Source of the DNA: Candidatus Kaiserbacteria bacterium
Lineage (GTDB): Bacteria > Patescibacteriota > Minisyncoccia > Phycocordibacterales > UBA918
Assembly: GCA_031430855.1 (NCBI GenBank)
Contig: JANPCG010000013.1
Span: 26,347 to 90,346 of the forward strand
Length of the DNA: 64,000 bases
Direction: 5' to 3'
Each line of letters starts with the position of its first letter. Positions within the stretch are counted from its first letter, which is position 1. The notes under the pieces are model-generated. The model did not search any database and was not told where the DNA came from. It saw nothing but the letters and a program-made list of their open reading frames with translations. Position numbers and translations under genes: made by a program. Below are positions 1 to 64,000 of the stretch, piece after piece.

Positions 1-15
1 TATACTAATTAGTAT

Positions 16-1251
16 ATGAAGCAAATTAGTAGTATAAACGGAAAAGTTGTAGGGGTAGTTTTAACAGTAATTGTTGGTGTTGTAATGCTGGTGCCCGTTG
101 GCGCCAGTGCCGCATCATGTAGTTTTACTCGAGATTTACAAATGGGGGTAATGGGGGACGATGTAAAGTGTCTTCAGCAGTACTTAAATGGAGCGGGCTT
201 TAAAATTGCTGAGACAGGACCAGGATCGGTCGGTAAAGAAACGGGTGAATACAAAACCCTGACTGAAGCTGCAGTGGTTGCCTGGCAGAAAGCCAATCAG
301 CTGTCGCCAGCAAGTGGCTACTTTGGACCAAAATCACGTCAAATGTATGCGAGTCTATCAACGGGTGTGTCAACCAAGCCGGTCGTTCCGACGACTCCCG
401 GTACCGTCTCGCTAGAAGCACAAGTAGAGTTACTTAAAAAACAACTAGAGGCAGCAGGTAAACCCGTAGTAGTAAAACCGGTACCAGCCAAACCTGTTGA
501 CAGGGGTGAAGAGCAGGGTGTTGAAGATCTGATGTTGCAGGCTCTTGATGATATGGAAGAGGTTCAGGATGGAATAGATGATAGTAATGACGCAGATATT
601 ATTGAAGAGGCAGAAGACTCACTCAAAGATGCACAGGCCGATTTCTTTGATGCTTTGCGGGCATACGTAGATGAGGATTATGGTGATGCTAAAGATTTCT
701 TTAATGATGCCCTAGATTCGCTCGAAGATGCGCTTGATGCCGTTGGAGCCGGCTCCGATAAAAGTGACGCGGAAGATTTGATTGACGAGGTCGATAACCA
801 AATTGATGAAGTTGAAGTTTTAATTGAGGAGGCTGATGCTGATGGGGAAGCTACGAGTGATGCTGAAGATTTGCTTGATGAGGCAAAAGATTTGCTTGAT
901 GAAGCAGAAACCGCTCTTGATGAAGGGGAGTATGAAGACGCACTTGATTTAGCTGAAGAGGCTGAGGATGTAGTAAAAGATGCCGAAGATGCAATTGGAG
1001 AAGATGGCAATAGTTCAGACGTAGGAGATCTCCTTGATGACGCACGAGATGACCTCGATGACGCCCGAGATGCCGTCGATACTGCTCTTGATGACGATGA
1101 AGATGTAGGAGAAGCGGAAGATCTCTTGGACGAAGCGGAAGATCTCCTCGATGACGCCGAAGATGCTCTTGATGATGACGACGAAGACGAGGCTGAAGAT
1201 TTAATTGATGAAGCGCTTGATTTAATTGATGAGGCACTAGATGAGTTCTAG
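16..1251 (+). CDS. Secreted/membrane-anchored protein with peptidoglycan-binding-like domain and long acidic D/E-rich repeat tail
   Basis: ORF. N-terminal hydrophobic segment, then a PG_binding_1-like segment (DDVKCLQQYL...TGEYKTLTEAAVVAWQ). The C-terminal ~250 aa are EDLLDEA-type acidic low-complexity repeats. Confidence 0.55.
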   Translation: MKQISSINGKVVGVVLTVIVGVVMLVPVGASAASCSFTRDLQMGVMGDDVKCLQQYLNGAGFKIAETGPGSVGKETGEYKTLTEAAVVAWQKANQLSPASGYFGPKSRQMYASLSTGVSTKPVVPTTPGTVSLEAQVELLKKQLEAAGKPVVVKPVPAKPVDRGEEQGVEDLMLQALDDMEEVQDGIDDSNDADIIEEAEDSLKDAQADFFDALRAYVDEDYGDAKDFFNDALDSLEDALDAVGAGSDKSDAEDLIDEVDNQIDEVEVLIEEADADGEATSDAEDLLDEAKDLLDEAETALDEGEYEDALDLAEEAEDVVKDAEDAIGEDGNSSDVGDLLDDARDDLDDARDAVDTALDDDEDVGEAEDLLDEAEDLLDDAEDALDDDDEDEAEDLIDEALDLIDEALDEF

Positions 1252-1267
1252 ATTTACCTAAATAGAC

Positions 1268-1303
1268 AAAAAACAACGAGATAATAATCTCGTTGTTTTT
1301 TTG
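1268..1303. terminator. Bidirectional rho-independent terminator between convergent genes
   Basis: Hairpin aacaacgag-ataataat-ctcgttgtt flanked by A-run and T-run. Confidence 0.6.
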
Positions 1304-1315
1304 TTTAGGGAGTTA

Positions 1316-2200
1316 TTATATGGTGCTCGTAGCGGTAGTTGTCGAAACGTCAGTTGAGGTGGCGCTGGTATCAGTAGGAGGGGTATCGTTTGCGGTCTTG
1401 GTCTCACGGTATTCTGTACCAAGGTAAGTCGCCGCTGTAATAATTCTATATGTTTCGCCGATTGCTAATATGGCTTTAGTAATATTTCCGCTCGCTACGG
1501 CTGGTTCTACGCGGTCAAGATAGTTTTCACTACTCCGCATCGTGCTGGTTGAAAAATCTGTGACGGCGAGTGCCTGTTCTACAGTTTGGAGTTGTTCCGT
1601 CAAATAGGTATAGGCTGTTTCTACTGATTCGGTCGCAACAAAACTCTCGGCCCGATCACGGTAGAGACGTACTGCCTCTTGACGAATGTCTTCCATGCTA
1701 TCTCCTGCGCGGAGCAGTTTGGGATCATTTTCGGTTAATTCTTCCATTGCTGAAGCGATACCGGCAAACTCATTGACGGTATTGAGGAGGTCTGTTTTAG
1801 GGAACGCGCTGTCAATTGATGAGCTTGCAATAGATGAGAGGCTGTTCCAGTGTGAGGTTGAATTTTTCATTAACACATCGAGAGCGGCATCAGACACAGT
1901 ATCTGCAAAGGTAAGCTGCTTTGCTTCTGCAAAGCGTTTCTGAAGTAAGGTAACTTGGTACGAGGCCTTACTAGCACTCCGCACATGGGTAGCTTCAATT
2001 CCTGTTTCGAGTACATTTGTTTTAAGTCCATATAAAGCTTCTCCTGGAAGGCTTTGTAGCGTCGCATAAACGCCAATCGAAAGACCAATAATGATAACTA
2101 TACTAATAACACCGATTGGGCGGGTGAGACGTAGTGGTCGGGAAGGGTTTGTGGGTAACGGTTCATGGATATTTTCGTCAGATTGTGGTGTTGTGGTCAT
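1316..2200 (-). CDS. Hypothetical single-pass membrane protein
   Basis: ORF with one N-terminal TM segment (IGVISIVIIIGLSIGVYATL) and a Thr-rich C-terminus. No recognised catalytic motif. Confidence 0.45.
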   Translation of the reverse strand: MTTTPQSDENIHEPLPTNPSRPLRLTRPIGVISIVIIIGLSIGVYATLQSLPGEALYGLKTNVLETGIEATHVRSASKASYQVTLLQKRFAEAKQLTFADTVSDAALDVLMKNSTSHWNSLSSIASSSIDSAFPKTDLLNTVNEFAGIASAMEELTENDPKLLRAGDSMEDIRQEAVRLYRDRAESFVATESVETAYTYLTEQLQTVEQALAVTDFSTSTMRSSENYLDRVEPAVASGNITKAILAIGETYRIITAATYLGTEYRETKTANDTPPTDTSATSTDVSTTTATSTI

Positions 2201-2540
2201 ACCTTTATGACGGCGTTAGTTTATTTGTATTACACTACTTTGTCTCGTCTGGTTTGTAATTAATCAGTCATTTTTTCGGCATAACAGAAGCCAGCGATGA
2301 ATCAAGTAGTGGAACACGTTACCGTATAAATTTCCATACAATACTTGAGCTCGTTGGTTTAGTCATCTAAACCCATTCTGTATGCAAGAGCAAAAAAAAG
2401 ACATGGGTATCAATAAAACCCCTGCGACACCCACACCACTTCCAAAAAAGGAAGATGGCACTCACAAGAACTAACGCTTTGAGTTCTCTTAAAAACACCC
2501 GTCAGGGTGTTTTTAAGGTATGGTTTGGGTATGATACTAT

Positions 2541-2933
2541 ATGAATACTATGGAACAAAAATTGGATACAGTAGCTGAGTTTTCTTTGATAAAGCGAGCC
2601 AAGAGTTTTAGTCATGCTGGTCGTGGGCTGTGGGTATTTGTGCGTACTACGCATAATGCCTGGATACATCTGCTTATTTTAATCGTGGCTATTACCCTCG
2701 GGTGGTATTTCGAGATTACTACGACTGAATGGTTATTTCTTATTTTTGCCGGTGGATTTGTTTTGTGTGCAGAAGCGTTTAATACGGCAATTGAAATTGA
2801 TATCGATTTAACGTCACCTGAGTATCATCCGTATGCTCGTGATACCAAAGATGTCGCTGCGGGAGCTGTTTTAATTGCCGCGCTGACTGCTCTACTGATT
2901 GGTGTCAGTATCTTTGTGCCGTATCTCGTCTAA
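2541..2933 (+). CDS. dgkA: Diacylglycerol kinase / undecaprenol kinase family protein (DgkA-like)
   Basis: 130 aa with 3 TM segments and the prokaryotic DAGK signature EAFNTAIE...D...ARDTKDVAAGAV. Confidence 0.7.
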   Translation: MNTMEQKLDTVAEFSLIKRAKSFSHAGRGLWVFVRTTHNAWIHLLILIVAITLGWYFEITTTEWLFLIFAGGFVLCAEAFNTAIEIDIDLTSPEYHPYARDTKDVAAGAVLIAALTALLIGVSIFVPYLV

Positions 2934-3995
2934 TTATTTACCTCTCCCAAACGCGGTTTTCAAAGCGGCAACGTGTTCGGCGTAGGTTTCAGTGCAGGTA
3001 AATGCGCCGTCATTAGTATGAAAGTAAAAGAGGCAGTTCGTGTCTCGGGGATTGAGGGCGGCAATGATAGCATCAATTGAAGGGTTGGCAATTGGTCCTG
3101 GAGGGAGACCAGCTTTTTTGTAGGTGTTGTAAGGGGATTCGATGGCTTTATCAGCGGGTATTGGTACGGGCCACCAGTTGGCAAGGTTGGGTGTTTTTTT
3201 GTTTGTGCTCTTGGCATATTGCATAGTAGCATCGAGTTGAAGACGCATATCAATAAAGAGTCGGTTCCAAATAATGCCAGAAATGTAGCGCATATCTTCA
3301 AAGTCATACGCCTCGCGTTCAATTAAAGACGCGATAATAAGCGCGTCGCGCAGCGGTACTACTGCTTCAATGTCACTACTGTAGCGAGACCGAACTTCTG
3401 CATTAAATCGGTCGGCAATCACGCGAGCCACGGTATCTCCGTCGGCATTTTTATCGACGACATACGTTCCTGGATACAGTTTTCCATCAGCGAGGACTGG
3501 TACCTCACTTTCAATTTGCTCTAAAAAAAGTGTTTGCTCAACCTTATTCCAACCTAATATTTTGGTGAAATTGGCAATAACTTCTTCTTTTCGTTGTCCC
3601 GATTCAATTACGAGTACGCGACTAATTGGAGAAGCGAGGTTTTGATACCAATCCATCAATGCTAGGCGGGCCACCAATCTAGTTCGCCAACTATTTTCTA
3701 GTGTTGGTGGGGTGTAATTAGAGGCAACATAGGTATTGAGATAGGTTTCTATGTCAGGGTTTTCGGTAACTGTTTTTGTCTCCGGATCAACCCCAATTGG
3801 AAATATACGTGAATTTATTTCAACGCCACTCATTTTTGTAATGGGCATCTCACCTATGGCTGTTGTTTTAGTGCCAATTAAAAATACTAACCCAATCGTG
3901 ACGAGTACAGAGAGAAGTACCGCCAACCAAATTAGTGGTCGCCAGTACCAGCCAAGTAGTTTGGTTTGTGGCTTTGCATTAAAACTAGGTCGCAT
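2934..3995 (-). CDS. mltG: Endolytic murein transglycosylase MltG (YceG-like)
   Basis: N-terminal TM anchor. YceG motifs (YNTYKKAGLPPGPIANPSIDAIIAALNP). Confidence 0.8.
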   Translation of the reverse strand: MRPSFNAKPQTKLLGWYWRPLIWLAVLLSVLVTIGLVFLIGTKTTAIGEMPITKMSGVEINSRIFPIGVDPETKTVTENPDIETYLNTYVASNYTPPTLENSWRTRLVARLALMDWYQNLASPISRVLVIESGQRKEEVIANFTKILGWNKVEQTLFLEQIESEVPVLADGKLYPGTYVVDKNADGDTVARVIADRFNAEVRSRYSSDIEAVVPLRDALIIASLIEREAYDFEDMRYISGIIWNRLFIDMRLQLDATMQYAKSTNKKTPNLANWWPVPIPADKAIESPYNTYKKAGLPPGPIANPSIDAIIAALNPRDTNCLFYFHTNDGAFTCTETYAEHVAALKTAFGRGK

Positions 3996-4072
3996 AATGG
4001 TTTAAATTATGGCATAGACATCGCAAGATTGTAAGTAATTTTATACGCTTTCTGAGTGGTATACTTGAAAAT

Positions 4073-4495
4073 ATGTTTAAAAAAATACTGATTGGGTTCT
4101 TTGCGTCGTTAGGAATAATTTTCTTCTGTATCCTGGTTGGTCTCGCGTATCTAATTATCGCTGATCCTTTCAATCTACGCCCGATGGTCTCATTGTTGCT
4201 TCAAACTCAAGCCGAACAGTCGGAAAGTAGTGGGGGTACTATCATAAAAGACGAGTTGCGAGGTGCCCCGGTGCCGACTGGAGAAAGTGATATTTCGGTG
4301 GAGTCGGCTACTGATATTTCTGTTACGAGCGAGCAGTCGAAGGCAATGGAATCAGTTGGTCTTTCTCCGAATTCAATTTCAGCAGATCAAGAGGCTTGTT
4401 TTGTGGGTATTCTCGGACAGGCTCGTGTTGATGAGGTTAAAGCCGGAGCTGTACCTTCAGCGAGTGAGTTCTTCAGTGCGCGTGAGTGCTTGTAA
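4073..4495 (+). CDS. Hypothetical small exported/membrane protein
   Basis: ORF with N-terminal TM segment. Low complexity, no recognised domain. Confidence 0.35.
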   Translation: MFKKILIGFFASLGIIFFCILVGLAYLIIADPFNLRPMVSLLLQTQAEQSESSGGTIIKDELRGAPVPTGESDISVESATDISVTSEQSKAMESVGLSPNSISADQEACFVGILGQARVDEVKAGAVPSASEFFSARECL

Positions 4496-4539
4496 GATGC
4501 AATCATTTTTCGGTATCGAAAATCAAATTTTATGCTAGT

Positions 4540-5307
4540 ATGAGCGCCATGCAACAAGAAATTGTCTATATATTTGGCAAACACGCGGTGGCCGAAGCCC
4601 TTCAGTATCGGCCCGGGGTGGTTCGTGAACTTTACATCGAACATGGTTTTAATGACGAGGGTATCTTTGCTCATCTATCACATGCTCCAGTACCTCCTAA
4701 AGTGCTCAATCCAAAACGTTTGCCTGGTGGTTTACGGGGTGACGCTGTTCATCAGGGGATTATTGCGGGTATCGCCATTTCTGAGCTGATGGTGCCCTAC
4801 GCTGATTTTATTTCAGGTCATGCCCCTACGCCTGATACCTGCGTACTCATTCTGGGAGAGGTTCAAGATCCCCATAATGTAGGGGCGGTAATCAGGAGTG
4901 CTGCTGCCTTTGGAGTAAGTGCGGTAATGATTCCCCCACATAATCAGTCGCCAGTCACGGGGACGGTCGTTAAAGTATCTGCGGGAATGGCATTTCGGAT
5001 TCCTTTGGTTGAAATTAGTAATGTAAACAGCACGATTCGTGATCTTCAAAATCGAGGTTTTTGGGTTTATGGATTAGCGGGCGAAGGGTCTGTTTCAGTT
5101 ACTACAGAAGAGTTTACGAAGCCAACGGCGTTTGTGGTAGGGAATGAAGGTATGGGGTTACGAGAAAAAACTCGAGAAGTATGCGATATATTAGTAAATA
5201 TCCCTATGCATGCCCGTTGTGAGTCATTAAATGCAGCGGCTTCGGCGGCAATTGTCATGTATGCCTGGAGTACGCAACATCCGCATGCTTTGTCCCCGAG
5301 CCGGTAA
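4540..5307 (+). CDS. SpoU/TrmH-family RNA 2'-O-methyltransferase (RlmB-like)
   Basis: Motifs VVGNEGMGLR and CESLNAAASAAIVMY (SPOUT fold). Start moved to MSAMQQ to avoid overlap with the upstream ORF. Confidence 0.8.
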   Translation: MSAMQQEIVYIFGKHAVAEALQYRPGVVRELYIEHGFNDEGIFAHLSHAPVPPKVLNPKRLPGGLRGDAVHQGIIAGIAISELMVPYADFISGHAPTPDTCVLILGEVQDPHNVGAVIRSAAAFGVSAVMIPPHNQSPVTGTVVKVSAGMAFRIPLVEISNVNSTIRDLQNRGFWVYGLAGEGSVSVTTEEFTKPTAFVVGNEGMGLREKTREVCDILVNIPMHARCESLNAAASAAIVMYAWSTQHPHALSPSR

Positions 5308-5395
5308 ATTTGTGGGGTACCGAGGAAGGGCCAAATGTGCTACCCTAATGAGCATACAACGGAGGTTATTTTGTCATTATATTTAACGTAATCGT

Positions 5396-6385
5396 ATGGG
5401 AGAAAATACAGAAACTAATAAAACACAGACTGACAGTACTACCAGTGGATCAACTCCTGAATTGGAAACGGAAGTGACGTCAACTGAAACCTCTTCAAAT
5501 CCAGGAGATGTTACTAGTTCCTCGTCTGATACAGAAATCAATACACAGGTTCCTGTACCAGATGTAACTGAATCTGCCGAACCAGTTGTTACGGAAGAAG
5601 TTGCATCTGAAGAAGTGGCGCCTATTACCACTGCCGAAGTTGCACCAGAGGCTAGTTCACCAGAGTTGTCAAACGTACGTCAGCGAGTAATTACCCAGTA
5701 TGCCATCGCAACTATTATTATTTTGGTTATGGGAGCAGGACTTTTGTATGCACTTGAAGAGCAGGGTCGAGTATCAACAGGAGTGTTTGATTCTGTTACC
5801 GAATTAGTTAAGCCTGCGCCTGCAGCGGCTATTGTTAATGGGGTAAAAATTCCATTAGCACAATACGAAAAGAATCGAGAGCAGCTTATCCAAACTGCTA
5901 CCCTGCAAGGACTTGATCCAACCAATGAAAGTATCGCTACTCAAATTAACGCGCAAGCTTTAGATGTGCTCGTGAACACTGAGTTGCTTCGTCAGGCTGC
6001 TCTGGCTGACGGAATTACGGTGACGAAAGAGGATATCGATACTCGATATGAAGAAATTGTAGCTACCTTAGGCGGCGAAGAGCAGCTTGCAACTAAAATG
6101 ACCGAGCTCAACATTACTCCGGAAAGCTTACGGGTTGATATTGAAGGTGAAATCTTAATTAAAAAACACCTCGATACAGCGGTTGACCTAAGTTCTGTCA
6201 CTATCGATCAAAAGGAAGTGCAAGCGGTGTATGATCAGGCTAATACACCAGGAGCTGATATTCCACCATTCGCTGAAGTAAAAGCTCAAATTGAAGCTCA
6301 GCTAAAAGCGACGAAAGAACAAGAGAAAATTGGTAAATACATTGAAACTTTAAAAACAGAGGCTGAGATTGAAACGAAGATTTAA
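5396..6385 (+). CDS. Membrane-anchored protein with S/T/E-rich N-terminus and SurA-N/PpiD-like chaperone domain
   Basis: ORF with low-complexity N-terminus, one TM segment and a periplasmic-chaperone-like C-terminal region. Confidence 0.35.
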   Translation: MGENTETNKTQTDSTTSGSTPELETEVTSTETSSNPGDVTSSSSDTEINTQVPVPDVTESAEPVVTEEVASEEVAPITTAEVAPEASSPELSNVRQRVITQYAIATIIILVMGAGLLYALEEQGRVSTGVFDSVTELVKPAPAAAIVNGVKIPLAQYEKNREQLIQTATLQGLDPTNESIATQINAQALDVLVNTELLRQAALADGITVTKEDIDTRYEEIVATLGGEEQLATKMTELNITPESLRVDIEGEILIKKHLDTAVDLSSVTIDQKEVQAVYDQANTPGADIPPFAEVKAQIEAQLKATKEQEKIGKYIETLKTEAEIETKI

Positions 6386-6420
6386 TCACGTAGAAATCAA
6401 CAGGGTGTAACAAAAAAACT

Positions 6421-7674
6421 TTGAAACACACATTAGCAGAGGTAATTCAAGATATAACCTATCATCCCGAAGATCGGACTGAGCGCCTGCGCGCACTCTC
6501 GCTTCCGGAGCAAAGCGCCACCGTAGTGGCGCTTTCGCCGTATGTGCAACAGCAACTCCTGCAAGAACTAAAAACAGGAGAGATAGTGAACATCCTTGAT
6601 CACCTGGACTTATTAGCGGCACAAATTGTCCTGCGTAGAATTAAAGACATCAGGCGTCGACAAAAAATTGTGCAACAATTAAAATCCGAAGTAAAAGAAA
6701 AAGTTGAACATTTTTTACGATTTCACCCCAAAGCCACTCTTTCATTGGTACACTTTAATTATGTGTTGCTACCAGCTAAGAGCACTATTGGAGACGCAGG
6801 TGATATTATTGATATACACTATAAGCAAACGGGTAAATTTCCTGAAGTTCTCGTCCAGTATGACGGGACGCTGGTGGGTGAGGTCTCGCTTGCGACTTTG
6901 GTACGCGAGCGTAATACGTTGTTGCTAGAGCATTTCATAAGTCCGGTAACGACCCTTTCGTTTCATGCAGAGATGTCAGAAATTATCGAGACGTTAACTG
7001 TTTCTAAACGAAAAAAGGTAATTGTGCTTGATGCTGATGAAAGTGTCCTGGGAATTATTTATGCTGATGATGCGATTGACCTCTTTGGAAAAATGCCGGC
7101 TGAATCACTCTATAGTTTCGCCGGAGTGGACAGTAGTGAACGACCATTTGATAGTTCCTATGATAAGTTCCGAAATCGATATAAATGGCTGGTACTCAAC
7201 TTAGCGACCGCTTTTTTTGCTGGGTCAGTCATTTTACTGTTTCAAGACACAGTTGAAGCATTGGCCATTCTTGCGGTGTATATTCCGATTGTAGCAGGGA
7301 TGGGTGGTAATGCGGCGAGTCAGACGTTTGCAGTTATGTTACGTGGTATTACCTTGGGAACTGTATCATTAAAAATTGCGGGTCCTGCCATCCTGCGAGA
7401 ATCGATAGCGGGACTTTACAACGGCTTGGCAATTGGAGCTATTGTATCCGTTATCTCCGTTCTCTTTAATGGAAGTGCATTGCTTGGTGTGGTCGTTGCG
7501 CTCGCCATGATAGCTGTACATGTGGTAGCTGGATTCTTTGGTGCACTGGTGCCACTTCTCGTCAAAGTGGCAGGAAAAGATCCCGCTGCTGTCTCAATGA
7601 TTTTTATTACCACTGCGACTGATGTATTCGGTCTCTTGGCCCTCCTCGGTTTTGGTGCCCTCCTTTTGATGTAG
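6421..7674 (+). CDS. mgtE: Magnesium transporter MgtE
   Basis: MgtE-N region, CBS-like region, and C-terminal TM domain with GMGGNAASQTFAVMLRGITLG. TTG start in the ORF track. Confidence 0.85.
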   Translation: MKHTLAEVIQDITYHPEDRTERLRALSLPEQSATVVALSPYVQQQLLQELKTGEIVNILDHLDLLAAQIVLRRIKDIRRRQKIVQQLKSEVKEKVEHFLRFHPKATLSLVHFNYVLLPAKSTIGDAGDIIDIHYKQTGKFPEVLVQYDGTLVGEVSLATLVRERNTLLLEHFISPVTTLSFHAEMSEIIETLTVSKRKKVIVLDADESVLGIIYADDAIDLFGKMPAESLYSFAGVDSSERPFDSSYDKFRNRYKWLVLNLATAFFAGSVILLFQDTVEALAILAVYIPIVAGMGGNAASQTFAVMLRGITLGTVSLKIAGPAILRESIAGLYNGLAIGAIVSVISVLFNGSALLGVVVALAMIAVHVVAGFFGALVPLLVKVAGKDPAAVSMIFITTATDVFGLLALLGFGALLLM

Positions 7675-7684
7675 TCAAAAAACG

Positions 7685-8038
7685 TTATTGCGTGTGTTTG
7701 CAGGTTCCGCGAACCGTTAGTTCTAGTCCAGTAATAGAAAATTCCTTCAATCCAAGCAAAGCCTTGATTTTTTCATCAGGCGCGTCAAAGTGAATTACTT
7801 TTTTGCAGTCACTGCAAACAGCGTGGTGATGGGGACGGGCTTGGTATTCGTATGTAGCTTCGTTGCCGTCTAGGTGTAATTTTTTAATAATGCCCTCGGC
7901 TACAAACAAATCAAGGTTACGATAAATAGTTACTTGGTCGATCGCCGGCAGCAGTTTGTGAATAGTACTTGCCGACAGTGTCCCGTGACTTTTTTCGAGC
8001 GTCGCAATAATTTCTTTACGGTGTTTAGTGAGTCGCAT
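7685..8038 (-). CDS. zur: Fur-family metalloregulator (probably Zur)
   Basis: 117 aa with HHHAVCxxC...C metal sites and a winged-helix N-terminus. Divergent from the ZIP transporter gene. Confidence 0.75.
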   Translation of the reverse strand: MRLTKHRKEIIATLEKSHGTLSASTIHKLLPAIDQVTIYRNLDLFVAEGIIKKLHLDGNEATYEYQARPHHHAVCSDCKKVIHFDAPDEKIKALLGLKEFSITGLELTVRGTCKHTQ

Positions 8039-8070
8039 AGTATGAATAGTGTATCGTTAAGTGTGTATAA

Positions 8071-8116
8071 ATGCAATTTATTTGCATATTTATAGTGAAT
8101 TTGGTAGTATGCAAAT
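8071..8116. promoter_or_regulatory. Candidate Fur/Zur operator in the divergent promoter
   Basis: Palindrome ATGCAA-tttat-TTGCAT (8071-8087) plus an extra half-site ATGCAAAT (8109-8116), lying between zur and the ZIP gene. Confidence 0.4.
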
Positions 8117-8162
8117 CAGTTGCGTTTGGCTGATTAATACGTTTTTAATTTATAGTGAGTAT

Positions 8163-9026
8163 ATGTTAATAGAGATTTTATTGGCGGCTGGCGCGATTAC
8201 TGTGGCGTCACTCGTGGGGGTATTGTTTACCGCCAAAGTGGCGCGGGAGTTTTTGTCCAGTCGGTTATCATTCTTGGTGTCTTTTTCAGCGGGAGTTTTT
8301 TTAGTCACTTCAGGAGCTTTAGCGCTTGAGGTGTTTGAAATTTACGAGGGTGCACTATGGCAAGGGATTGGATTAATTTTAGTGGGGTATGGTCTCGCGT
8401 GGTTTGTAGAAAAAATGCTACCTGAGTCACACCATCATCATGATCCTTATGATCATGATGGACATACGCATACAAAAGTCGGAGCACGCAAACTTTTGAT
8501 TGGTGACGCAATTCATAATATCGGAGACGGAATTATTTTGGTGCCAGCCTTTTTAGTTTCGCCGGCACTCGGATTGGCGGTCACTGCATCGATTTTTATT
8601 CACGAAACACTACAGGAAATTTCTGAATTTTTTGTCCTTAAACAAGCTGGCTATAGTACGAGACGAGCGCTGACGTTAAACTTCCTGACCGCCAGTACTA
8701 TTTTTATTGGAGTAGCGTTAAGCTACGCCGCTATTGCAACCGAAGAAATGGAGGGGCTTTTGCTTGCGGTTGCGGCTGGATTTTTTATTCATGTGGTGGT
8801 GCACGACTTATTGCCACGTCCCCACCATCACGAAACTACCAAACGATTTTTTCAGCATGTGATATTTGTAGCCGTAGGCTTAATGTTGATGGCAGGTATT
8901 GCAAGCGCCCTCAGCGAAAGTCATACTCATGGTGTCGAGTCTGGAGTAGAACATACTGACGGCACACTACACAGTGAGGGAGATAGTCATGTGGATCATG
9001 AAAGTGAGGCGCAGGTTGGAGGGTAG
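8163..9026 (+). CDS. zupT: ZIP-family zinc/metal transporter (ZupT-like)
   Basis: Multi-TM protein with His-rich loops (HHHHDPYDHDGHTHT) and the ZIP signature HNIGDGIIL. Start placed at MLIEILLAAG. Confidence 0.8.
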   Translation: MLIEILLAAGAITVASLVGVLFTAKVAREFLSSRLSFLVSFSAGVFLVTSGALALEVFEIYEGALWQGIGLILVGYGLAWFVEKMLPESHHHHDPYDHDGHTHTKVGARKLLIGDAIHNIGDGIILVPAFLVSPALGLAVTASIFIHETLQEISEFFVLKQAGYSTRRALTLNFLTASTIFIGVALSYAAIATEEMEGLLLAVAAGFFIHVVVHDLLPRPHHHETTKRFFQHVIFVAVGLMLMAGIASALSESHTHGVESGVEHTDGTLHSEGDSHVDHESEAQVGG

Positions 9027-9045
9027 AATAGGTCATCTACAGATT

Positions 9046-9077
9046 AAAAAAGGGACGGGCATGGCCCGTCCCTTTTT
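9046..9077. terminator. Rho-independent terminator
   Basis: aaaaaagggacgggc-atg-gcccgtcccttttt. Confidence 0.6.
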
Positions 9078-9114
9078 GCTATACTGTGTCCATATTCATT
9101 AAGTTACATTACGT

Positions 9115-9996
9115 ATGTTTTGGTTTATCGTTCTACTGATTGCTGTCGTATTACTGCCGTCGATGGTGTATGTGGTGAAGGGGAAGACGGCGGCGATTTT
9201 GGAAACGTTTGGTCGGCCACACACGAACGCCGTGTTTCCAGGATTGCATGTAAAAATGCCCTGGCCAATTACTACTATTGTTTCCCGGGTAAATCTGCAG
9301 CTCCAAGAGATACACGCGGATGTATCAGTAAAAACCAGCGACAATGCTTTTATGATGTTGCCGGTTAAAGTGCAATATAAAGCCAGTGATGATGCTGCTG
9401 GTGCAGTTAAGGCGCATTATGAACTTGAGGCGCCAGAGAAACAGATTACGTCGTACGTCCTTAATAATGTGCGCCAAACTGCGTCAGGCATGGAGATGAC
9501 CGAACTCTACGCGAATCGTGATGCGGTTGAATCCCAGGTACAAACCGCACTCTCGGAACAGTTTGCACGGTTTGGGTACAGTATTGAGAATGTCCTCGTC
9601 GATGAACCGCAGCCAAGTGTTGAGGTGCGCGACGCTTTTAATAAAGTGATTGCGAGTAAGCGTTTGATGGAGGCTGCGCGTAACGAGGCTGAAGCAGCTC
9701 GCATTAAATTGGTTGGTGCAGCTCAGGCTGAAGCTGAGAGTAAGAAGCTTCAGGGTGAAGGTATGGCTGAGATGCGGACGGCAATTGCACGTGGGCTCGA
9801 AGAAGCTATGGAGACAATGAAAAAGGCTGGGTTGCAAAATGAAGTCGCTATCCAATTTCTCACTGACACCAACAGACTTGATACGATTACAAGTGCCGCG
9901 AGTCATGGGAATACCATTATTATCGATGCGGGTCCTGGAGGAATTAAGGATTTGGCTGGCATGGCAGCGATGCTTGAATCAATTAAAAATAAGTAA
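9115..9996 (+). CDS. SPFH/band-7 (stomatin/prohibitin-like) membrane protein
   Basis: N-terminal TM segment, SPFH core, and an Ala/Glu-rich coiled-coil tail. Confidence 0.75.
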   Translation: MFWFIVLLIAVVLLPSMVYVVKGKTAAILETFGRPHTNAVFPGLHVKMPWPITTIVSRVNLQLQEIHADVSVKTSDNAFMMLPVKVQYKASDDAAGAVKAHYELEAPEKQITSYVLNNVRQTASGMEMTELYANRDAVESQVQTALSEQFARFGYSIENVLVDEPQPSVEVRDAFNKVIASKRLMEAARNEAEAARIKLVGAAQAEAESKKLQGEGMAEMRTAIARGLEEAMETMKKAGLQNEVAIQFLTDTNRLDTITSAASHGNTIIIDAGPGGIKDLAGMAAMLESIKNK

Positions 9997-10007
9997 TTAA
10001 ATAATGT

Positions 10008-10046
10008 GTCGAGCAAATCGAGACAGGCGTAGCCTGTCTCGATTTG
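10008..10046. terminator. Terminator hairpin
   Basis: gagcaaatcgagacaggc-gta-gcctgtctcgatttgct, a perfect 18-bp stem. Confidence 0.55.
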
Positions 10047-10053
10047 CTATACT

Positions 10054-10464
10054 GTGAGTATGAATATACAAACATTTTTGACGCTGTACGCAGTTTCAGT
10101 GCCGGTCTTTTTTGCGATTGATATGGTGTGGCTCGGTTTTGTCGCGAGTAATTTTTATAAATCTCGGTTGGGTCATTTAATGGGGGATATTCATTGGCCG
10201 GCAGCAATTATATTCTACTTAGTATTTTTAGTAGGGCTCACCTTTTTTGCGACGTATCCCGCCTTGTTTAAAAATTCACTGATGACAGCAGCTATCCTTG
10301 GCGGACTATTTGGCTTCTTTACCTACGCTACCTACGATTTGACTAATCTCGCCACCCTCCGTGACTGGCCACTGTCCGTTACTATTGTCGACATGGTTTG
10401 GGGGACTATTCTCGGGGCATCAGTTTCTGTGGTAACGGTGTTGGTCTATGGGTTCTTTAACTAA
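10054..10464 (+). CDS. Small integral membrane protein (DUF2177-like)
   Basis: 136 aa, 4 predicted TM helices. Confidence 0.45.
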   Translation: MSMNIQTFLTLYAVSVPVFFAIDMVWLGFVASNFYKSRLGHLMGDIHWPAAIIFYLVFLVGLTFFATYPALFKNSLMTAAILGGLFGFFTYATYDLTNLATLRDWPLSVTIVDMVWGTILGASVSVVTVLVYGFFN

Positions 10465-10957
10465 GGTAGGCTTAGCTCTCTCTATAGCTGGATTAATGTT
10501 TTTTGTATATATGCAATATAAGCAAAATGTGGTTGGTGTTGTGCCGGTTGAAAACACCTCGGATATTTCAGTGGGGGAGTTTACTAATCTTGTGTCATTT
10601 ACCATCGGCCGAATTTCAATGTTGGGTTCAATTGCTGATACTGATGCAGAGCGTACCCAAGGATTGTCTGACACTAAAGAAATTCCCATTGGTGTGGCCA
10701 AAGTGTTTATTTTTGATTCGTCAGAAAAATGGAGCTTCTGGATGAAAGATATGAATTACTCAATTGATATTTTCTGGCTCGATGAGAACGGGACTGTCGT
10801 GCACGTGGTTGAGTCCGTAACCCCGGACACCTATCCCGATACCTCATTTGCTCCATCGGTGCCAGCTCGTTACGTCATCGAAACCAAAGCTGGCTTTGCT
10901 AAAGAAAATAATATTGGTGTAGGTGCAGTAGTAAATGTGGCACCATTCAGTCGTTAA
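10448..10957 (+). CDS. DUF192 domain protein
   Basis: N-terminal TM segment. C-terminal region matches the DUF192/COG1430 pattern (KVFIFD...WMKDMNYSIDIFWLDENGTVV). Confidence 0.55.
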   Translation: MGSLTKVGLALSIAGLMFFVYMQYKQNVVGVVPVENTSDISVGEFTNLVSFTIGRISMLGSIADTDAERTQGLSDTKEIPIGVAKVFIFDSSEKWSFWMKDMNYSIDIFWLDENGTVVHVVESVTPDTYPDTSFAPSVPARYVIETKAGFAKENNIGVGAVVNVAPFSR

Positions 10958-10965
10958 AGTGAAAG

Positions 10966-10994
10966 CTTGTTAAATGTTATTAATATTGTATAAT
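10966..10994 (+). promoter_or_regulatory. Sigma70-like promoter for the RNase P RNA
   Basis: TTGTTA -35 and TATAAT -10 (10989-10994) with ~16-nt spacing, a few nt upstream of the ncRNA. Confidence 0.4.
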
Positions 10995-11002
10995 TGTAAC
11001 GC

Positions 11003-11385
11003 ATGGTAATCGCCCTGTTCAGTATTGAACGGGGAGGAAAGTCCGGACACACCCATGGTGCGCAAGTGCCAAGGAGACAGGTAGCGGGTAACGCCCGTCT
11101 GAGGTAGGGTCGTAAGATTTTGTCTCACGAGATGCGAGCAGAGACGTCCCGAGCGAAAGTGACGGAATTCCTTGGTTTACTAAGGAATAGCCCGATTGGT
11201 AACAATGGGGGTGAAACGGCTAAACTCTTACCCGTGTGCAAGGCCGCGCAGTCGAGGGCAAAAATCGTACATAGTATTGTTTTTGCCCTCGACTGAGAGC
11301 CGCATGAGGTGGTTGGTAACAATCATCCTAGGTATATGATTATCCGGTGGTGCAAGCCACTGACAGAATCCGGCTTATATGCACA
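11003..11385 (+). ncRNA. rnpB: RNase P RNA (bacterial type A)
   Basis: Conserved motifs GGAAAGTCCGGAC (P4 5' strand region) and ACAGAATCCGGCTTAT (P4 3' strand). GNRA-capped helices, no ORF, own promoter and terminator. Ends are approximate. Confidence 0.85.
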
Positions 11386-11416
11386 AAAACCACCAGTCTT
11401 TGGACTGGTGGTTTTT
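11386..11416 (+). terminator. Terminator of rnpB
   Basis: aaaaaccaccagtc-tttg-gactggtggttttt. Confidence 0.6.
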
Positions 11417-11457
11417 GATTGTGGTATTATGGTAAATACTATTCGTAAGTATTTAAT

Positions 11458-13950
11458 ATGGAACCAACTTCTTTCTTGCCTAAATTACCCGCCAAATCAG
11501 ATGCGATAAGTCGGTCACTCATGCGCGTTGCTCGGATAACTCTGGGTATCGGAATGGTGTTATCTCTCCTGCTTTTTATTCCTGGAGCGCCGGGATTGCT
11601 TGGCCCAAGTAAAGTCTATTTCCTCCTCGCTGCCATTTTGTTGGTGGTGGTATGTACGAGCCTCGCTATCTTACGGAGTGGTGCAGTTGCTGTTCGGTTT
11701 GTACCGGTATTAATGGGCTGGTGGGCACTGGTCCTTGCTGGTGTCATTTCAGCGTTGCTCTCGCCAACACTCCTACCGTCGCTTTTTGGTGATGCGCTCG
11801 AGATCCATACGGTTGGGTTTATTGCGCTCTTAGGGCTGGTTATGACGCTCGTACCGGTAGTTGGGATGAGTAAGCGGGCGATTGTTTATGTGTATGGAGG
11901 AATTCTAGGAGTGACTGCACTTTTAGTTGCATATCACTACATCAGATTGTTCACTGGTCCAGCATTCCTCTCATTTGGCCAATTTAACAATGCGGCGAGT
12001 ACCCTTATTGGAAGTTTTAACGATCTCGGATTATTAGTTGGTTCTATGATACTGCTCCTATTGGTGGCGGTGTTACAGTTACAATTAACTACTCGAGTAT
12101 TAGGTTGTATTGCTGTTGCGACGGCATTACTCCTCGGGCTGCTTACGATTGTTAATTTCTTTATCATTTGGTTAATACTCGGACTCTTTAGTTTGCTTGT
12201 TTTAATGTACAGCCTTACCAAAGACCGTTTTGGTGTTTCGGTTGGGGAGCGACCAGTGGGAGCGACAAAAACATCCATTGGGACAATTGGAATTATTGCG
12301 ATGGTTTTTGTAGTGTCGACAGTGTTTATGATTGGGGGAACCAATCTTGGGACTGCAGTATCAAATCTTACTGGTGTGAGTTATCTTGAGGTTCGACCTT
12401 CGGTTACCGCCACTATTAGTATTATGAGGGAAGTGTATAGTGAAAACCTTTTGACTGGATCGGGTCCAAATCGGTTTGTTGAAATGTGGCAGCTCCATAA
12501 AGATCCGGCCATTATGCAGACAATCTTTTGGGATACGCCATTTAATGCGGGAAGTGGGTATGTGCCAACCTGGTTTATCGCTACTGGCGCGCTTGGTTTA
12601 ATTGCGTGGGTATTTTTCCTCTTTCAGTTCTGTTACACCGGTATTACTATGTTGGTTCGCGGCCAATCAACGGATGAGTTTTGGTACTTTGTAGGGACGT
12701 CTTCGTTTGTACTCGGATTTTTCGTCTGGTTAATGTCAGTCGTGTATGTACCAGGACCAGCGATATTAATTTTTGGGGCGGTTTGTACCGGGATAATGCT
12801 GGTAGCACATCAAGCCTTACTTCCGAAGCGCATGGCGGTATTTAATATGTTGACGACTGCTCGGACGGGATTTATTCTCATTGCGATCGTGATGGTGGTG
12901 ATTATTAGTAGTGTTGCGGTAGGTTATGGAGCGATGCGACAAGGTACCGCAGCCTACACCTTTGTGACAGCAGCTACTGCCGTTACTCCCGGGAGCCAAA
13001 ACCCCGCCGGTGAGATTACTGGTCGAATTATCGAAGCCTTCCGCTTGCATCAGTCTGATACCTTTGCACGAGAAATTGCCCTTTATAACCAGCTCCAACT
13101 CAATGCACTCTTATCTCTTCCATCTGTAACTGCAGAACAGCAGCAGCAGGTAGAAGCTACTGTGGCAACCGGGCTTACTGCGGCTCGTGACGCAGTGGCA
13201 CTAAAGCCAACTGATGCCCGGAACGCTAAAATTCTAGGAGATCTATATGCCGTCTTGGCAGTTAATAACATTGAAGGGGCGCGTGAACGTGCAAACGAAG
13301 CTTTCTCGCTGGCCGAGAGTCGAGATCCGCAAAACCCCTATTATGTACTCCAAAAATCTATCATGGCGTACCGCGCAAATGACGTAGATTCAGCACGGAG
13401 TTTAGTCATGCAAGCAATTGCCTTAAAACCAAATTATACTGAGGCTATCTTTCTCCTGTCGCAAATTGATATTGCCGCTAATGATGTAAAAAAGGCGATT
13501 GATACAACGCTCGCCTTAGTCCAGCTCGAGCCACAAAATCCTGCTCGTTATTACCAACTCGGAGTTCTCTATTCGGCTGATAATAATCGAGAGGGAGCAT
13601 TGGCAGCATTTGGAGAAGCGATTGTCCGAGAGCCTGCCTATGCGAATGCGCTCTACTTGCGCGGTCTAGAGTATGTCCGGGCTGGAGAGACAGAGCGAGC
13701 GCTCGCTGATCTTGAAAAGGTGCGAGATCTCAATCCCGACAATGACTCAATTAAAGGGCTTGTAGATCAGGTTCGTCAAGGCACGGTGTCTACGACAAGT
13801 ACGCCTGTTGGAGAAACTATTCCTGAAGGAAATAGTGTATCTAGTGAAAATGAAGTCACAACAAGTGATACGGTACCTGATACCAATCTTTTGACTCCAG
13901 TGAACACGCCAACCGAATCAGCTATTCCGGGTTCAGAAACCACCGAATAG
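11458..13950 (+). CDS. O-antigen-ligase-like polytopic membrane protein fused to C-terminal TPR repeats
   Basis: About 12 TM helices over the N-terminal 450 aa. The C-terminal ~300 aa are TPR-like repeats (YYQLGVLYS..., ALYLRGLEY...). Confidence 0.6.
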   Translation: MEPTSFLPKLPAKSDAISRSLMRVARITLGIGMVLSLLLFIPGAPGLLGPSKVYFLLAAILLVVVCTSLAILRSGAVAVRFVPVLMGWWALVLAGVISALLSPTLLPSLFGDALEIHTVGFIALLGLVMTLVPVVGMSKRAIVYVYGGILGVTALLVAYHYIRLFTGPAFLSFGQFNNAASTLIGSFNDLGLLVGSMILLLLVAVLQLQLTTRVLGCIAVATALLLGLLTIVNFFIIWLILGLFSLLVLMYSLTKDRFGVSVGERPVGATKTSIGTIGIIAMVFVVSTVFMIGGTNLGTAVSNLTGVSYLEVRPSVTATISIMREVYSENLLTGSGPNRFVEMWQLHKDPAIMQTIFWDTPFNAGSGYVPTWFIATGALGLIAWVFFLFQFCYTGITMLVRGQSTDEFWYFVGTSSFVLGFFVWLMSVVYVPGPAILIFGAVCTGIMLVAHQALLPKRMAVFNMLTTARTGFILIAIVMVVIISSVAVGYGAMRQGTAAYTFVTAATAVTPGSQNPAGEITGRIIEAFRLHQSDTFAREIALYNQLQLNALLSLPSVTAEQQQQVEATVATGLTAARDAVALKPTDARNAKILGDLYAVLAVNNIEGARERANEAFSLAESRDPQNPYYVLQKSIMAYRANDVDSARSLVMQAIALKPNYTEAIFLLSQIDIAANDVKKAIDTTLALVQLEPQNPARYYQLGVLYSADNNREGALAAFGEAIVREPAYANALYLRGLEYVRAGETERALADLEKVRDLNPDNDSIKGLVDQVRQGTVSTTSTPVGETIPEGNSVSSENEVTTSDTVPDTNLLTPVNTPTESAIPGSETTE

Positions 13951-13965
13951 TTCTCTTTTGCGGGT

Positions 13966-15642
13966 ATGGTAACGCGCGTTATAAGTCTCTTTTATCGCGA
14001 AGTTCGCGGTCTTCATCAAGCGGCGTATATTCTTGCACTCTTTGCTCTGGCTTCACAAGTCCTGGCTATTGTTAGGGATCGCATTCTCGCTAATCAGTTT
14101 GGAGCAGGGAGTGAGCTCGATATTTATTATGCCGCTTTTCGACTGCCTGACTTACTGTTTGTACTCTTTGCTTCTGTCTTGTCAGTCTATGTCCTTCTGC
14201 CGTTTGTCACCAAAGCTCGAGAAGTAAATGAGGAGAAGGCCCAGGCCATACTCAGTCAAATGCTCACCCTCTTTTGTATTGGGTACACATTTGTGGCGAT
14301 TCTGAGCTTTGCCTTGGCTCCGATGATTGTCCGCGTTCTGTATCCCGATTTACCATTCGTCGATCAAGCATCAGTAGTGAGTTTAATGCGTGTATTATTG
14401 TTGCAGCCTTTATTGCTTGGTATGTCGAGTCTTTTTGGGGTGGTTACACAGCTGCAGCACCGTTTTGTCATCTACGCTATTTCACCCCTGTTGTATAACA
14501 TGGGAATTATTATTGGCGCAACGTTATTCTATTCGTTGTTTGGTCTGGTAGGAATTGTCTATGGAGTTGTCTTGGGAGCCTTGGGACATGTTTTGATTCA
14601 AGTTCCTTTGGTATACAAGAGTACGCTTCAGTTTGGGTTTACCCTTCGCATTGACTGGCGGCTTATCTGGCAAGTAGCACTAGTGGCGCTGCCGCGAGCA
14701 ATCACACTTTCCTTGAGTCAACTGCAACTCTTGCTGTTTGTGAGTTTGGCGAGCACGATGGTAGTTGGTTCCGTTTCGGTCTTACAATTTGCGTTTAATT
14801 TACAATCAGTTCCGCTGGCTATTATCGGTATGAGTTACTCGGTAGCGGCATTCCCAACTCTGGCTGAACTTTTAGCCCAAAAGAAGTTTCAAGAATTTAA
14901 CGCCTTTGTCCTGACCGCATTACGACATATTATTTTTTGGTCCCTCCCGGTGGTTGTGCTCGTCATTGTATTACGAGCTCAGATTGTCCGTGTGTTATTA
15001 GGGAGTGGGTCGTTCGATTGGGCTGACACGCGTCTGACTGCTGCGGTACTGGCACTTTTTGTGGTGTCTCTCACGGCACAGGCAATGGCACTGCTTATTG
15101 TCCGGGCCTTTTATGCCGGAGGGTATACCCGTTTACCTTTAGTGTTAACACTTGTTGGTACTACTATTGGTTCACTCGGTGCGTATAGTAGTTACGTTTG
15201 GTTTCAAAGTAGTCCTTTCATTGCAATGGAATTTGCTTCCTTGTTACGTCTTGAAGGTGTGACTGGTGCGGAAGTTTTAATGTTGCCGCTCGGCTATACC
15301 GTAGGGGTTATTGTGCAAGTGTTATTAATGATTTACTTTCTTGCGCGTACCTATTCGCTGTCGCTCACCGGTTTGTGGTCGCATTTCTTTGAATCATGTA
15401 TTGCTTCAGTGATCGGTGGTTTCGTGGCCTACGCTACTTTGATTTTTGTCGTAGAAGGAGTAAATCAGGACCGTTTTTTAGGCATTCTGATGCAAGGACT
15501 TTTGGCTGGGGTTCTTGGTGTTATTACAGTTGTTGCCGTCTATAGGATTCTTGGGTCACCAGAACTTCATGAAATTTATCAAGCGTTTAGGAGTCGAATC
15601 TTTAAGACAGAGGTGATTGCGCCTCAACCCGACGTCCTCTAG
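13966..15642 (+). CDS. murJ: Lipid II flippase MurJ (MviN family)
   Basis: 14-TM MOP-superfamily protein with N-terminal ILANQFGAGSELDIYYAAFRLPDL. Confidence 0.8.
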   Translation: MVTRVISLFYREVRGLHQAAYILALFALASQVLAIVRDRILANQFGAGSELDIYYAAFRLPDLLFVLFASVLSVYVLLPFVTKAREVNEEKAQAILSQMLTLFCIGYTFVAILSFALAPMIVRVLYPDLPFVDQASVVSLMRVLLLQPLLLGMSSLFGVVTQLQHRFVIYAISPLLYNMGIIIGATLFYSLFGLVGIVYGVVLGALGHVLIQVPLVYKSTLQFGFTLRIDWRLIWQVALVALPRAITLSLSQLQLLLFVSLASTMVVGSVSVLQFAFNLQSVPLAIIGMSYSVAAFPTLAELLAQKKFQEFNAFVLTALRHIIFWSLPVVVLVIVLRAQIVRVLLGSGSFDWADTRLTAAVLALFVVSLTAQAMALLIVRAFYAGGYTRLPLVLTLVGTTIGSLGAYSSYVWFQSSPFIAMEFASLLRLEGVTGAEVLMLPLGYTVGVIVQVLLMIYFLARTYSLSLTGLWSHFFESCIASVIGGFVAYATLIFVVEGVNQDRFLGILMQGLLAGVLGVITVVAVYRILGSPELHEIYQAFRSRIFKTEVIAPQPDVL

Positions 15643-15675
15643 GAATTCCCAAAAAATATTTCATCTGCTTTGTTG

Positions 15676-15737
15676 GGTGGCGAAAAATATTTCTCACTGT
15701 ACGTTCAAGTACACCTCATAATATTTTCCGCCACCCG
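15676..15737. terminator. Large inverted repeat downstream of murJ
   Basis: gggtggcgaaaaatattt ... aatattttccgccaccc with a 27-nt spacer, followed by CGCCACC repeats and a T-run. Confidence 0.35.
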
Positions 15738-15884
15738 CCACCCGCCACGCACCTAAAACATTTTTTGAAAATCCCCATAGCCTAAATCGCAGCTGCTGTC
15801 TCTTTGAACCAAATAGAATCAATTTAAAGGTGCTTTCTAAACGCTGGTACTTTGAGCTATTTTCGGGTACAGTAGGCTCATTCT

Positions 15885-17678
15885 ATGAGTATTCCAATCA
15901 GAAATTTTAGTATTATTGCGCACATTGACCACGGTAAGTCTACCTTGGCTGACCGTATGCTCGAAACCACACGAACCGTTGAGGCGCGTAAAATGCAGGC
16001 CCAGGTGCTTGATTCGATGGAACTCGAGCGGGAGCGTGGTATTACTATAAAAATGCAGCCGGTGCGGATGCACTATGTTCATGCAGGTGTGGACTATCAG
16101 TTAAACCTGATTGATACACCGGGACATATCGATTTTTCTTACGAAGTATCTCGCGCCCTAAAAGCGGTAGAAGGTGTGCTCTTGTTGGTTGACAGTACCC
16201 AAGGTATTCAGGCTCAGACACTCACGACGCTCCAGATGGCCAAAGAGCAGGGACTCACTATTATCCCGGTTCTTACCAAGACCGACATGGGTCACTCACG
16301 TCCCGAGGAGGTAGGAGAGTCAGTTATGAAGTTGTTGGGGTGTGCGCGTGAAGATATTCTGTTAGTGTCAGGAAAAACGGGCGCTGGGGTTCCTGAACTA
16401 TTGGAGGCAATCTGTGAACGGATTCCCGCACCACGTCCGAGTGAGCTTGATGCGTATCGGGGACTCATTTTTGACTTCACCTACTCGAATCATCGAGGAG
16501 TAATTGTCTTTATGCGGGTGTTTGATGGTGAAGTGCGTAAGGGAGACCAGGTGTGTTTTGTGGCGGGTGGAAAGAGTTTTACTGCGCTTGAGGTAGGAAT
16601 GGTAACTCCAAACGAAGTACCCTGTGAACGAATTAGTGCCGGTGAAATTGGATATATCGTAACGGGAATTAAAGAGCCAGGAGTAGCAACGGTGGGAGAT
16701 ACCTTAACGCTTGAGAAAAAGCCGGCGCCGCCACTTGCCGGCTATGCTCCCGCTCGTCCCGTTGTCTGGGCCTCCATCTTTCCTGACAGTCAGGACGACT
16801 TCACGATTCTGCGTCAAGCCCTCGATCGTCTAAAGCTCTCTGATTCATCACTCTCCTACGAAGAAGAGTCCTCAGGTGTGTTAGGTCGGGGATTCCGCTG
16901 TGGTTTTCTCGGAATGCTCCATCTCGAAATTGTAACCGAACGTTTGAAGCGCGAATTTAATATTGAAATTATTATTACTGCGCCGTCTATTGCGTACGAG
17001 GTAACCTATGACGATGGAACGGTAGAATCAATTTACGCCGCTTCGCGTTTTCCAGAACATGGAGTAAGCGCATCAATTCGTGAACCGTGGCTCTTGGGAC
17101 AAATTATTGCCCCGCCTGAGTACGTCGGTAATATCATGAACCTCTTGTTTGATCATGAGGGAAGTGTGCTTGAAACGGAGGTGTTAACTGACGGTCGTAA
17201 CTTGGTTACGATTGAGATGCCTCTCCGAGAACTAATGCGGAACTTTTTTGATAAGCTTAAAAATGCGAGTAGTGGGTACGCGTCACTCTCTTATGAAATT
17301 GCTGAGATGCGACCGGCTTCAGTCGTACGTCTTGATGTCTTGGTGGCGGAAGAGTTGATTACCGCGTTTTCTCGAGTAGTCGGTGAACGGCGAGCTGAAT
17401 TTGATGCTCGCGCGACAGTAGAAAAGTTGTATGAGATTTTACCGCGGCAGCAATTTGTCACCAAAATCCAAACCAAAGTGCGCGGCAAGATTATTGCCTC
17501 AAAGACGATTTCTGCCCTCAAAAAAGATGTAACCGGCTACCTCTACGGTGGAGACATTACGCGGAAGATGAAGCTCCGAGATAAACAAAAGAAGGGCAAG
17601 AAGAAGGCGTTGGAGTTGGGGAAGGGGAGGGTGAATATATCACAAGATGTATTTATGAAAATGCTGAAAAGTGACTAA
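15885..17678 (+). CDS. lepA: Elongation factor 4 (LepA)
   Basis: GTPase motifs AHIDHGKST and DTPGH, plus the LepA-specific C-terminal domain. Confidence 0.9.
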   Translation: MSIPIRNFSIIAHIDHGKSTLADRMLETTRTVEARKMQAQVLDSMELERERGITIKMQPVRMHYVHAGVDYQLNLIDTPGHIDFSYEVSRALKAVEGVLLLVDSTQGIQAQTLTTLQMAKEQGLTIIPVLTKTDMGHSRPEEVGESVMKLLGCAREDILLVSGKTGAGVPELLEAICERIPAPRPSELDAYRGLIFDFTYSNHRGVIVFMRVFDGEVRKGDQVCFVAGGKSFTALEVGMVTPNEVPCERISAGEIGYIVTGIKEPGVATVGDTLTLEKKPAPPLAGYAPARPVVWASIFPDSQDDFTILRQALDRLKLSDSSLSYEEESSGVLGRGFRCGFLGMLHLEIVTERLKREFNIEIIITAPSIAYEVTYDDGTVESIYAASRFPEHGVSASIREPWLLGQIIAPPEYVGNIMNLLFDHEGSVLETEVLTDGRNLVTIEMPLRELMRNFFDKLKNASSGYASLSYEIAEMRPASVVRLDVLVAEELITAFSRVVGERRAEFDARATVEKLYEILPRQQFVTKIQTKVRGKIIASKTISALKKDVTGYLYGGDITRKMKLRDKQKKGKKKALELGKGRVNISQDVFMKMLKSD

Positions 17679-17756
17679 ATGTCACTTTGAAGACCTTGCC
17701 TGCTACTTTTGAATTTATGAAAAAGTAGTGACAAGGTGTACTGACGACTGTAAGGC
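17671..17756 (+). repeat. Structured repeat element (GTGAC-N5-GTCAC dyad plus hairpin), copy 1, overlapping the lepA stop codon
   Basis: Shares a ~75-nt architecture with 20134-20210. The dyad and flanks are conserved, and the hairpin stem differs by compensatory changes. Confidence 0.5.
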
Positions 17757-17894
17757 GAAAAGCGACTGATTTCAGCCCATCTACTTTGTCGGCATTCAAA
17801 AAATGTCAGTCGCCGTATAGAAATACGTCTTCCTACATTTTTATCTGCCTTCTCGTAGCTGGACTAAAATCCCTCACTTTTAAACTCAAAGAGA

Positions 17895-17927
17895 AAAAGC
17901 AGTCACTGAGGGTGACTGCTTTTTCGC
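17895..17927 (+). terminator. Rho-independent terminator
   Basis: aaaagcagtcac-tgag-ggtgactgcttttt. Confidence 0.55.
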
Positions 17928-18068
17928 GTGGTTACGTTACGCCTGATTTATGCTCCTCCAACGCCTCCAGAATACGCAAAAACCATACTAATAATGATAA
18001 TAATGGCTAATACCCCCCAAATCCATTTAATGGTAGTTTTTGTTCGTTTGTGAAAAAGAAAACTCATA

Positions 18069-18467
18069 ATGCTACAATACTATCACATGCTTGAATTTTA
18101 CCAACAGAAGTCCCTGCGCAGCTATTTGCGGTCACCTCTGGCCCTCTTTGTGCTGGCTGTCATTTGTTTGTTTTTTGCCCGAATTGTGTACGAGCGGTAC
18201 ACCATTTCGCGTGATATGGCGACGAGAACTGATGATGCGCAGGCCGAATTAGAGTCACTGATGGAGCGTAAAGAACAACTTACCGAAAAGGTTGAGTACC
18301 TCAGCAATGACCGAGGGATTGAAGCAGAAATGCGTCGTAATTTTGATGTGGCGCGAGCGGGTGAGCAGGTGGTAATTATTCTTGATAAAGAAGTCGATGA
18401 GAACACTATCGAGCCCATGCAAGCAATGCCGACAGAAGAGCCTCCGTGGTACCAATTTTGGCGCTAA
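18069..18467 (+). CDS. Septum formation initiator FtsB/DivIC-like protein
   Basis: N-terminal TM segment followed by a coiled coil (AQAELESLMERKEQLTEKVEYL). Confidence 0.5.
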   Translation: MLQYYHMLEFYQQKSLRSYLRSPLALFVLAVICLFFARIVYERYTISRDMATRTDDAQAELESLMERKEQLTEKVEYLSNDRGIEAEMRRNFDVARAGEQVVIILDKEVDENTIEPMQAMPTEEPPWYQFWR

Positions 18468-18514
18468 AGGAAATATGCTATACTAGCAAAGCTTATACGT
18501 AATTATATTTTTGT

Positions 18515-18751
18515 ATGAATAAAACCGTAACCATCTACAGTACTCCCGTCTGCCATTTCTGCCACATGGCCAAAGAATTTTTTACTGAAAATAACATTGC
18601 ATACGTTGAACATGATGTGGCGTCAAATCAGGAAAAGCGCGCTGAGATGATTGATATGTCAGGTCAGATGGGAGTTCCAGTGATTGTGATTGGTGATGAC
18701 CTCATCATTGGATTTGATGAACCAAAGGTCAAAGAGATATTAGGGATGTAA
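18515..18751 (+). CDS. Glutaredoxin-like protein (NrdH/YruB type)
   Basis: 78 aa with CHFC active site and a thioredoxin-fold pattern. Confidence 0.7.
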   Translation: MNKTVTIYSTPVCHFCHMAKEFFTENNIAYVEHDVASNQEKRAEMIDMSGQMGVPVIVIGDDLIIGFDEPKVKEILGM

Positions 18752-18780
18752 GCTAAATTGTAACGTGTTAAAAAATCGGC

Positions 18781-18807
18781 CACGGGCCGATTTTTTAAAT
18801 CTTAAAA
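18781..18807. terminator. Bidirectional terminator
   Basis: aaaaaatcggcc-acgg-gccgatttttt. Confidence 0.55.
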
Positions 18808-19247
18808 TTTTTGCCCCAAGCATACCAGGGTAGAGTGAGTTTCGTGTTGGGTACTAGGTTGAGTAACCAAGCGGTGTAAGTATTACAATTCGGTCCGATA
18901 ACCATATTGTAGGTGTGTACATAGGGATAATTTATAGCTTCATTCTGAATCGCTATATGTAGTTTATGGGCAAGTGAATCGGTCTCCCCAGTGAGCTCCT
19001 CTAACACTCGACCAATTTGTCTCTTAGCTAGATTATTAGGATTGGCAATTGGAGACCAGGTTGTTCCGAGGTGGTCCGGGAAAATATTCCTATAAATATA
19101 TCCATTAATGGGCTCTATAGAAAGTCCCGGGTATCCCCAAAAATCGTAGCGTTCGAGTGTATTGCTGTCAGAAATTTCTACCCACGTATGAACGGTGAAG
19201 TTAAAAGGAAATGACATCGGAGTGGCATAGAGTTTGACGCTGTACAT
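18795..19247 (-). CDS. Hypothetical protein
   Basis: 150-aa ORF with no recognised motif. Confidence 0.4.
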   Translation of the reverse strand: MYSVKLYATPMSFPFNFTVHTWVEISDSNTLERYDFWGYPGLSIEPINGYIYRNIFPDHLGTTWSPIANPNNLAKRQIGRVLEELTGETDSLAHKLHIAIQNEAINYPYVHTYNMVIGPNCNTYTAWLLNLVPNTKLTLPWYAWGKNFKI

Positions 19248-19249
19248 TG

Positions 19250-19321
19250 TGCCCGCACCCGGAATCGAACCAGGATCCTCTCCTTAGGACGGAGTAGCTC
19301 TATCCATTGAGCTATGTGGGC
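19250..19321 (-). tRNA. tRNA-Arg (anticodon CCT)
   Basis: Cloverleaf with T-loop GGTTCGATTCC and anticodon loop gtCCTaa. One A.C mismatch at acceptor pair 5:68. Confidence 0.8.
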
Positions 19322-19389
19322 AATTAGGGCCTAGGATAGCATATTTGAGCCATTACAGCAGGTGAGGGGTCTGGTATACTATACCGAAT

Positions 19390-19689
19390 ATGGAACCTGA
19401 GACTCAAACTGATCATGACTGCATGCGTAGTCTCTTGGAGGCTAATAATGCGCTTTTGGTCGAAAATAATGCCCTTCTAAAAAAAATTGATCGGCGAGAT
19501 ATCCGAGCGATGTGGTTTAAATTTATCTGGATTGCCTTATTAATCGGGCTACCACTGCTGTTTATGTCGTACTTCATAAATACGTATATGGGCATGTTGG
19601 GGTTAGGAAGTAATAGTGCAGATTCCCCGAGTATTTTAGAGAGCTTAAGTGAGGCGCAGCGGACCCTCGATGAACTTCGAGGACAATAG
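19390..19689 (+). CDS. Hypothetical small membrane protein
   Basis: 99 aa with one TM segment and a coiled-coil N-terminus. Confidence 0.35.
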   Translation: MEPETQTDHDCMRSLLEANNALLVENNALLKKIDRRDIRAMWFKFIWIALLIGLPLLFMSYFINTYMGMLGLGSNSADSPSILESLSEAQRTLDELRGQ

Positions 19690-19788
19690 TAATCCCTCTT
19701 GGGGTAGGTTGAAAATAAGTCAAAACCAGGTACAATGCTGACTATCGCTCCTTAGGAAAAGGGCAATAAAATAGATGAAGATTCACCC

Positions 19789-19861
19789 GCTTGGGTAGCT
19801 CAGTTGGTAGAGCATTTCCCTGAAGAGGAAGGGGTCGGCGGTTCGAGCCCGCCCCCAAGCA
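19789..19861 (+). tRNA. tRNA-Phe (anticodon GAA)
   Basis: GCTTGGG acceptor, D-loop AGTTGGTA, anticodon loop ctGAAga, T-loop GGTTCGAGC, discriminator A. Confidence 0.9.
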
Positions 19862-20133
19862 CCGCGTACAGAAAGCCCCGCAAGGGGCTATTTCTGTACC
19901 CGGTGCTTGGGGAGTAAAGCGCCTGCGCGCTTTACGTGCGGGCTCGAAAGGCGCAGACATGTGTTGCTCGTAAGAGCAACAAGTCGAGCCGGGGTCGCGA
20001 ACACTTTGTAGATTATGAGCGTAGCGAAATAATGTACTTAGTGATTCGTGACCGGGCCCACCCCACAAGGGGCTATTTCTGTACCCGGTGCTTGAGGAGC
20101 AACTTACTAATATCAGTTGCGTGCGGGTGAGGA

Positions 20134-20210
20134 GTGACTTAATGTCACTCCGCAAGACCTTGCCAGCTCTTTTGGAAAAAGAGCTGGCAAGGTATACAGT
20201 TTCTGTAAGA
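20134..20210 (+). repeat. Structured repeat element (GTGAC-N5-GTCAC dyad plus hairpin), copy 2
   Basis: Paralogous to 17671-17756, with perfect hairpin ccttgccagctcttt-tggaa-aaagagctggcaagg. Confidence 0.5.
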
Positions 20211-20272
20211 TCGGCGCGTCGGGGTCGAGAGTACTTACTAGAATTAGAGCCGAAGGCGAACAAATATAGTTA

Positions 20273-20301
20273 GGCAAAACATAATGGGATTATGTTTTGC
20301 C
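20273..20301 (+). terminator. Hairpin ending the non-coding region upstream of the NUDIX gene
   Basis: ggcaaaacataat-ggga-ttatgttttgcc. Confidence 0.4.
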
Positions 20302-20341
20302 GTGACCGCCCCCGCCCCAAAATTTGCTATACTGACAATCT

Positions 20342-20758
20342 ATGGAAATTAAAAACGGTTACTACAGGCTCAGCGTAAAGGCACTTATTTTTGACTATAC
20401 GCTAACAAAATTTCTACTAGTTCAAGAAGATAACGGTAAATGGGAGCTACCTGGAGGTGGTTTAGATTGGGGAGAGAGTCCCGAGGAGGGAATCCGGCGC
20501 GAGATAAAAGAAGAGATGGGGCTTACAGTTACTTGTGTCGCAAGTCAGCCGACATATCTCACAACTGTCGCCCGGGATAGTGATGGTAGGTGGATAGCAA
20601 ATGTGCTATTTGAAACAGAAGTGAAAGACTTTAATTTCACTCCATCAAATGAATGTGTGGCATTAAAATTTGTTACGCCAGAAGAAGCAAAAAATTTACC
20701 TTTGTTTATTACGTTTAAAAAATTCTTAGAAGTTTTTGATGTAAATAATCATCTTTAG
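20342..20758 (+). CDS. NUDIX hydrolase
   Basis: Nudix box GGGLDWGESPEEGIRREIKEEMGL. Confidence 0.8.
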   Translation: MEIKNGYYRLSVKALIFDYTLTKFLLVQEDNGKWELPGGGLDWGESPEEGIRREIKEEMGLTVTCVASQPTYLTTVARDSDGRWIANVLFETEVKDFNFTPSNECVALKFVTPEEAKNLPLFITFKKFLEVFDVNNHL

Positions 20759-20831
20759 ATCACTTACTAAGATCGACTCCAACCTTTTTGCCTTTCTCGT
20801 AGTTCTAATCTATAGAAGCCAAAGGAGTTAA

Positions 20832-21164
20832 ATGATGAAACAACAACAACTCACTTTCACCGGAACCAGATTTTCAGCAGAAAGAAATAACCTCGAGGTC
20901 GGGCACGCGTATGTCTATCTGCTCCATAACGATTTACATGCCGAACCGTTTGCGCTGATTGAAGATATTCAGGTAGATGAAACTCATCAGGGTGAAGGAG
21001 TGGGTCGTGAGCTGATTGAGGCAGTTATGTCACATTCTCGCGAACGTGGTTGTTATAAAATCATTGCGACAAGTCGTAATGACGGCACTCGAGCAAGTGT
21101 TCACGATTGGTATGGGAGACTTGGATTCCAATCCTACGGAACCGAATTCAGAATGGATCTGTGA
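20832..21164 (+). CDS. GNAT-family N-acetyltransferase (small)
   Basis: Motif A VDETHQGEGVGRELIE. Confidence 0.65.
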   Translation: MMKQQQLTFTGTRFSAERNNLEVGHAYVYLLHNDLHAEPFALIEDIQVDETHQGEGVGRELIEAVMSHSRERGCYKIIATSRNDGTRASVHDWYGRLGFQSYGTEFRMDL

Positions 21165-21242
21165 AAACCTGACCTGCCTCCTTGACTAAAGTGTAAAGTC
21201 TTATATTGTATTTTCATACAGCATTTATGGGAGAAGTATAAA

Positions 21243-21620
21243 ATGCTCGATGGTAAGACGGATGGTTCTTTTGCTGACATCGCGCGTCAGTTGAGCGCCA
21301 ACAACAGCACGGCTGCGTTTGGTCGACTGATGGAAATGATGTATCAGGTTCAGTTTCTGTCACCAGAGGAAGTTGTTCCTCTCTGGCGCGTCTTGTACCT
21401 GATTCATCCGACTCTGCCTGCTAATTCCGTCGAGTGGAATGCCTGCAAGCAGATGCGTGATCTGGCCTGGGTGAGAATGCTCGACATCCTCCATTCCGCA
21501 GATTTCTATGACTACAACACGACGCAGGTCAGGGCAATCATTGGCGAATATTCGGAAAAGCCGGTGGAAAAAACTCGGACGAAGCTTCGATTCCTCGCTC
21601 ACGTGTTTGGCAGGAGATGA
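21243..21620 (+). CDS. Hypothetical protein with compositionally atypical (higher GC) sequence
   Basis: 125-aa ORF. GC-rich third positions unlike its neighbours. Confidence 0.4.
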   Translation: MLDGKTDGSFADIARQLSANNSTAAFGRLMEMMYQVQFLSPEEVVPLWRVLYLIHPTLPANSVEWNACKQMRDLAWVRMLDILHSADFYDYNTTQVRAIIGEYSEKPVEKTRTKLRFLAHVFGRR

Positions 21621-21627
21621 CACAGAC

Positions 21628-21662
21628 GAAAGAGGCGGTCCCACGGGACCGCCTCTTTTTCC
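21628..21662. terminator. Bidirectional terminator
   Basis: aaagaggcggtcc-cacg-ggaccgcctcttttt. Confidence 0.6.
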
Positions 21663-22184
21663 TTACGGCTTGTGTACCTGAGACTTCACCTTGAGTTGCG
21701 TACTGCGGTTCTTGTCGAGCTTCGGTAGTCTAATCTCGAGCAGTCCATGCTTCTCTTGCGCATCAGCTTCGTCAATAATCACTTCTTCGGGGAGCAGTAG
21801 AGTGCGAGTGAAGCTGCCCCAGAACAGTTCACGGTGGAAGTAGTTATCATCTGACGCTTCCTGATATTCCTCGCGGATACCACGAATGGTTACCATATCG
21901 CGGGTAATAGCGATATCAAGATCATTTGGGCTGACTCCCGCTACTAAGGCCCGAATGATGATAGCATCATTGGTTTGGTACATATCAACCGGTAGCTCAC
22001 CTTCTTGCGGAGTATGGTCTTCGTTCGGGTCGTCGTGCCATGATTCTTCTTGGTCGCTGTAGGGCTGTTGAGCACGAGGCGCATCTTCTTCAGCGCCAAA
22101 TTCATGCTCATCATCAAGAATACGATCGTATTCGCTTGCGCTAACGCCGCCCGTAAGTCGTTCTAAAAATGATGGTTTTTTCAT
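21663..22184 (-). CDS. Hsp20/alpha-crystallin family small heat-shock protein
   Basis: ACD domain pattern (VDMYQTNDAIIIRA..., ...LLEIRLPK) with an acidic N-terminal region. Confidence 0.8.
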   Translation of the reverse strand: MKKPSFLERLTGGVSASEYDRILDDEHEFGAEEDAPRAQQPYSDQEESWHDDPNEDHTPQEGELPVDMYQTNDAIIIRALVAGVSPNDLDIAITRDMVTIRGIREEYQEASDDNYFHRELFWGSFTRTLLLPEEVIIDEADAQEKHGLLEIRLPKLDKNRSTQLKVKSQVHKP

Positions 22185-22187
22185 AGT

Positions 22188-22886
22188 TTATTGTAGGGGA
22201 TAGGATTTCGCTTCAATGTGTTTTATTTTTTCAAATAGCAAGAAGAGAATAATGATTCCAATCCAGACGAAGAGAAACACTCCAAGGATAGTTTCTCCGC
22301 TTGCATCCATTATAAAAAAGTTAAACAGGGCATGCAATACGATAGCAAGGCATAACCCCAGCATACCATAGAGTAACTTAGCCGCATTTGATTTATAAAA
22401 GGCAAAAGCTAAGAATACTCCCACGGTACCCGAGGCTAATACATGCAGGAGGGTAGCACCTAAGAAACGGAATGAACCAGTCAAGGTTGAGTTTAGGTAG
22501 TCACCAATAGTAATCGGATTAAGTATAAACAGAGCATTTTCAAGAGCCGCAAATCCTAACGCAATCGTAACCATGTAAATCACCATATCAATTGGTTCAT
22601 CAACGGCTCTATTCCAAAAGATGATAGCGAGAGCGAGAGCATATTTTAATACTTCTTCAATGATAACCCAAACATAAATCAAGTTATGTCCAGCGTAGAG
22701 GTCAATGGCGAGTCGCTGGAGGGGGAGTGCGAGAGGTACTACTGCCATACCCGCGATAAAGGTGATGGCAATCAGCAGGTATGGTTCGGGATGTTTTTTG
22801 TCTTCACGCAGCCAAAACCAAAGCCAAAATAAGGCGGGGATTAATCCGCTTACAATTGCAATTGCAAAGTGCGTTGAGTCAACCAT
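22188..22886 (-). CDS. prsW: PrsW-family intramembrane protease
   Basis: Polytopic membrane protein with EEVLKYALA and GFAALENALF motifs. Start placed at MVDSTHF, because the longer ORF start lies inside a GC palindrome. Confidence 0.6.
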   Translation of the reverse strand: MVDSTHFAIAIVSGLIPALFWLWFWLREDKKHPEPYLLIAITFIAGMAVVPLALPLQRLAIDLYAGHNLIYVWVIIEEVLKYALALAIIFWNRAVDEPIDMVIYMVTIALGFAALENALFILNPITIGDYLNSTLTGSFRFLGATLLHVLASGTVGVFLAFAFYKSNAAKLLYGMLGLCLAIVLHALFNFFIMDASGETILGVFLFVWIGIIILFLLFEKIKHIEAKSYPLQ

Positions 22887-22906
22887 ATGAGACGTCTTTA
22901 TTGTAG

Positions 22907-22940
22907 CAAGAAAGTGTGCGGCCGGGCGGCCGCACACTGT
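22907..22940 (-). terminator. valS terminator (perfect GC palindrome)
   Basis: gtgtgcggccg-ggc-ggccgcacac, followed on the minus strand by a T-rich run. Confidence 0.5.
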
Positions 22941-22970
22941 ACATCTGGTGTAGCCAGAAGCGCGAAAAGG

Positions 22971-25160
22971 TTACTTCGAACCTGGCCATTTTGCGACCAT
23001 AATCATGTCAGAGTCTTTCATTTCAGCTGGTAATTCCTGCCAAATAGCTTCGGTGATAAACGGCATGTATGGATGCAAAACCTTTAGTGAAGTAATGAGG
23101 TGTGTAACCAAGAGGCGTTTTTGTGACTGCACAACCTTTACATCAGTGGAAGCGAGGAGTGGTTTTGAAGCTTCAATTAACTCATCGGCAAAATAGGTCC
23201 AGACAAAGTGGTAAATTCTCTCAGATGCCAAATCAAACCGGTTGTTGTCCATTAGTGAACTAATTTCAGTAATCTGTGCCGTTAAGATTGTATTGATGAT
23301 TTCAGCATCGGTTTCAGTGAAAGGAGCGTTCGGTTGGTACTCTTCTGTTGAAGAGAGAACAAAGCGAGTGATATTCCAAATCTTGTTCGCAAATTTCTTG
23401 TAGGCGTTGACCTTGTCTGGGTCGAGATTCATGTCAGACCCTGGCGCATTATTTACCATCAGTGCCATCCGTAAGGCGTCAGTTCCATATTTATCTTGAA
23501 TCTCACTCGGAGCAATGACATTTCCCTTACTCTTACTCATTTTTTTACCGTGTTTGTCTCGGACCATACCATGGAGGTACACGTACTTAAATGGCACATT
23601 GCCTGTCCGGTAGAGTCCCAGCATAATCATGCGAGCTACCCAGAAGAAAATGATGTCTTTACCGGTTTCCATGACTGAAGTTGGGTAGTAGTTTTTGAAA
23701 TCAGTACTGTCGGGGTAGTTAAGAGTTGCTAATGGCCATTGCCCGCTACTAAACCAGGTATCAAAGGTATCAGGGTCAGCCACGACTGTACCTCCGCACG
23801 CAGTACATTCAGTTACCGTGTTAGCTAAATCCACCATCCCGGCATCACAATCAACACAGATTTTGGCCGGAATCGGAATGCCCCAAATGACCTGGCGGGA
23901 AATGTTCCAGTCTTCGATTTTGTCCATCCAATCACGGAACACACGTTCATCCCGGTCAGTTGAGAAGGAAAACGCTTTGGCGTTGACCGCTGCTACGGCT
24001 TTTTCCGCTAAAGGTTTGGTTTTAACAAACCACTGTGCCCGGATTTGCGGTTCAATTTCTCGGTCACACTTGTAGCAACAGGGAACTGAGTGAGTATAAT
24101 TTTCATCAACTCGCACCAGCAGTCCCTTCTCGGCTAATTTCTCGACAATTTTTTCGCGCGCCTCCTTGATATTCATTCCCGTAAACTCACCGGCAATCGG
24201 TAAGAGTTTACCTTGCCAGTTTATAATTTGTTCGTAGTCGAGGTTGTGGCGTTTTGCTACCTGAAAGTCGATACCTGAATGCCAGGGCGTGATGGTCATT
24301 GCCCCGGAACCCATCTCAGGATCACCAGCCTCATCTTTAATAACCGTTGCGGTAATTGGACCATTAATCCATTCTAGTTCAATTTGTTGACCATGAGTGT
24401 ACTGCGCATACTGAGCATCATCAGGATGCATCACTACGTACTTGTCACCAAATTTCGTTTCAGGGCGGGCCGTTCCAATCACAAATGGTCCATATTGAAA
24501 ATAATAGAATTTATCGACGCGTTCAATGTGTTCAGTCTCGAGGTTTGAAAGCGAGGTCTGATGTTTTGAACACCAGTTCACAATCCGAGCACCCCGGTAG
24601 AGGAGATTATCTTTTTCGAGCTGTAGGAACGTATCGTAGACTGTTTTAATCACTCGGTCATCAAGCGTAAAAAGAGCACGTGACCAATCACATGAGGCAC
24701 CAAGCGCTCGGATTTGTCCTTCCATAAATGATTTGTTGGACAGCGTAAAATCCATGATTTCCTTGTAGAGGTCCTTGGGGTCCATCGTAAATCGTGAACG
24801 CCCCTCCTTTTCGAGCTTCTTTTCATATACCACTTGTGTTTCAAAGCCAGCGTGGTCAGCACCAGGTAGCCACAGGGTTCGTTTTCCTTGCATACGAGCA
24901 TAGCGAATCATAATGTCTTGTATGGTCACAAAGAGTGCGTGTCCAGCATGGAGAGAACCATTTGCGTTTGGCGGTGGCATGACAATCGAAAATGTTTCAG
25001 CATCAGAGGCAGTGATGCCTTTCTCAATACAGACATCAGGATTAAAATACCCCGAATTTTCCCACATCGCGTATAGCTTGTTCTCGTAGTCTTGAGCACT
25101 AAAGGGCTTTAGAAAGATTGGCGGAATATTAGGGATTTCAGCGTTATTTTGTGGGTTCAT
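22971..25160 (-). CDS. valS: Valine--tRNA ligase
   Basis: HIGH region PPPNANGSLHAGHA...LWLPGADHAGFETQ, KMSKS (KMSKSKGNV), and the editing domain. Start placed at MNPQNN. Confidence 0.9.
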   Translation of the reverse strand: MNPQNNAEIPNIPPIFLKPFSAQDYENKLYAMWENSGYFNPDVCIEKGITASDAETFSIVMPPPNANGSLHAGHALFVTIQDIMIRYARMQGKRTLWLPGADHAGFETQVVYEKKLEKEGRSRFTMDPKDLYKEIMDFTLSNKSFMEGQIRALGASCDWSRALFTLDDRVIKTVYDTFLQLEKDNLLYRGARIVNWCSKHQTSLSNLETEHIERVDKFYYFQYGPFVIGTARPETKFGDKYVVMHPDDAQYAQYTHGQQIELEWINGPITATVIKDEAGDPEMGSGAMTITPWHSGIDFQVAKRHNLDYEQIINWQGKLLPIAGEFTGMNIKEAREKIVEKLAEKGLLVRVDENYTHSVPCCYKCDREIEPQIRAQWFVKTKPLAEKAVAAVNAKAFSFSTDRDERVFRDWMDKIEDWNISRQVIWGIPIPAKICVDCDAGMVDLANTVTECTACGGTVVADPDTFDTWFSSGQWPLATLNYPDSTDFKNYYPTSVMETGKDIIFFWVARMIMLGLYRTGNVPFKYVYLHGMVRDKHGKKMSKSKGNVIAPSEIQDKYGTDALRMALMVNNAPGSDMNLDPDKVNAYKKFANKIWNITRFVLSSTEEYQPNAPFTETDAEIINTILTAQITEISSLMDNNRFDLASERIYHFVWTYFADELIEASKPLLASTDVKVVQSQKRLLVTHLITSLKVLHPYMPFITEAIWQELPAEMKDSDMIMVAKWPGSK

Positions 25161-25206
25161 AGTTTTGAAATCGTAGCATGAAATACTAGGGAGAGAAAGG
25201 AAAACC

Positions 25207-25232
25207 CGCACGCGCTCACGCGTGCGGGGGAA
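25207..25232 (-). terminator. Hairpin between the small ORF and valS (terminator or attenuator)
   Basis: cccgcacgcg-ctca-cgcgtgcggg, a perfect 10-bp stem, followed on the minus strand by ttttcctttctct. Confidence 0.45.
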
Positions 25233-25239
25233 GACCTCA

Positions 25240-25410
25240 TTAGAGGTCAGTCACAAACTCATCGTCCGGTCTTTTCCAGCCCGAAAAAGGGTTGGGTGCC
25301 GTTTTTTCGGCAGGATCGAGAACTGGTTTCTTTTTGTCTTCACCAGCGCCCTCTTTGGCATTAGTGGGAAAGACGGGTGATTGGTTGCCTTCAGGAACAA
25401 ACGTGGTCAT
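25240..25410 (-). CDS. Small hypothetical ORF (56 aa) in the valS leader
   Basis: ORF from MTTFVPEG. The upstream part of the longer ORF overlaps a hairpin, so the longer form is not credible. Confidence 0.25.
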   Translation of the reverse strand: MTTFVPEGNQSPVFPTNAKEGAGEDKKKPVLDPAEKTAPNPFSGWKRPDDEFVTDL

Positions 25411-25496
25411 GATATTTTCCTTTCCCTCATTCGACACGCCTTTTGCGGGTCGAGGGGGCAGGTTTTGTATAAAACAATCCGGCTCGACCAACAAAA

Positions 25497-25530
25497 AACG
25501 GGGTTCCCGTTTTGGGAACCCCGTTTCGTT
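25497..25530 (-). promoter_or_regulatory. Leader hairpin with an alternative pairing partner (candidate attenuator)
   Basis: aacggggttccc-gtttt-gggaaccccgtt, then a T-run on the minus strand. Upstream GGGAACCC can pair with the 5' arm. Confidence 0.4.
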
Positions 25531-25872
25531 TGGTGTGATAGTTATTTTGACATCACGAACACAAACCCAGGGTTCCCGGTGGTAAACCAAAAAAAGAAAT
25601 AGGCAACTGCGTGTGCTGTCTGCATGTTTTTAGATAGTATCACAAAAATAAAAAAGACAAAATTAAGTCCTAGGGGTACCCAATAGAACCAGGAAGGGTT
25701 CAAAAGTTTAAATTACAATACACATTTACCAGGTACGAGGCCTTGCCTCGTACTTACAAAAAATGTGGTGTAATATTTAAAAACTCTATCTAGAGTGAGC
25801 GGTTGCCTTTGGTTTGTAAATTATGATAAAAATCAGACTTTGTAATTAGTGATGATTATTTTATAAAAACAT

Positions 25873-25922
25873 AAACCGCTTTGATGAAACGGCATATGTC
25901 CGTTTTCATCAAAGCGGCTTTT
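25873..25922 (-). terminator. Terminator of the 25923-26684 gene
   Basis: ccgctttgatgaaacgg-catatg-tccgttttcatcaaagcgg, a 17-bp stem with a T-run on both sides. Confidence 0.55.
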
Positions 25923-26684
25923 TCACCAGTAGGCGGTTGGATTGTGACGTAGAGGGAAATGCTGGTCTGCATAAGCCAGAGCATTCAGAGACGTCTGTTG
26001 CTTCGAAGCGGTGTCTCGGTGATAGTGCCACGCGCCCCACTCGGCTTTCTTGCGGTCGAGAAAGAAAACATCGATACCGTCGCAACCCTCGTCGTTTGAC
26101 CAAGGCACCAGTTTAACTGCCGGTACGAGCGTCAGTTCCCCGATCCAGTTGGGGTCGAAATATCCCCGGACCTGTCCCTTTTCATCTTGAAGACAGGCCT
26201 TTGGCAAATATTTCAACCATGAACCACCACGTATTGCCACAGACCAGGTTTCGGGAATGGTGCCGTCGACCGACGTTGCATTTTCGTGGGTTTTTCCGAG
26301 TGTGATACCCCACCGAGCTAGCAGCTCCTGATTTGTCACGCCTGTGTAGATGGGATGTTCGTTGAGTCTCCATGGCATTTCAGATCTTGTCAGTATATCA
26401 GAACGCCTACGAACTATGATCCTGAAGTTTTCTTCAGAAGTTAGAGCTCGCTTTTCGGTGGTTTCGAGCTTTGCTTCTGTTTCAGTAAGACTCTCCATCA
26501 ACCCCGCAATTTTTACCTCAGCAACAATGTATTTGAACGTGACCGAGCGCGGGTGGAATGTTTTCTTGGTTGTTGTGTTGGTGACGGACAGAAAGTCAGT
26601 TTCCAGACCTTCTAGCGCTCGCCAATCGGCACGTATGTCCCACACAACACCGTCTACTTTAAGCGGACGGGTTATTTCTACCAT
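25923..26684 (-). CDS. Hypothetical protein (no recognised domain)
   Basis: 254-aa ORF from MVEITRPL, flanked by an AT-rich intergenic region. Confidence 0.45.
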   Translation of the reverse strand: MVEITRPLKVDGVVWDIRADWRALEGLETDFLSVTNTTTKKTFHPRSVTFKYIVAEVKIAGLMESLTETEAKLETTEKRALTSEENFRIIVRRRSDILTRSEMPWRLNEHPIYTGVTNQELLARWGITLGKTHENATSVDGTIPETWSVAIRGGSWLKYLPKACLQDEKGQVRGYFDPNWIGELTLVPAVKLVPWSNDEGCDGIDVFFLDRKKAEWGAWHYHRDTASKQQTSLNALAYADQHFPLRHNPTAYW

Positions 26685-26762
26685 GGCGTATCTCCCAATT
26701 TTTATGACATGTTGCCACAAATCTATTTCGTATTAAAACAAATAAATATATGAATGTCAATT

Positions 26763-27950
26763 TTATAGACTACGGTTGCCTTCTGCTTGAATAAGAGGAA
26801 TAGCGCCTGCCGTACGGGCGGTAGTTGCGTGCGCGTGACCGGCCAAAGCAATCATTATGCTGTTATCAGTTGAGAGTTTTCGCTTAGGTAAATAGATTTC
26901 AACATCAGGGTGAGTGGTAAGGAGCGTCGTTTCAAAACTGCGGCGAATATATTCGTTTGCACTTACGCCACCACCTATGACTAACGTGTGAGCATTATGA
27001 GTATCAATGGCGGTCGAAGTTTTTTTAATCAAGACTTCGGTCACGGCATCTTCAAAATCTCTGGCGAGAGCATTTTTATCCGTCTCAGTCATGACCGTGT
27101 CACCGATGGAGTTACGGACGGCTGTTTTGATTCCCGAAAATGAGAAATCAAGGTCACCTGACTGCAGCATCGGACGCGGGAGCTTGTCTCTAAATGGTGG
27201 CAGATTTCCGGTTCGTGCAATGGCAGCTCGTTTTCCAACCTCTGGCCCACCAGGGTAGTCTAGTCCCATCATACGCGCGACTTTATCAAAGGCTTCACCA
27301 ACTGCGTCATCCCGGGTCTCACCAATTTTTTCGTATTTGACCCAATCGCGCATGAGAACCAGTTCGGTGTGTCCACCAGAAATCAAAAGGGCAATCGCGG
27401 GGAACTGAATTGGGGCGAGTCCGTCATCAACTTCGACATCAAATACGGACGCGAGCACATGTCCCTCCATGTGATTAACTGGGGAGACCGGACACTTTAA
27501 AACTGCTGCTAATGCCTTCGCGAAACTCACGCCGACCCATAAGGCTGGTGCAAGTCCGGGACCTGAGGTAACGGCAATCAAATCAATTTCAGGCAGTTCG
27601 TAGTCGGTGAGAAAGGTTAGCAGTGCATCACTGAGTCCGTCTTCACGTTCAAGCAAGGTAGAGATATTTTGTAGAATGCTTTCTGATACGGCAGTAGTGG
27701 CAGGAATGAGTAGTTCTGCTTCACTCAGGGCTTCTTTGAGGATAGGAACTAATTTAAGCGCGTGTTCACGCTTAGCGACCTGAGGAAAGACACCGCCAAA
27801 TTCTTTATGGATATCGATTTGTGAAAACAGGGCGTTCCCTAAAATTTCATAGGTTGCACTCGGAAAATCTCCGGTGGCCCGGACGAGGCTGATGGCCGTT
27901 TCATCACAGCTTGTTTCAATTGAGAGAATTAACATACAGGTATCCGCCAC
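26763..27950 (-). CDS. tsaD: tRNA N6-adenosine threonylcarbamoyltransferase TsaD (Kae1/Gcp)
   Basis: ILSIETSCDETAISLV N-terminus, HMEGH motif, ASKHA fold. Confidence 0.85.
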   Translation of the reverse strand: MADTCMLILSIETSCDETAISLVRATGDFPSATYEILGNALFSQIDIHKEFGGVFPQVAKREHALKLVPILKEALSEAELLIPATTAVSESILQNISTLLEREDGLSDALLTFLTDYELPEIDLIAVTSGPGLAPALWVGVSFAKALAAVLKCPVSPVNHMEGHVLASVFDVEVDDGLAPIQFPAIALLISGGHTELVLMRDWVKYEKIGETRDDAVGEAFDKVARMMGLDYPGGPEVGKRAAIARTGNLPPFRDKLPRPMLQSGDLDFSFSGIKTAVRNSIGDTVMTETDKNALARDFEDAVTEVLIKKTSTAIDTHNAHTLVIGGGVSANEYIRRSFETTLLTTHPDVEIYLPKRKLSTDNSIMIALAGHAHATTARTAGAIPLIQAEGNRSL

Positions 27951-27989
27951 TATAGCAGAAAACCTCGTTTCTACTAGATGTACTCTCTT

Positions 27990-28889
27990 TTATGACAAAA
28001 AGGTAAAGGGGAGGGAAGAAAAGTCAGGGACGCGAATGCTGGCAGCGTTTTTGTGGCCACCACCACCAAACTTTTCAGCTATCGTGCGTGCATCGACTTC
28101 TTTACTGCTCCGGAGCGAGCAATGAACGGCACCATCATAACGATAGTACACAATTCCAAGGCCGATGCGACCTTCTTGTTTGTTTAAGTCTGCCAGATGG
28201 TGTCCAACAATTGACCGGTAGAGTCGCTCCGCATTCACGACGTATAGCTCATGTCCTTCGAATGAGACACGTTCCCGGAACCCTACAATCTTTTCGACGA
28301 TGGTATCTTCGAAGCGTGAAATGATATCACCATGTTCAATAAATTTATTAAAATGCAGGCGGTCCTCGAGGTTTTGGTTTAGCTGATGCCAGGTTTCAAA
28401 ATCCTGAGTGTATTCACCTAAGGCGGCAGAAAATTCGCGAGTATGTTCCATCGATTTTTTCCAAATATCTTGGTCTTCAATATATAAGAGTAATTTAGGG
28501 ACGGGTGTATCAGGGTGGAAATACTGCCAGGTCAATACAGCACCAGAGTGGTTGTTATCAAATACGTTGCCGGGGAAGCTCGTGACTGCGTCTTGTCCAC
28601 TTTCATGGTGATCAATCACGACTACTTTTTTATTGGTCGCGACGAGTTCGTCTAAAATTTCTTTACTATAGCTATAGTCAACAATGTAGAGCTCTTTGTT
28701 CGTCAGTCCCTCTGGTCGATCGTCTTGGGTTTTGACGGGAATGTATGAGGCTTCGTCTCCGAACACGGTCCACGCAGCATAGGCTGAGCCAAATCCGTCG
28801 CGGCATTGGGCATGGTAAATAATAACGATGTCTTTAAGATGTGGTGAAGTCATATGGGAATTAGTATACCATCCAAAAAATTGAGACAA
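27990..28889 (-). CDS. nrnA: DHH-family phosphoesterase with DHHA1 domain (NrnA-like nanoRNase/pAp phosphatase)
   Basis: Motifs DGFGSA, IDHH and GGGH. Alternative start MTSPHL at 28853. Confidence 0.7.
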   Translation of the reverse strand: MSQFFGWYTNSHMTSPHLKDIVIIYHAQCRDGFGSAYAAWTVFGDEASYIPVKTQDDRPEGLTNKELYIVDYSYSKEILDELVATNKKVVVIDHHESGQDAVTSFPGNVFDNNHSGAVLTWQYFHPDTPVPKLLLYIEDQDIWKKSMEHTREFSAALGEYTQDFETWHQLNQNLEDRLHFNKFIEHGDIISRFEDTIVEKIVGFRERVSFEGHELYVVNAERLYRSIVGHHLADLNKQEGRIGLGIVYYRYDGAVHCSLRSSKEVDARTIAEKFGGGGHKNAASIRVPDFSSLPFTFLS

Positions 28890-29053
28890 AAATAAAGCGC
28901 GTTCCAGGGAGACGCGCCTTGTGGTAGGAGAGGGGTGGACCGCTAAGGCCCGTGGGTGTCAAAGCAGTAGTCTGCCTCTCCTCCAAATATAATACTCCTT
29001 ATTATTTATATGTAAAGGGGAGGTGGGGATAACGTATTACTGGTCGTCCTGAC

Positions 29054-29102
29054 GGTCACAAATTCGCTTGCGCTCATAAGTGCCGTGGGACACGACTCGC
29101 GG
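29054..29102 (+). repeat. Degenerate copy of the GGTCAC...TAAGTG repeat family (A-unit)
   Basis: ggtcacaaattcgcttgcgctcataagtgccgtggg. Shares TTCGCT-N2-CGCTC-ATAAGTGC with the 36.4-kb copies. tcctgacggtcac is also found at 34473-34485. Confidence 0.35.
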
Positions 29103-29175
29103 TTTCGGCATTAGGAATAGCCGAAACAACGCTCCGTCGTTCGATCCCTGGACGAAACATGCGCAGGCATGTTTC

Positions 29176-29231
29176 TTATGCGCACAAAATAAAACCGCCC
29201 AGGAGGGCGGTTTTATTTTGTGCGCATACCA
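29176..29231. terminator. 52-nt perfect palindrome that includes the tRNA-Val 3' acceptor end and acts as its terminator
   Basis: tatgcgcacaaaataaaaccgccc-agga-gggcggttttattttgtgcgcata. Confidence 0.5.
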
Positions 29232-29294
29232 GGGATCGAACCTGGGACCTTCCGCATGTCATGCGGACGCTCTAACCAGCTGAGCTATACGCGC
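29221..29294 (-). tRNA. tRNA-Val (anticodon GAC)
   Basis: Acceptor GCGCGTA/TATGCGC, T-loop GGTTCGATCC, anticodon arm tccgc-atGACat-gcgga. Confidence 0.85.
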
Positions 29295-29370
29295 GGTAGT
29301 GGACAGTATACTCAAGTCTTTTAAATCTGCAAAGTAAAACCCACCCAAGTCTGGCGTGACAAGGGTGGGG

Positions 29371-29565
29371 CTAGTAGTTACGGAGATATTCCGTAACTGC
29401 GGCATGGGCAATCTCAGTTGCCGACATGTTGAGTTTTGCTTCAATCTCAAGGAGGCGATTACGAACCGAGTCGTTACCAGCTGCAAGAGCTGCCACGAGC
29501 TGGGCGTGTTCAATCACCAGGTACTTCTTCTCGCTGTCATCCATGATTTCGTCCTTACTTGACAT
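29371..29565 (-). CDS. Small hypothetical protein (64 aa), downstream partner of an overlapping two-gene module
   Basis: ORF overlaps the upstream gene by ~11 nt. Helical and acidic. Confidence 0.4.
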   Translation of the reverse strand: MSSKDEIMDDSEKKYLVIEHAQLVAALAAGNDSVRNRLLEIEAKLNMSATEIAHAAVTEYLRNY

Positions 29566-30004
29566 ACATTGAATATGTTAGCATAATTGCAAACTTTCCG
29601 CAAGCGGCTCGTTCAACCTGTCCTGCTGGGGCTAAAACCCGCATCCATGAGTTATCGCGTTCGGCGTCATTCAGTTTGCGGGAGAGGATTTTAATACTAT
29701 CAATAAGAGTGTTATGTAAGCGGGTGCGCTCGCTGTCCATTTGGGGAAATATTTCTCGCCATTCTTCATCAGTGTAGATTGCTCTGTTTTTGAGCGCTTC
29801 TCCCATTTTCCAGACATCGTTACTGTAGCGAATTGCATAGTTTTTAAACTGTTCAAGTGCCCGTTCACAGAAATCGTCTCCAGCACAAAGAGTTTCAAGT
29901 TCAGCGTAGGTAATAGGGAGATCGAGTTTTAAGCCTTTTTCTACCTTCGTGTTCATATTATCAATGAACGCAGGTGATGGGGTTGGTGTACCTTCTGTTG
30001 TCAT
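29555..30004 (-). CDS. Hypothetical protein (~150 aa), upstream partner of the two-gene module
   Basis: ORF from MTTEGTP with no recognised motif. A Cys pair (CAGDDFC) is present. Confidence 0.4.
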   Translation of the reverse strand: MTTEGTPTPSPAFIDNMNTKVEKGLKLDLPITYAELETLCAGDDFCERALEQFKNYAIRYSNDVWKMGEALKNRAIYTDEEWREIFPQMDSERTRLHNTLIDSIKILSRKLNDAERDNSWMRVLAPAGQVERAACGKFAIMLTYSMYVK

Positions 30005-30095
30005 ATCGCAATAGTATACACGAGAGTGTGCGTAACTTTGAAACAAATACTACGGTACTATATAGCATAGACGCTATACATTATTTTAAATTTTT

Positions 30096-31913
30096 ATGTG
30101 CGGAATTTTTGGATACATTGGAAAAAAGAATGCTACTGAAGTTTTGATTAGTGGATTACGTCTCCTCGAGTATCGTGGGTATGATTCAGCTGGAATCTAT
30201 GTGGCGAGTGGTGGTATCGTCAAAGCAGTCGGTAAGGTTTCATCGCTTGAAGCAAAATTAGCGGAGAATCCGGTTGTTGGTTGTGCGGGGATTGCGCATA
30301 CGCGGTGGGCGACCCATGGAGTGCCATGTGAGGTAAATGCGCATCCTCACACTGAAGCGAGTGAGACGATTTTTCTTGTTCATAATGGCATTATTGAAAA
30401 TTGGCGACAACTCAAAGATGGTTTGGCGGTGCAAGGTATTACCATGGTGGGTGAGACTGATACTGAGGTTCTCACAAAACTGATTGGTAGTTTTTATACC
30501 GGTAACTTGAAACAAGCTGTCGTTGCTGCCCTAGCTCACGTACATGGCACCTATGGTATTGCCGTAATGAGTACTAAAAATCCAAAGGAAATCGTCGTGG
30601 CGCGGATGGGAAGTCCGATTGTTTTGGGTGTAGGTCAACATGAAATGTTTATTTCGTCTGATCCGTCTGCACTGCTTTCCCATACGAAAGAGGTGGTGTA
30701 TCTCGACGATGGTGAAATTGCTGTTGTAACGAATGCTGCCTATGTAGTCACTAGTATTGCTGGGGAATCTCGCCCGAAAGTGTCAGAGATGATGGATTGG
30801 GATGCGTCGGTCGTACAAAAAAATGGATACGCTCATTTTATGTTAAAGGAAATTCACGAAGCTGCAGAGGTGATAGAAAACACCACTCGGGGTCGTCTTT
30901 TAACTGAATCCGGAACAGTAAAGCTGGGCGGCCTCGAGTCAGTCCTCGGGCGGTTGTCGACGATTCGCCGACTCATGATTGTAGGCTGTGGTTCTGCCTA
31001 TTATTCCGGACTCATTGGTCGCTTAATGATAGAAGAGTATGCAGGCTTGCCGGTTGAGGTTGAGCTTGGTAGTGAGTATCGCTATAAACGAAATTTTGGT
31101 GACGTACACACCGCGGTCTTGGCGGTCACGCAATCGGGTGAGACCGCTGATACGTTGGCTTCTGTCCGTTTGGCTAAAGAACTAGGGCTGCTTTCCTTAG
31201 GAATCGTCAACACAGTAGGCTCTACGATATCTCGTGAGACGGATGCTGGCGTTCATAATCACGCCGGTCCAGAGATTGCGGTTGCTTCAACGAAGGCTTT
31301 TATTTCTCAGTTGACGGTGTTTGTGATGCTTACGGTATTTTTAGGTAGACAGCGCAATATGAGTGAGGCTCAGGCCCAGGAGATACTTGCTGCACTTGAA
31401 GCATTGCCACAGGTGCTTGAGGCGATGCTTTCCGACACTACGGCAATTGAGACGGTGGCAAAAAAATACGCATCTGCAAGGGACATTATGTACATCGGCC
31501 GCCAAATGCACGCACCGCTTGCATACGAAGGCTCACTTAAGGTAAAAGAGGTGTCATATATCCACGCTGAAGCGTATGCGGGTGGAGAATTGAAACATGG
31601 TTCGATTGCTATGTTAGGACCAGATTTTCCCGTGTTTGCCATTGCTCCCGAAGACGCGGTTTATGAGAAAATGCTCTCTAATATTGAGGAGGTGAAAGCG
31701 AGACGAGCTCCGGTGATTCTCTTGACTACTGAGGGTGCTCCAGGAGCACGTGAAGTCACGGATGATGTTATCTATGTTCCCAAAGTGCATCCGCTACTCC
31801 AACCAATAGTCACAATCATTCCGCTTCAATTGTTTGCTTACTATATCGGGGTGGCTCGCGGACTTGATGTCGATCAGCCGCGTAATTTAGCCAAGAGTGT
31901 TACGGTTGAGTAG
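30096..31913 (+). CDS. glmS: Glutamine--fructose-6-phosphate aminotransferase
   Basis: MCGIFGYIG N-terminal nucleophile. Two SIS domains. Confidence 0.9.
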   Translation: MCGIFGYIGKKNATEVLISGLRLLEYRGYDSAGIYVASGGIVKAVGKVSSLEAKLAENPVVGCAGIAHTRWATHGVPCEVNAHPHTEASETIFLVHNGIIENWRQLKDGLAVQGITMVGETDTEVLTKLIGSFYTGNLKQAVVAALAHVHGTYGIAVMSTKNPKEIVVARMGSPIVLGVGQHEMFISSDPSALLSHTKEVVYLDDGEIAVVTNAAYVVTSIAGESRPKVSEMMDWDASVVQKNGYAHFMLKEIHEAAEVIENTTRGRLLTESGTVKLGGLESVLGRLSTIRRLMIVGCGSAYYSGLIGRLMIEEYAGLPVEVELGSEYRYKRNFGDVHTAVLAVTQSGETADTLASVRLAKELGLLSLGIVNTVGSTISRETDAGVHNHAGPEIAVASTKAFISQLTVFVMLTVFLGRQRNMSEAQAQEILAALEALPQVLEAMLSDTTAIETVAKKYASARDIMYIGRQMHAPLAYEGSLKVKEVSYIHAEAYAGGELKHGSIAMLGPDFPVFAIAPEDAVYEKMLSNIEEVKARRAPVILLTTEGAPGAREVTDDVIYVPKVHPLLQPIVTIIPLQLFAYYIGVARGLDVDQPRNLAKSVTVE

Positions 31914-31957
31914 GGAGAAAGAAGAGTGATATAATCGTAACGTAATAAAATTTTAGT

Positions 31958-32455
31958 ATGTTAAAAATTAGACGAAAAGCACCGACCTTTACCTTGTTAG
32001 ACCAAGATGCTGAAACCCGAAAATTAAAAGAGTATCTCGGGAAGTGGATGGTGATATATTTCTACCCAAAAGATGACACGCCAGGCTGTACCAAAGAGGC
32101 GTGTATGATTACCGAAGTCTACAAAGATTTTAAAAAGCTCGGGGTGGCAGTCGTTGGGGTGAGTAAAGATACACCCAGGTCACACAAAAAGTTTGCTGAG
32201 AAATACAGTTTACCGTTTACCTTGCTCTCTGATCCGACCATGGAAATGATGGTCAAATATGGCGCCGTCGTAGAAAAGAAAATGTATGGCAAAACCGTCC
32301 GAGGTACCAATCGCATCACATACCTCATTTCACCAGACGGAAAAATTGCAAACGTGTATCCCAATGTTGATCCGGCCGGACATGCGCTCGAACTTTTGAC
32401 CGATATAAAACGCATGCAAAAGGAAGCTAAGAAGGCAGCCAAGGCAGTAGTGTAG
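31958..32455 (+). CDS. bcp: Thiol peroxidase Bcp (peroxiredoxin)
   Basis: YFYPKDDTPGCTKEAC motif. Confidence 0.85.
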   Translation: MLKIRRKAPTFTLLDQDAETRKLKEYLGKWMVIYFYPKDDTPGCTKEACMITEVYKDFKKLGVAVVGVSKDTPRSHKKFAEKYSLPFTLLSDPTMEMMVKYGAVVEKKMYGKTVRGTNRITYLISPDGKIANVYPNVDPAGHALELLTDIKRMQKEAKKAAKAVV

Positions 32456-32460
32456 ATAAC

Positions 32461-32492
32461 AAAAAGCGTTGACTTAGAATCAACGCTTTTTG
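32461..32492. terminator. Rho-independent terminator
   Basis: aaaaagcgttga-cttagaa-tcaacgcttttt. Confidence 0.6.
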
Positions 32493-32565
32493 TATAGGTA
32501 CAAGAATGCGAATCCAAAAATCGGTATAGAAATGGCCGCCTTGTGACGGGCGGCCGCACATCCTG

Positions 32566-33000
32566 TTAGGGTGTGGTAATCAGTTGTTGCCAACGTCGGT
32601 GACGGTGGTGGTAGAAATTTTGGGCAAAAAACCAAATCAGAAGCGTTTGCCATCCCGCTTCGATGTCGATTGTGTCTACGAGGCGACACTCTCCGGGGTA
32701 ATCTTCAAGTAATTGCATGGTGTGATTCCATTTTGTTACGGAACCACCTTTTTCATGGGTGACGATTTTGTGCTCGTCATCACTCCGCGAGATCACGGTA
32801 ACAAAATGATCTCCTTGGGGCTTTCCCCACAGTCGCGGCCGGAGGTTGATCGTTTTCCCGACTTCCCATTCGGTTGGGAGATCTATGGTGTCGTATGTCA
32901 TCACTCCTTCCGTCACAAACCGAAGGGTTTCGGTTTGTTTGAGCTTTTCCCAGACTGCTCCAATTGGAGCTTGCAGGGTTGAAGTTACGGTAACTCTCAT
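32566..33000 (-). CDS. SRPBCC-like (polyketide cyclase/AHSA1-like) small protein
   Basis: 144-aa ORF with a fold-family pattern only. Confidence 0.4.
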   Translation of the reverse strand: MRVTVTSTLQAPIGAVWEKLKQTETLRFVTEGVMTYDTIDLPTEWEVGKTINLRPRLWGKPQGDHFVTVISRSDDEHKIVTHEKGGSVTKWNHTMQLLEDYPGECRLVDTIDIEAGWQTLLIWFFAQNFYHHRHRRWQQLITTP

Positions 33001-33144
33001 CGATGTTCTCCGGGATGGTTGATGCGCAGGGGATCCCTGTTCTCAATGTATCATAGCATAAAAGTCTTAATAAGACAACATCTTTATAAAAAAGCAATAG
33101 ACTTTGTAAAGTCATTGTCAGATAAAATGTATATACAAGGGAAT

Positions 33145-33176
33145 AAAAAAAGGGCGCCACACGTGCGCCCTTTCGG
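33145..33176 (-). terminator. Terminator of the GC-rich gene
   Basis: aaaaaaagggcgc-cacacg-tgcgccctttcgg. Confidence 0.55.
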
Positions 33177-33212
33177 TGCTTATGTGACGACCTAGGGTCG
33201 TGGCAGCCTGAT

Positions 33213-34061
33213 TCAGGCGGCCTTGGTTTCTTTGTCCGTCGACTCGCCGACTTCGGCTTCGTCGATTGGGTCAAGGATCTTGGCCGAGATGATCGTGCCG
33301 ATACCTTTCTGCTGCATCTTGAGCAGAACACGACGAGGGTCGCCGTCACCGTATGCGGCGATTGCTTGCCGCACTTCTTCTTCCACCTTGGCGCGAATGG
33401 GATCGTCCAGTGCAGCAAGGGTCGCGATCTGGTCGGCCGTCAGGTCGCCGGTATACGGCTCGGCGGACATTTCGGCTCGGCGCCCGCGTACCATCGACTG
33501 CAGCATTGCCATGAAGTCAGACGGTCCGTTTTCTTCGTCACCTGCAGCTGCGAGGACATCGAATTCGACGTCCGCGCCATCCTTGATAGCTGTGGTCTTG
33601 ATTCGGCTGGGGTCGTTGTTCGCCCGCGAGGCGATTAGCTTCCGTAACGCTTCTTCCACCTCGGTCTGAATGTCTTCATTCGCTTCGGCAAGGGTCGCGA
33701 TCTGGTCGGCCGTCAGGTCGCCTGCGTACGGTTCGACTTCTTTTTCGCGCAGCATCGCCCGCATCATGGTAGCGAACGGGCTGAGGTTCTTTTCCCGGTC
33801 TGGGGAGAAGGCATCCTCAAACAGCTGCTCCATAAAACCGCCGAGGTTCGGTCCCTTCGACGACTTTGGACGCTGGTCCGATTTGCCGTCGAGTTTGCCG
33901 GCCTTCTTGATCTTCTTCAGGCGTTTCTTAGCGCCTTTTTCGATCATGTGCGTGAACATGCTCTTTTGCGCTTCGCTGAGCGAATCAGAGAAGACTTTGG
34001 CGCAGATACATCCTTCGCCGCAGCCGATTCCAGCCGCTGCCATCATTTTGGTAAGGTTCAT
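33213..34061 (-). CDS. Hypothetical protein with internal tandem repeat, markedly GC-rich relative to the window
   Basis: 282-aa ORF with N-terminal GIGCGEGCICAK. Two ~45-aa repeats (EPY[AT]GDLTADQIATLA...) are encoded by near-identical 36-nt DNA segments. GC3 is high. Confidence 0.5.
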   Translation of the reverse strand: MNLTKMMAAAGIGCGEGCICAKVFSDSLSEAQKSMFTHMIEKGAKKRLKKIKKAGKLDGKSDQRPKSSKGPNLGGFMEQLFEDAFSPDREKNLSPFATMMRAMLREKEVEPYAGDLTADQIATLAEANEDIQTEVEEALRKLIASRANNDPSRIKTTAIKDGADVEFDVLAAAGDEENGPSDFMAMLQSMVRGRRAEMSAEPYTGDLTADQIATLAALDDPIRAKVEEEVRQAIAAYGDGDPRRVLLKMQQKGIGTIISAKILDPIDEAEVGESTDKETKAA

Positions 34062-34230
34062 TTTGGTATATCCTCCGATGTTGGTACCAAGGGTAATAAA
34101 TTATCACATTATTGAAAAATGTCAAATGGGGGTGGGTGGCGTTTGGGTATTATTTGAGCGCGAAATTGAAGCCTTTTGCTCTGTGGTCATCACTCGAGTA
34201 CGAAACTGAAGCAGTTCAGAAAGCCCTCGT

Positions 34231-34321
34231 GGTCACGAATCACTAAGTATATTTGTTCACTGCGTTCCAAATCTACTAAGTGTTCTCGACCCGAGAAACA
34301 GTGTTTAGACACTGTTTCTCC
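34231..34321 (+). repeat. Modular intergenic repeat, units A+B
   Basis: A-unit: ggtcacgaatcactaagtatatttgttcactgcgttccaaatctactaagtgttctcgaccc. B-unit hairpin: gagaaacagtg-tttagac-actgtttctcc. The units recur at 56.7 kb, 57.1 kb and 36.4-36.7 kb. Confidence 0.55.
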
Positions 34322-34380
34322 GACGGTTTCTTTTTTCTATAAATGAAAAAGAAACATCGCTGCGGTTATCACAACGGCCC

Positions 34381-34447
34381 GCAAGTGACGCAGGTCACTT
34401 GCTAGATTAGAAAATACCCCAGCATTTGCTGGGGTATTTTCTAATCT
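34381..34447. repeat. Pair of perfect hairpins (GCAG-loop hairpin plus 20-bp AT-flanked hairpin)
   Basis: gcaagtgac-GCAG-gtcacttgc, then tagattagaaaataccccagc-attt-gctggggtattttctaatcta. Confidence 0.5.
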
Positions 34448-34830
34448 GCCGTTGTGTTCCCACGGGTAATGATCCTGACGGTCACCAAGCTATATTTTTT
34501 CATTTCATTCAAAATCTAGCAGGTGCCGCGGGACACGCCTCATTCATAGCAAAGCTATATCATTCCGGCGTTTCGATTACCGCAAAAGACACGCAGATGT
34601 CTTTTTCGTGGGATCACGCAACAAAAACGGCATTCACAGATGTGAATGCTCGTTTTTGTACGCGTGATCCCACGGGTAATCGAAACCCGATTTTCAGGAT
34701 GAAAACCTGATGTCCTAACCGTTAGACGATGGGACCCTAATTCCTAGGGTTTGTAACTTCATTCCTTAGGTGCGCACTATAATACCAAAAAAGTCAAAAA
34801 AAGCTAGTCATAAGGACAAGTTTTCTCTGT

Positions 34831-34870
34831 TGCGGAAGCGAGAGGATTCGAACATTACATGTTCGGTACA
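34831..34870 (-). repeat. Partial direct copy of the tRNA-Ser 3' end (23 nt) plus conserved junction palindrome
   Basis: tgcggaagcgagaggattcgaac matches 34953-34975 exactly. It is followed by ATTACATGTTCGGTACA, forming GAACAT-TAC-ATGTTC. Confidence 0.6.
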
Positions 34871-34954
34871 CCTTTCGTATCGTACCCACTCCGTTCCGTG
34901 CGATGTACTTAAGGTCTTCAAATCCTCTTTTGAAACTGACGTTTCAAATTCCTG

Positions 34955-35042
34955 CGGAAGCGAGAGGATTCGAACCTCCGAGGAGCTTTCACCCCTGCCG
35001 CTTTTCGAGAGCGGTACCTTCAGCCAGCTCAGACACGCTTCC
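34955..35042 (-). tRNA. tRNA-Ser (anticodon CGA)
   Basis: Class-II tRNA. Acceptor GGAAGCG/CGCTTCC, anticodon arm ccgct-ctCGAaa-agcgg, long variable arm, T-loop GGTTCGAATCC. Confidence 0.85.
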
Positions 35043-35324
35043 AAGCGTATAGCTAACAAGTATAACATTGCGGGCAAATATTTCGGAATTTGGAGGCAGA
35101 TTTCACTAACAGTTATACAGCTATTTATATACCTAGTTTTACCCCTAGTTATCCTCTGGCTTTTCCCCATGATATACACAGGTACTATTAAAAATATGGG
35201 TTTTATACTTTATTGACGAGAGTTTCCTATGTGAGATGCTTATTGCAGGTTTGCATGGTGGTGATTTTCTCCATACTAAAACTCTTTTGGGTTGGGGCAT
35301 GCAAGCCAAATCTCTACGTTGTAC

Positions 35325-35363
35325 AAAAGCAAAACGCTTCCCTTGGGAAGCGTTTTGCTTTTT
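35325..35363 (-). terminator. trxB terminator
   Basis: aaagcaaaacgcttccc-ttg-ggaagcgttttgcttttt, a perfect 17-bp stem. Confidence 0.6.
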
Positions 35364-35372
35364 ATGCTTAGA

Positions 35373-36296
35373 TTAATGGGCCATCAGCGTGACGTAGATA
35401 TCCTCTAGCGCCTTGACACCATCACCTGCGGAGATGTTGTTTTGGTGGTATTTAACATTAGTACAGTCACCGGCAGCCCATACTCCCGGAGTCGCGGTTT
35501 TTTGAGTCCAGGGATCAATTTCAATCCGACCGTAGGTATCAAGCGCTACCACGTCTTTAGCAAATGAGGTATTTGGAATCATGCCAATTTCAACAAAGAT
35601 TCCAGTGACTGGGAGGGTTTCAGTTGTCCCTTCAGCTGTGGTGTAGGTGAGTCCATTTACAAATTTTTCGGCTACTACAGCAGTTGGTTTAACATTTAAG
35701 AGGGCACGCATGTTAGGGTGAGCGAGAACTTTTTCGGTGGTGACCGCGTCAGCTTTAAAGGCAGGGCCTTTATGGAGTAGGGTAACAGATTTCGCGTAGG
35801 CAAGAAGTTGCGCGGCGGTTTCAAAACCGGCGTTACCGCCACCAATTACGGCGACGTCTTGTCCTGCAAAAATCGGACCGTCGCAGCTGGCGCAGTAGGT
35901 CACTCCTTTATGTTCAAAGGCATCAGCGCCGGGTACATCGAGACGACGGCGACTCGAACCGCTTGCAATCAAAATTGCTCGGGCAGTGTGAGTTTCACTG
36001 TTGTCTAGCGTGACCGTAAATGTCCCATCACTTTCTTTTAATAGGTGCTGCGCTGTGCGGCCAGCAGTAATCGTGACATATCCATCAGCGTAGGCTTCGA
36101 GGTGAGTTTTTAAATCGTTTGCGAGTTTGGTTCCGGCTATGGCAGGGGTTCCTATCCAGTTTTGGATTTCAACGGAGACTGTACTCTGTCCGCCCCAGTC
36201 AGTCGTGATAAAAAGAGTTTTAAGTCGTTTGCGCGCTGCGTATACTCCAGCTGAAATTCCGGCTGGTCCACCACCAATGATAATCAAATCGTACAT
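35373..36296 (-). CDS. trxB: Thioredoxin-disulfide reductase
   Basis: MYDLIIIGGGPAG FAD motif, CASCDG redox centre, GGGNAG NADPH motif. Start placed at MYDLII. Confidence 0.85.
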   Translation of the reverse strand: MYDLIIIGGGPAGISAGVYAARKRLKTLFITTDWGGQSTVSVEIQNWIGTPAIAGTKLANDLKTHLEAYADGYVTITAGRTAQHLLKESDGTFTVTLDNSETHTARAILIASGSSRRRLDVPGADAFEHKGVTYCASCDGPIFAGQDVAVIGGGNAGFETAAQLLAYAKSVTLLHKGPAFKADAVTTEKVLAHPNMRALLNVKPTAVVAEKFVNGLTYTTAEGTTETLPVTGIFVEIGMIPNTSFAKDVVALDTYGRIEIDPWTQKTATPGVWAAGDCTNVKYHQNNISAGDGVKALEDIYVTLMAH

Positions 36297-36425
36297 ACAA
36301 AAACTGAAATTGCTAAGTGAAGAGTAGTTTAGCATATTTTGATGAGAGGGATGTGGGAATAAGAAAACCAGCCGGGTGGGCTGGGTTTCTTGGTCTGAAG
36401 ATTTTTGGAAAGAAATACCGGCACC

Positions 36426-36487
36426 GGTCACAAGTTACTAACCATAATCATTCGCTACGCTCTGATTCTAGTAAGTACTTGCGACCC
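36426..36487 (+). repeat. A-unit repeat copy (36.4 kb, a)
   Basis: ggtcacaagttactaaccataatcattcgctacgctctgattctagtaagtacttgcgacccc. Confidence 0.5.
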
Positions 36488-36603
36488 CGGCGGGCTGGTT
36501 CAGGGCATTAGTAATAGCCCTTCACATCGCTCCGCCTCGCCGTTCCGGCTTCTTGCTAGTCAAAACTTATTTAAGTTTTGATCGACGCAAGAAAGCCGGC
36601 ACC

Positions 36604-36665
36604 GGTCACGAGTCACTAATCATAATGGTTCGTTTCACTCCCCTTCTGATAAGTGCTCGCGACCC
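36604..36665 (+). repeat. A-unit repeat copy (36.6 kb, b), in the ftsZ 3' region
   Basis: ggtcacgagtcactaatcataatggttcgtttcactccccttctgataagtgctcgcgacccc. The terminal stem covaries with copy a (caag/cttg versus cgag/ctcg). Confidence 0.5.
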
Positions 36666-36715
36666 CGCCTTGCTGTCTCGGCTTCGCCTCGTATCGCTGC
36701 GGCCGGCAGTGCCTT

Positions 36716-37954
36716 TTATTTCAGCTTGCTTCGCCGCAGAAATGCAGGTACTGCCCCCCAATCGTCCTCTTCCTCATCAATTGGGTCAACGGGCTTTGGG
36801 TCGCGACGGGGAAGCTCTGGCTTTGGTTCCATAGTCTCTACTCGAGCAATTGGCGTCTGTGCCTCTTCGACGTCACGTCGTGGATTGGTGAGTGAATTGA
36901 AAATTCGTCCCCGGGTATCAGGAGCCTTCTCTTCTACTTCAGGTTCCATTGGTGCTGCCATCGGAGCTCGCCTCGAGATGGCATGATTGTGAGCCATTTC
37001 TTCCGGGAAGCCGGTAGCAATAACGGTCACCTTGATTTCATTTTTCTTAAGCTTCTCGTCTTTAATAGCTCCAAAGATTACGCGTGCTTGTGGGTCAATT
37101 GATTCAGTAATTACGCGTGCTGCATCTTGAATCTCGAGCATTCCGAGATCGTCACCACCAGCAATCGCAAATAGGACGCCTTTCGCTCCGGTGATTGAGA
37201 CTTCAAGGAGGGGAGAGTTAATAGCTGATTGAGCCGCTTCTTCAGCGCGCTTCTCACCAGTGGAAACACCAACACCCATGAGGGCTGAACCGGCATTTTC
37301 CATAACTGAACGGATGTCGGCAAAGTCGACGTTAATGATACCAGGCATCGTGATGAGGTCAGAGATACCTTCCACCGCTTGTTTGAGGACGTTATCACAT
37401 TGTTGGAACGCATTTTGAACGGTGGTTTCTTTATCAACAATTGCAAGGAGGCGATCATTAGGAATGATGATGAGAGCATCAACTTCCTTTTTAAGTTCTT
37501 CAATACCCTGAAGAGCCAAACGCATTCGTTCTTGTCCTTCAAAGAGGAAAGGTTTAGTGACCACACCAACCGTCAAGGCACCACTCTCTCGTGCGATCTT
37601 TGCAATTACGGGAGCAGCTCCAGTTCCGGTTCCACCACCCATACCACAGGTGATGAAAATCATGTCAGAACCCTTGATGGCATTATTGATTTCTTCACGG
37701 GTTTCTTCGGCAGCACGACGTCCCATGTCGGGATTACCACCAGCTCCAAGACCACGGGTAAGGTTCTTACCAATGTGGATTTTTTTCTTGGCGAGCGAGT
37801 GGTGAAGGTCTTGCGCATCACTGTTAATGGCAATAAATTCTACTCCTTTCACTTTAGCGCCCACCATGTAGTTCACGGCATTGTTGCCTGAACCCCCGGC
37901 TCCTACGACTCGGATTCGTGCAAAAGATTCAACGTCTGATTTTATTTGTTCCAT
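36716..37954 (-). CDS. ftsZ: Cell division GTPase FtsZ
   Basis: GGGTGTG tubulin signature. Long acidic C-terminal linker. Confidence 0.9.
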
Positions 37955-38095
37955 AAATAAATAGTGATAAAAAATGTAATACCTCCAGTCCTACAGCGTC
38001 GCGACTGTTAAGTAGTGGTATCATACAGTGAATTACTAGAGCTGTCACATATTGACAGCTCTCACTTGTGTGTGTTTGACGTATTTGTTAAAACG

Positions 38096-39265
38096 TTATG
38101 GAAGGAACTGACTGAGCCACTCCAGGACTGATTTCTTGGTTTGTTTGACGACGCCAATAGCTGTTGTGTCAGCGCCATCGCTCGCGCCAATCATACAGAG
38201 ACCGTAGGCAACCGCCCAGGAGGCATCGCGAACCTTGGTATTTTTGCCAACCTCAAGAGTTGCAATTCGGGCTGGTAAATTAAGACTGGTGCGTGCTAAT
38301 TCTTGGATTCCAAGAGTAGTTGATCCTCCGCCCGTTAAAATAATTCCAGCGGGCAAGAGACCATCCTTTTTAATTTTTTTGAGATGGATATCAATGAGTT
38401 CAAAGATGTCTCCCAGGCGAGCATTAATGATTTCCTCAAGCTTTTTCTTGGGGTAGTTCGTGGTGGTCATATTGCCTCGCTTGATTTTCTCTGCTTCCTC
38501 TAACGGAATCTTGAGGCCGAGGGCGATATCGTTCGTGATATCGTTTGAGCCAATTGGGAAGACCTTAAGTGAAATGGGTGTCATATCTTCAAATACCACC
38601 ACGGAGACGGTTTCGGCGCCGATGTTGGCCATGATGCAGCCGGCACGTCTTTGTGTCTTTGAGAGGATCACATAACTCGCTGCTAAGGGCGAAGCCATCA
38701 CATCCTCGACATAAACTCCTGTTCGTTCAACTGCGCCAATGAGGTCGTTTAAGTGTTGTTCAAAGGTGGTAATAAACAACGTATCAACTTCAAGTTTTGT
38801 GCCGCGCATGCCTTGAGGCTTACCCATTACTTCTTCACCGTCAACGCGGTAGCGCAGGGGAATAGCATGAATAATTTTTCGATTTGGAATATGGTCAATG
38901 ATTCGTTCCTCACTATCATTAGCTGCTTTTTCAATATCAATTTGGGTAATTTCGGAATCAGCGCGCGAGGTAATTACTTCACCGGTTGAGACAATCTCAT
39001 CGAGACCAATACTCCCGATAGAGAGGTAAGCCTTTTTAACTAATACACCCGCCGCCTTCTCTGCTTGAGCCACGGCACTCCTGATACTGCGAATGACGTC
39101 CGTCTCGTTGATGATGTAGCCATTACGGAGCCCGCGACTCTCGGCGTATCCGGTGCCAATTATTTGAGGGAGACCACGTTCATCTCGTAATTTTGCCACA
39201 CGAACAATCGCTACCTTTACTTGGTAGGTGCCGACGTCAATTCCGGTGATGATGTGTTCTGACAT
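38096..39265 (-). CDS. ftsA: Cell division protein FtsA
   Basis: Actin-like ATPase with ITGIDVGT N-terminus, immediately upstream of ftsZ. Confidence 0.85.
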   Translation of the reverse strand: MSEHIITGIDVGTYQVKVAIVRVAKLRDERGLPQIIGTGYAESRGLRNGYIINETDVIRSIRSAVAQAEKAAGVLVKKAYLSIGSIGLDEIVSTGEVITSRADSEITQIDIEKAANDSEERIIDHIPNRKIIHAIPLRYRVDGEEVMGKPQGMRGTKLEVDTLFITTFEQHLNDLIGAVERTGVYVEDVMASPLAASYVILSKTQRRAGCIMANIGAETVSVVVFEDMTPISLKVFPIGSNDITNDIALGLKIPLEEAEKIKRGNMTTTNYPKKKLEEIINARLGDIFELIDIHLKKIKKDGLLPAGIILTGGGSTTLGIQELARTSLNLPARIATLEVGKNTKVRDASWAVAYGLCMIGASDGADTTAIGVVKQTKKSVLEWLSQFLP

Positions 39266-39283
39266 GGTGGTATTCGATGTATC

Positions 39284-39721
39284 TTATGTGACGTCATACT
39301 TATGTACAAACCGTTTTTCTAATCGTTCCATTTCGGGGCTGTGGTCATGGCCTTTAAGGTGCAAGAGACCATGAATATACAAAAACGCGATATATCCAGG
39401 TACCGAGAGGTTATATTCATGTGCCTCTTTAACTGCGATATTAGGGCAAATGACTATCTCACCAGTAGTTTCATCTAGTGGAAAAGAGAGGACGTTTGGA
39501 GTGTAGTCTTTTTTTCGATATGTCTGATTGAGTTTCTGGGCCCGGGTTGGTCCCACAAAGCTGAGAGAGAGGGTATAACGTTTACCTAGTATGTCATTTT
39601 TCATGGTCTCATAGGGCCAGGTGGGATAACTTTTAACGGTGTGAGATAAAGAAAAAGGTGGCATAGGGGACATGCGTATAGTACGTAGTATGTCACGTTT
39701 TATGACATAAGATAACCCCAC
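39284..39721 (-). CDS. ybeY: Endoribonuclease YbeY
   Basis: HGLLHLKGHDH metal-binding motif. Confidence 0.8.
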   Translation of the reverse strand: MGLSYVIKRDILRTIRMSPMPPFSLSHTVKSYPTWPYETMKNDILGKRYTLSLSFVGPTRAQKLNQTYRKKDYTPNVLSFPLDETTGEIVICPNIAVKEAHEYNLSVPGYIAFLYIHGLLHLKGHDHSPEMERLEKRFVHKYDVT

Positions 39722-39747
39722 TGCTGTGAGTGGGGTTATCTATGAGG

Positions 39748-39996
39748 TTAGCGTCGTGTGCCGCGAGTTTGTTCTTGAACTTTACCGAGTTTGAGAAGCT
39801 TTTCGTATGTCTCTTTCTTGGCAATTTTCTTGAGTTTCGCAAATCGTTGGACGTTGCTACTCTTGACTCGTTCATGGTACCGACCATCTCGGACTTTACG
39901 GATAATACCTGCTCCCTGCACACGCTTCTGGAAGCGTCGCATTACGTTTGCGCTACTCTCGTTGTTATTTTTTACGACTTCTACGTTTATTGCCAT
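39748..39996 (-). CDS. rpsU: 30S ribosomal protein S21
   Basis: MAINVEVVKNNNES...RRFQKRVQGAGI...KRK-rich tail. Start placed at MAINV. Confidence 0.75.
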   Translation of the reverse strand: MAINVEVVKNNNESSANVMRRFQKRVQGAGIIRKVRDGRYHERVKSSNVQRFAKLKKIAKKETYEKLLKLGKVQEQTRGTRR

Positions 39997-40038
39997 ATGT
40001 GGGCAAGATAGTATCATTTCCGCTCAAAAAACGCAACA

Positions 40039-40255
40039 AATTTCATTCAAAAACGCACTATCTACTTTGTTGGCTGTGCAATTATCACATTCACCGTATT
40101 TAAATACGGCTCAAGCTCAAATTGCTGGCCTTTCTTACAGGAACGGTCTACTCATTTGCTGCCTTGGCTGCGCTTTCAGCTGGCAGGCGGCTAAATGAGC
40201 CTTGCGCGAGCTAAACGCTCGCTCACTCGTATCTGGTGCGTTTTTGAATGAAATT
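40039..40255. repeat. MITE-like element with 20-bp perfect terminal inverted repeats, between hisS and rpsU
   Basis: Left TIR aatttcattcaaaaacgcac (40039-40058). Right TIR gtgcgtttttgaatgaaatt (40236-40255). The structured interior is flanked by AAATT on both sides. Confidence 0.4.
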
Positions 40256-40315
40256 AATTAATTTATCTCTATAAAAAACCACCCGAGCTATCGGGTGGTC
40301 TCTTTTGCTTCTATT

Positions 40316-41491
40316 TTACGCAGCAACCGGGGAGTTTTTCTTGAGTTTTCGGACCAGTTGATCGTGGGGGATGGGCTCTTGTTTGCGGGCGTCCATATCG
40401 CGCAGGATGACAGTGCCGTCAACAAACTCTTTTTGTCCGATAATGACGACGTATTTTACACCACGCTTTTCAGCATCACGTAGTTGGGCCGAGAGAGAAT
40501 CGTTCGCCAGGTCTTGGAAGACCGAGATGCCGGCTTTGCGCAATTCATCAATAATCATCAAGCTGCGGACCTTGGGGCCAAACCCGAGTTGAATAATGGA
40601 AACGGTTGGAGTTGAGAGCTTAAAGCGGGGAGTCCGAGCCGGAGCCTTCTGCTCACGCAAGATGGCGACAGCTCCGACTGCTGGAGTACGCTTACGCGTC
40701 TTTCGTTCGACAAAGGTATCAAAGCGCCCACCCCGGATTAAGAGTGCGTGTGGTTCAGTATCAACGTCGTGAGGGATATCGAGTGAAAAGAGTGCGTCCG
40801 AGTAGTATTCGTGATGACCGAGCATTTTTGGGTCAATTTCATACGGCGTCTCACTCATGTCGAGATATTCGATAATATCTCGAAAATGTTTTCGACTCTG
40901 ATCGCTCAGGTACTCGAGTGGGTTGGGGCTTTTAAAGGCGAGATCGTGTCCTTGCGTCACAAGGTCTTGGAGTGCAATGAGGGCATGCTGCTTCATCAGT
41001 TCGCGCGACGTGTCTGGCATCAGGTCGAGTCGTTTTCGGAGGAAATTTGTTAATTCACGACTGTATCGTACCATTGAGTCAGTGTCACCAAGTGAGTTAA
41101 TGCGGATGGTGTGATCAGTGTATCCAAGTTCGTTAGCGAGCGCCCGGCTGGTTTGAATCAGAATTGCTTCGGCGATACTTTTGCTGACATTAAAAATATG
41201 AAAAGCGACAGCGGTTTCACCGTTCTGGTCCGAAGTGTCGATTGAATATAGGAGTACCGGTCCACCAAGCGCGTGCAGTCTCTCGTCGCAGTATTGCGCC
41301 AGGCCGCGTGTCATCAGTCCTTGGACGGCGTCAAGTTCATTGTCAGCCTCAATGATGGAGTGTGGCAAAGAGGTGGTGCAGTCTTTACATAATGGATCTT
41401 TACGTAATGCCTCTACGGTTTTGAAACCAAAGTGTTCGGCGGTATGGGCCGCAATTCTTAAAAATTCTGTTGGACTACATTCGGTACGCAT
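40316..41491 (-). CDS. hisS: Class-II aaRS HisS-family protein (histidine--tRNA ligase-like) with divergent N-terminus
   Basis: Motif-3-like LLIRGGRFDTF and a class-IIa anticodon-binding domain (KYVVIIGQKE). The N-terminal motifs are atypical. Confidence 0.55.
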   Translation of the reverse strand: MRTECSPTEFLRIAAHTAEHFGFKTVEALRKDPLCKDCTTSLPHSIIEADNELDAVQGLMTRGLAQYCDERLHALGGPVLLYSIDTSDQNGETAVAFHIFNVSKSIAEAILIQTSRALANELGYTDHTIRINSLGDTDSMVRYSRELTNFLRKRLDLMPDTSRELMKQHALIALQDLVTQGHDLAFKSPNPLEYLSDQSRKHFRDIIEYLDMSETPYEIDPKMLGHHEYYSDALFSLDIPHDVDTEPHALLIRGGRFDTFVERKTRKRTPAVGAVAILREQKAPARTPRFKLSTPTVSIIQLGFGPKVRSLMIIDELRKAGISVFQDLANDSLSAQLRDAEKRGVKYVVIIGQKEFVDGTVILRDMDARKQEPIPHDQLVRKLKKNSPVAA

Positions 41492-41503
41492 AGTGTTGGT
41501 GAC

Positions 41504-42157
41504 TTATGGTGAACTAGTAATCACGGCTGGTGTGGTAACTCCAGGGAGGTAGTCAAATTCTTTGGGAGGGAAAAGTCGGACATACGCGCGGCCAACAATT
41601 CGATCTTCTTGGAGGACTCCCCACACGCGCGAATCAGAACTCTGGTCTCGGTTATCACCCATCACGAAGTACTCGCGTTCTCCTAATTTTTCGGTAATGG
41701 TTGGTCCGGGGGTCATTTTGGCAATGTATGGCTCATCGAGGATAAACCCGTTAGGGTAAGTGGCGTTCGTGATGCGGACGGTGTTGCCTTCAATTGATAT
41801 AGTGTCTCCTGGTACCCCGATTACTCGTTTAATAAAAAACTTTGATGGGTCTTTGGGATAGCGGAATACAATTACTTCACCACGTTTCGCGGTGCGTGCG
41901 TGGTAGGTCAGTTGATCAACAATTAAATATTCTCCAGTGTGGAAGGTTTGTTCCATCGAAGCACCGGAAACGATAAATGGCTGTGCTACAAACATTCGAA
42001 TCGGCACGACGATAATGAGCGCAATGAGTGAAAATCGTAGTATTTCAATCAAGGGGTTTTCTGAGTAGACTGTCTGAGTCAAAGTCGTTTCTCCGTTCGT
42101 TTCGCTGATGACATTTTCATCGTGCTGCTGATTTTTTCGAGAAGAGAACAAATTCAT
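41504..42157 (-). CDS. lepB: Signal peptidase I
   Basis: GASMEQTF (SGSMxPTL box B) and GDNRDQSSDSR (box E). Confidence 0.8.
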   Translation of the reverse strand: MNLFSSRKNQQHDENVISETNGETTLTQTVYSENPLIEILRFSLIALIIVVPIRMFVAQPFIVSGASMEQTFHTGEYLIVDQLTYHARTAKRGEVIVFRYPKDPSKFFIKRVIGVPGDTISIEGNTVRITNATYPNGFILDEPYIAKMTPGPTITEKLGEREYFVMGDNRDQSSDSRVWGVLQEDRIVGRAYVRLFPPKEFDYLPGVTTPAVITSSP

Positions 42158-42274
42158 AACGTGAAATTTTTACTAGTATACGTGATAAAAATATGCGACG
42201 CAAACTTGCGCCACTCACCATATAAAATTATTTTGTATACAGTACGCGTCCCATAATTGTGGTATGCTTTTTCT

Positions 42275-42871
42275 ATGTACTACATCGTTGGTTTAGGAAA
42301 TCCGGGCGAGCAATATGCTCACACGCGACATAATATTGGCTGGCTTGTCCTCGACGATTTCAGTAAAAAAAATAATCTGCCTCACGCCATTGCTGCTCGT
42401 CATGTGAGTGGTCGAGTTGCAGAAGGAAATGTAGCTGGTGTACCAATCACTCTGTTATATCCAGATACGTTTATGAATCATTCCGGTACCGCAGTGCGCA
42501 AATTAGTGCCAAAAGGTGCTGAAGCGACCCTGGTGGTGGTGTGTGATGATGTTGATATTCCCTTAGGCGAGGTAAAAATCTCATTCGGACGGGGAAGTAG
42601 TGGACATAATGGTGTCACCTCAATTATCAACAGTATTGGTACCAAAGATTTCATTCGCGTGCGCATTGGTATTGCAAAATCAGGTATTTGGCCGTGGGAT
42701 AAGGGAGAAATTAAACGACCGAAAGGTGGTGCTGCCTTAGAGCGCCATGTGTTGGGTGTCTTTTCACGACGTGAAGACGAAGTACTTTCAGGCGTGCTTA
42801 CTACAGGTACGGCCGCGCTCAAAACAATTATTGAAGGAGGCTATGTTCTGGCTATGAATCAGTACAACTAA
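42275..42871 (+). CDS. pth: Peptidyl-tRNA hydrolase
   Basis: MYYIVGLGNPGEQYAHTRHNIGW. Confidence 0.85.
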   Translation: MYYIVGLGNPGEQYAHTRHNIGWLVLDDFSKKNNLPHAIAARHVSGRVAEGNVAGVPITLLYPDTFMNHSGTAVRKLVPKGAEATLVVVCDDVDIPLGEVKISFGRGSSGHNGVTSIINSIGTKDFIRVRIGIAKSGIWPWDKGEIKRPKGGAALERHVLGVFSRREDEVLSGVLTTGTAALKTIIEGGYVLAMNQYN

Positions 42872-42885
42872 GATTTTTTGATACA

Positions 42886-42918
42886 AAAAAAGACCCCGCG
42901 TGCGGGGTCTTTTTTGTT
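42886..42918. terminator. Bidirectional terminator between pth and rpsA
   Basis: aaaaaaagaccccgc-gtg-cggggtcttttttg. Confidence 0.6.
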
Positions 42919-42920
42919 GG

Positions 42921-44015
42921 TTATTTTACCGGATTGGCTTCTTTGAATGAGAGAGTCATTCGTTGTTCAGTTGGTTCAAAGAGTGAAATCTTGAATTGGT
43001 ATACATTACCAAGCGAAAGCGCTGCTTTCATCTTTTCCTCAGTTTCAAACTCAGAGATGTGGACGAGTCCAGCAACCCCTTCTTGAATAGATGCAAGGGC
43101 GCCGTGCTTGTTGTACTTAATTACAACACCTGGTACGACCTGATCCTTCTTGAATTTACCTGAGGCTTCGGTCCATGGATTCTCACGGAGTTGTTTGATG
43201 GAAAGTGAAATCTTATCGTCTTTTACTTCGATTACTTTCACTTTTACCTTGTCACCAACTTTGTAGAGGGCGCGGGTGTCTTCTACTAAGCCCCAATCGA
43301 GCTCAGAGATGTGGACGAGTCCTTCAAGACCTTGTTCAATTTTCACGAAGATTCCGAAGTCAACCGCACCGGTTACTTCACCGTTTAAGACGGCCCCAAC
43401 TTCGTACTTACCAACTTTTACCTCCTTCTCTTCTTTTTCTTGTGGTCCCTTTTCAGAGAAGATAAGTTTGTGCTCCTTTTGGTCAGCTGTGATAATGACG
43501 ACACTTAAGTGTTTGCCGATGAGGGAGTTAAGCGCAGAGAGGATTTTATCCTTATCGCCATTATCAACGCGTGGGTAATTGTCACTACCGAGCTGTGACG
43601 CTGGGAGGAAGCCTTGGATACCCTGCCATTCAATGATAAGCCCACCTTTGTTGGCTTCTTTAACTTCGAGACTGAGGATGGTGCCTTTTTTGGCTGCCTC
43701 TTCAGCATCAGCCCAAATCAGCGCTTGGCGGGCTTCCTTGAGTGATAATTCGATGTACCCATCTTCGTTCGTTACGTCAACGACTTTGGCTGCAATCGTG
43801 TCTCCAACACTGACTTTTCGCAGAATATCGCGGGCATTCATGTATTCACGACCGAAAATGAGACCAGTACCAAATGGTGCGAGCTCTACATAGACGCGGG
43901 CGCGGCCAATGGCTGATACCGTTCCTTCTACTAATGATCCTTCTTTAGGGGCGTCTGGAATGGTGGCTGACAGGGTCGCCATTATTCCGGTACCGACAAC
44001 AGTTTCTTCAGACAT
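42921..44015 (-). CDS. rpsA: 30S ribosomal protein S1 (four S1 domains)
   Basis: Repeated S1 OB-fold motifs (G.V.G.V..I..FG.FV). Confidence 0.85.
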   Translation of the reverse strand: MSEETVVGTGIMATLSATIPDAPKEGSLVEGTVSAIGRARVYVELAPFGTGLIFGREYMNARDILRKVSVGDTIAAKVVDVTNEDGYIELSLKEARQALIWADAEEAAKKGTILSLEVKEANKGGLIIEWQGIQGFLPASQLGSDNYPRVDNGDKDKILSALNSLIGKHLSVVIITADQKEHKLIFSEKGPQEKEEKEVKVGKYEVGAVLNGEVTGAVDFGIFVKIEQGLEGLVHISELDWGLVEDTRALYKVGDKVKVKVIEVKDDKISLSIKQLRENPWTEASGKFKKDQVVPGVVIKYNKHGALASIQEGVAGLVHISEFETEEKMKAALSLGNVYQFKISLFEPTEQRMTLSFKEANPVK

Positions 44016-44153
44016 ATTCTATATATGTGTTTATTCCGACGACACGCGTCTGGACAACCGTTTCGCAATTCATCCACCAGGTGGATGAGGGCCGTTGTTC
44101 ATGAGTCCAGGGTTAACGTGTGCCGCTAGGAAACTAATAATCTTCTTACGAAG

Positions 44154-44867
44154 TTGGGGAATAATAGTATAGAAAAGGGTATGTGTCCAGTGTTTGAAGT
44201 TGGCTTTTCAATATTCAATATTCTCTATTCCGTGTATACTACTCACATTATGGTAATCACACATCACGGTGGGCAGGCATTTCGGGTTTCCTTTGGAAAC
44301 ACCACTTTGGCCTTTGACCCAGTCAGTAAGTCATCAAAATTAGCTTCTACGAAATTCGGTTCAGATGTGGCTTTTATTTCAATGAATCACCCCGATTTTA
44401 ATGGCGCTGATCAGGTGGCGTTGGGGAATAAACAGCCCTTTGTAGTCTCTGGCCCGGGAGAATATGAAATTGGTGATGTGGTCGCGCGTGGCTATGGAGT
44501 AAAAACAACGTACGACAAGGTTGAACGTTATAACACGATTTATCAGGTGAAACTCGAGGATATGAATCTTGTATTTTTAGGCGCCCTCAGTACACCGGAA
44601 ATTGACCCCAAGATCCTCGGTGAATTTGGCGACGTAGATGTGTTGTTTGTGCCGGTTGGAGGAGGAGACGTCCTTGAGGTCCCGCAGGCAGCTAAATTAG
44701 CCCTTAAGCTTGAGGCTAAGTTAATTATCCCGATGCATTACGACAAGACCTCCCTCACGGCTTTTTTGAAAGAAATGGGAAGTACTGTGAGTCCAGTTGA
44801 CAAGCTGACCTTGAAGAAAAAAGATGTAAATGAAATGGAGGGTGACGTGATGGTGTTATCGGTGTAA
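44154..44867 (+). CDS. MBL-fold metallo-hydrolase
   Basis: HHGGQAF... beta-lactamase-fold pattern. Alternative start MVITHHG at 44253. Confidence 0.6.
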   Translation: MGNNSIEKGMCPVFEVGFSIFNILYSVYTTHIMVITHHGGQAFRVSFGNTTLAFDPVSKSSKLASTKFGSDVAFISMNHPDFNGADQVALGNKQPFVVSGPGEYEIGDVVARGYGVKTTYDKVERYNTIYQVKLEDMNLVFLGALSTPEIDPKILGEFGDVDVLFVPVGGGDVLEVPQAAKLALKLEAKLIIPMHYDKTSLTAFLKEMGSTVSPVDKLTLKKKDVNEMEGDVMVLSV

Positions 44868-44875
44868 GTAATTTT

Positions 44876-45319
44876 TTGGGCGTCTTAATTATGTTATTTC
44901 AAACGCTCGATGTCATTCGCCAAAAATCAAAACCAGTTCGTGATCAATACGCATTATTATTTGCGGTTGTCAGTACGCTCGTGATTGGTGGGGTGTGGTC
45001 ATTGTCCTTGCCGTCAAAATTGCAGTCTACCGATATTGCAGCGGTCGCCGGGGCGAGTACCACCGCCCCTTTTGGTGGTATCTGGGCTGAGTTTCGTTCG
45101 AAATTTACCCCACCACCGATTACTCTCGAAGGAGTAATGCTAGCGACTACGAGCGCCACGGGTACCAATACTGCTATTAACTTCCAACTCAGTCCCGAGA
45201 ACGTTGCGTCGGTTAATGCCTCGAGTACTCCGTATTTCTCCCCTGAACTAGAAAATCTCCCCGTTACCATTCTGATAGGCACAACATCGACTGAGCGCGT
45301 CTCAACAAGTACTCCCTAA
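44876..45319 (+). CDS. Hypothetical membrane-anchored protein
   Basis: ORF with one TM segment and a Thr/Ser-rich tail. Confidence 0.35.
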   Translation: MGVLIMLFQTLDVIRQKSKPVRDQYALLFAVVSTLVIGGVWSLSLPSKLQSTDIAAVAGASTTAPFGGIWAEFRSKFTPPPITLEGVMLATTSATGTNTAINFQLSPENVASVNASSTPYFSPELENLPVTILIGTTSTERVSTSTP

Positions 45320-45366
45320 TGTGGTATACTAGCGCCATTATTTAAAGGTAACTCGTAATTTCAGTT

Positions 45367-47850
45367 ATGCCGAAGAAGACCATCGCCCCCGAAGCTATCC
45401 CTTTGCCTGAGCGGGGTATTGTTGCCCAAAGTATCACCTCCGAAATGGAGTCGTCATACCTCGACTACGCGATGTCGGTAATTACGCAACGAGCGCTGCC
45501 TGATATTCGTGATGGATTAAAGCCAGTACACCGACGTATTTTATATTCGATGCGGTTAAACGGACTTAATGCTGGTGGTAAATTCAAAAAATCAGCAACC
45601 GTCGTAGGAGATGTGCTCGGTAACTTTCACCCGCATGGAGACGCCGCTGTGTATGAATCGATGGTAAAATTGGTGCAACCATTTGCAACGCGTTACCCTC
45701 TCGTGTTAGGGCAAGGAAACTTTGGGTCAATTGATGGAGACTCGGCCGCGGCGTACCGATACACCGAAGCCAAGATGTCACGCTTGGCCGAAGAAATGTT
45801 GCGTGATCTCGAGAAAGATACGGTTGATTGGAGACCTAACTTTGACGGCAGTAAACAAGAACCGATTGTATTGCCAGCTGCTGTCCCGAACCTCTTATTG
45901 ATGGGAACTTTAGGTATTGCAGTTGGGATGGCGACGAATATTCCACCGCATAACTTGCGTGAAATATCTGCTGCCGTGGAATATTTGATTGATAATCCTG
46001 GAGCTACGACGGATGATTTGCTTAAGTTTGTAAAAGGTCCTGATTTTCCACTAGGCGCCGTTGCCTTTAATCAGAAAGATATCCAGCATGCCTATACCCA
46101 CGGACGTGGCGGTGTGGTCGTGCGGGGGGAGGCCGAAATCGTTGAAGACAAAAAAGGAGCATTTTCTATTATTATTACCTCGATTCCATTCCGGGTGAAC
46201 AAGGCCGACATGCAAGAGAAAATTGCAGATCTCGTGCGTGATAAAAAGATTGAAGGTATCCGTGAGATGCGTGACGAATCAACGAATGATATTCGCGTGG
46301 TGATTGACCTGAAATCAGGCGCTCAGCCACAGACCATTTTAAATAAACTCTACAAACATACGCAGCTCGAGGACACTTTCCATTACAACATGGTGGCACT
46401 GGTTGACGGTGTGCCGCAGACGGTCTCGCTCAAGCTGATTCTTGAAGAGTACGTGAAGCACCGGGCTGAAGTCGTGCGTCGTCGCACCCAATATGATTTA
46501 ACAAAGGCGCAAGACCGCGAACATATTTTGCTTGGTCTCAAAAAAGCACTTGACCACATTGATGCAATTATAAAACTTATTCGGGCCTCGAAAGATGTGC
46601 CTACCGCCCATGCTGCCTTGATGAAAGAATTTAAATTCTCGGCTATTCAGGCGCAGGCGATTTTGGATATGCGCTTGCAAAAGCTCGCTGGTCTTGAACG
46701 TAAAAAAATCGAAGACGAATTAGCTGAGGTCCAGAAGTTAATCAAGGCGCTTGAAGCCATTCTCAAGAGTAAGGCGAAGATGTTGGCGCTCGTGAAGTCA
46801 GAACTGATGGAGATTGCGGAGAAATTCGGTGATGATAGACGTACCAAAATTGTGAAAGGGGGAGTAAAAATGATGAGTCAAGAAGACTTGATTCCCGATG
46901 ATGAGAGTGTGTTGGTGTTAACTGCCGGCGGCTACGTCAAGCGAACGAATCCGGACGAATATCGGACCCAGAAACGAGGCGGAGTCGGCGTGATTGACCT
47001 CAATACCAAAGAAGAAGACGTGGTGACAAGTTTGATTACTACCTCAGCCCATAGTGACCTCCTCTTCTTTACCGATAAAGGTAAGGTCTATCAGAGCAAG
47101 ATGTATGAAATACCTGAAGGTCGTCGGGCGACCAAGGGTAAGTCCATCATGAATTTCCTCAGTATGAGTGCCGAAGAGCGCGTTACCTCAGTATTAGCGG
47201 TACGGAAAGAAGAGTGGACAGGAGAATGGAGTCTTATGATGGTGACAAAAAATGGTATTGCAAAGAAATCAGATGCCGCTGCGTTTAAAGACGTGCGCCG
47301 CAGTGGACTCATTGCTATTACGCTGCGAGATGATGATTCGCTCATTACTGCTATGTTTGTCGGCAAGGGTGACGAAGCGTCTCTGGTTACTAAGAAAGGA
47401 CAGGCGATTCGCTTTAAAGAGAGTGACGTTCGTGAAATGGGTCGGACTGCAAGTGGTGTGGCGGCGATGAAACTCGGTAAGGGTGATTGTATTGTTTCTG
47501 CTGATGTTATAAAGAAGGGCGCTAAAGATATGGAGATTCTCGTGGTGACCGAACATGGGTATGGAAAGACGACGCCCGTTAAAGAGTACAAAGTGCAGAA
47601 GCGTGGCGGGTCCGGCATCAAAACGGCAAAAGTAACTGATAAAACCGGCACTATCGTCGGAGCTAACGTGATTGGTGGCGAGGAGCGAACGGAAGGTGAG
47701 CTCGTGATTATGAGTAAGAAAGGGCAGGTAATTAAATTACCGCTTAAGGACGTTCCAACATTAGGTCGTCAGACCCAAGGAGTCCGAGTAATGAAGATGC
47801 GGGCGGGGGATTCTATTGCCTCCATTGTCTTCGTAGCAGCACAAAGCTAA
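45367..47850 (+). CDS. gyrA: DNA gyrase subunit A
   Basis: [12 protein letters not shown] active-site Tyr region. C-terminal beta-pinwheel repeats. Confidence 0.9.
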
Positions 47851-48120
47851 ACTATTCCAAAAACGGCCAGCTTCGTTGTTGACTTCGTCACTCAGATGCT
47901 CACCGTACAAAAAGTACGACTCGCCTCTTCGTAACTCGTCGCCTAGAATCTGACTCGTTTTAGAAATAGTTAAAAACTCACATTCTTTGTCTTTCAAGAC
48001 AATTAACTCACTATGAACATCATCATCCTGCAAGGCTTAGTGCCTGCAGGATGATGATGTTTTAGGGCTCTGCACAGCGATTTGCGTACATTTTCTGAAT
48101 CTACGATATAATAAAGACGT

Positions 48121-48669
48121 ATGACAGTAACTACCCGGAGCCGTTTTGCAGTACCTGAATTAATCGTGAGTCATTTTCATGTTCGTGATGGAGATTTGGT
48201 AGCAGATTTTGGCGCTGGGGCCGGTGAATATGTCCCACACTTGGTTAAAAAAGTTGGACCCCGCGGACGGGTGTATGCGTGCGAAATACAACGAACCTTG
48301 GTAGATAAAATTGGCACCTTAATTCGAGAAAAAGGCTACCATAATGTTGATCCTCTTTGGTGTGATATCGAAGCTGACCGGGGAATAAAAATTGCCGACG
48401 AGACACTCGATGTGGCGATTCTAGTAAATACTTTATTTCAACTTGAACAAAAAGAAAAAGCTATCCAGGAAAAAAGACGGACCCTGCGGACTGGTGGTGT
48501 AATCTACGTCGTTGATTGGGAGGAGTCTTTTGGGGGCGTTGGTCCCCATCCAAATTGTGTGGTTTGTAAACAAGTCGCTATCAATCTTTTTGAATCCTGC
48601 GGTTTTGTGCTTGAGCGTGAATACCCGGCGGGTGAATATCATTATGGGCTAGCCTTTCGGGTTATATGA
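48121..48669 (+). CDS. Class I SAM-dependent methyltransferase
   Basis: Motif I LVADFGAGAGEY. Confidence 0.7.
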   Translation: MTVTTRSRFAVPELIVSHFHVRDGDLVADFGAGAGEYVPHLVKKVGPRGRVYACEIQRTLVDKIGTLIREKGYHNVDPLWCDIEADRGIKIADETLDVAILVNTLFQLEQKEKAIQEKRRTLRTGGVIYVVDWEESFGGVGPHPNCVVCKQVAINLFESCGFVLEREYPAGEYHYGLAFRVI

Positions 48670-49973
48670 TGAAGCTGCGTCCTTTTGAATTAGCGTTGGT
48701 GTGTATCTTTAGTGCGCTTATTCTCGTGGCGTTATATTTGATGGCCAACCCCAACATGAGCAACAATAAGCTTCCGCCCCAATTTGGTACTTCGGTCGTT
48801 ATTTGGGGTACTGAGCCACAGGCCGCCTTTCAAGCCGTGTTTGACGGGATTCAAGACGTTAATGAAGATTTTGAAGTAGTGTCCTACGTGCAAAAGGATG
48901 CGCGCACCTTTGATAATGAGGTTATTAATGCGCTAGCTGAAAATCGCGGTCCAGATATTCTTTTCCTACCCCACGAAAAACTCCTCCAGTATCGGAGCAA
49001 AATCCAACCCCTGTCTGAACAAACCCTTCCCGTGCCGGATTTTAAGCGAAATTTTATTGATGGATCCGAGATCTTTATTTTACCGGATGGTATCTATGCG
49101 TTCCCGGCAGCAGTTGATCCATTAGTGCTATACTTTAATCGCGATATCCTCAGTACCAAAAATTTTATCAACCCTCCGGCTACGTGGGAGTCAGTTGTCA
49201 ATGAGTTAGTTCCGAGTCTCGTTGAGCGTGATTTTGGGAGAAATATAATCCGAAGTCCGCTCGCGTTTGGGGAGTATCGTAACGTAACCAACGCCTTTGA
49301 CATAATCTCAATGCTATTTTTGCAGGGGGGGAGTGGGCTGGTTGTTCAAGTGGGAAATAACTACCGTATTCAACTCAATCAAAGTCTGAGTGGCATCGGG
49401 GTGCCGCTTCAAAATGCGGTCACGTTCTATACAAATTTTGCGAGTCCGAGTAACCCACTCTATAGTTGGAATCGGGCCCAAGGGAACGACCGAGAAGAAT
49501 TTTTAGGCGAGGAGCTTGCTTTGTACTTTGGCAAGGGGAGCGAAGCTCGTGATATTGCCGTTGATAATCCGAACCTAAATTTCGACATTGCCGAAGTACC
49601 ACAAGGAGCCGCCGCCACTGTCCGGCGTACGTATGGTACCGTATATGGCTTTACCTTATTGCGGTCAGCCCAGAATCCAGCTGGAGCAGTACAGACGATG
49701 TATGAACTGACCAAGCCAGCTAATAGCGTTCTCTTGGCCAATAATCTCACGATGGCGCCGGCTAGTCGCTCTGGATTAAGTAGTGGTTCAAATGATGAGT
49801 ATGGTAGAGTAATTTACAGCGCTGCAACTGTAGCGCGCGGCTGGCTCAACCCGGAACCGCAAGTAGCCAATGACATCTTTACACAAATGGTGGAGGATGT
49901 TCTCGCAAACCGAGCCCGGCCGAGCGATGCTGCAGTAGATGCGGTTGGACGGTTGCGTGATGTGTATAAATAG
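48666..49973 (+). CDS. Membrane-anchored extracellular solute-binding-protein-like protein
   Basis: N-terminal TM segment followed by an SBP_bac_1-like periplasmic domain pattern. Low certainty. Confidence 0.4.
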   Translation: MMKLRPFELALVCIFSALILVALYLMANPNMSNNKLPPQFGTSVVIWGTEPQAAFQAVFDGIQDVNEDFEVVSYVQKDARTFDNEVINALAENRGPDILFLPHEKLLQYRSKIQPLSEQTLPVPDFKRNFIDGSEIFILPDGIYAFPAAVDPLVLYFNRDILSTKNFINPPATWESVVNELVPSLVERDFGRNIIRSPLAFGEYRNVTNAFDIISMLFLQGGSGLVVQVGNNYRIQLNQSLSGIGVPLQNAVTFYTNFASPSNPLYSWNRAQGNDREEFLGEELALYFGKGSEARDIAVDNPNLNFDIAEVPQGAAATVRRTYGTVYGFTLLRSAQNPAGAVQTMYELTKPANSVLLANNLTMAPASRSGLSSGSNDEYGRVIYSAATVARGWLNPEPQVANDIFTQMVEDVLANRARPSDAAVDAVGRLRDVYK

Positions 49974-49974
49974 T

Positions 49975-50385
49975 ATGGTTAAAACATTTTTTTCAAAAAT
50001 TTATTTCTTAGGGCTACTAGCTCTGCTTTCTGTACAATCAGTATATGCACAAGGGACAGGTGGCGGTAGTGCAGGCAGTGGTGGTACTGGCGGTGGCGGC
50101 GCAGGCTCGGTACGAATGGAGAACTATCTCTCGGTAGATACTATTCAAGACCTACTTGTTGCAATTCTCAATATCGTTATTATTTTGATGATTCCAATCA
50201 TTGTGTTCTTTATCATTCTGGCTGGTTTCAAATACGTGACGGCGCGCGGTAACGCGTCCCAGGTCGAGGAAGCAACGCGAGCGCTTACCTATGCGATTAT
50301 CGGCGGCGTCTTAGTGCTTGGTGCGGTGGCTCTCAGTGAGATTATTGCAAACGTCGTTGGACAATTTTCTAATACTACTCCATGA
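49975..50385 (+). CDS. T4SS-pilin-like (TrbC/VirB2-like) small membrane protein, paralog 1
   Basis: Signal peptide, Gly-rich linker, then TM-loop(KYVTARGNASQVEEATR)-TM. Confidence 0.5.
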   Translation: MVKTFFSKIYFLGLLALLSVQSVYAQGTGGGSAGSGGTGGGGAGSVRMENYLSVDTIQDLLVAILNIVIILMIPIIVFFIILAGFKYVTARGNASQVEEATRALTYAIIGGVLVLGAVALSEIIANVVGQFSNTTP

Positions 50386-50642
50386 CCCCTTCAACTCCTA
50401 CTACTTTAGCAGAACTCGTAAACTTTATCATTGGTCTCATCAACCAGTTTATCCCGCTGTTAATTGCAATCACGTTTTTATTTATCGTGTGGAAACTGAT
50501 TGACGCCTGGATAATTCACGCTGATGATGAAACGCGGCGAAGTGATGGCAAAATGATTGCCTTTGTAGGCTTTGTGGTGGTTTTTATAATGATTAGTATC
50601 TGGGGAATCCTGTCGTTTCTTCAATCAACGTTGGCCGGCTAA
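50382..50642 (+). CDS. T4SS-pilin-like small membrane protein, paralog 2
   Basis: TM-loop(HADDETRRSDGK)-TM. Its start overlaps the paralog 1 stop. Confidence 0.45.
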   Translation: MTPSTPTTLAELVNFIIGLINQFIPLLIAITFLFIVWKLIDAWIIHADDETRRSDGKMIAFVGFVVVFIMISIWGILSFLQSTLAG

Positions 50643-50732
50643 AGTTGTACACAGCCCCCTAAAAACCCTTTATGGTAAACGTTTTTTAGTGTATACTGTA
50701 GGGAATTAATATTTTATTTAATTAATTACGTC

Positions 50733-51110
50733 ATGAAAAAAATTCTGTCATTATTAGGTGTATTTGCCCTCGCGGTTGTGCCTGCGATTACTTCAGCACA
50801 GATTGTGGACGGTTCTGCGGGTGATCTCGGAACAACCATCTCTGGTCTCGTTGATATTATCAATACGTATTTGATTCCGTTTGTTCTTGCCCTCGCTTTC
50901 CTCGTGTTTGTGTGGGGTATGTTCAAATTTTTTATCCTTGGCGGTGCCAATGATGAAGCGAAAGAATCAGGCAAGAGTTTGATTATCTATGCTTTGGCTG
51001 GATTTGTACTCATTGTTATCTTCTGGGGACTTGTTAACTTCTTGGTTGACCTCATCGGAGTTGATACGGCGGGACCAATTACACCACCGACAGGACCGAC
51101 GGTACCGTAA
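50733..51110 (+). CDS. T4SS-pilin-like small membrane protein, paralog 3
   Basis: Sec signal peptide (cleavage near AITSAQ), then TM-loop(GGANDEAKESGK)-TM and a Pro-rich tail. Confidence 0.5.
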   Translation: MKKILSLLGVFALAVVPAITSAQIVDGSAGDLGTTISGLVDIINTYLIPFVLALAFLVFVWGMFKFFILGGANDEAKESGKSLIIYALAGFVLIVIFWGLVNFLVDLIGVDTAGPITPPTGPTVP

Positions 51111-51146
51111 GCTGGTACGGCGAAGAATTCAAAAAAACTGCACAGG

Positions 51147-51524
51147 GTGCAGTTTTTTTGTGCTAGTTTCGCTGATATACTAAATACTATGATATTTACG
51201 ACCGCCTACGCTGCGAGCCCTGGAGCCGCCGAAACTGCCGAATTTGTTTTTCAGTTTAATGAAATTATTCTTTTCCCGGTAATTGTTTTGCTTACAACGA
51301 TTGCTCTTCTCGTCTTCCTTTATGGCTGTTTTATTTTTGTCGTCAATGCTGATAATCCATCTGGTCGAGAAGACGGAAGGCGGCATATCCTCTACGGTAT
51401 TATTGGTATGCTCGTGATGCTTATGGCGTACACGATCCTAACAGTAGCTGCCAACACTTTTGGACTAGATCGTGAATTAAATTGCGCTGATGATCCGACA
51501 TTAAGTGGCTGTTTTACCCCATAG
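51147..51524 (+). CDS. T4SS-pilin-like small membrane protein, paralog 4
   Basis: Signal-like N-terminus, then TM-loop(NADNPSGREDGRRH)-TM. Alternative start MIFTTAYAA at 51189. Confidence 0.45.
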   Translation: MQFFCASFADILNTMIFTTAYAASPGAAETAEFVFQFNEIILFPVIVLLTTIALLVFLYGCFIFVVNADNPSGREDGRRHILYGIIGMLVMLMAYTILTVAANTFGLDRELNCADDPTLSGCFTP

Positions 51525-51601
51525 TGTAAAAAAGAAACCCCCCGCTGGCCAAGATGGCACGTGCGGGGGGGGTTGAAGGTCCTTCGATTCGTCTGAAGAA
51601 C

Positions 51602-52564
51602 TTAAAGACAGCTGTTGCTACCAATCCGCCGTTCGGGGCTGATTACGACAACAGCTTCGCTGTCGTTGCGAAACCGGATCTGGTGTTGTTCTGGTTTCCA
51701 TCCCACCATCCACACGTTGTTCTTGTCTGCTGACAAGAGAGTAGGGTAGGGTCCACCAGTTACGTCCCAGTAGATGCAGCTGCCAATGAAATCGGTAATT
51801 GCAAGCGATTCTTGCCCCGGCTCGAGAGTAATCGGGGCGATGTATCCGTAAACCTTGCGGTCGACGGGTACATAGTTGGTTGTGGCTGAAGCGGGAGCAG
51901 AAACAGAGTCCCCGTCTTCTTTTCCTTCGAGCGTCTGGACGACCGATTCGGTCGCCCCGTCGATGACGGTGCCGACCCGAACGAGGGTGGGCGACGTGCT
52001 CGCGAGTGCCAAGAAGGCAACCCCGGCACAGTAGATCAGGACGCCACCAACGAGCCACTTGCCCGTGGTGATCCGGTAGAACTGCAGCAGTACCATCGCG
52101 GTGAGCGACGCTGCTGCTACATTGAAGAATGCACCAGGGCTGTTCGAGAAGGACCAGGTTGCGAGAAATCCCGCAATGATGAACCACCCGAGCAGCAATC
52201 CCCAGATGACCCGGCCAAGCATGGAAATGCCGCCAGCCATACCTTGCGAGATGTCGCGATCGTTGAGGAAGGCAGCAACACCACCAAGGGTGGTCGCGGC
52301 AGTAACGGCCCCAAGTGAGGTCGACACGGCCACGATTCCGATGGCGCCGAGGAAGAAGGGAATCAGGTTGATTCCCATCAAGCCGAAGACGTTCAGAATC
52401 CACATCACCAAGGTCACGATGACCAGGGCGATAAGGATGAAAGTGGTGAAGGCCATTCCCATGATGTTGGCGTGACCGATGGATTTCCTGATGTTTTGTC
52501 CAACTCCCGGACGGGGGTTGGACGCTACAACAAGTGCGGTGCCGGTACGAGGAGGAGTAGTCAT
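51602..52564 (-). CDS. Polytopic membrane protein with C-terminal extracytoplasmic domain, GC-rich (possible VirB6/TrbL-like)
   Basis: 320 aa with about 6 TM helices. GC content is well above the window average. It is convergent with the pilin-like array. Confidence 0.45.
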   Translation of the reverse strand: MTTPPRTGTALVVASNPRPGVGQNIRKSIGHANIMGMAFTTFILIALVIVTLVMWILNVFGLMGINLIPFFLGAIGIVAVSTSLGAVTAATTLGGVAAFLNDRDISQGMAGGISMLGRVIWGLLLGWFIIAGFLATWSFSNSPGAFFNVAAASLTAMVLLQFYRITTGKWLVGGVLIYCAGVAFLALASTSPTLVRVGTVIDGATESVVQTLEGKEDGDSVSAPASATTNYVPVDRKVYGYIAPITLEPGQESLAITDFIGSCIYWDVTGGPYPTLLSADKNNVWMVGWKPEQHQIRFRNDSEAVVVISPERRIGSNSCL

Positions 52565-52576
52565 TGGTGTTTCCTT

Positions 52577-53287
52577 TCAGAATGGATTGAAACGCGACAT
52601 GATGCGATAGAGGAACCCTTTGGGCTTCTCCTCGATCTTCTGTGCGTAATTGTTGATGTGTTGTTTGATACCTTCAGTCGGGTTGGCGCCGAGAATCCTC
52701 TTCTGCCAGTCCTCGATGGTGTCGATGTAGTCTTTTTCGCCCGGAGCGGGCATGCGTGGCAGTTGCGTCAAGTCGAAGTAGCTGAGCACCTTAAGGTAGC
52801 CCTCTTCTTCGTTTGGTGCGGTTTCAATCATCTCCACCACACTGATTATCCAATCCTTGGCGTGGTTTGTTTTGACCGAGAAAATCTGTTTGACCTCCTC
52901 GATCTTTTTCTGTTCGGCGTCTTTGGCGCCTGAAGTGACAGTTGTCTTCTTTTCACCAATCGAGACCTTTTGGTCCCAGCTGGTGATAAAGAGTCGCAGC
53001 TCTTTCAGTTTGCGCTCAGCTTTGATGGCACGCAGGCCAGTGTGCCCCTTATAGTTCTTGTTTATGAACCATCCCCAGCGAGCCAACACTTTTGGCTTGA
53101 GTTCAGAATGCAGCGTTTCAAGCTGGTGTTCGTCACCGTACCCTTTGCCAAAACCGCCAACGGCAGTTTCAGCTGCGCCAGCAGCCTTTTTGCCGAATAA
53201 TCCGGTTACCATGTCCCAGATGGAGTTTCCATGGGAGAGGGCAAGCATGCCTTCGGTCAGAAAGCCCTTAAACCGTTCGTTTGCCAT
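52577..53287 (-). CDS. Hypothetical protein, co-oriented and adjacent to the GC-rich membrane protein
   Basis: 236-aa ORF with no recognised motif. Confidence 0.4.
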   Translation of the reverse strand: MANERFKGFLTEGMLALSHGNSIWDMVTGLFGKKAAGAAETAVGGFGKGYGDEHQLETLHSELKPKVLARWGWFINKNYKGHTGLRAIKAERKLKELRLFITSWDQKVSIGEKKTTVTSGAKDAEQKKIEEVKQIFSVKTNHAKDWIISVVEMIETAPNEEEGYLKVLSYFDLTQLPRMPAPGEKDYIDTIEDWQKRILGANPTEGIKQHINNYAQKIEEKPKGFLYRIMSRFNPF

Positions 53288-53595
53288 GATATGGCTCCTT
53301 TGTGTTTATGTTGTCAACGAGCGAGACTCGTCGGTATGGTTGGGGTTTTCTGCAGTGGTACTTGTCCAGGCAGTAGTCGCCCCTTCTGCTACTATAATAG
53401 CATAAATAACTCTAAAAGTCAAGTTATGGGTAGCTAAACGAGCTATAAATAGCAACGTTAATTTGATGTTGTACATAACGTGAGCGACATGAGTACCGGC
53501 AAGACCTGTATAGAAGGCGAGGTTCTGCGTTAGTGATGAATATTGGAGTTGCGGTGCTGGTTACTGCGCGGTATCATTCCGGCACAATAGTTTAT

Positions 53596-54642
53596 ATGAA
53601 TCTCGAAACCCCAAGACAATTTCGTGATGCACGACCGCGCGATGAAAAGCGGGCTGCCATCTTGGCTGATGTGCGCACGCGTACGACGTTGTCGTTTTAC
53701 CGTTACGTAAAAATTACTGATCCGGTAGCGTTCCGCCTGCGACTGCTTAATGCGCTTGCCCAGTTTGAATGTCTGGGTCGTGTCTACGTCGCTCACGAGG
53801 GGATTAATGCTCAGATGAATGTGGTGAGCGAAAATTTTACTGCGCTTGATGCCTGGGTTCAGTCTCAGCCAGAATTGTCAGGGATATTGTATAAAATTGC
53901 CGTTGCAGAAAAGGATTTCTCTTCGTTCTATAAACTAACTATTAAAGTAAAGGAAAAGATTGTGGCTGATGGCCTTAATGATGCCAGTTTTGATGTCACG
54001 AACACTGGTGAGTACCTCACTGCCGCTGAGATGAATGAGTATATTGATGATCCAGATGCAATTGTCGTTGATATGCGGAATGCGTATGAGAGTGAAATTG
54101 GTCATTTTGTTGGTGCGGTTAAACCGGATGTTGATACCTTCCGCGAAGAATTAGCAATCGCGCCGTCTCTGTTGCGGGTCCATCAGAACAAAAAAATTGC
54201 CCTTTACTGTACCGGTGGAATACGATGCGAGAAGGCGAGTGCGTGGCTCAAGCATAATGGGTTTGAAAACGTGCGTCACCTCAAGGGTGGGATTATAGAC
54301 TATGCGCATCAAGTGAAAGAACAGGGGCTCGAGAATAAGTTCCTCGGTTCTAACTTTGTCTTTGATGAACGATTAGGAGAACGGGTAGGCGATGAAGTTA
54401 TTTCACACTGCCATTTGTGTAGCAAACAAAAAACGGATACCCACTATCACTGCAAAAATCAAATCTGCCACGTTTTGTTTCTTGGCTGTGATGATTGTGT
54501 AGCAAAGCGGCATGGCTATTGTTCTGGTCGGTGTGAAATGTCTGATAAATTACCGGTTAGTGTGAAAAAAGTATTTGCCCGATATTACAACCAGTATTTC
54601 CGCCGGCCGCAGTTCAAGAAAGCTCGATTTCGTGCCTTATAG
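53596..54642 (+). CDS. trhO: Rhodanese-domain tRNA uridine(34) hydroxylase TrhO (YceA/UPF0176)
   Basis: GRVYVAHEGINAQ, rhodanese loop CTGGIRCEKAS, C-terminal Cys cluster. Confidence 0.8.
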   Translation: MNLETPRQFRDARPRDEKRAAILADVRTRTTLSFYRYVKITDPVAFRLRLLNALAQFECLGRVYVAHEGINAQMNVVSENFTALDAWVQSQPELSGILYKIAVAEKDFSSFYKLTIKVKEKIVADGLNDASFDVTNTGEYLTAAEMNEYIDDPDAIVVDMRNAYESEIGHFVGAVKPDVDTFREELAIAPSLLRVHQNKKIALYCTGGIRCEKASAWLKHNGFENVRHLKGGIIDYAHQVKEQGLENKFLGSNFVFDERLGERVGDEVISHCHLCSKQKTDTHYHCKNQICHVLFLGCDDCVAKRHGYCSGRCEMSDKLPVSVKKVFARYYNQYFRRPQFKKARFRAL

Positions 54643-54676
54643 TCCTCAGGCTTGGTTGTGTTAGAGTAGAGATATT

Positions 54677-56191
54677 ATGGATACGAAAGGGTCTAATCCG
54701 AAGCGAATTACCTCTGTGTACTATGATGGGAGCTGTCCAATGTGTACGGCGTTTGTGGGAGCTACCGCGGCCAAAGACGAGACCTTATTTGCACTCCATG
54801 ATGTCATCATTGATTCACTGCCTGCAGACTTCACCAGAGAAGCGGTCCTGAAGGAAATGCATGTCGTTGGTGCCGATGGGACAGTATATACCAACGCCGA
54901 GGCGATACTGCAGATATTAGATACGGTGCAGTATTGGCGACGAATCACCTGGATTGGACGACTGCCGGTGGTGCGGAATGTATTGCCGGTGGGGTACGGT
55001 ATTGTGGCGCGTAACCGACACTTTATTTTCGGACCCGCGAGCCGGTTGTTTTGGGTGAAGAATGTCGCTTTGCTGGGGCTACTCTCCAGTATGGCGCTGT
55101 CGTTTCCTTTGTGGGTGCAAACGGATAGTATTGCAGCGGTACCTGTCTTTGGTCGACTTCCAATTCTCTCACCGTTAATTGAATGGGGAATGTATATAGG
55201 GGTGTTTTGTTTAGCCTTGGTTAGTTTGATTTCGCCTAGGCCACAGCGTTACTTGTGTGGACTATTGGGTATTGTGGCGGTATTTGTACTGTTTGATCAA
55301 TTGCGTCTTCAGCCATGGCTCTATCAGTATTGGTTTATGCTACTGCCACTTGCTGTGTATTCGTGGCAGTGGCGAGATAGGGTATCGACGAATGCGGTTC
55401 TCAATACCCTCCGGATTTTAATTGCGGGGATATATTTTTATAGTGGGCTACAGAAAATTAACCCAATGTTTTTCCAAGAGGTGTTTCCCTGGATGGTAGA
55501 ACCAATTGCCGCGTTTCTCCCGACCTCTCTTAATTTAATACCAGCGAGTTTTGGATTATTTGTCCCGTTTATTGAAATAGGGATTGGTATAGGATTGCTT
55601 ACAAAACGATTTAGGTTTGCTGCTTTGGTTGGAGTTATTTGCATGATGGTATTCGTTCTCATCACACTTGGACCTCTTGGTTATGGTTGGAATAGTGTCG
55701 TCTGGCCATGGAATTTAGCTATAGCGGCGTCAGCGTGGCTGTTGTATTACAAGACCGCTAATGTTTCTTTTAAAAACGTATTTAGAGTAAGGCACTTTCT
55801 GCCTCATAAAGTAATCATTTTACTTTTTCTTGTAATGCCTGCCTTCAGCTTTTTTGGGTATTGGGATTCGTACCCATCCTATTCGTTGTATTCGGGGAAC
55901 ATAACTGACGCCCAAGTATTCGTATCATCTAAATTGGTAAGTCCAGCTTTAGAAAATGCAGCGTTTTTAGCTTATGGTGGTATGGTCTGGATAGACCTCC
56001 AGACACTTTCGTTTAATGAACGTAATGTGCCGATGTATCCTGAGACAAGAATCTACACGAAAGTATTTGCTCAGCTATGTGAGACTGAGTTGCCAGTCAC
56101 GGCTGAACTCGTCGTGACGACCAAAACCACGTTGCTGCAACCCCAGAGAGAATTACGGTATAAGTGTGAAAATATGTTGAGTAGTGATTGA
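54677..56191 (+). CDS. DCC-family thiol-disulfide oxidoreductase (DUF393) fused to an HTTM-like polytopic membrane domain
   Basis: N-terminal VYYDGSCPMC (DCC motif), then ~10 TM helices rich in Trp and Tyr. Confidence 0.5.
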   Translation: MDTKGSNPKRITSVYYDGSCPMCTAFVGATAAKDETLFALHDVIIDSLPADFTREAVLKEMHVVGADGTVYTNAEAILQILDTVQYWRRITWIGRLPVVRNVLPVGYGIVARNRHFIFGPASRLFWVKNVALLGLLSSMALSFPLWVQTDSIAAVPVFGRLPILSPLIEWGMYIGVFCLALVSLISPRPQRYLCGLLGIVAVFVLFDQLRLQPWLYQYWFMLLPLAVYSWQWRDRVSTNAVLNTLRILIAGIYFYSGLQKINPMFFQEVFPWMVEPIAAFLPTSLNLIPASFGLFVPFIEIGIGIGLLTKRFRFAALVGVICMMVFVLITLGPLGYGWNSVVWPWNLAIAASAWLLYYKTANVSFKNVFRVRHFLPHKVIILLFLVMPAFSFFGYWDSYPSYSLYSGNITDAQVFVSSKLVSPALENAAFLAYGGMVWIDLQTLSFNERNVPMYPETRIYTKVFAQLCETELPVTAELVVTTKTTLLQPQRELRYKCENMLSSD

Positions 56192-56200
56192 GATAAATAT

Positions 56201-56236
56201 AAATAAATCCCTCATAAGAACGAGGGATTTATTTTT
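56201..56236. terminator. Bidirectional terminator
   Basis: aaataaatccctc-ataagaacg-agggatttattt. Confidence 0.55.
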
Positions 56237-56353
56237 ATGAGAGTAACACGAAGAGAGTGCGCGCGTGCGAGGTGACGGGGGCACCGCGCAAGACCATTTG
56301 AGCTTATTTTGACCGAAGGGAGTAAATGAGCCAAATGGTATACAGCTTCGGTA

Positions 56354-56386
56354 CGAAGAGGACTTGAATCTTACAGATTCTGTACA
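56354..56386 (-). repeat. Degenerate partial copy of the tRNA-Leu(TAG) 3' end plus covarying junction palindrome
   Basis: gaagaggacttgaatc, compared with the tRNA's gagaggacttgaacc. It is followed by TTACAGATTCTGTACA, forming GAATCT-TAC-AGATTC. Confidence 0.5.
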
Positions 56387-56432
56387 CCTTTTGGATATAT
56401 TCTCCCGCCGGTCGAATCTATCGCAAAAGGTT

Positions 56433-56485
56433 TTGAAACAGTTTCCCAAACTGTTTCAACCTCCACGGATTGCTCCATTAGTTCC
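56433..56485 (-). repeat. Perfect 12-bp hairpin plus a 28-nt exact copy of an internal tRNA-Leu(TAG) segment
   Basis: ttgaaacagttt-ccca-aactgtttcaa. aacctccacggattgctccattagttcc matches 56528-56555 exactly. Confidence 0.5.
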
Positions 56486-56509
56486 ATTTTGTTTGTAAAC
56501 CTTTCAAAG

Positions 56510-56591
56510 TGCGCGCGAGAGGACTTGAACCTCCACGGATTGCTCCATTAGTTCCTAAGACTAACGCGGCTACCAATTACGCCACACGCGC
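56510..56591 (-). tRNA. tRNA-Leu (anticodon TAG)
   Basis: Class-II tRNA. Acceptor GCGCGTG/CGCGCGC (one G-U pair), anticodon arm ttagt-ctTAGga-actaa, long variable arm, T-loop GGTTCAAGTCC. Confidence 0.85.
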
Positions 56592-56672
56592 ACTTTGAAA
56601 ACTTTACTGTGTCGACGAGTATAGCATGAAAATAGGGGTTTGCCAGGGTTGGTGGTCGCACCAAGATTCTGT

Positions 56673-56767
56673 GGTCACAGATAATTTCTTTCATAAATTT
56701 CCGCGACCCGAGAAACAGTGTTTAGACACTGTTTCTCCCACTGTCGCAGGGCGACATGTCTCCGTCT
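56673..56767 (+). repeat. Modular intergenic repeat, units A'(short)+B+C
   Basis: ggtcacagataatttctttcataaatttccgcgaccc + gagaaacagtgtttagacactgtttctcc + cactgtcgcagggcgacatgtctccgtct. Confidence 0.55.
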
Positions 56768-56780
56768 CGCACCAGAGCAC

Positions 56781-56845
56781 GTATCTGCCGCAGGGCAGAT
56801 ACCAAACAATAAATACCATTCATTTGAATGGTATTTTATTGTTTG
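56781..56845 (-). terminator. GCAG-loop hairpin plus 19-bp perfect hairpin terminator of tRNA-Lys
   Basis: gtatctgcc-GCAG-ggcagatac, then caaacaataaataccattc-attt-gaatggtattttattgtttg. Confidence 0.55.
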
Positions 56846-56848
56846 CTC

Positions 56849-56924
56849 TGGTGCGCCCTCAAGGATTCGAACCTTGGACCGTCTCCTTAAGAGGGAGCTA
56901 CTCTACCAACTGAGTTAAGGGCGC
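56849..56924 (-). tRNA. tRNA-Lys (anticodon CTT), CCA encoded
   Basis: Acceptor GCGCCCT/AGGGCGC, D-loop AGTTGGTA, anticodon loop ctCTTaa, T-loop GGTTCGAATCC, 3' ACCA. Confidence 0.8.
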
Positions 56925-57000
56925 ATTGCTATGTATTAGTACATACGACCCGGCGTTCTTAATGAGGGCAAAGTGCATGGGATGCAGTTTGCGCGACACT

Positions 57001-57020
57001 ACTGAGTTAAGGGTGCAATG
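57001..57020 (-). repeat. Partial copy of the tRNA-Lys 5' acceptor/D-arm segment
   Basis: actgagttaagggtgcaatg, compared with actgagttaagggcgcattg at 56909-56928 (18 of 20 identical). Confidence 0.45.
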
Positions 57021-57090
57021 TATTAAGTTGTGGGCCAAAGTGTACAAGATTATGACCAAATTAACAAGGTATTAGTAGGGGCGTGACTTG

Positions 57091-57186
57091 GTCGCAAATC
57101 ACTAAGTATATTTGTTCACTTCGTTCCAAATTTACTAAGTGTTTGCGACCCCGACTCAACTGTCGCAGAGCGACATGTTTCCGTCT
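57091..57186 (+). repeat. Modular intergenic repeat, units A+C
   Basis: ggtcgcaaatcactaagtatatttgttcacttcgttccaaatttactaagtgtttgcgacc + caactgtcgcagagcgacatgtttccgtct. Confidence 0.55.
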
Positions 57187-57299
57187 TTCAAGTCCCGCAC
57201 GCAAGCAAAGCAGTTTGCTTGCTCCCCGGCACAAAATACAACTACCGCAAGCTATTGCTTGCGGTAGTTGTATTTTGTGCCGGGGAGCGGGACTTGAAC
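57187..57299. repeat. ~110-nt palindrome made of two inverted copies of the tRNA-Leu(TAA) T-arm/acceptor 3' segment around a perfect 19-bp hairpin
   Basis: Left arm ttcaagtcccgc[gcaagcaaa-GCAG-tttgcttgc]tccccggcac. Centre aaaatacaactaccgcaagc-tatt-gcttgcggtagttgtatttt. Right arm gtgccggggagcgggacttgaa. Confidence 0.55.
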
Positions 57300-57316
57300 A
57301 TTACATGTTCGGTACA
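57277..57316 (-). repeat. Partial direct copy of the tRNA-Leu(TAA) 3' end (23 nt) plus junction palindrome
   Basis: gtgccggggagcgggacttgaac, compared with the tRNA's gtgccgggagcgggacttgaac. It is followed by ATTACATGTTCGGTACA. Confidence 0.6.
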
Positions 57317-57429
57317 GGTTGTCGCCACTTTACTTCGCTTCCAGCTCATAAAGTTGCAGGCAACCTTTTCAAGTCCCTGGGGCAAATGCAAAAACTCCCC
57401 AGATAAAAATCTGAAGAGTTTTTACATTG

Positions 57430-57513
57430 TGCCGGGAGCGGGACTTGAACCCGCACGGGCTTGCGCCCACAAAATTTTAAGTCTTGCGTGGCTACCGATT
57501 ACACCATCCCGGC
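57430..57513 (-). tRNA. tRNA-Leu (anticodon TAA)
   Basis: Class-II tRNA. Acceptor GCCGGGA/TCCCGGC, anticodon arm caaga-ctTAAaa-ttttg, variable arm with a GCAA tetraloop, T-loop GGTTCAAGTCC. Confidence 0.85.
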
Positions 57514-57618
57514 ACTGACTTTTTTATGGAATCTTCCGTTACACGGACCGTATCCGTTGTCGCTATATTATTTCACTTCGTTCATAATCTAGCAGCCAAC
57601 AGCTTCGATTCCCTTGTC

Positions 57619-57662
57619 ATATCTAAAACAAAACATAAAGAAATATGTTTTGTTTTAGATAT
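57619..57662 (-). terminator. Perfect 19-bp hairpin terminator abutting the tRNA-Cys 3' end
   Basis: atatctaaaacaaaacata-aagaaa-tatgttttgttttagatat. Confidence 0.55.
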
Positions 57663-57663
57663 G

Positions 57664-57735
57664 AGACCGGGACGGGAATCGAACCCGTGCATCGAGGTTT
57701 TGCAAACCACTGCGTTACCGCTTCGCCACCCGGTC
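57664..57735 (-). tRNA. tRNA-Cys (anticodon GCA)
   Basis: Acceptor GACCGGG/CCCGGTC, anticodon loop ttGCAaa, T-loop GGTTCGATTCC, discriminator U. One U.U mismatch in the anticodon stem. Confidence 0.75.
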
Positions 57736-57779
57736 TTATTTGGATGTGATCTACTGTAGCATTTTTGTCTGAGTTAGAC

Positions 57780-57820
57780 AAAACAAACCTGGGTGCGTCA
57801 TATCGCACCCAGGTTTGTTT
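57780..57820. terminator. Bidirectional terminator (rbfA 3' end)
   Basis: aaacaaacctgggtgcg-tcatat-cgcacccaggtttgttt. Confidence 0.6.
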
Positions 57821-57821
57821 A

Positions 57822-58229
57822 TTATTCAGCTGTAGGCTTCTCGCGGCCGGCGTCAAGGAGGCCTTCAATCACTTCTTCGGTTGATTTATCATGGTCAATT
57901 TCGCGCGCGATTTCATCAATGTGTTGGCGGTGCTTTTCTCCGTAATCATAGGCAAATTCGAGGTGGGGAATAATTTTGAGGTTACTTTTCTTTTTTACAA
58001 AACCACGCATCTCGCCGGCTGAACGCTTGAGGAATACTAAGGCATCTGATTCACGACCATCAGGGATGGTAGTGACGTACACGGTAACACGCCGATAGTC
58101 AGGGGAAACCGTTACGTGCGTCACGGTAATCATGGGATTCGTGTTCGCTTCTTGTTGAATGAATTTCGCTACAATCTCTTTAATGAGTGAAGCGGCACGG
58201 TCGTGACGATCGAAGGCAGGAGTGTTCAT
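57822..58229 (-). CDS. rbfA: Ribosome-binding factor A
   Basis: KH-like RbfA pattern (RVTVYVTTIP...). Immediately downstream of infB. Confidence 0.8.
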   Translation of the reverse strand: MNTPAFDRHDRAASLIKEIVAKFIQQEANTNPMITVTHVTVSPDYRRVTVYVTTIPDGRESDALVFLKRSAGEMRGFVKKKSNLKIIPHLEFAYDYGEKHRQHIDEIAREIDHDKSTEEVIEGLLDAGREKPTAE

Positions 58230-58235
58230 AAGAGA

Positions 58236-59735
58236 TTACGTTATCACAATTTCAAAGCCTTCGATAAGATCGCCGGGGGCGATTTCGGTTTTAGAATCAA
58301 CCTGCATACCAAATTCGCTCTCAGATACCTGCTTCACATCTGATTTTTGTTGCTGTAGGTTTTTAATCACTCCTCGCCCAACTTCAATATCACGGCGGGT
58401 GATGAGAACGCTCTGACCTAATTTCATAATGCCGTCCTCGACCCGAGCTCCTAGTACGTGTGTATATTTTTGGGTACTGAAATGTTTGATAACCTTCGCG
58501 TGACCAGTGACGACGCGCTCTTCCATCTTTGGGGTACGGTTTTTAAGTGCCGTATTAAGCCAATCGGACAATTCATAAATAATCGAAAAGGTGTCAATTT
58601 CTACTCCCTGACGTTCTGCGAGGTCTACTGCCGCTCGGTCGACAGTAACATTAAAGCCAACGATAATAGCGTCTTTTGTTGCGCTCACATTGCGGACGTC
58701 ACTTTCTGAAATTGAACCAACTCCAGTATCAATCACTCGGACAGAAATGCGATCTGATTCGAAGTTACCGAGTTCGTAGAGAATGGCATCAATCGTGCCG
58801 AGCATATCAGCTTTAATCAAGATTGGAATGGTTGGGAGATTGGTTTTTTTGTGGGTCACAATTGGAGCTGCATCAGTTCCGGAAATTGCCGATTCGGCTT
58901 CTTTTTTAGAGTCCACTGTGTAGAACGTGCTGCCGGCTTTTGGAATGCTATTAAAACCAACAATCCCAACCGGAGTAGAGAGCCCGGCCTCTTTGAGACT
59001 TTTTCCATTACTGTCTTCCATGATACGTACGGGAGCAAAGCTGTGTCCCGAAACCACAAACTGTCCTGCCTTGAGGGTACCGTTCGTGACAATAAGAGTA
59101 GCGGTATTGCCGCGTTTTGGATCAAGATTTCCGTCGATGATGGTTCCAGTGGCCGCTGCGTTTAGGTCTCCGGTGAGTTCTCCCAAGTCTGCAGCTAAAA
59201 TAATCAAATCGAGTAAATCACTTACACCGGCACCGGTTTTAGCTGAAATTGCTGCCCAGGGAATATCCCCCCCCATCCCTTCGATGTAAATTTCATTTTC
59301 AATGAGACTCGCTTGAGTCCGAGGAATGTCGGCTCCTGGTTTATCCATTTTGTTAATGGCAACAATCATCGGAATACCAGCGGCTTTAATGGATTCAAGC
59401 GCCTCAAGTGTCTGTGGCTTAACTCCGTCTTCAGCGGAAACGACTAATATGGCAATATCAGCCACGTCAGCGCCTCGGAGACGCATTTTTTGGAACGCAG
59501 CATGACCGGGAGTATCGAGAAATGTGATGCTTTCAGTAGCTCCGTCTTTAGTAGTATGAGGAACCACGTAGGCTGAGAGGTGTTGGGTGATGCCGCCGGC
59601 TTCACCATCTACCACATTACTCTTTCGGATATAGTCCAAAAGGGTTGATTTTCCGTGGTCAATATGACCCATAACCACCACAATAGGTGGCCGTTTGGTG
59701 ATTGCGGGTGCTGCAGTTTTTGTTTTTTTCGCCAT
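58236..59735 (-). CDS. infB: Translation initiation factor IF-2 (short form, ~499 aa)
   Basis: GTPase G1 [25 protein letters not shown], plus domains II-IV. No long N-terminal extension. Confidence 0.9.
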
Positions 59736-59846
59736 AGTAATTATTCGTTTCGTTAATTATTGTGCCCGGTCAGGGGAGACTGCTAAATAAGTACGGGGAG
59801 TATAGCAGATATTTACATATTTTTCACCTCGTGTCATGATTTCCGG

Positions 59847-61073
59847 ATGTTTAGGCCCTTCCGCTCAAAAACAGCCGATCACTCACCCGCAGCTCGGGTG
59901 TATTTAGATTATGCGTCAGCGACGCCGGTTTTGCCTGAAGTGATACAAGCCATGAGTCATTTCTGGTCGGAAGACTTTGGGAATGCGAGTGCGATTCATA
60001 GCGAAGGAGTGCGCGCCAAAACAGCGTTAATTCATGCCCGCGAAGCAGTGGCTAAAATACTCCAAGTTAAGCCTGACGGGATTACATTTACGAGCGGGGG
60101 GACTGAAAGTAATAACTTGGCTATCGTCGGTACGATTGAGCGTGTGCGTACAGAGGGTGTGCCATACTCCGACATGGAAATTATCACGACGCGTCTCGAA
60201 CATCCAGCCACGCTAAAAACAGTCGCTGCGCTTGAGTGTAAAGGAGTTACAGTGCGCTATGCACCAGTAGATGAGCGTGGACGAATCATTTTGGCTGAGT
60301 TTACTGAATTGCTGTCACTGCGCACCCGGATAGTCACCGTTGCCTATGTGAATAGTGAAATCGGCACTATTGAAGACATTGGTGCATTACATCGTCTCAT
60401 TGCCGCTAAGCGGCGTGAGGGGGGAACGGCGGCACTACTTCATGTTGATGCTGCTCAGGCACCGATGTGGCTCCCGTGCGAATTGCCTCGCCTGGGAGCG
60501 GACCTTCTTTCCCTCGATTCCGGAAAATTTGGTGGACCGAAAGGCGTTGGTATTTTAGCGCACGGTAAAGGTGTCGCAGTTGAGGCGGTTGTGTATGGCG
60601 GTGGACAGGAGGCAGGGCTTCGTCCTGGTACGGAAGCGGTTCCTCTCATTGTCGGATGCTCTACTGCTTTAGAGATTGTTCAGGCATGTTGGAAAGAGCG
60701 TCAAGAAGCAGTCTCACGTCTACGGGACGACGCAATCAAAGCGTTGCAAAATGCGATTCCAGGACTGTTTCTAAATGGCGCCCGAGGTGAAGAGCGCGTA
60801 GCAAACAATATTAATATTTCTATCCCGGGGCTCAGTAGTGAATTTGCGGTCATAAGTCTCGACGTAGCCGGGATTGCCTGTAGTACAAAAAGTGCCTGTA
60901 GTGCCGCCGGTGGTGGTGAGAGTACGGTGGTAAAAGCAGTAACGGGGGATAGTGCTCGCGCTGCTTCTACTTTGCGTTTTACTCTTGGTCCAGACACTAC
61001 AACTGCACAAATTAATCAGATGATAGTAGTACTTAAAACACATGCTGAATCCCAAAAAAGTACAATAGTATAA
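59847..61073 (+). CDS. Cysteine desulfurase (class V aminotransferase, IscS/NifS-like)
   Basis: DYASATPV N-terminus, PLP-Lys region SLDSGKFGGPKGVG, C-terminal catalytic Cys region (SACSAAG). Confidence 0.8.
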   Translation: MFRPFRSKTADHSPAARVYLDYASATPVLPEVIQAMSHFWSEDFGNASAIHSEGVRAKTALIHAREAVAKILQVKPDGITFTSGGTESNNLAIVGTIERVRTEGVPYSDMEIITTRLEHPATLKTVAALECKGVTVRYAPVDERGRIILAEFTELLSLRTRIVTVAYVNSEIGTIEDIGALHRLIAAKRREGGTAALLHVDAAQAPMWLPCELPRLGADLLSLDSGKFGGPKGVGILAHGKGVAVEAVVYGGGQEAGLRPGTEAVPLIVGCSTALEIVQACWKERQEAVSRLRDDAIKALQNAIPGLFLNGARGEERVANNINISIPGLSSEFAVISLDVAGIACSTKSACSAAGGGESTVVKAVTGDSARAASTLRFTLGPDTTTAQINQMIVVLKTHAESQKSTIV

Positions 61074-61196
61074 TTTTGACAGGGTCACAATTTTGTTGTA
61101 ATATATTAGCACCGTATTGATACCGGTCTACTATCTCCAGTTTTGGAATAAATCATCGTCACTCTGCGTAGTAAGTATCGTATAATCATTAGAGTC

Positions 61197-63911
61197 ATGC
61201 CAAATTTTCACAACTTCACATCAAAAGCAAAAGAAGCTATCCGCAAAGCCCATGAACTCGCCATTGAGCGTGGTCAAAACCATGTCAGTCCGGTCCATCT
61301 CCTCACTGCACTTTCGATGCAGGATGAGAGTATGGTAATTTCAGTTCTCGATAAACTTGATATAGATATCATTGCCTTTACTGACTTCTTATTAGAAGCG
61401 CTTGAAGGAGCTGAATCACAGTCAACGATTTCGCAGTCGTACCAACTCTACCTCACTCCTGAACTGGCGAAAGCGCTTGAGCATTCAGGTCAACTTGCCG
61501 AACAGCTCGGGGACTCATACGTTGGAGTTGAACATCTCTTTTTAGCAACGCTTGAACACCCAGGTCCGGCAAGTGAAATTATGTTGCGGGTGGGAATCGA
61601 TAAAACTCGGGTCATGAATGTTATCAAAGAGATTCGTGAACATCGCGTCACAGATGCTCAGAGTCCAAAGAAATTCCGAGCGCTTACAAAGTACACGCGC
61701 AACCTCACGAAGCTCGCACAAGACAATAAGCTTGATCCTGTAATTGGACGTGACGCTGAAGTACAGCGTGTCATTCAAATACTGTCGCGTCGTACTAAAA
61801 ATAACCCGGTCCTCATTGGAGAGGCGGGGGTAGGTAAAACGGCGATTGCTGAAGGCTTGGCACAGCAAATTGTGCAAGGTCAAGTCCCAGAATCAATCAA
61901 AGGGAAAGAAATCCTCTCGCTTGACCTTGGTCTCTTAGTAGCGGGGACAAAATTCCGTGGTGAATTTGAAGAGCGTCTCAAAGCAGTCATGAAAGAAGTA
62001 GAATCTGCCCAAGGCATGATCATTCTTTTTATTGATGAGCTCCATACCATTGTGGGTGCTGGTTCAGCCGAAGGATCTATGGATGCGTCAAATATGCTCA
62101 AGCCGGCGTTAGCGCGCGGTGAAATGCGCGTCATTGGCGCGACGACTCTCAAGGAATACCAAAAGCATATTGAACGTGACCCCGCCCTTACCCGACGTTT
62201 CCAGCCTGTGTATGTGAACGAGCCGAGTCAAGAAGATGCGATTGCTATCCTCCGTGGTATTGCAGAGAAATACGAACTCTTCCACGGCGTGCGCATTACT
62301 GATGATGCTATTGTCGCGGCAGTAAATCTTTCTTCACGCTACATTACTGACCGTTTTTTGCCTGATAAGGCAATTGACCTCATTGACGAAGCCGCTTCGG
62401 CACTCCGTATTTCGCTTGAAAATAAGCCGGATGAGTTAGTGGCTGCTGATCGTTTGATTACACGGCTCGAAATCGAACGTGAAGCCTTAAAGAAAGAGGA
62501 GGGCACTACTGAGCAGAAAAAGAAAATCAAAGACCGACTCAAAGAAATAGTGAGTGAAATTGGTGAACTGAAAGAAACGACGTCAGCCCTTGAAACGAAA
62601 TGGAATAATGAAAGAGAAGCTTTGGGTGAAATTAGTCGACTGAAAAAAGAATTAGAGGAACTTCGACTCGAGGCAGAAAGTGCCGAAGCGATGGCAGACC
62701 TCACCCGGGCGGCCGAAATCCGATATGACTCAATCCCGTCAGTCGAGCGAGAATTGGAAGTAAAGATTAAACGACTCAAGAAACTCCAGCGCAGTCGTCG
62801 TCTCCTCAAAGAAGAGGTGACCGAAGAAGAAATTGCAGGAGTCGTATCACGTTGGACGGGAATTCCGGTATCGCGGATGCTTGAAGCGGAGGCGAAAAAA
62901 TTAGCGCGTATGGAAGAAGACCTTAAAGAGAAGGTCGTGGGGCAAGATGCGGCAATTCAGTTGGTAGCAAACGCCGTGAAGCGGTCGCGTGCCGGAATTG
63001 CTGATCCTAATCGTCCGATTGGCTCGTTCTTATTCCTCGGTCCTACCGGAGTCGGTAAGACGGAACTTTCACGAGCGGTCGCACAATTTATGTTTAATGA
63101 CCCCGACGCTCTGTTGCGAATCGATATGTCTGAGTTCATGGAGAAACATTCCGTTTCTAAAATTATTGGTTCACCACCTGGATACGTCGGTCACGAAGAG
63201 GGAGGTAACTTTGCGGAACGAGTCCGACACCGACCATATTCAGTTATTCTTCTTGATGAGATTGAAAAGGCACATCCTGAGGTATTTAACATTCTCTTGC
63301 AGGTATTAGACTCTGGTCACTTAACTGATGCGAAGGGTCGAAAAATTAACTTCCGCAACACGGTCATTATCATGACCTCAAACATCGGGGCGGAACACAT
63401 TGACCGCATGTCAAACTTTGGCTTTGCGACCGACCGCGGTGCAGCGGCACAGTACACCCAAGCCAAGGATAAAGTTACCGAAAGTCTCAAGCATTTCTTC
63501 CGGCCGGAGTTTCTCAATCGTCTCGATGAGATTATTATCTTTGATATTCTCTCACCAGAAACTATTCGAAATATTGTCGGTATCCAAGTCGGTGAAGTAA
63601 TGGAACGACTCCGCCGAAAAGAAATCGCCCTCTCGATCAGTGATGAGGTCCTCGATTACTTGGCGCGCGAAGGGTATGATCCAAAATTTGGAGCACGACC
63701 ACTCAAGCGAGTAATTCAAAGCAAAATCCTGACCCCGGTTGCAACCATGATGGTAGAAGAAGGGATGCTGCGTGGTGGTACCGTACGAGTTGATATGAAG
63801 AAAGGCGAACTAAGTTTTGAAGTCAAGAAGCGCGCTCGAACTGCGCGAGAAGCGGGCGCCATTAAAAAAGGTTTTAAGAAATCTATCCCAACCAACGTGT
63901 CGCAGGGATAG
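61197..63911 (+). CDS. clpB: Chaperone ClpB (AAA+ disaggregase)
   Basis: Clp N-terminal repeats, two Walker A motifs (GEAGVGKTA and GPTGVGKTE), and a long coiled-coil middle domain. Confidence 0.9.
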
Positions 63912-63928
63912 GTACAGAAAGAAACATT

Positions 63929-63966
63929 AAAAAACACCATCCTCTTGCGGGGGATGGTGTTTTTTA
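63929..63966 (+). terminator. clpB terminator
   Basis: aaaacaccatcc-tcttgcggg-ggatggtgtttttt. Confidence 0.6.
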
Positions 63967-64000
63967 ATGATTACAGTTTCTTAAATTGCGCAAAGACCAA

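Follow-up and report, generated by a model that had tools for sequence, protein, structure and literature searches.

The structured intergenic repeats in the 64-kb window (the whole stretch of DNA analysed) are best explained as small non-autonomous structured cassettes that would home to the T-loops of tRNA genes, some copies having been retained long-term. We put the probability of this reading at about 0.45, slightly under even odds. The three units (A, B and C) of the initial annotation are parts of a single folded non-coding module, here called T1. Several unrelated core families (T1, T2, T3 and others) share one stereotyped site behind tRNA genes in Patescibacteria, and T1 is the most frequent of them.

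Structure and strand of the T1 module

T1 is ~110-130 nt long and forms a three-way junction (P1, P2 and P3) in the sense orientation of the upstream gene. P1 is built from the local flanks. P2, which is unit C, has a covarying stem (3 bp + 2 bp) that encloses a conserved 3x2 G/A internal loop, and the base pairs on either side of this loop covary. P3 corresponds to unit A read on the opposite strand and is a ~25-bp hairpin in which a G.U, a bulged A and a U.U mismatch are conserved. Unit B is an additional hairpin, B and C being alternative or extra parts of P2 that precede P3. The family is modular, as first proposed, but its units are helices of one three-way junction and not independent repeats.

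The structure had been assigned to the wrong strand. With the covariance model, the canonical window copies scored 69-83 bits on the tRNA strand and 30 bits or less on the opposite strand, and on the tRNA strand G.U outnumbered A.C by 176 to 11. This places the structure on the reverse complement, the sense strand of the upstream gene. The covarying terminal arms had been quoted correctly, and T1 covariation scored 0.49, against 0.15 in shuffled (none of 500 shuffles reached 0.49) and 0.05-0.11 in slid alignments. In the T1 alignment 96% of cells were paired. The alignments were collected with a pattern fixing 20 nt, so that apparent invariance is partly by construction; loop and bulge nucleotides outside this pattern (GNAG, CGAG) are conserved at 90% or more. 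Matches outside the pattern still retain the motif, with compensatory changes at positions that it had fixed. No ORF was found inside the cassettes.

Copies in the window

The window contains five canonical T1 copies and nine truncated, variant or other-family copies, and eight of its nine tRNA genes carry a module. In the list, X'T is the reverse complement of tRNA nt 54-65, X'acc the antisense acceptor arm and X2 a sense copy of the tRNA 3′ end.

19938..20053, + strand: T1 copy 1, 3′ of tRNA-Phe (19789-19863), 81.5 bits; X'T 19938-19948, P2 19950-19990, P3 19993-20053; upstream, X'acc 19900-19912 and CUGC-loop hairpin 19914-19935
20054..20102, + strand: degenerate X2 of tRNA-Phe, then repeated terminator and X'acc (93% identical to 19876-19917); repeat family D17
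20153..20273, + strand: T2-like core 20153-20212 (..GGTATAC-AGTTTC-TGTAA-GATC) and T1 P3 truncated at its 3′ end, 20223-20273; 17.6 bits, nhmmer E=5e-10
29046..29185, - strand: variant T1, 3′ of tRNA-Val (29220-29294); X'acc 29177-29185, CUGC-loop hairpin 29153-29176, X'T 29140-29152, canonical P2 29093-29139, variant P3 29046-29092
34231..34367, - strand: T1 copy 2, 69 bits; P2 5′ part 34321-34367, extra hairpin (unit B) 34293-34320, P3 34231-34291
34454..34619, - strand: variant T1, 3′ of tRNA-Glu (34664-34736), 27 bits; X'acc 34607-34619, hairpin 34584-34606, X'T 34572-34583, P2-like 34536-34570, variant P3 34472-34535, X2 34454-34471
34830..34928, - strand: T2 module, 3′ of tRNA-Ser (34954-35042), repeat family D9; X'T 34917-34928, core 34850-34916, X2 (tRNA-Ser nt 57-76) 34830-34849
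36426..36603, - strand: long hairpin Y/Y' (~36540-36600), then T1 copy 3, 77 bits; P2 36489-36536, P3 36426-36486
36604..36712, - strand: T1 copy 4, a few nt past the ftsZ stop codon, 82 bits; P1 GGCAC/GTGCC, P2 36667-36703, P3 36604-36664
56357..56485, - strand: partial tRNA copy, hairpin and T2 core, 3′ of tRNA-Leu(tag) (56509-56591), repeat family D9; sense copy of tRNA nt ~34-55 56458-56485, then the hairpin, T2 core 56366-56434, tRNA nt 57-65 56357-56365
56673..56802, - strand: variant T1, 3′ of tRNA-Lys (56849-56924), 17 bits, repeat family D13; CUGC-loop hairpin 56781-56802, X'acc 56768-56780, canonical P2 (unit C) 56739-56767, unit B hairpin 56710-56738, short P3 56673-56708
57078..57233, - strand: T1 copy 5, 3′ of tRNA-Leu(taa), 83 bits; X'acc 57223-57233, CUGC-loop hairpin 57197-57222, X'T 57187-57196, P2 (unit C) 57153-57185, P3 57090-57150, decayed X2 57078-57089
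57234..57377, - strand: T2 module adjoining tRNA-Leu(taa) (57429-57513); X'T 57368-57377, core 57299-57367, X2 57276-57298, own terminator hairpin 57234-57275
57530..57614, - strand: T2 module (GCTGTTG.. subtype), 3′ of tRNA-Cys (57663-57735), repeat family D6; X'T 57605-57614, apical hairpin homologous to the apical part of T1 P3

Every copy in the initial annotation exists, with coordinates within 1 nt: unit A at 34231-34291, 36426-36486, 36604-36664 and 57090-57150, the identical unit B at 34293-34320 and 56710-56738, and unit C at 56739-56767 and 57153-57185. The pattern GGTCRC..CGACC matched 10 times, against 1.2 expected. The "short version" (56673-56708) and the "degenerate copy" (29046-29103) are genuine variants, each with a P2 element ahead of it in the same register as in the canonical modules, and are weak by the covariance model (17 and 10 bits). 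The family is structured, intergenic and non-coding, as had been claimed, and the suggestion of a non-autonomous element family is probably right. Overlooked were a fifth canonical copy on the other strand (19993-20053), 130 nt downstream of tRNA-Phe, the truncated copy at 20223-20273, the variant at 34472-34570 and five copies of the second core family, T2.

Coupling to tRNA genes

Beyond the window, a pattern scan gave at least 130 T1 matches in genomes and at least 134 in metagenomes. Nearly all of the genome matches listed came from Patescibacteria, from MAGs with many different lineage labels. Present beyond the window and covarying, the units withstood the refutation tests set in the initial annotation. 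T1 lay downstream of a co-oriented tRNA in 93 of the 130 genome matches listed and 78 of the 134 metagenome matches listed; one of the former and none of the latter had the opposite orientation. Among the matches listed, the distance from the tRNA was ~80-140 nt (median ~118 nt) and the adjoining tRNAs represented at least 19 amino-acid specificities. For T2, 17 cases lay 3′ of a tRNA in the same orientation and none lay near an opposite-strand tRNA only. Module orientation tracks the gene and not the direction of replication. The copies had been located next to tRNA genes or in the ftsZ spacer, but the coupling to tRNA 3′ ends and the flanking tRNA-derived copies had been missed.

Typically, a tRNA and a terminator precede an antisense arm copied from nt 54-65 of that tRNA (in many cases from nt 66-76 too), then the core and a sense copy that spans nt 57-76. 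The match of the antisense arm extends to T-loops that are not palindromic, and of 26 informative sites 22 agree with the reverse complement of nt 61-65 and not with that of nt 49-53. The direct repeat, X2, starts at tRNA nt 57, normally ends at the tRNA 3′ end and ranges from perfect to decayed. Such a repeat is the signature of tDNA integration (PMC4383910), and an attB within a T-loop is known (PMC1762012). Where X2 and the tRNA differ, the inverted arm matches the tRNA and not X2 (24 to 0). Sixty units of the form inverted arm, core and direct repeat contained several core families. Some 35-50% of T1 copies, among them the ones behind ftsZ and tRNA-Trp, are without tRNA-derived arms.

From these arrangements we infer how integration might proceed. 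The cassette structure would form in single strand, and recombination within the T-loop, near position 56/57, would insert the cassette into a tRNA gene. The cassette would bring or regenerate a replacement tRNA 3′ end and terminator, leaving the tRNA intact and the original 3′ end as a displaced direct repeat. Copying would keep the inverted arm complementary to the real tRNA, and copies would later be shuffled through gene conversion, unequal crossing-over and probably DNA uptake. Several findings count against a mobile cassette. No recombinase, transposase or reverse transcriptase was linked to the elements, no first insertion was caught as a clean empty site beside a filled one, and the elements were absent from 2.9 million viral contigs. 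Retention at orthologous sites (below) weighs in the same direction, and we know of no integrase that would explain the re-tailoring of arms for ~19 tRNA types.

Strain polymorphism and turnover

A 181-nt block (the T2 module at 57234..57377 together with 57187-57233) is absent from the near-identical strains L124 and L125 (~99% identity). It is bounded by a 10-nt repeat, GGGACTTGAA, and the polymorphism could be a deletion between these repeats rather than an insertion. The second ftsZ module (the region of T1 copy 3) is replaced in strain L002, and the apical segment of the tRNA-Cys T2 module is swapped in L125; swapped apical segments carry compensatory changes. L208 has five identical tandem units. 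P3 copies 92-98% identical adjoin different tRNAs in different genomes, and each window copy compared had a nearer relative in another genome than any in the window. In one strain, an IS was inserted at a module junction.

Retention at ftsZ and tRNA-Trp

An intrinsic terminator (36368-36384) follows both ftsZ modules, which places T1 copies 4 and 3 within the ftsZ 3′ UTR. The site of the ftsZ-proximal module (copy 4) is occupied in four other genomes (at least five in all) with FtsZ identity of 80-85%, and at this locus P1 and the inter-module hairpin covary across genomes. T1 was also found behind tRNA-Trp in 10 genomes whose MiaA proteins are only 37-65% identical, and the similarity of these modules correlates with that of MiaA (rho 0.41-0.57). 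Modules at orthologous sites in diverged genomes, together with the MiaA correlation, point to vertical inheritance under selection, a pattern that fits a host function at least as well as it fits selfish mobility, if not better. The ftsZ 3′ UTR and tRNA-Trp copies have each stayed at one locus for a long time and may act as 3′-end structures for the host.

Extended to the whole family, this gives a host cis-acting RNA element, a conserved 3′-end module of the ftsZ 3′ UTR and of read-through tRNA trailers. A conserved Patescibacteria protein or RNase would bind T1 to define, protect or process 3′ ends, and duplication and gene conversion, rather than transposition, would account for the many copies. 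We consider it possible, though on the whole rather unlikely. Both ftsZ modules do fall after the stop codon and before the sole intrinsic terminator, and the shared ftsZ and tRNA-Trp sites, the conserved loop and bulge nucleotides, the sense orientation set by transcription rather than replication, the strand-specific G.U bias and the lack of mobile-element genes nearby all agree with it. However, the module behind tRNAs lies past a canonical terminator-like hairpin and would be transcribed by read-through only, and its inverted arm in read-through RNA would unfold the tRNA. At least three unrelated cores share the landing site, and half of the copies do without duplicated tRNA 3′ ends. Subfamilies do not keep to orthologous loci (one window copy has a P3 counterpart, 98% identical, beside a different tRNA in another genome), and strain-level indels and replacements, tandem amplification, T2-T1 fusions and truncated copies fit a host element poorly.

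The rebuilt tRNA stems could instead belong to an independent small RNA, in which X'acc, hairpin, X'T, core and X2 are expressed, excised by RNase P/RNase Z and act in trans. The product would be a minihelix with the acceptor stem stacked on the T stem, the hairpin replacing the D and anticodon arms and the core replacing the T-loop. The long form's inverted arm and X2 do reconstitute, between them, both the acceptor stem and the T stem of the adjoining tRNA. The CUGC-loop hairpin falls precisely on the 65/66 junction, the point from which nt 8-48 emerge in a genuine tRNA, and X2 retains the discriminator base before its own A-tract and terminator. We nevertheless regard such an RNA as improbable. 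Many T1 copies have no tRNA-derived arms, X2 is decayed in many others, and an inverted arm that follows the tRNA and not X2 shows no compensatory maintenance of P1. A search for a promoter signal found none, and neither ARAGORN nor Rfam detected a tRNA-like gene at the cassettes.

Database searches and repeat-family assignment

No Rfam family matched T1, and our literature search found no description of the module. On the best reading, T1, absent from the searched catalogues, would be a new family. The initial annotation had likened it to REP/BIME repeats, and a strict REP/BIME or MITE type would be moved either by a single-strand transposase (RAYT or IS200/IS605 type) or by a DDE transposase with constant terminal repeats as its substrate. 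This assignment agrees with intergenic, hairpin-forming, orientation-specific repeats whose structure is kept in one strand with G.T tolerated, with insertion adjoining hairpins and with the IS at a module junction. We judge it very doubtful, however. Neither the REP hallmarks (GTAG with a short palindrome, a RAYT gene) nor those of MITEs (constant terminal inverted repeats, a short target-site duplication) were present, no mobile-element gene, whether Y1, RAYT or DDE, was enriched nearby, and orientation follows the gene. The same module, conserved in sequence, occurs in Patescibacteria MAGs with many lineage labels and is not genome- or genus-specific, whereas REPs are species-specific.

A self-cleaving ribozyme or other catalytic RNA that trims read-through transcripts or processes the element's own RNA, with P2 and P3 docking across the junction, would suit a compact, multi-copy, widely distributed three-way junction at transcription-unit ends with conserved unpaired nucleotides in two adjacent helices, but is highly unlikely, as no Rfam ribozyme family matched even at E<=10, inspection showed no hammerhead, twister or HDV-like core motif, copies that are P3-only, truncated or variant in P2 persist, and T2 and T3 occupy the same site without T1 motifs.

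Comparison with known systems

REP/BIME, ERIC and pneumococcal BOX elements are structured intergenic repeats, species- or family-restricted, with constant ends of their own, and BOX has A-B-C modules. By description, not by sequence, T1 resembles them as a modular, multi-copy, non-coding hairpin element of intergenic regions and 3′ UTRs that has no ORF and would be co-transcribed with the upstream gene. Unlike them, it is conserved across MAGs of many Patescibacteria lineage labels and is tied to tRNA 3′ ends, its outer arms being copied from the local tRNA.

Integron attC sites and the CTXphi attP(+) hairpin are folded single-stranded recombination sites in which structure matters over sequence and one strand is active. 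By analogy, T1 may likewise depend on structure more than sequence and on one strand, with an inverted repeat mimicking a duplex recombination site; the tRNA 3′ end, terminator and inverted arm would then mimic a T-arm/acceptor duplex. Unlike these sites, T1 has no R''/R' boxes and no dif-like site.

Archaeal tRNA introns transpose among tRNA genes, including to T-loop positions, and are excised at a bulge-helix-bulge by a splicing endonuclease, a pathway that bacteria, to our knowledge, lack. They share with T1 the occurrence of related short inserts at structurally defined positions of many tRNA genes, but they are true introns, whereas an intact tRNA precedes the T1 insert. Group I introns occur in Patescibacteria tRNA genes at position 35/36 of the anticodon loop (PMC13011429). 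T1, like these introns of its own phylum and like group IIC introns, is a small structured RNA found at tRNA genes or terminator hairpins, and as with group IIC introns its insertion is immediately 3′ of a hairpin. In contrast to group I and II introns, it has no catalytic core (no Rfam match), is far smaller and leaves the functional tRNA uninterrupted.

Tyrosine integrases place genomic islands and prophages in tRNA genes, with a T-loop sublocation in the Islander definition (PMC4383910); one example is mycobacteriophage Ms6, whose attB is in the T-loop of tRNA-Ala (PMC1762012). The cassettes share with such islands and prophages an intact tRNA gene, an orientation fixed relative to the tRNA, and a direct repeat from the T-loop to the tRNA 3′ end, with a regenerated gene and a displaced fragment. 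They differ as inserts of 100-250 nt without an integrase or other ORF, with the same core at 19 or more tRNA specificities among the matches listed. They also carry an extra inverted copy of the tRNA 3′ end, and their cores are conserved, covarying structures that fold in single strand.

Structure and orientation of T1

All repeat copies listed in the initial annotation exist, with coordinates right to within 1 nt, and its units B and C were found again among the repeat families of the window. The arm pattern GGTCRC..CGACC had 10 matches in the window, compared with 1.2 expected. A fifth canonical copy, absent from that annotation, lies on the other strand at 19993-20053, 130 nt downstream of tRNA-Phe. 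The units are not separate, combinable parts as had been proposed. Together they form one module, T1, a non-coding three-way junction of about 110-130 nt.

The strand had also been misassigned. There are nine tRNA genes in the window. The copies given as plus strand adjoin tRNAs or other genes on the minus strand, and the only copy that is reverse-complemented relative to that orientation adjoins the only plus-strand tRNA. The reverse complement of unit A folds better than unit A itself, as A.C mismatches turn into G.U pairs, and on this strand G.U outnumbered A.C by 176 to 11 (130 homologues, among the matches listed). With a covariance model, the five canonical copies scored 69-83 bits on the tRNA strand, whereas scores on the opposite strand did not exceed 30 bits. 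Folding, G.U excess and covariance-model scores thus identify the reverse complement of unit A as the structure-bearing strand.

In the sense orientation, unit C (AGACGGAG-ACATGTCGC..GCGACAG-NCGAG-TCGG) is positioned directly 5′ of the reverse complement of unit A, and in two copies unit B is an extra 28-nt hairpin between them. Helix P1 is built from the flanks and is followed by a purine-rich joiner, GAAAG. In P2, which roughly corresponds to unit C, a 3-bp helix is separated by a 3x2 internal loop (G-N-A opposite G-A) from a 2-bp helix, which leads into a variable hairpin; GG comes after P2. P3, the reverse complement of unit A, has about 25 bp, with nearly invariant G.U, bulged A and U.U within ACUUAGU/ACUUAGU, and a variable apical stem-loop of which GAGCGAAGCGAA is the most frequent form.

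Pairing was retained in 96% of cells (130 sequences, among the matches listed). The covariation that had been noted between arms was upheld for the whole module, which scored 0.49 compared with 0.15 for shuffled alignments (0 of 500 as high) and 0.05-0.11 for slid controls. Since the sequences were harvested with a pattern fixing 20 nt of P3, those columns are invariant in part because of how the set was collected. P2 is outside the pattern, and the pairs flanking its loop covaried strongly across the 130 sequences. Fifty profile matches outside the pattern retained the motif and carried compensatory changes at the “fixed” positions, such as GCUU/UUAGC and UUCUU/UUAGAA. Coding potential was rejected, as the conserved ACTTAGT motifs contain stop codons and the variation was covariation, not codon-like.

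Distribution

The units are not confined to the window. The T1 pattern was detected in at least 119 genome loci, in a scan of one genome per species, and in at least 120 metagenome loci. Among the matches listed, all genome loci but one were labelled Patescibacteria/CPR, including Paceibacterota, Nomura-, Kaiser-, Yonath- and Lloydbacteria, the Parcubacteria group and MAGs labelled Saccharibacteria. The single exception, a MAG labelled as flavobacterial, has the same miaA-tRNA-Trp gene order as other loci and is probably mis-binned. No matches were found in viral contigs, which gave no sign of a phage-borne origin. The window itself, in which ftsA-ftsZ is present, belongs to a metagenome-assembled Patescibacteria genome, and contigs matching it came from metagenomes and from glacier-fed-stream MAGs, including GCA_043735715.1. 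T1 could act as a sequence marker for Patescibacteria contigs.

At the gathering threshold, no Rfam 15 family besides tRNAs was detected in the 64-kb window or in 132 kb from 18 related loci, in agreement with the initial impression that nothing comparable was recognisable. With E<=10, the tRNA-Phe locus (19700-20350) yielded only tRNAs and chance miRNA-like hairpins. Topical and exact-sequence literature searches found no description of T1. Group I introns are known at position 35/36 of Patescibacteria tRNA genes (PMC13011429) and are not T1.

Coupling to tRNA genes

Among the matches listed, 93 of the 130 genome matches followed a tRNA encoded on their own strand, in most cases at a distance of 80-140 nt, and one had the opposite orientation. 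An independent metagenome set gave 78 of 134 downstream of a co-oriented tRNA (median 118 nt) and none opposite, among the matches listed; many of the remaining matches were cut by contig ends. T1 was found behind tRNAs of 19 amino-acid specificities (among the matches listed).

The full layout comprises the tRNA (its 3′ end labelled X1), a terminator-like hairpin, an antisense copy of the adjoining tRNA's own 3′ side (X′), the core, which is the central part without tRNA-derived arms, and a displaced sense copy running from nt 57 to the tRNA 3′ end (X2). X′ is genuinely inverted: T-loops that are not palindromes appear in it as their reverse complements (AATCGAA for TTCGATT, AATCGGA for TCCGATT), and of 26 informative sites, 22 agree with nt 61-65 in reverse complement and not with sense nt 49-53. 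It is unbroken over nt 54-65. A hairpin with a CUGC loop usually follows 5′ of this, exactly at the 65/66 junction, and further upstream lies the complement of the acceptor 3′ strand. X2 was near-identical to the tRNA in most of 60 units, normally ending at the tRNA 3′ end with no added CCA and with its own terminator after it. Where X1 and X2 differ, X′ matches the real tRNA (24 to 0), and in 0 of 33 cases did the inverted arm and X2 show compensatory changes that would maintain P1. Of the 190 tRNAs in the loci, 56% were followed within 700 nt by an antisense copy of their own 3′ end and 59% by a sense copy, compared with 16% and 12% in upstream controls. In a “short form”, which makes up about 35-50% of T1 copies, no more than a few nucleotides pair to the upstream RNA 3′ end, and the P1 helix is short and local.

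Two sources of the arms were ruled out. A pseudo-tRNA with a T-loop insert was rejected as the source of the inverted arm, since the arm corresponds to the 3′ strand in reverse complement instead of the 5′ strand in sense; one T2 copy (56458-56485) does take that form. A retro-copy of the mature tRNA was excluded as X2 and the inverted arm run into the genomic trailer, without CCA. If transcription reads through, the hairpin of X1, terminator and X′ is predicted to form in preference to the tRNA fold, upon which the tRNA 5′ acceptor strand would pair with X2. This modelled alternative fold may be biologically relevant.

Long palindromes of tRNA 3′ end, terminator and inverted arm can break assemblies. 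In locus L126, the last ~100 nt of the contig end in a tRNA-Leu fold-back of this composition, and the contig end is probably an assembly break due to the inverted repeat. Duplicated tRNA 3′ ends can also mislead the annotation of tRNAs and genomic islands.

Other cores at the same site

In total, 60 X′-core-X2 units were found at 52 tRNAs, with several unrelated cores. The T2 core (..AAGGTTGCC-hairpin-GACAACCT-GTAC-stem-UGUAA-stem) followed a co-oriented tRNA in 17 cases; there was no case in which the only tRNA nearby was on the opposite strand. The T3 core reads GGGGTCGGGGAACC.. and further cores were T1 variants. T2-T1 fusions were also seen: in composites from five loci (L228, L119, L032, L048 and L074) the T2 UGUAA hairpin is joined to the 5′ side of T1 P3, with the junction reading ..TGTAAGATTCGAGAGTACTTAG...

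The window holds 14 modules, namely five canonical T1, one truncated T1, three T1 variants and five T2, which take up about 2 kb of the 64 kb. At least one module is present at eight of the nine tRNA genes. Small hairpins with a C-U-G-C(G) loop (e.g. GCAAGCAAACTGCTTTGCTTGC) sit at the 65/66 junction of the antisense arm in the window and in many loci. Once such a hairpin was inside a sense 3′ copy (L041), and in L007 and L045 it doubles as the tRNA terminator. They resemble a separate mini-hairpin repeat. These hairpins and two tRNA-derived fragments in the window were as follows.

19914-19935: CUGC-loop hairpin
29153-29176: CUGC-loop hairpin
34381-34403: CUGC-loop hairpin
34584-34606: CUGC-loop hairpin
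56781-56802: CUGC-loop hairpin
57197-57222: CUGC-loop hairpin
56458-56485, minus strand: partial sense duplicate of tRNA-Leu(tag) nt ~34-55, then a hairpin, then a T2 core, which puts the core within the T-loop of a fragmentary tRNA
56985-57010, minus strand: partial sense duplicate of tRNA-Lys, 16 nt from its 5′ end, located ~60 nt upstream of the gene

Turnover and retention

A 181-nt block downstream of tRNA-Leu(taa), which contains a T2 core, X2, terminator and X′ and is bounded by a 10-nt repeat, GGGACTTGAA, is missing from strains that are about 99% identical to the window. This polymorphism could be an insertion or a deletion. The second ftsZ-trxB module was replaced in strain L002, where the first was conserved. 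Between otherwise ~99% identical strains, apical hairpin segments were swapped with compensatory changes, a pattern that suggests gene conversion among copies.

Window 34500-34520: apical segment swapped relative to L001 6438-6458
Window 57565-57590: apical segment swapped relative to L125

In L208 (4051-4655), T1 is repeated five times in tandem with a 136-nt period and 100% identity between the units, downstream of a T2 unit with a tRNA-Asp 3′ copy, and a P3-only copy was found in L209. P3 sequences 92-98% identical to window copies adjoin different tRNAs in other genomes, and for each window copy compared, a relative in another genome was closer than any in the window. L001, from a strain of the window organism, carries at 6481 (window 34471/34472) an insertion sequence with an rve-type integrase, exactly between a variant T1 core and the sense tRNA-Glu 3′ copy. 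This rve-family element is unrelated to the module family.

Some T1 copies are stable over long periods. The module directly after the ftsZ stop codon occupies an orthologous site in at least four other genomes, with FtsZ 80-85% identical. Its P1 covaries (GGCAC/GTGCC, GCACA/TGTGC, GGTACC/GGTACC), as does the inter-module hairpin. Both ftsZ modules are upstream of the sole intrinsic terminator and thus in the ftsZ 3′ UTR. Behind tRNA-Trp beside miaA, T1 was present in 10 genomes in which MiaA was just 37-65% identical, and module similarity correlated with MiaA similarity (rho 0.41-0.57).

Linked genes and replication

Clustering of 2126 ORFs from the 119 listed loci revealed no transposase, integrase or reverse transcriptase linked to the modules, and no RAYT (TnpA_REP) gene among the ORF families near these loci. 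The neighbours were MiaA, the CCA-adding enzyme, YraN, ParB, RuvX and similar. A sigma-70-type promoter scan found no enrichment at modules. GC skew is positive over 1-64000, and the window is therefore a single replichore. Since both module orientations are present in it, orientation follows the gene and not replication, and a replication-set orientation of the IS200/IS605-like kind was rejected. Eight of the nine window tRNA genes are lagging-strand genes and run head-on to replication, an unusual arrangement for tRNA genes.

A family of ~230-aa ORFs, for which Pfam gave no match, combines an HTH-like region at the N terminus with a LAGLIDADG-like “LYWAEGAK” motif, and its members end 5-50 nt upstream of a co-oriented tRNA gene for Gly, Arg, Met or Gln. 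The family may represent free-standing homing-endonuclease-like genes targeting tRNA 5′ flanks. These ORFs and two further repeats in the window are listed here.

L015 2047-2739: ~230-aa ORF
L030 2119-2772: ~230-aa ORF
L059 1928-2614: ~230-aa ORF
L064 1251-1973: ~230-aa ORF
L073 7169-7864: ~230-aa ORF
L096 53-478: ~230-aa ORF
L099 3934-4797: ~230-aa ORF
L104 3056-3736, minus strand: ~230-aa ORF
L108 2584-3264, minus strand: ~230-aa ORF
Window 541-1243: coding repeat with a 21-nt period, GAT/GAA-rich (acidic repeat protein), at the window start
Window 33357-33462 and 33630-33735: 106-nt direct repeat, 76% identity, beside the tRNA-Glu modules and inside or near ORFs without a Pfam match

Interpretation

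T1 has a conserved single-strand structure, is co-oriented with and coupled to tRNA 3′ ends, has a landing site in common with other cores and undergoes turnover. We tentatively favour, with a probability of about 0.45, the reading that T1 modules are small non-autonomous cassettes integrating by T-loop recombination at about position 56/57. This was the sole model considered that yields an intact tRNA together with a displaced direct repeat from the T-loop to the 3′ end. The variety of cores, the range of ages among X2 copies and the polymorphisms between strains are likewise in keeping with it. The inverted arm might originally have been part of a folded single-stranded site mimicking the duplex target. 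Alternatively, it might have been perfected later by template switching within the X1-terminator-X′ quasi-palindrome, which would account for X′ tracking X1.

The main rival is that T1 is a host cis-acting 3′-end RNA element. The long-term orthologous copies, the 3′-UTR position and the conserved loop nucleotides speak for it, and we regard it as possible, though less likely than integration. Both readings could hold together, since domestication of a cassette is possible.

It is unlikely, though worth setting out, that T1, T2 and T3 represent an unrecognised class, either T-loop-homing ORF-less elements or a new tRNA-like RNA. In the former case, the tRNA 3′ end, terminator and inverted arm of each copy would fold into a single-strand hairpin mimicking the duplex T-arm/acceptor target, by analogy with CTXphi or attC. 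Incoming or excised single-stranded DNA, or cDNA, would then be integrated at 56/57 by a host enzyme, with the tRNA regenerated. In addition or instead, inverted arm, core and direct repeat might be expressed as a new tRNA-like RNA, the conserved core of which would recruit a Patescibacteria-specific factor. A further proposal, in which RNase P and RNase Z would release a tRNA-like RNA from the T1 unit, would suit the tRNA-derived arms of that unit. The T-loop nucleotides are paired in the module and do not form an intact T-loop, and a search with ARAGORN for tRNA-like RNA (tmRNA, YrlA/Y RNA) found only the tRNAs; we consider this proposal improbable. A YrlA candidate, a single 16-bit Rfam match, was rejected as a chance overlap with tRNA-Phe.

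Patescibacteria genomes are very small. A covarying structure absent from Rfam and found in many of their MAGs points to either missing RNA biology or a new way of spreading non-coding DNA. The former could bear on the making or protection of tRNA and mRNA 3′ ends with a reduced RNase set. As a mobile element, T1 would be anchored on the tRNA T-arm, the most conserved sequence of any genome, and would need no gene of its own. If either reading of the new class is true, there would be lineage-wide, tRNA-anchored propagation of non-coding cassettes in bacteria dependent on DNA uptake.

Comparison with known systems

The initial suggestion of a REP/BIME-like or non-autonomous family holds in that these are structured intergenic repeats, but not for REP/BIME in the strict sense. 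REP/BIME are short imperfect palindromes of 20-40 nt, whereas T1 has a 61-nt hairpin, a second helix and a junction, and the GTAG-type 5′ tetranucleotide is absent from the T1 alignments. REP/BIME are species- or genus-specific, whereas the 20 fixed nucleotides of T1 span many Patescibacteria lineage labels in at least 119 genome and 120 metagenome loci. Unlike MITEs, with their constant terminal inverted repeats and short target-site duplications of fixed length, T1 has outer arms that copy the neighbouring tRNA and differ at every locus, and a direct repeat of ~18-20 nt with limits set by features of the tRNA (from nt 57 to the 3′ end). MITEs also have a related autonomous IS that encodes a transposase; no transposase enrichment was found near modules in the listed loci. 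A strict REP or MITE is quite improbable. BOX/ERIC-type repeats resemble T1 in modularity and 3′-UTR hairpins, a likeness by description.

A ribozyme, for which the conserved structure might argue, is the least probable reading: hammerhead, twister, pistol, hatchet, HDV-like and hairpin ribozymes gave no match at E<=10 in window 19700-20350, and no CUGANGA/GAAA core was seen by inspection of copies A2 and A3. Group I introns have a conserved P3-P9 core (Rfam Intron_gpI) and interrupt their gene, whereas T1 had no Rfam match (E<=10 locally, gathering score in the 132 kb) and leaves the upstream tRNA intact. Group II introns have domains V/VI and exceed 400 nt, whereas T1 measures 100-130 nt and had no Rfam group II match; with group IIC introns it has only the position after a hairpin in common. 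The R″/R′ boxes of integron attC sites (RYYYAAC / GTTRRRY) are absent from the T1 alignments, and the neighbours of T1 are tRNAs and housekeeping genes instead of cassette arrays.

The hallmark of tDNA integration is an intact, regenerated tRNA with a displaced 3′ fragment as a direct repeat (PMC4383910), extending from the T-loop to the tRNA 3′ end (PMC4383910, PMC1762012). T1 shares the regenerated tRNA and displaced fragment with elements that integrate by a tyrosine integrase. Unlike these, it lacks an integrase gene, its inserts are 100-250 nt without an ORF, and it occurs at 19 amino-acid specificities and not at one tRNA species. T1 therefore parallels both structured intergenic repeats and tDNA-integrating elements, yet departs from each in its defining properties. 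New with respect to both classes are ORF-less cassettes of 100-250 nt with arms copied from the local tRNA in inverted and direct form, their use of about 19 tRNA specificities, and the conservation of sequence and structure across many Patescibacteria lineage labels.

Follow-up and report, generated by a model that had tools for sequence, protein, structure and literature searches.

A tRNA-Ser(CGA) gene in the window (the whole stretch of DNA analysed, 64,000 nt of a Candidatus Kaiserbacteria genome) is followed by a 122-nt unit that carries a displaced copy of the tRNA's own 3' end. We propose, with moderate confidence, that this unit belongs to an ancient family of structured RNAs that spans the Patescibacteria, lies in the 3' trailers of tRNA and tmRNA genes and is co-transcribed with them. 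The displaced tRNA 3' end is best read as the 3' strand of a tRNA mimic, not as an att site. An earlier note on this DNA had offered three readings: a scar or miniature element, a small mobile element, and a functional tRNA-linked structured RNA. The last is the best supported, through covariation in one hairpin of the module (P3) and a G-U asymmetry on the tRNA strand in another (P2). The family is apparently undescribed: a full-text literature search returned no description of the module, and only group I introns in the anticodon loops of Patescibacteria tRNAs, which are a different thing.

Anatomy of the element behind tRNA-Ser

A repeat search of the window recovered the exact duplication that the earlier note had reported 99 nt downstream of the tRNA: a 23-nt direct repeat, TGCGGAAGCGAGAGGATTCGAAC, with copies at 34831-34853 and 34953-34975 that are 100% identical and lie 122 nt apart start-to-start, with 99 nt in between. 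Read on the tRNA strand the repeat is GTTCGAATCCTCTCGCTTCCGCA, and it spans the gene from T-loop G53/T54 to the discriminator plus CA. The tRNA gene itself (34954/5-35042, minus strand; ARAGORN and Rfam) is intact and ends in N73-C-A, CCA not being encoded. The interior of the 99-nt spacer holds no ORF; on the tRNA strand it starts with a hairpin, TTTGAAAC-GTCA-GTTTCAAA, present right behind the tRNA as had been claimed, and ends with GGTGTACCGAACATGTAAT. The neighbours of the element are trxB and tRNA-Glu. A terminator scan found no terminator between tRNA-Ser and the module, and one terminator-like site further downstream, behind tRNA-Glu.

All parts of the module lie on the minus strand and are given here in the direction of the tRNA. 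The first repeat copy, X (34953-34975), is followed by GGAA (34949-34952), which is the same as tRNA positions 1-4 and forms a truncated acceptor-stem 5' strand pairing with UUCC of the displaced copy. At other Ser-tRNA loci where the acceptor strand is CUCC, GGAA becomes GGAG, so that GGAA/UUCC and GGAG/CUCC covary. The hairpin behind the tRNA, hp1 (34929-34948; UUUGAAAC-GUCA-GUUUCAAA as RNA), is conserved at other Ser-tRNA loci, where it shows compensatory changes, and is not terminator-like. Next comes X' (34917-34928; AGAGGAUUUGAA), antisense to the T-loop and the 3' strand of the T-stem. This 12-nt antisense T-arm copy inside the spacer, AGAGGATTTGAA as DNA, had been missed by the earlier note; it pairs with the displaced copy (11 of 12 positions complementary, one G-U) as the 5' strand of a helix, P1, and its final three bases, GAA, are the invariant junction GAA.

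The P2 hairpin (34871-34915), A-CCUUAAGUACAUCGCACGGAACGGAGUGGGUACGAUACGAAAGG, is of the 'K' subtype, with tandem G-A pairs and a GA-flanked tip, and its closing A pairs with U34870. That U and junction J2/3 (GUACC) occupy 34865-34870 and are nearly invariant across 122 distinct hits (see below). They lead into P3 (34850-34864), GAACAU-GUA-AUGUUC. P3 is what the earlier note called a junction palindrome: the dyad is real, and it is a hairpin of a covarying three-way junction. Its arms covary (UC/GA, CA/UG, CC/GG). The displaced copy of X (34831-34853) shares its first bases with the 3' arm of P3 and supplies the 3' strand of P1, the 3' strand of the acceptor, the discriminator and CA. In the minimum-free-energy (MFE) fold of the Ser element hp1, P1, P2, P3 and the GGAA:UUCC pairing are all formed.

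Further copies in the window

The claimed recurrence of the arrangement at both tRNA-Leu genes, together with the conserved junction, proved real. The junction GTGTACCGAACATGTAAT (34854-34871) has a one-mismatch match at 57300-57317, behind tRNA-Leu(UAA) and before a near-copy of that tRNA's 3' end; these are two matches of the 18-mer in the window, against 0.05 expected from shuffles. Behind tRNA-Leu(UAG) the dyad is a covarying variant, GAATCT-GTA-AGATTC compared with GAACAT-GTA-ATGTTC at Ser, so both arms have changed together.

A covariance model (CM, described below) gave six hits within the window. Besides the Ser element, there are modules on the minus strand behind tRNA-Leu(UAA) (57283-57381, 68 bits) and tRNA-Leu(UAG) (56353-56446, 49 bits), and a diverged one between tRNA-Cys and tRNA-Leu(UAA) (57521-57617, 34 bits). 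Ahead of the Leu(UAG) module stands a 28-nt stretch (56458-56485) that repeats tRNA positions ~39-55; the module sits inside the T-loop of a partial tandem tRNA copy. On the plus strand a weak copy lies in the long trailer of tRNA-Phe (20141-20225, 23 bits), and a diverged module directly behind the LepA stop codon (17678-17771), where the last 13 nt of lepA are repeated behind the core (11/13 identical) and an 8-nt antisense (inverted) segment precedes it.

The window is otherwise an ordinary chromosomal region, encoding FtsZ, FtsA, TrxB, GlmS, LepA, GyrA, IF-2, ClpB, a class I aminoacyl-tRNA synthetase, MurJ and others. Pfam scans of its 40 ORFs found only housekeeping genes and no integrase, transposase, reverse transcriptase (RT) or RNA-guided nuclease (TnpB, IscB or Cas-like).

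Shared fold and covariation

The aligned copies have a common order. The tRNA is followed by hp1 and often by an antisense copy of the acceptor 3' strand and another hairpin, hp2, which frequently has CUGC or AACUGCUU as its loop. Then come X' (antisense T-stem 3' strand and T-loop), GAA-R, A-[P2]-U, GUAC-M, P3 (GAAYMU-GUA-AKRUUC) and the sense tRNA copy, which runs from the T-loop to N73-CA, or to CCA where the tRNA encodes CCA. X' and the sense copy form helix P1, which closes a three-way junction. In 49% of modules, against 11% of shuffles, 6 nt or more are antisense to the acceptor 3' strand. MFE folds of full-type modules (L118 and L057; z = -6.3 and -9.6) contain an acceptor helix of 7-10 bp, hp2, a T-stem helix and the three-way junction, and the L057 module terminates in CCUGGGC-A-CCA, like its tRNA. 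In L118 and L057, and partly in the Ser module (four acceptor pairs), the folds thus stack an acceptor-like helix on one resembling the T-stem and leave the N73(-CCA) end unpaired. A T-loop or elbow is missing: the loop is interrupted, X' pairs with its 3' part, and the three-way junction takes over its position. As modelled, the topology is that of a tRNA-like minihelix, with hp2 where a tRNA has its D and anticodon arms and the junction where it has its T-loop.

Covariation within this fold is strong. In a hand-checked alignment of 40 copies, 88% of the pair cells were canonical, compared with 74% in column shuffles and 31-52% with slid partners, and 164 double-sided changes were observed against 54 expected. 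The CM built from this alignment returned 126 hits in 98 loci, 122 of them distinct. Among the latter, in an alignment fitted to the model, 89% of positions were paired against 68% in shuffles, with 562 double changes against 160. P3 carries three pair types at each of two positions. In P2, G-U outnumbers A-C by 21 to 1 (one mis-aligned column set aside), and this excess indicates that P2 is selected as RNA on the tRNA strand. In P1 the two are balanced (21 vs 17), so without a G-U bias this helix could be preserved as DNA. The unpaired GAAR, GUAC and GUA are nearly invariant in the 122 distinct hits, most of which were recruited with the junction motif.

Distribution among Patescibacteria

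The search for the junction in related genomes that the earlier note had proposed was productive: a degenerate 21-nt motif, TGTACMGAAYMTGTAAKRTTC, occurs at no fewer than 119 genome loci in a species-representative genome collection and, among the matches listed, nearly all are in Patescibacteria (CPR). The conservation of the 21-mer itself is partly imposed, since the loci were selected with that motif. The groups that bear it are Saccharibacteria, Paceibacteria/Parcubacteria, Nomura-, Kaiser-, Zambryski-, Woese- and Taylorbacteria, and Minisyncoccia, and several genomes contribute multiple module loci. FtsZ and TrxB of the window show 67-70% protein similarity (tblastx) to two motif-carrying MAGs, one labelled Saccharibacteria and one an unclassified uncultured bacterium; together with the distribution of the motif this points to a CPR origin of the window. 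Matches in Brachyspira and Pedobacter look like chance. Genuine-looking copies lie on three MAG contigs with non-CPR labels (Thermodesulfobacteriota, Patiriisocius and Acidimicrobiales), and these contigs may be mis-binned. The motif had no match in 2.9 million viral contigs.

At 74 motif sites a tRNA on the same strand ends 65-260 nt upstream, with eighteen isotypes represented, and two Nomurabacteria loci carry the module behind tmRNA. At 29 of the 74 tRNA-linked sites an exact copy of at least 21 nt of that very tRNA, from T54 to N73-CA, stands right behind the motif; repeats of 21-26 nt are found at about 29 loci besides the Ser locus. Most of the remaining tRNA-linked sites have a copy with an insertion after T-loop position 59, either 2 nt (AY) or a 14-nt hairpin, AAGCGUACUCGCGG, which itself shows compensatory variants. 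Because it required exact matches, the search for repeats flanking all CM hits was too stringent for these insertion variants, so the classes recorded as 'no direct repeat' are underestimates. An N73-CA(A) tail is carried by 75% of the sampled CPR tRNAs, and module copies keep that tail. The exact motif is found at 41 of 64 Leu, Ser and Tyr tRNAs and at 35 of 123 other tRNAs, an enrichment in a sample that is biased, the loci having been picked by the motif. The order Cys-Leu(UAA)-module recurs in several lineages.

Conservation at tRNA-Ser and signs of mobility

Five Ser-tRNA modules from different genomes, four of them with Ser(CGA), have interiors that are 79-90% identical. The tRNA 3' ends at these loci are 72-84% identical between most genome pairs, and each displaced copy equals its own tRNA over at least 21 nt. 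The copy thus changes with its cognate tRNA, and it would be kept identical by selection on mimicry, by gene conversion between the repeats, or by both. Constraint on an old element is also seen at L011, where the four X copies are identical while the flanking and intervening hairpins have diverged. Templating of the copy from X' was considered and rejected, as the copy matches the tRNA at 23/23 positions while X' has a G-U position.

The earlier note held that the same arrangement in relatives, with no polymorphism and no additional copies in the genome, would indicate a fixed structure. The first half of this description holds: at five other genome loci the homologous Ser-tRNA site carries the module in every case, in a sampling biased to occupied sites. 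Strain contig L123 is 99.5% identical to the window over an aligned 7.5 kb that includes the Ser element, whose sequence is identical; five metagenome contigs with identical FtsZ entered this comparison, and L123 is the one that reaches the Ser locus. The second half does not, as many additional copies exist. Judged by the arrangement in relatives, the evidence on the Ser element favours a fixed structure.

The strongest rival to a resident RNA family, one that we consider unlikely but worth keeping in view, is a mobile or selfish module, not autonomous, with the T-loop of tRNA or tmRNA genes (or of partial tandem copies of them) as its insertion site and other gene ends as occasional targets. 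Such a module would be mobilised in trans by some enzyme, the repeat would be a target duplication, and the RNA structure would serve mobility, as an RNA intermediate or an internal guide. Several observations suit it. The left repeat edge always falls within the T-loop, at positions 53/54 to 56/57. At L011 two P2 subtypes stand in tandem at one tRNA. At L057 and L045 the core is flanked on either side by copies of a whole hairpin (97 and 78 nt), and at L057 and L076 truncated 5' parts of tRNAs are joined to modules, with intact duplicates next to them. Copies also stand behind protein genes: the one behind the lepA stop codon and a tandem module pair behind a CDS at L113 each have a local direct and inverted repeat of their own. 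Moreover, P2 subtypes form a mosaic over tRNAs and genomes, module copies are more alike within a genome than between genomes, and a module tip has been swapped between near-identical strains. The mosaic of P2, the mixed tandem units, the copies behind lepA and at L113 and the fused tRNA pieces are not explained by a purely functional RNA.

Against mobility stand the lack of any transposase, integrase or RT among the 40 window ORFs, the absence of viral copies, and the occupancy of the homologous Ser-tRNA sites in all sampled genomes and in the strain contig. The antisense segment is specific for its target and could not be created by simple insertion with target duplication, and a core conserved throughout a superphylum is unusual for MITE-like elements. 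Of the suggestion of a scar or of a miniature or mobile element, the att-scar part is therefore unsupported, while the tandem units of different subtypes and the non-tRNA copies are signs that keep past duplication or mobility alive. A plausible history that joins both lines is that tandem tRNA copies gave rise to the modules within their T-loop, or received them there by insertion, and that the modules are now maintained as RNA.

Other explanations

A small self-cleaving or otherwise catalytic RNA, in which the three-way junction would cut the tRNA trailer for 3'-end processing or for unit-length release from tandem arrays, seems to us improbable. The module has the look of one: it is a small three-way junction of ~70-100 nt in which about 15 junction and loop nucleotides hardly vary whereas P2 varies freely. 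Tandem arrays do occur, and the module is positioned at RNA 3' ends. No known ribozyme class matched the element, however. At gathering thresholds, Rfam 15 (including hammerhead, twister, pistol, hatchet, group I/II introns, Y RNA and T-box) found only tRNAs in the window; over 34200-35100 there was no relevant match at E-values up to 10; and on 16 further module loci it found only tRNAs and chance hits. On inspection, GAA-A with three stems resembles J(II/III) of the hammerhead, a candidate that we rejected since the core CUGAUGA and the one-nucleotide J(III/I) are absent.

More improbable still is that palindromes and repeats produced at the DNA level, by template switching or slippage at terminator hairpins, account for the module with no RNA function at all. 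The acceptor 3' strand, hp1 and the antisense acceptor segment do run together into long, perfect palindromes, and P1 lacks a G-U bias. Such a process does not account for junction and loop nucleotides that are invariant though unpaired, for the G-U bias and tandem G-A pairs of P2, or for interiors conserved at 79-90% between genomes.

It is very unlikely that the module is a guide RNA of the omega-RNA or crRNA type, that is, a scaffold with a ~22-nt 'guide' equal to the tRNA 3' end, serving a nuclease or transposase encoded elsewhere. The layout is right, a scaffold and hairpin being followed by 21-24 nt that match the adjacent gene; the putative guide is paired intramolecularly to the internal antisense segment, which weakens this reading, and there is no TnpB, IscB or Cas-like ORF within the window.

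The least likely explanation is the attL/attR scar of a classical integrase insertion into a tRNA gene, the hallmark that the earlier note had seen here: a direct repeat from T-loop to 3' end is the sublocation typical of tRNA-targeting integrases, but the insert is only 99 nt, the same conserved core stands behind many different tRNAs across the phylum, RNA-level covariation is present, viral copies are absent, and the reading fails on the absence of a recombinase among the 40 window ORFs, on the occupancy of the sites and on an antisense segment that no att-site model predicts.

Further candidates were considered and set aside. In blastn against phage records the only match was the tRNA-Glu gene, and with no motif in viral contigs a phage origin was rejected. 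A dif/Xer-like site, an integron attC-like core (GTTRRRY) and a k-turn each gave a partial fit only, as did a retroviral-type primer-binding site, where the antisense segment complements the genomic CA(A) tail and not the mature CCA.

A possible role in tRNA precursor processing

If the module is indeed a structured RNA of tRNA and tmRNA trailers, it would most likely be transcribed together with its tRNA. RNase P would then cut at the 5' side of the mimic, in the Ser type 2 nt past the tRNA discriminator, and the tRNA 3' endonuclease (RNase Z) and the CCA-adding enzyme would mature its 3' end at N73. We infer the involvement of these tRNA end-processing enzymes from the fact that the module keeps a tRNA acceptor end (N73-CA or CCA). 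The precursor would be punctuated in this way and a stable tRNA-like RNA released, whose conserved junction may bind a conserved cellular factor or act on a conserved partner. We are less confident of processing by tRNA enzymes than of the structural and genetic reading. Two counterpoints deserve mention: at many loci hp1 resembles an intrinsic terminator, so read-through would be limited there, and as a tRNA mimic the module has no T-loop and, in the Ser type, only four acceptor pairs.

A bolder extension, which we regard as doubtful, is that many tRNA and tmRNA genes of Patescibacteria are accompanied by parallel 'shadow' tRNA-like RNAs, with the cognate acceptor and T stems fused to a conserved three-way-junction head. 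The stems would give end-processing and possibly aminoacylation identity, and the head would possibly be a ribozyme or the site for a conserved factor. Such RNAs would serve to punctuate tRNA precursors, to survey or repair tRNAs, or to put charged tRNA mimics to uses outside translation, and the host gene could be the template from which the module renews itself. The Leu/Ser/Tyr enrichment described above fits this extension, given that neither LeuRS nor SerRS reads the anticodon to recognise its tRNAs.

Should the structured-RNA reading be true, many tRNA and tmRNA genes in a large, poorly understood superphylum of bacteria with minimal genomes are trailed by 100-400 nt given over to an elaborate RNA in the likeness of the neighbouring tRNA's top half. 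The family would be a new class of tRNA-like RNA and a natural case in which the closing helix of an RNA element follows the sequence of the gene that hosts it. It would also give a handle on the processing of tRNA precursors in the CPR, where most tRNA genes at the sampled loci encode N73-CA and not CCA. In genome annotation, the repeats imitate attL/attR sites and pseudo-tRNA fragments and could thus be misread as the boundaries of genomic islands.

Comparison with known systems

The att repeats of integrative elements in tRNA and tmRNA genes share with the module a direct repeat from the T-loop to just past the 3' end, the use of tmRNA and tandem occupancy. The module differs in an insert of ~100 nt, the lack of a recombinase, an internal antisense copy of the target and a covarying three-way junction; moreover, its sites are occupied across the superphylum, and the viral contigs scanned lack its motif. 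Group I and II introns, through their internal guide or exon-binding sequences, also have an internal segment that is complementary to the flanking host gene and differs from site to site. In contrast to them, the module has no catalytic core and no Rfam intron match, and the upstream tRNA is complete without splicing. In the omega-RNAs of TnpB/IscB and the crRNAs of Cas12, too, a scaffold ends in a hairpin and is followed by ~20 nt from the flanking target, whereas the 3' segment of the module is paired intramolecularly and no nuclease gene is found in the window.

Among repeated elements, REP/BIME/REPIN, Correia, RUP and MITE-like elements are likewise multi-copy, hairpin-rich modules of ~100-200 nt at gene 3' ends, with subfamilies, tandem combinations and homogenisation within genomes. 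They differ from the module in that its closing helix is made from the terminal sequence of the host gene, its core is conserved far beyond genus or species, and it has neither terminal inverted repeats nor a short fixed target duplication: its ends (X' and X) are host-derived and differ at every site, and the repeat length varies from about 13 to 99 nt.

The mimicry itself is shared with known tRNA-like structures, such as mascRNA at the 3' end of MALAT1, plant mitochondrial t-elements, viral tRNA-like structures (TLS) and the bacterial Y RNA YrlA, which have an acceptor/T-stem mimic and an N73(-CCA)-type end adjoining the 3' end of another RNA. By analogy with these structures, the module is plausibly a substrate of RNase P, RNase Z and the CCA-adding enzyme. 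Unlike them, it has a conserved three-way junction in place of the T-loop, and its stems copy the adjacent cognate tRNA, one module per tRNA.

Modules beyond canonical tRNA genes

Immediately 3' of the LepA stop codon lies a three-way-junction module (window 17666-17771, + strand). The final 13 nt of lepA, GAAAAGTGACTAA, are repeated past the module core as GAAAAGCGACTGA, and the antisense segment of this module reads GTCACTTT. Having its own lepA-end repeat and antisense segment, this module shows that the architecture is not strictly tRNA-bound. Modules were also found 3' of tmRNA genes in two Nomurabacteria MAGs (L034 6660-7170 and L074 2538-3340), where the copy comes from the T-arm and acceptor end of the tmRNA.

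At locus L011 (2150-3000, - strand), a group I intron interrupts the anticodon loop of a tRNA. Behind this tRNA stand three modules in tandem, representing two subtypes of the variable hairpin P2, and the original trailer picks up again past the last copy. In three more loci (L029 ~4200-4520, L031 and L053), ~250 nt of conserved sequence (…ATTCCTCCCCAGACCCCTCCT…TAGCCGAG…) precede the modules. No tRNA, tmRNA or Rfam family was found there; this sequence might represent an RNA that has escaped recognition or else a tRNA with an intron.

Copied and truncated tRNA segments

We tallied the 3' ends of 187 tRNAs from the window and the junction-motif loci L001-L119. C74 is encoded in 99% of the genes, the discriminator is followed by CA in 75% and by CAA in 51%, and only 11% encode a full CCA. 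The CA(A) tail is kept in the displaced copies, i.e., the sense repeats of the tRNA end found at the module 3' end.

Other tRNA portions are joined to modules too. At L057 (520-880), positions 1-53 of a truncated tRNA-Arg(UCU), together with 45 nt of upstream flank, are fused to a module; an intact duplicate of the tRNA follows, creating a 99-nt direct repeat. At L076 (3289-3480) a tRNA-Leu fragment (positions 1-28) is joined to a module upstream of the intact tRNA-Leu. In the window, 56458-56485, directly 5' of the tRNA-Leu(UAG) module, is an exact 28-nt repeat of 56528-56555 within that tRNA, with sequence from the anticodon stem, the variable arm and the 5' side of the T stem, and ends at T55.

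Recurrent hairpins

The small hairpin hp2 separates the antisense acceptor segment from the antisense T segment (window ~34585-34605, 29150-29175, 19918-19938 and 57205-57225). A CUGC loop, often as AACUGCUU, recurs in this hairpin, and the AGC...GCGU flanks are conserved; both were seen in many further loci.

A second repeat family in the window consists of long hairpins, GGGGUCGCRAAC...UUYGYGACC, each ending at its tip in a mini-hairpin with GA and GAA on its flanks (19990-20050 on the + strand; 34231-34321, 36459-36700, 56680-56740 and 57090-57160 on the - strand). It is present twice in the ftsZ-trxB spacer and also occurs in tRNA trailers, often terminating there in a degenerate tRNA 3'-end copy. 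In some loci its GGGGUC start is replaced by the 21-nt junction motif of the modules.

Compared with the window, the near-identical strain contig L123 (99.5% identical) carries a different tip sequence in its tRNA-Glu long module, and an IS with an rve-type transposase (L123 7470-8500; window 34471) has inserted at the precise point where this module meets its displaced 3'-end copy.

Follow-up and report, generated by a model that had tools for sequence, protein, structure and literature searches.

Gene content of the locus

The window (the whole 64-kb stretch of DNA that was analysed) has the character of housekeeping DNA from a Paceibacteria/‘Kaiserbacteria’-type Patescibacterium. Its ORFs of at least 499 aa are all housekeeping or otherwise non-T4SS genes (TPR protein, MurJ, LepA, a class I tRNA synthetase, GlmS, GyrA, DCC1-DoxX, IF-2 and ClpB), and the mid-sized ORFs include TsaD, FtsZ, FtsA, a TrxB-like protein and others. 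Within this setting, four small pilin-like genes on the plus strand, pil1 to pil4, follow genes for a methyltransferase and a binding-protein-like product and converge with two genes on the minus strand. The features of the locus are:

48121–48669, plus strand: class I SAM-dependent methyltransferase, 182 aa (Pfam Methyltransf_31/11/25, E about 1e-10)
48666–49973, plus strand: MalE-type substrate-binding-like protein, 435 aa, membrane-anchored (hydropathy and profile matches)
49975–50385, plus strand: pil1, class-1 pilin-like protein, 136 aa (PF18895, 37.9 bits, E 1.8e-9)
50382–50642, plus strand: pil2, class-2 pilin-like protein, 86 aa, leaderless (PF18895, 13.4 bits alone)
50733–51110, plus strand: pil3, class-3 pilin-like protein, 125 aa (PF18895, 36.4 bits, E 5.5e-9)
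51131–51159, plus strand: terminator-like hairpin between pil3 and pil4 (A-run, CTGCAC-AGG-GTGCAG, T-run; sequence and scan)
51189–51524, plus strand: pil4, class-4 pilin-like protein, 111 aa (PF18895, 22.0 bits, below cut-off)
51528–51572, minus strand: intrinsic-terminator-like hairpin in the convergent gap of 77 bp (RNA fold)
51602–52564, minus strand: polytopic membrane protein, 320 aa, unannotated family (hydropathy, AF2, family search)
52577–53287, minus strand: soluble protein, 236 aa (no hydrophobic segment)
53394–53422, minus strand: promoter-like site (TTGACT, 17-nt spacer, TG-TATTAT; consensus scan)

The six ORFs listed by the first-pass annotation (pil1 to pil4 and the convergent pair) were all present where it had placed them. 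Each of the four pilin-like ORFs encodes a two-helix membrane protein, with two hydrophobic segments and a charged loop between them by hydropathy. A leader had also been ascribed to all four: an extra N-terminal signal-like segment was found in pil1 and pil3, none was present in pil2 and the leader of pil4 was ambiguous. Leaders and helices were called from hydropathy windows and alignment.

In pil1, the signal-like segment ends VYA/QG and is followed by a Gly-rich linker, helix 1, the loop ARGNASQVEEATR and helix 2. The pil2 gene overlaps pil1 by 4 bp. The signal-like segment of pil3 ends TSA/QI and its loop is GGANDEAKESGK; about 40 bp upstream of the gene, an extended −10-like element, TGTATACT, can be read from the sequence. 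The pil4 product has a short N-terminal segment (MIFTTAYAA); its loop reads NPSGREDGRRH, and its C-terminal tail carries a Cys pair (C-x8-GC). We placed the pil4 start at the ATG at 51189, which was also chosen by the gene callers of public assemblies; an alternative GTG start at 51147 would give 125 aa, but lies inside the terminator-like hairpin.

Family membership of the pilin-like proteins

The HMM searches upheld the earlier suggestion that these proteins are TrbC/VirB2-type and pilin-like. With the gathering cut-off of PF18895 (T4SS_pilin) at 26.6 bits, pil1 and pil3 passed the threshold, and pil4 (22.0) and pil2 (13.4) individually fell short of it; pil2 orthologues of 86 and 84 aa have precomputed PF18895 matches. 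Among 46 sampled array members from all four classes, with a match defined as E ≤ 1e-3, PF18895 was matched by 43 (best E 9.8e-11) and PF04956 (TrbC) by 10 (best E 6e-7). None of the four window proteins reached the PF04956 gathering cut-off of 27.9 bits (pil1, 21.5 bits, E 2.7e-4; pil4, 10.5 bits; the others, no match). By these profile scores, the likeness to TrbC is at the superfamily level only.

A further family, NF045849 (Mycoplasma ICE pilin-like protein; curated cut-off 40 bits), was matched by 44 of the 46 sampled members over near the full 80-position model (best E 3.9e-10). The scores among those listed in full were 25–32 bits, all below 40 (27.8 for pil1, 32.1 for pil3, 28.4 for pil4 and 25.4 for one orthologue), and on these listed scores the array members would not be classed as members of NF045849. 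Sub-threshold similarity was also seen to TIGR03758, another ICE pilin-like family.

The paralogs had been described as related yet divergent, and this was borne out by alignment. Pairwise identity among the four is 15–28%, and hhalign related every class pair with a probability of 71–99.5%, including 99.5% for classes 2 and 3 (E 2e-22), 99.0% for classes 3 and 4 and 94.3% for classes 1 and 3. As orthologues from all four classes match PF18895 and hhalign ties classes 2 and 4 to class 3, we counted pil2 and pil4 as members of the family despite their sub-threshold scores. No solved pilin structures were detectable by sequence. Judged from the profile and alignment data, the four ORFs are confirmed as genuine genes for two-helix membrane proteins of the VirB2/TrbC superfamily (PF18895). 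PF18895 owes its ‘pilin’ label to prediction.

Four pilin classes in a fixed order

The locus was compared across 58 species-level genomes, which carry the record titles Candidatus Kaiserbacteria, Paceibacteria, Nomurabacteria and Parcubacteria. Each pilin could be assigned to a single window paralog, which outscored the other three by at least 24 bits, and the classes proved to be orthologous gene by gene across loci. The order was always 1-2-3-4, with class 1 first, class 2 between 1 and 3, and class 4 last. Copy number varied between species from four to seven, the only expansions being 1-to-11 and 3-to-33/333, and class 3 was duplicated most often. A tail with two Cys residues was present in 30 of 46 class-4 proteins and in 0 or 1 protein of each other class. 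The four paralogs thus appear to be ancient classes in a fixed order, a Paceibacteria pattern that is not described in the cited papers on patescibacterial pilin arrays.

A hairpin with a T-run followed the last class-3 gene in 46 of 49 loci (one per species). Elsewhere in the array, the same arrangement was found at 2 of 53 class 2-to-3 junctions and 7 of 54 class 1-to-2 junctions. The conserved hairpin after the last class-3 gene goes beyond the cited literature.

Interchangeable major pilins that provide antigenic or host-range variation have been proposed for the VirB2 paralogs of Bartonella and Anaplasma, and suggested for Patescibacteria (PMC12102498). Applied to the present array, this proposal would accommodate the low paralog identity, the variable copy number and the differences between orthologues in the N-terminal linker and C-terminal tails, but it sits poorly with classes that are each conserved across species and never change position, that differ in kind (leaderless as opposed to signal-bearing, with the Cys-pair tail only in class 4) and of which only 1 and 3 are duplicated. 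Moreover, the core of pil3 is identical to that of its orthologue at locus L007, in a species whose binding-protein-like orthologue is just 70% identical. We consider interchangeability unlikely here. These observations fit subunits that are subfunctionalised and do not stand in for one another, and the best explanation is that the four classes are old and non-interchangeable.

The convergent gene pair

The gap between pil4 and the convergent genes contains, on the minus strand, a hairpin with the stem CCCCCCGC/GCGGGGGG, followed by UUUCUUUUUU. RNA folding of 51520–51605 on this strand gave −30.3 kcal/mol (z −3.96), and 0 of 200 shuffles were as good. As had been reported, the 236-aa gene encodes a soluble protein and is also convergent with the array; it lies upstream of the membrane-protein gene in the same operon, with 12 bp between them. 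The best promoter-like site of the region by consensus match, at 53394–53422, is predicted only; it is located about 107 bp upstream of the 236-aa gene and has 10 of 12 consensus matches plus the extended −10 TG. The pair is thus predicted to be transcribed apart from the array, as an operon that has a promoter-like site and a terminator-like hairpin of its own.

The 320-aa protein has a conserved helical membrane domain (about residues 22–212) and a hypervariable C-terminal domain of ∼110 aa that ends in Cys and, by the positive-inside rule, is probably outside the cell. In the AF2 model, pLDDT was >90 for residues 41–160 and <50 at the C-terminus. There was no match in Pfam, NCBIfam or PHROGs and no sequence-profile match in the PDB; although the membrane domain was modelled confidently, Foldseek found no match in the PDB (solved structures, E ≤ 0.001) or BFVD. 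Relatives numbered 116 among 1.84 billion representatives, matching only profile positions of about 28–180. Wherever context was seen (18 loci where the family was detected, plus close relatives), the family was at this locus type, as were three more members of 28–31% identity that were found through the family itself.

The C-terminal domain is ∼90% identical to that of a differently anchored protein in a close relative, and the DNA similarity to this protein stops at the domain boundary. The domain appears to be shuffled or recombining, and the mosaic 320-aa protein is a candidate variable surface determinant. The first-pass annotation had correctly called this protein convergent, polytopic and GC-rich; its further suggestion of a VirB6/TrbL identity was dropped, with no sequence, profile or fold similarity having been found.

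For the 236-aa protein, five relatives were found among 5.8 billion proteins (47–100% identical), and the four whose context was seen had the same locus type. Searches of Pfam, NCBIfam, the PDB and PHROGs gave no match. The AF2 model was poor (pLDDT 54) and contained helices only; the protein is probably all-alpha. We read the convergent pair as a variable envelope or host-interaction module, not as VirB6.

Gene order and inheritance of the locus

The order gyrA, methyltransferase, MalE-like gene, pilin array, convergent pair and rhodanese was collinear in 58/58 genomes. The syntenic relatives, from which the taxon of the window was deduced, were 41–65% identical. In all 58 loci, the methyltransferase gene is directly 5′ of the MalE-like gene, which in turn abuts the first pilin gene. 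In the window, the stop of the methyltransferase, the apparent first gene of the operon, overlaps the start of the MalE-like gene by 4 bp, and the MalE-like gene stops 1 bp before the start of pil1. The MalE-like protein has an N-terminal hydrophobic anchor (about residues 2–31, by hydropathy). It matched NCBIfam MalE under the cut-off (E 4.7e-6) and, in a PDB profile search, MalE-type proteins at E 1e-4 to 1e-9; its orthologues match Pfam SBP_bac_8 and SBP_bac_1. No ABC permease adjoins the gene.

The tight translational coupling from the methyltransferase through the MalE-like gene and pil1 to pil2 would suit a T4SS-free role, in which the pilin-like proteins are small membrane subunits of a separate envelope complex, such as one for uptake or adhesion, together with the MalE-like protein, the convergent membrane protein or both. 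So would the separation of the array from virB4 in 58/58 species and the constant association of the membrane-protein family with this locus. However, the sole functional data on the pilin family tie it to a T4SS cluster (PMC10633639), its similarity reaches TrbC/VirB2 and the Mycoplasma ICE pilin-like family, and neighbours may persist through inherited synteny alone. We regard a T4SS-free role as quite improbable. Conserved synteny in such small genomes is no proof that the pilins work with the methyltransferase, the MalE-like gene or the pair. The neighbours gyrA and rhodanese are just as conserved.

The first-pass annotation had interpreted the array and the GC-rich pair as leftovers of a conjugative element or T4SS island inserted here. 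The matches to pilin-family HMMs and the sub-threshold likeness to the ICE pilin-like families NF045849 and TIGR03758 were in keeping with this interpretation, as was the composition of the pair. Against a window GC of 0.462 and a mean GC3 of 0.443 (sd 0.073), the 320-aa gene has a GC of 0.567 and a GC3 of 0.670, and the 236-aa gene a GC of 0.506 and a GC3 of 0.633; the two rank second and third in GC3 of 61 window ORFs, 2.6–3.1 sd over the mean. The unusual composition is therefore real, but it does not by itself point to a foreign origin. The equivalent pair has a GC3 excess in 32 of 36 species (mean +0.117), so the high GC3 cannot be taken as evidence of recent transfer, and the GC3 richness appears to be old and gene-specific. 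The GC3 of the pilin genes (0.38–0.46) is host-like, at or slightly below that of their neighbours.

The absence of VirB4 and relaxase from the window, already noted in the first pass, extended to the flanks: no VirB4-like ATPase or other T4SS machinery gene, relaxase or integrase was found in the 64-kb window or within 10 kb of it, and no coupling protein in the window. The 58 loci, searched to 9 kb from the gene, likewise showed no T4SS machinery, integrase or relaxase. The genes adjoining the array and the pair are housekeeping genes, and no tRNA gene abuts either. An island remnant is ruled against by the identical gene order between the same housekeeping genes in 58 species-level genomes, together with gene-by-gene orthology of the pilin classes, host-like pilin GC3 and the missing integrase, relaxase and VirB4; this reading is already largely refuted and very improbable. 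The array locus appears instead to be a vertically inherited core chromosomal operon. Nothing was found in support of a bacteriocin-like alternative.

Proposed role

Patescibacteria account for a large share of bacterial diversity and are dependent on host cells. Our account of the locus, to which we assign a probability of roughly 0.7, is that four old, non-interchangeable pilin classes are encoded in a core operon and are likely subunits of a T4SS pilus or conduit, with a separate variable pair beside them. The operon would comprise the methyltransferase, the membrane-anchored MalE-like protein, pil1, pil2, pil3, the terminator and pil4. The pilins would most likely be subunits of a pilus or envelope conduit that belongs to the MPF-FATA-type T4SS of Patescibacteria. 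In Paceibacteria, the genes for this system usually lie at another site, near dnaA, and its supposed function is to attach to a host cell or to exchange material with it. With no T4SS gene near the locus, the link of the pilins to a T4SS rests on family membership and the literature.

Class 3 would supply the abundant or major subunit, because it has its own −10-like element, is followed by the conserved terminator and is duplicated more often than any other class. The remaining three would be specialised or minor subunits, with a long variable linker in class 1, no leader in class 2 and the Cys-pair tail in class 4. We infer this major/minor assignment from gene architecture only. The four ordered classes and the internal terminator point to a heteromeric assembly with one abundant subunit, not to a pool of interchangeable variants. 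The convergent pair encodes a membrane protein with a recombining, probably surface-exposed C-terminal domain and a soluble partner.

The locus is no new kind of system, but it presents an ordered, conserved four-class pilin set with a conserved internal terminator in Paceibacteria. The T4SS and pilin array are essential in the one Patescibacterium species tested. A more far-reaching and doubtful proposal is that the whole locus forms a previously unrecognised, class-wide host-interaction apparatus of Paceibacteria, in which the methyltransferase, the anchored MalE-like protein and the convergent membrane protein join a heteromeric fibre or conduit built from the four pilin classes. If this were true, host specificity would be determined by the shuffled exposed C-terminal domain of the membrane protein, and the lasting preference of the pair for C-ending codons would stem from frequent recombination or very high expression. 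The likeness of nearly all array members to the Mycoplasma ICE pilin-like family would then imply that the pilins arrived with the monoderm MPF-FATA system, not from diderm systems.

Comparison with known systems

Divergent VirB2-like pilins in tandem arrays have been described from this phylum before, and the present locus is a further case. Arrays of 2–11 such pilins have been reported from 383 Patescibacteria assemblies, with 441 arrays catalogued and a mean paralog identity of about 25%; they are most abundant in Microgenomatia and Saccharimonadia (PMC12102498). VirB4 is present in 2,417 of 3,035 genomes from Patescibacteria and, in Paceibacteria, is located near dnaA; patescibacterial VirB4 nests in MPF-FATA, a class that also takes in Tenericutes (PMC12102498). 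In Paceibacterales, T4SS pilins rank with the highest-expressed genes of unknown function (PMC10936435), and reviews record no pilus or extracellular fibre assembly shown for any Patescibacterium (PMC12857230, PMC11665869).

The closest known arrays, all of PF18895, include the essential six-gene array that Southlakia epibionticum ML1 carries in its T4SS cluster (PMC10633639), the ‘Sec secreted array’ of Nanosynbacter lyticus TM7x and the 441 catalogued arrays. Patescibacterial arrays and the present one have in common PF18895, tandem small two-helix proteins, low paralog identity, a chromosomal location and no relaxase nearby. The present array differs in lying not beside virB4 or T4SS genes but near gyrA, behind the methyltransferase and MalE-like genes, and in having four fixed classes in fixed order in Paceibacteria, whereas the surveyed arrays peak in Microgenomatia and Saccharimonadia.

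The TrbC/VirB2 pilins of diderm T4SSs (PF04956) likewise have a leader, two hydrophobic helices and a short basic loop. The HMM likeness of the present pilins to them is weak, however, the host is monoderm, there are four classes rather than one major pilin, and the locus has no VirB5, VirB7, VirB9 or VirB10 context. The 320-aa protein resembles VirB6/TrbL proteins, including ‘extended’ forms whose C-terminal domain is hydrophilic, in that five or more membrane helices precede a hydrophilic C-terminal domain and pilin genes lie alongside; the 320-aa gene is distinguished by its convergent orientation, its own promoter-like site and a family found only at this Paceibacteria locus.

Like the present pilins, the NF045849 family (Mbov_0395/MMCAP2_0565, from Mycoplasma ICEs) occurs in hosts without an outer membrane; the present pilins differ in being multiplied chromosomal core genes that are not on an ICE. 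The near-universal likeness of array members to NF045849 goes beyond the cited literature, and this sub-threshold link bears on the origin of the pilins.

The pilin-like array is a core operon

The region is best explained as two separate operons: one, part of the Paceibacteria core, for pilins of four VirB2-superfamily classes, and next to it another for a mosaic envelope protein. All six open reading frames (ORFs) described in the first-pass annotation, four plus-strand pilin-like genes (pil1 to pil4) and a convergent minus-strand pair, are present in the window where it had placed them. The pilin-like genes and the features upstream of them are as follows.

48121–48669, plus strand: methyltransferase gene
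48666–49973, plus strand: MalE-like gene, here called the binding-protein-like gene
49975–50385, plus strand: pil1, 136 aa
50382–50642, plus strand: pil2, 86 aa
50733–51110, plus strand: pil3, 125 aa
51131–51159, plus strand: internal terminator-like hairpin, with an AT-rich stretch and then the pil4 ATG 3′ of it
51189, plus strand: most likely start (ATG) of pil4, 111 aa

The pil4 start agrees with the gene calls of public assemblies; a GTG at 51147, the other possible start, falls within the hairpin. The methyltransferase stop overlaps the start of the binding-protein-like gene by 4 bp, the stop of the latter directly abuts pil1, and pil1 and pil2 again overlap by 4 bp. The design of hydrophobic helix, charged loop and second helix that had been read from the sequence is seen in the hydropathy profiles of all four proteins, each having two hydrophobic segments with the described charged loop between them. 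An extra signal-like N-terminus is seen in pil1 and pil3 but not in pil2. A local HMM search that took in every ORF of 45 aa or more, both in the window and in its flanking loci, found no pilin-like genes beyond the four.

The window consists of housekeeping DNA, encoding GyrA, IF-2, ClpB, LepA, MurJ, GlmS, FtsZ, FtsA and TsaD and carrying nine tRNA genes, and the pilin proteins were found on many metagenomic contigs with the same neighbours. One genome per species was scanned using an alignment of the binding-protein-like gene as the query. This gave 58 loci (41–65% identity) with record titles of Candidatus Kaiserbacteria, Paceibacteria, Nomurabacteria and Parcubacteria and, for some TPA records, Saccharibacteria. 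Every locus of sufficient length has the same layout: gyrA, the methyltransferase gene, the binding-protein-like gene, four to seven same-strand pilin genes and, after a gap of 2–3.3 kb, a rhodanese gene.

No VirB4-like protein was found in the window, where all ORFs of at least 499 aa are accounted for and where the first-pass annotation had reported none, or up to 10 kb past either end. In none of the 58 loci is a Walker A motif carried by an ORF of at least 450 aa within 9 kb of the query gene. Given the shared layout and the lack of a nearby VirB4, the array is a core, vertically inherited locus, unlinked from T4SS machinery, and not the island remnant that had been proposed. The pilin classes would probably serve a patescibacterial T4SS encoded elsewhere.

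The title ‘uncultured Candidatus Saccharibacteria bacterium’ is carried by TPA records for 16 of the 58 collinear loci. These have the Kaiserbacteria/Paceibacteria layout at 41–49% identity, and the titles may be generic or wrong. Two of the loci, L030 and L073, are the whole locus present twice on one 126.7-kb contig (CAXRCZ010000007.1, 5000–24292 and 102425–121717), in opposite orientation near both ends and with identical gene coordinates; this looks like either an assembly artefact or a large inverted duplication.

Immediately downstream of the rhodanese (UPF0176/TrhO-like) gene, the window encodes a 504-aa protein (54677–56191, plus strand) in which a DCC1-like thiol-disulfide oxidoreductase domain is fused to a polytopic DoxX/MauE-like membrane domain. 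A four-tRNA cluster (Leu-TAG, Lys-CTT, Leu-TAA and Cys-GCA) and the IF-2 gene follow on the minus strand (56509–57735 and 58236–59735). At 499 aa this IF-2 is unusually short, its long N-terminal region being apparently missing.

Four pilin classes in a fixed order

Every pilin of the 58 loci can be assigned to one of the four window paralogs, after which classes 1 to 4 are named, with a bit-score margin of 24 or more. The class order is 1-2-3-4 without exception or permutation. The commonest array is 1234 (25 loci), followed by 112334 (nine), 12334 (eight), 1123334 (four), 123334 (three) and 11234 (one); the other loci have shortened arrays (123, 1123, 12 or 1), mostly ending at a contig edge.

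Each class has its own features. Class 1 proteins combine a signal-like leader with a low-complexity linker that varies. Class 2 proteins mostly have no leader, their N-terminus matching the predicted mature end of the few leader-bearing copies. Class 3 is marked by the loop GGAN[DE]EAKE.GKS and a variable tail, and class 4 by a pair of cysteines in the tail (30 of 46 proteins), which is almost absent from the other classes. Conservation between orthologues of one class is strong. For example, the pil3 core of the window recurs unchanged in a species with 70% identity to the window in the binding-protein-like orthologue.

A hairpin with a T-run follows the last class 3 gene in 46 of 49 loci, compared with two of 53 class 2-to-3 junctions and seven of 54 class 1-to-2 junctions. 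From this gene architecture (the fixed classes and order, the differences between classes, the conservation within them, the terminator and the spacing) we infer subfunctionalised subunits, class 3 being the abundant one, and not a pool of interchangeable variants.

The T4SS-pilin-like identity proposed on first reading was supported by HMM searches. Both pil1 (37.9 bits) and pil3 (36.4 bits) exceed the Pfam cut-off of 26.6 bits for PF18895 (T4SS_pilin), with pil4 (22.0 bits) and pil2 (13.4 bits) below it. Against PF04956 (TrbC/VirB2), pil1 scored 21.5 bits, under the cut-off of 27.9, and the NCBIfam model NF045849 gave sub-threshold matches for pil1, pil3 and pil4. Among 46 array proteins sampled from the window and the equivalent arrays of related genomes (L018–L075), 43 matched PF18895 (best E 9.8e-11), 10 matched TrbC and 44 matched NF045849 (best E 3.9e-10, the scores shown in full being below the cut-off).

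The remaining classes are tied in by local profile–profile comparison with hhalign, which links all four: 99.5% for classes 2 and 3, 99.0% for 3 and 4, 98.1% for 2 and 4, 94.3% for 1 and 3, 87.3% for 1 and 4, and 71.3% for 1 and 2. No solved structure was detectable by sequence for the pilins.

The convergent pair encodes a mosaic membrane protein

The pair has its own putative transcription signals.

53422–53394, minus strand: promoter-like site of the pair, consensus-like
52577–53287, minus strand: soluble-protein gene, 236 aa, without a hydrophobic segment
51602–52564, minus strand: membrane gene, 320 aa, polytopic
51572–51528, minus strand: strong hairpin with a U-run (−30.3 kcal/mol, z −3.96)

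The two genes are 12 bp apart, and neither protein has a match in Pfam, NCBIfam or PHROGs. Word-indexed searches of 5.8 billion proteins gave only 4–5 relatives, and those whose context was examined are all in the same locus type. An HMM built from three orthologues of the membrane protein found 116 relatives in 1.84 billion representatives, nearly all of them matching just profile positions ∼28–180, the membrane domain. Motifs shared across the family are L.D.D.SQG and AG.LATWSF..P.AF. At the C-terminus, where the sequences could not be aligned, cysteine is often the last residue. Three more members found via the family itself (28–31% identity) have the same context.

The AF2 model of the 320-aa protein (54 sequences) has pLDDT above 90 for residues 41–160 and below 50 for the C-terminal domain, which by the positive-inside rule would lie outside the cell. 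The suggestion that this protein might be VirB6/TrbL-like is rejected: in addition to the empty family searches, a PDB sequence-profile search gave nothing and, despite the confident membrane domain, Foldseek found no match at E ≤ 0.001 in PDB or BFVD. For the 236-aa protein, the PDB profile search was also empty and the AF2 model from five sequences is poor (pLDDT 54).

Most other species have a convergent membrane protein and a partner at the same position, from varying families. Some of the partners bear a faint resemblance to SPFH proteins, but the Band_7 match is weak (E 0.028) and the identity was rejected. In one related locus (L010, GCA_043719095.1), two small genes (90 and 84 aa; 1545–2086, plus strand) are inserted between the convergent pair and the rhodanese gene. 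Judged by eye, their products resemble an antitoxin of the RelB/DinJ type and a toxin of the RelE/ParE type; the window lacks both genes.

A 229-aa protein of a close relative has another membrane anchor and another partner, and yet its last ∼90 residues are ∼90% identical to the C-terminal domain of the window protein (72% over 124 aligned residues). At the DNA level, the related locus L079 (1–1307, Logan ERR14949363) shows 79% similarity over 474 nt to window positions 51404–51876, a stretch that covers the 3′ end of pil4, the terminator between the genes and the C-terminal domain; beyond it, the similarity ends. The L079 anchor and partner gene differ from those of the window and are related to those of two other loci, L043 and L060. 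The comparison thus gives a recombination breakpoint at the domain boundary. Conversely, the orthologues closest in the membrane domain (72% identity) bear C-termini unrelated to that of the window protein. With the same C-terminal domain on another anchor and unrelated C-termini on like anchors, the membrane gene is a mosaic.

The GC3 excess of the pair recurs across species

As noted in the first-pass annotation, the pair is GC-rich (0.567 and 0.506 against 0.462 for the window). Its GC3 values of 0.670 and 0.633 rank second and third in the window (mean 0.443, sd 0.073, 61 ORFs). The excess is mainly in C-ending codons, with a C3 of 0.44 in the membrane gene against 0.21–0.23 in gyrA and the binding-protein-like gene. 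Within the membrane gene, GC3 reaches 0.715 in the conserved membrane domain, compared with 0.595 in the variable one; in the pilin genes it is slightly below that of their neighbours. Of 36 species, 32 show a GC3 excess in the equivalent pair (mean +0.117; p 2e-8 by a paired Wilcoxon test, which overstates the evidence as the species are non-independent). Recent horizontal transfer is therefore rejected as its source. The bias could stem from codon optimisation for high expression or from biased gene conversion linked to recombination.

A 282-aa ORF (33213–34061, minus strand) with no significant Pfam match tops the window in GC3 (0.693, z 3.4). It is part of the window's other GC-rich patch (33001–34000, GC 0.546) and has an internal duplication of ∼45 residues (EPYAGDLTADQIATLAEANEDIQ... 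and EPYTGDLTADQIATLAALDDPIR...). A 125-aa ORF (21243–21620, plus strand; GC3 0.603, z 2.2), also with no Pfam match, is the fourth outlier. Every GC3 outlier of the window is a gene of unknown function.

Relation to published pilin arrays

Pilin arrays of this kind have been published before, and the locus described here adds one more. In a survey of 3,035 Patescibacteria genomes based on PF18895 and PF04956, Quinonero-Coronel et al. (PMC12102498) reported 441 arrays, each of 2–11 VirB2-like pilin genes, from 383 assemblies; identity within arrays averaged ∼25%. The same survey found VirB4 in 2,417 genomes, in Paceibacteria usually near dnaA, and pilin genes close to virB4 in only 1,135 of 1,948 assemblies. 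A T4SS cluster and pilin genes are essential for epibiotic growth of Southlakia epibionticum (Wang et al., PMC10633639), and T4SS pilins are listed with the genes of unknown function that are most highly expressed in Paceibacterales (Kuroda et al., PMC10936435).

The patescibacterial VirB4 proteins are nested in the monoderm MPF-FATA class, from which VirB2-like pilins are treated as absent (PMC12102498); a T4SS review considers a possible pilus in a monoderm (PMC12857230). NF045849 represents a pilin-like conjugal-transfer protein of Mycoplasma ICEs (Mbov_0395), and the match to it, sub-threshold in the window, may bear on the origin of the patescibacterial pilins.
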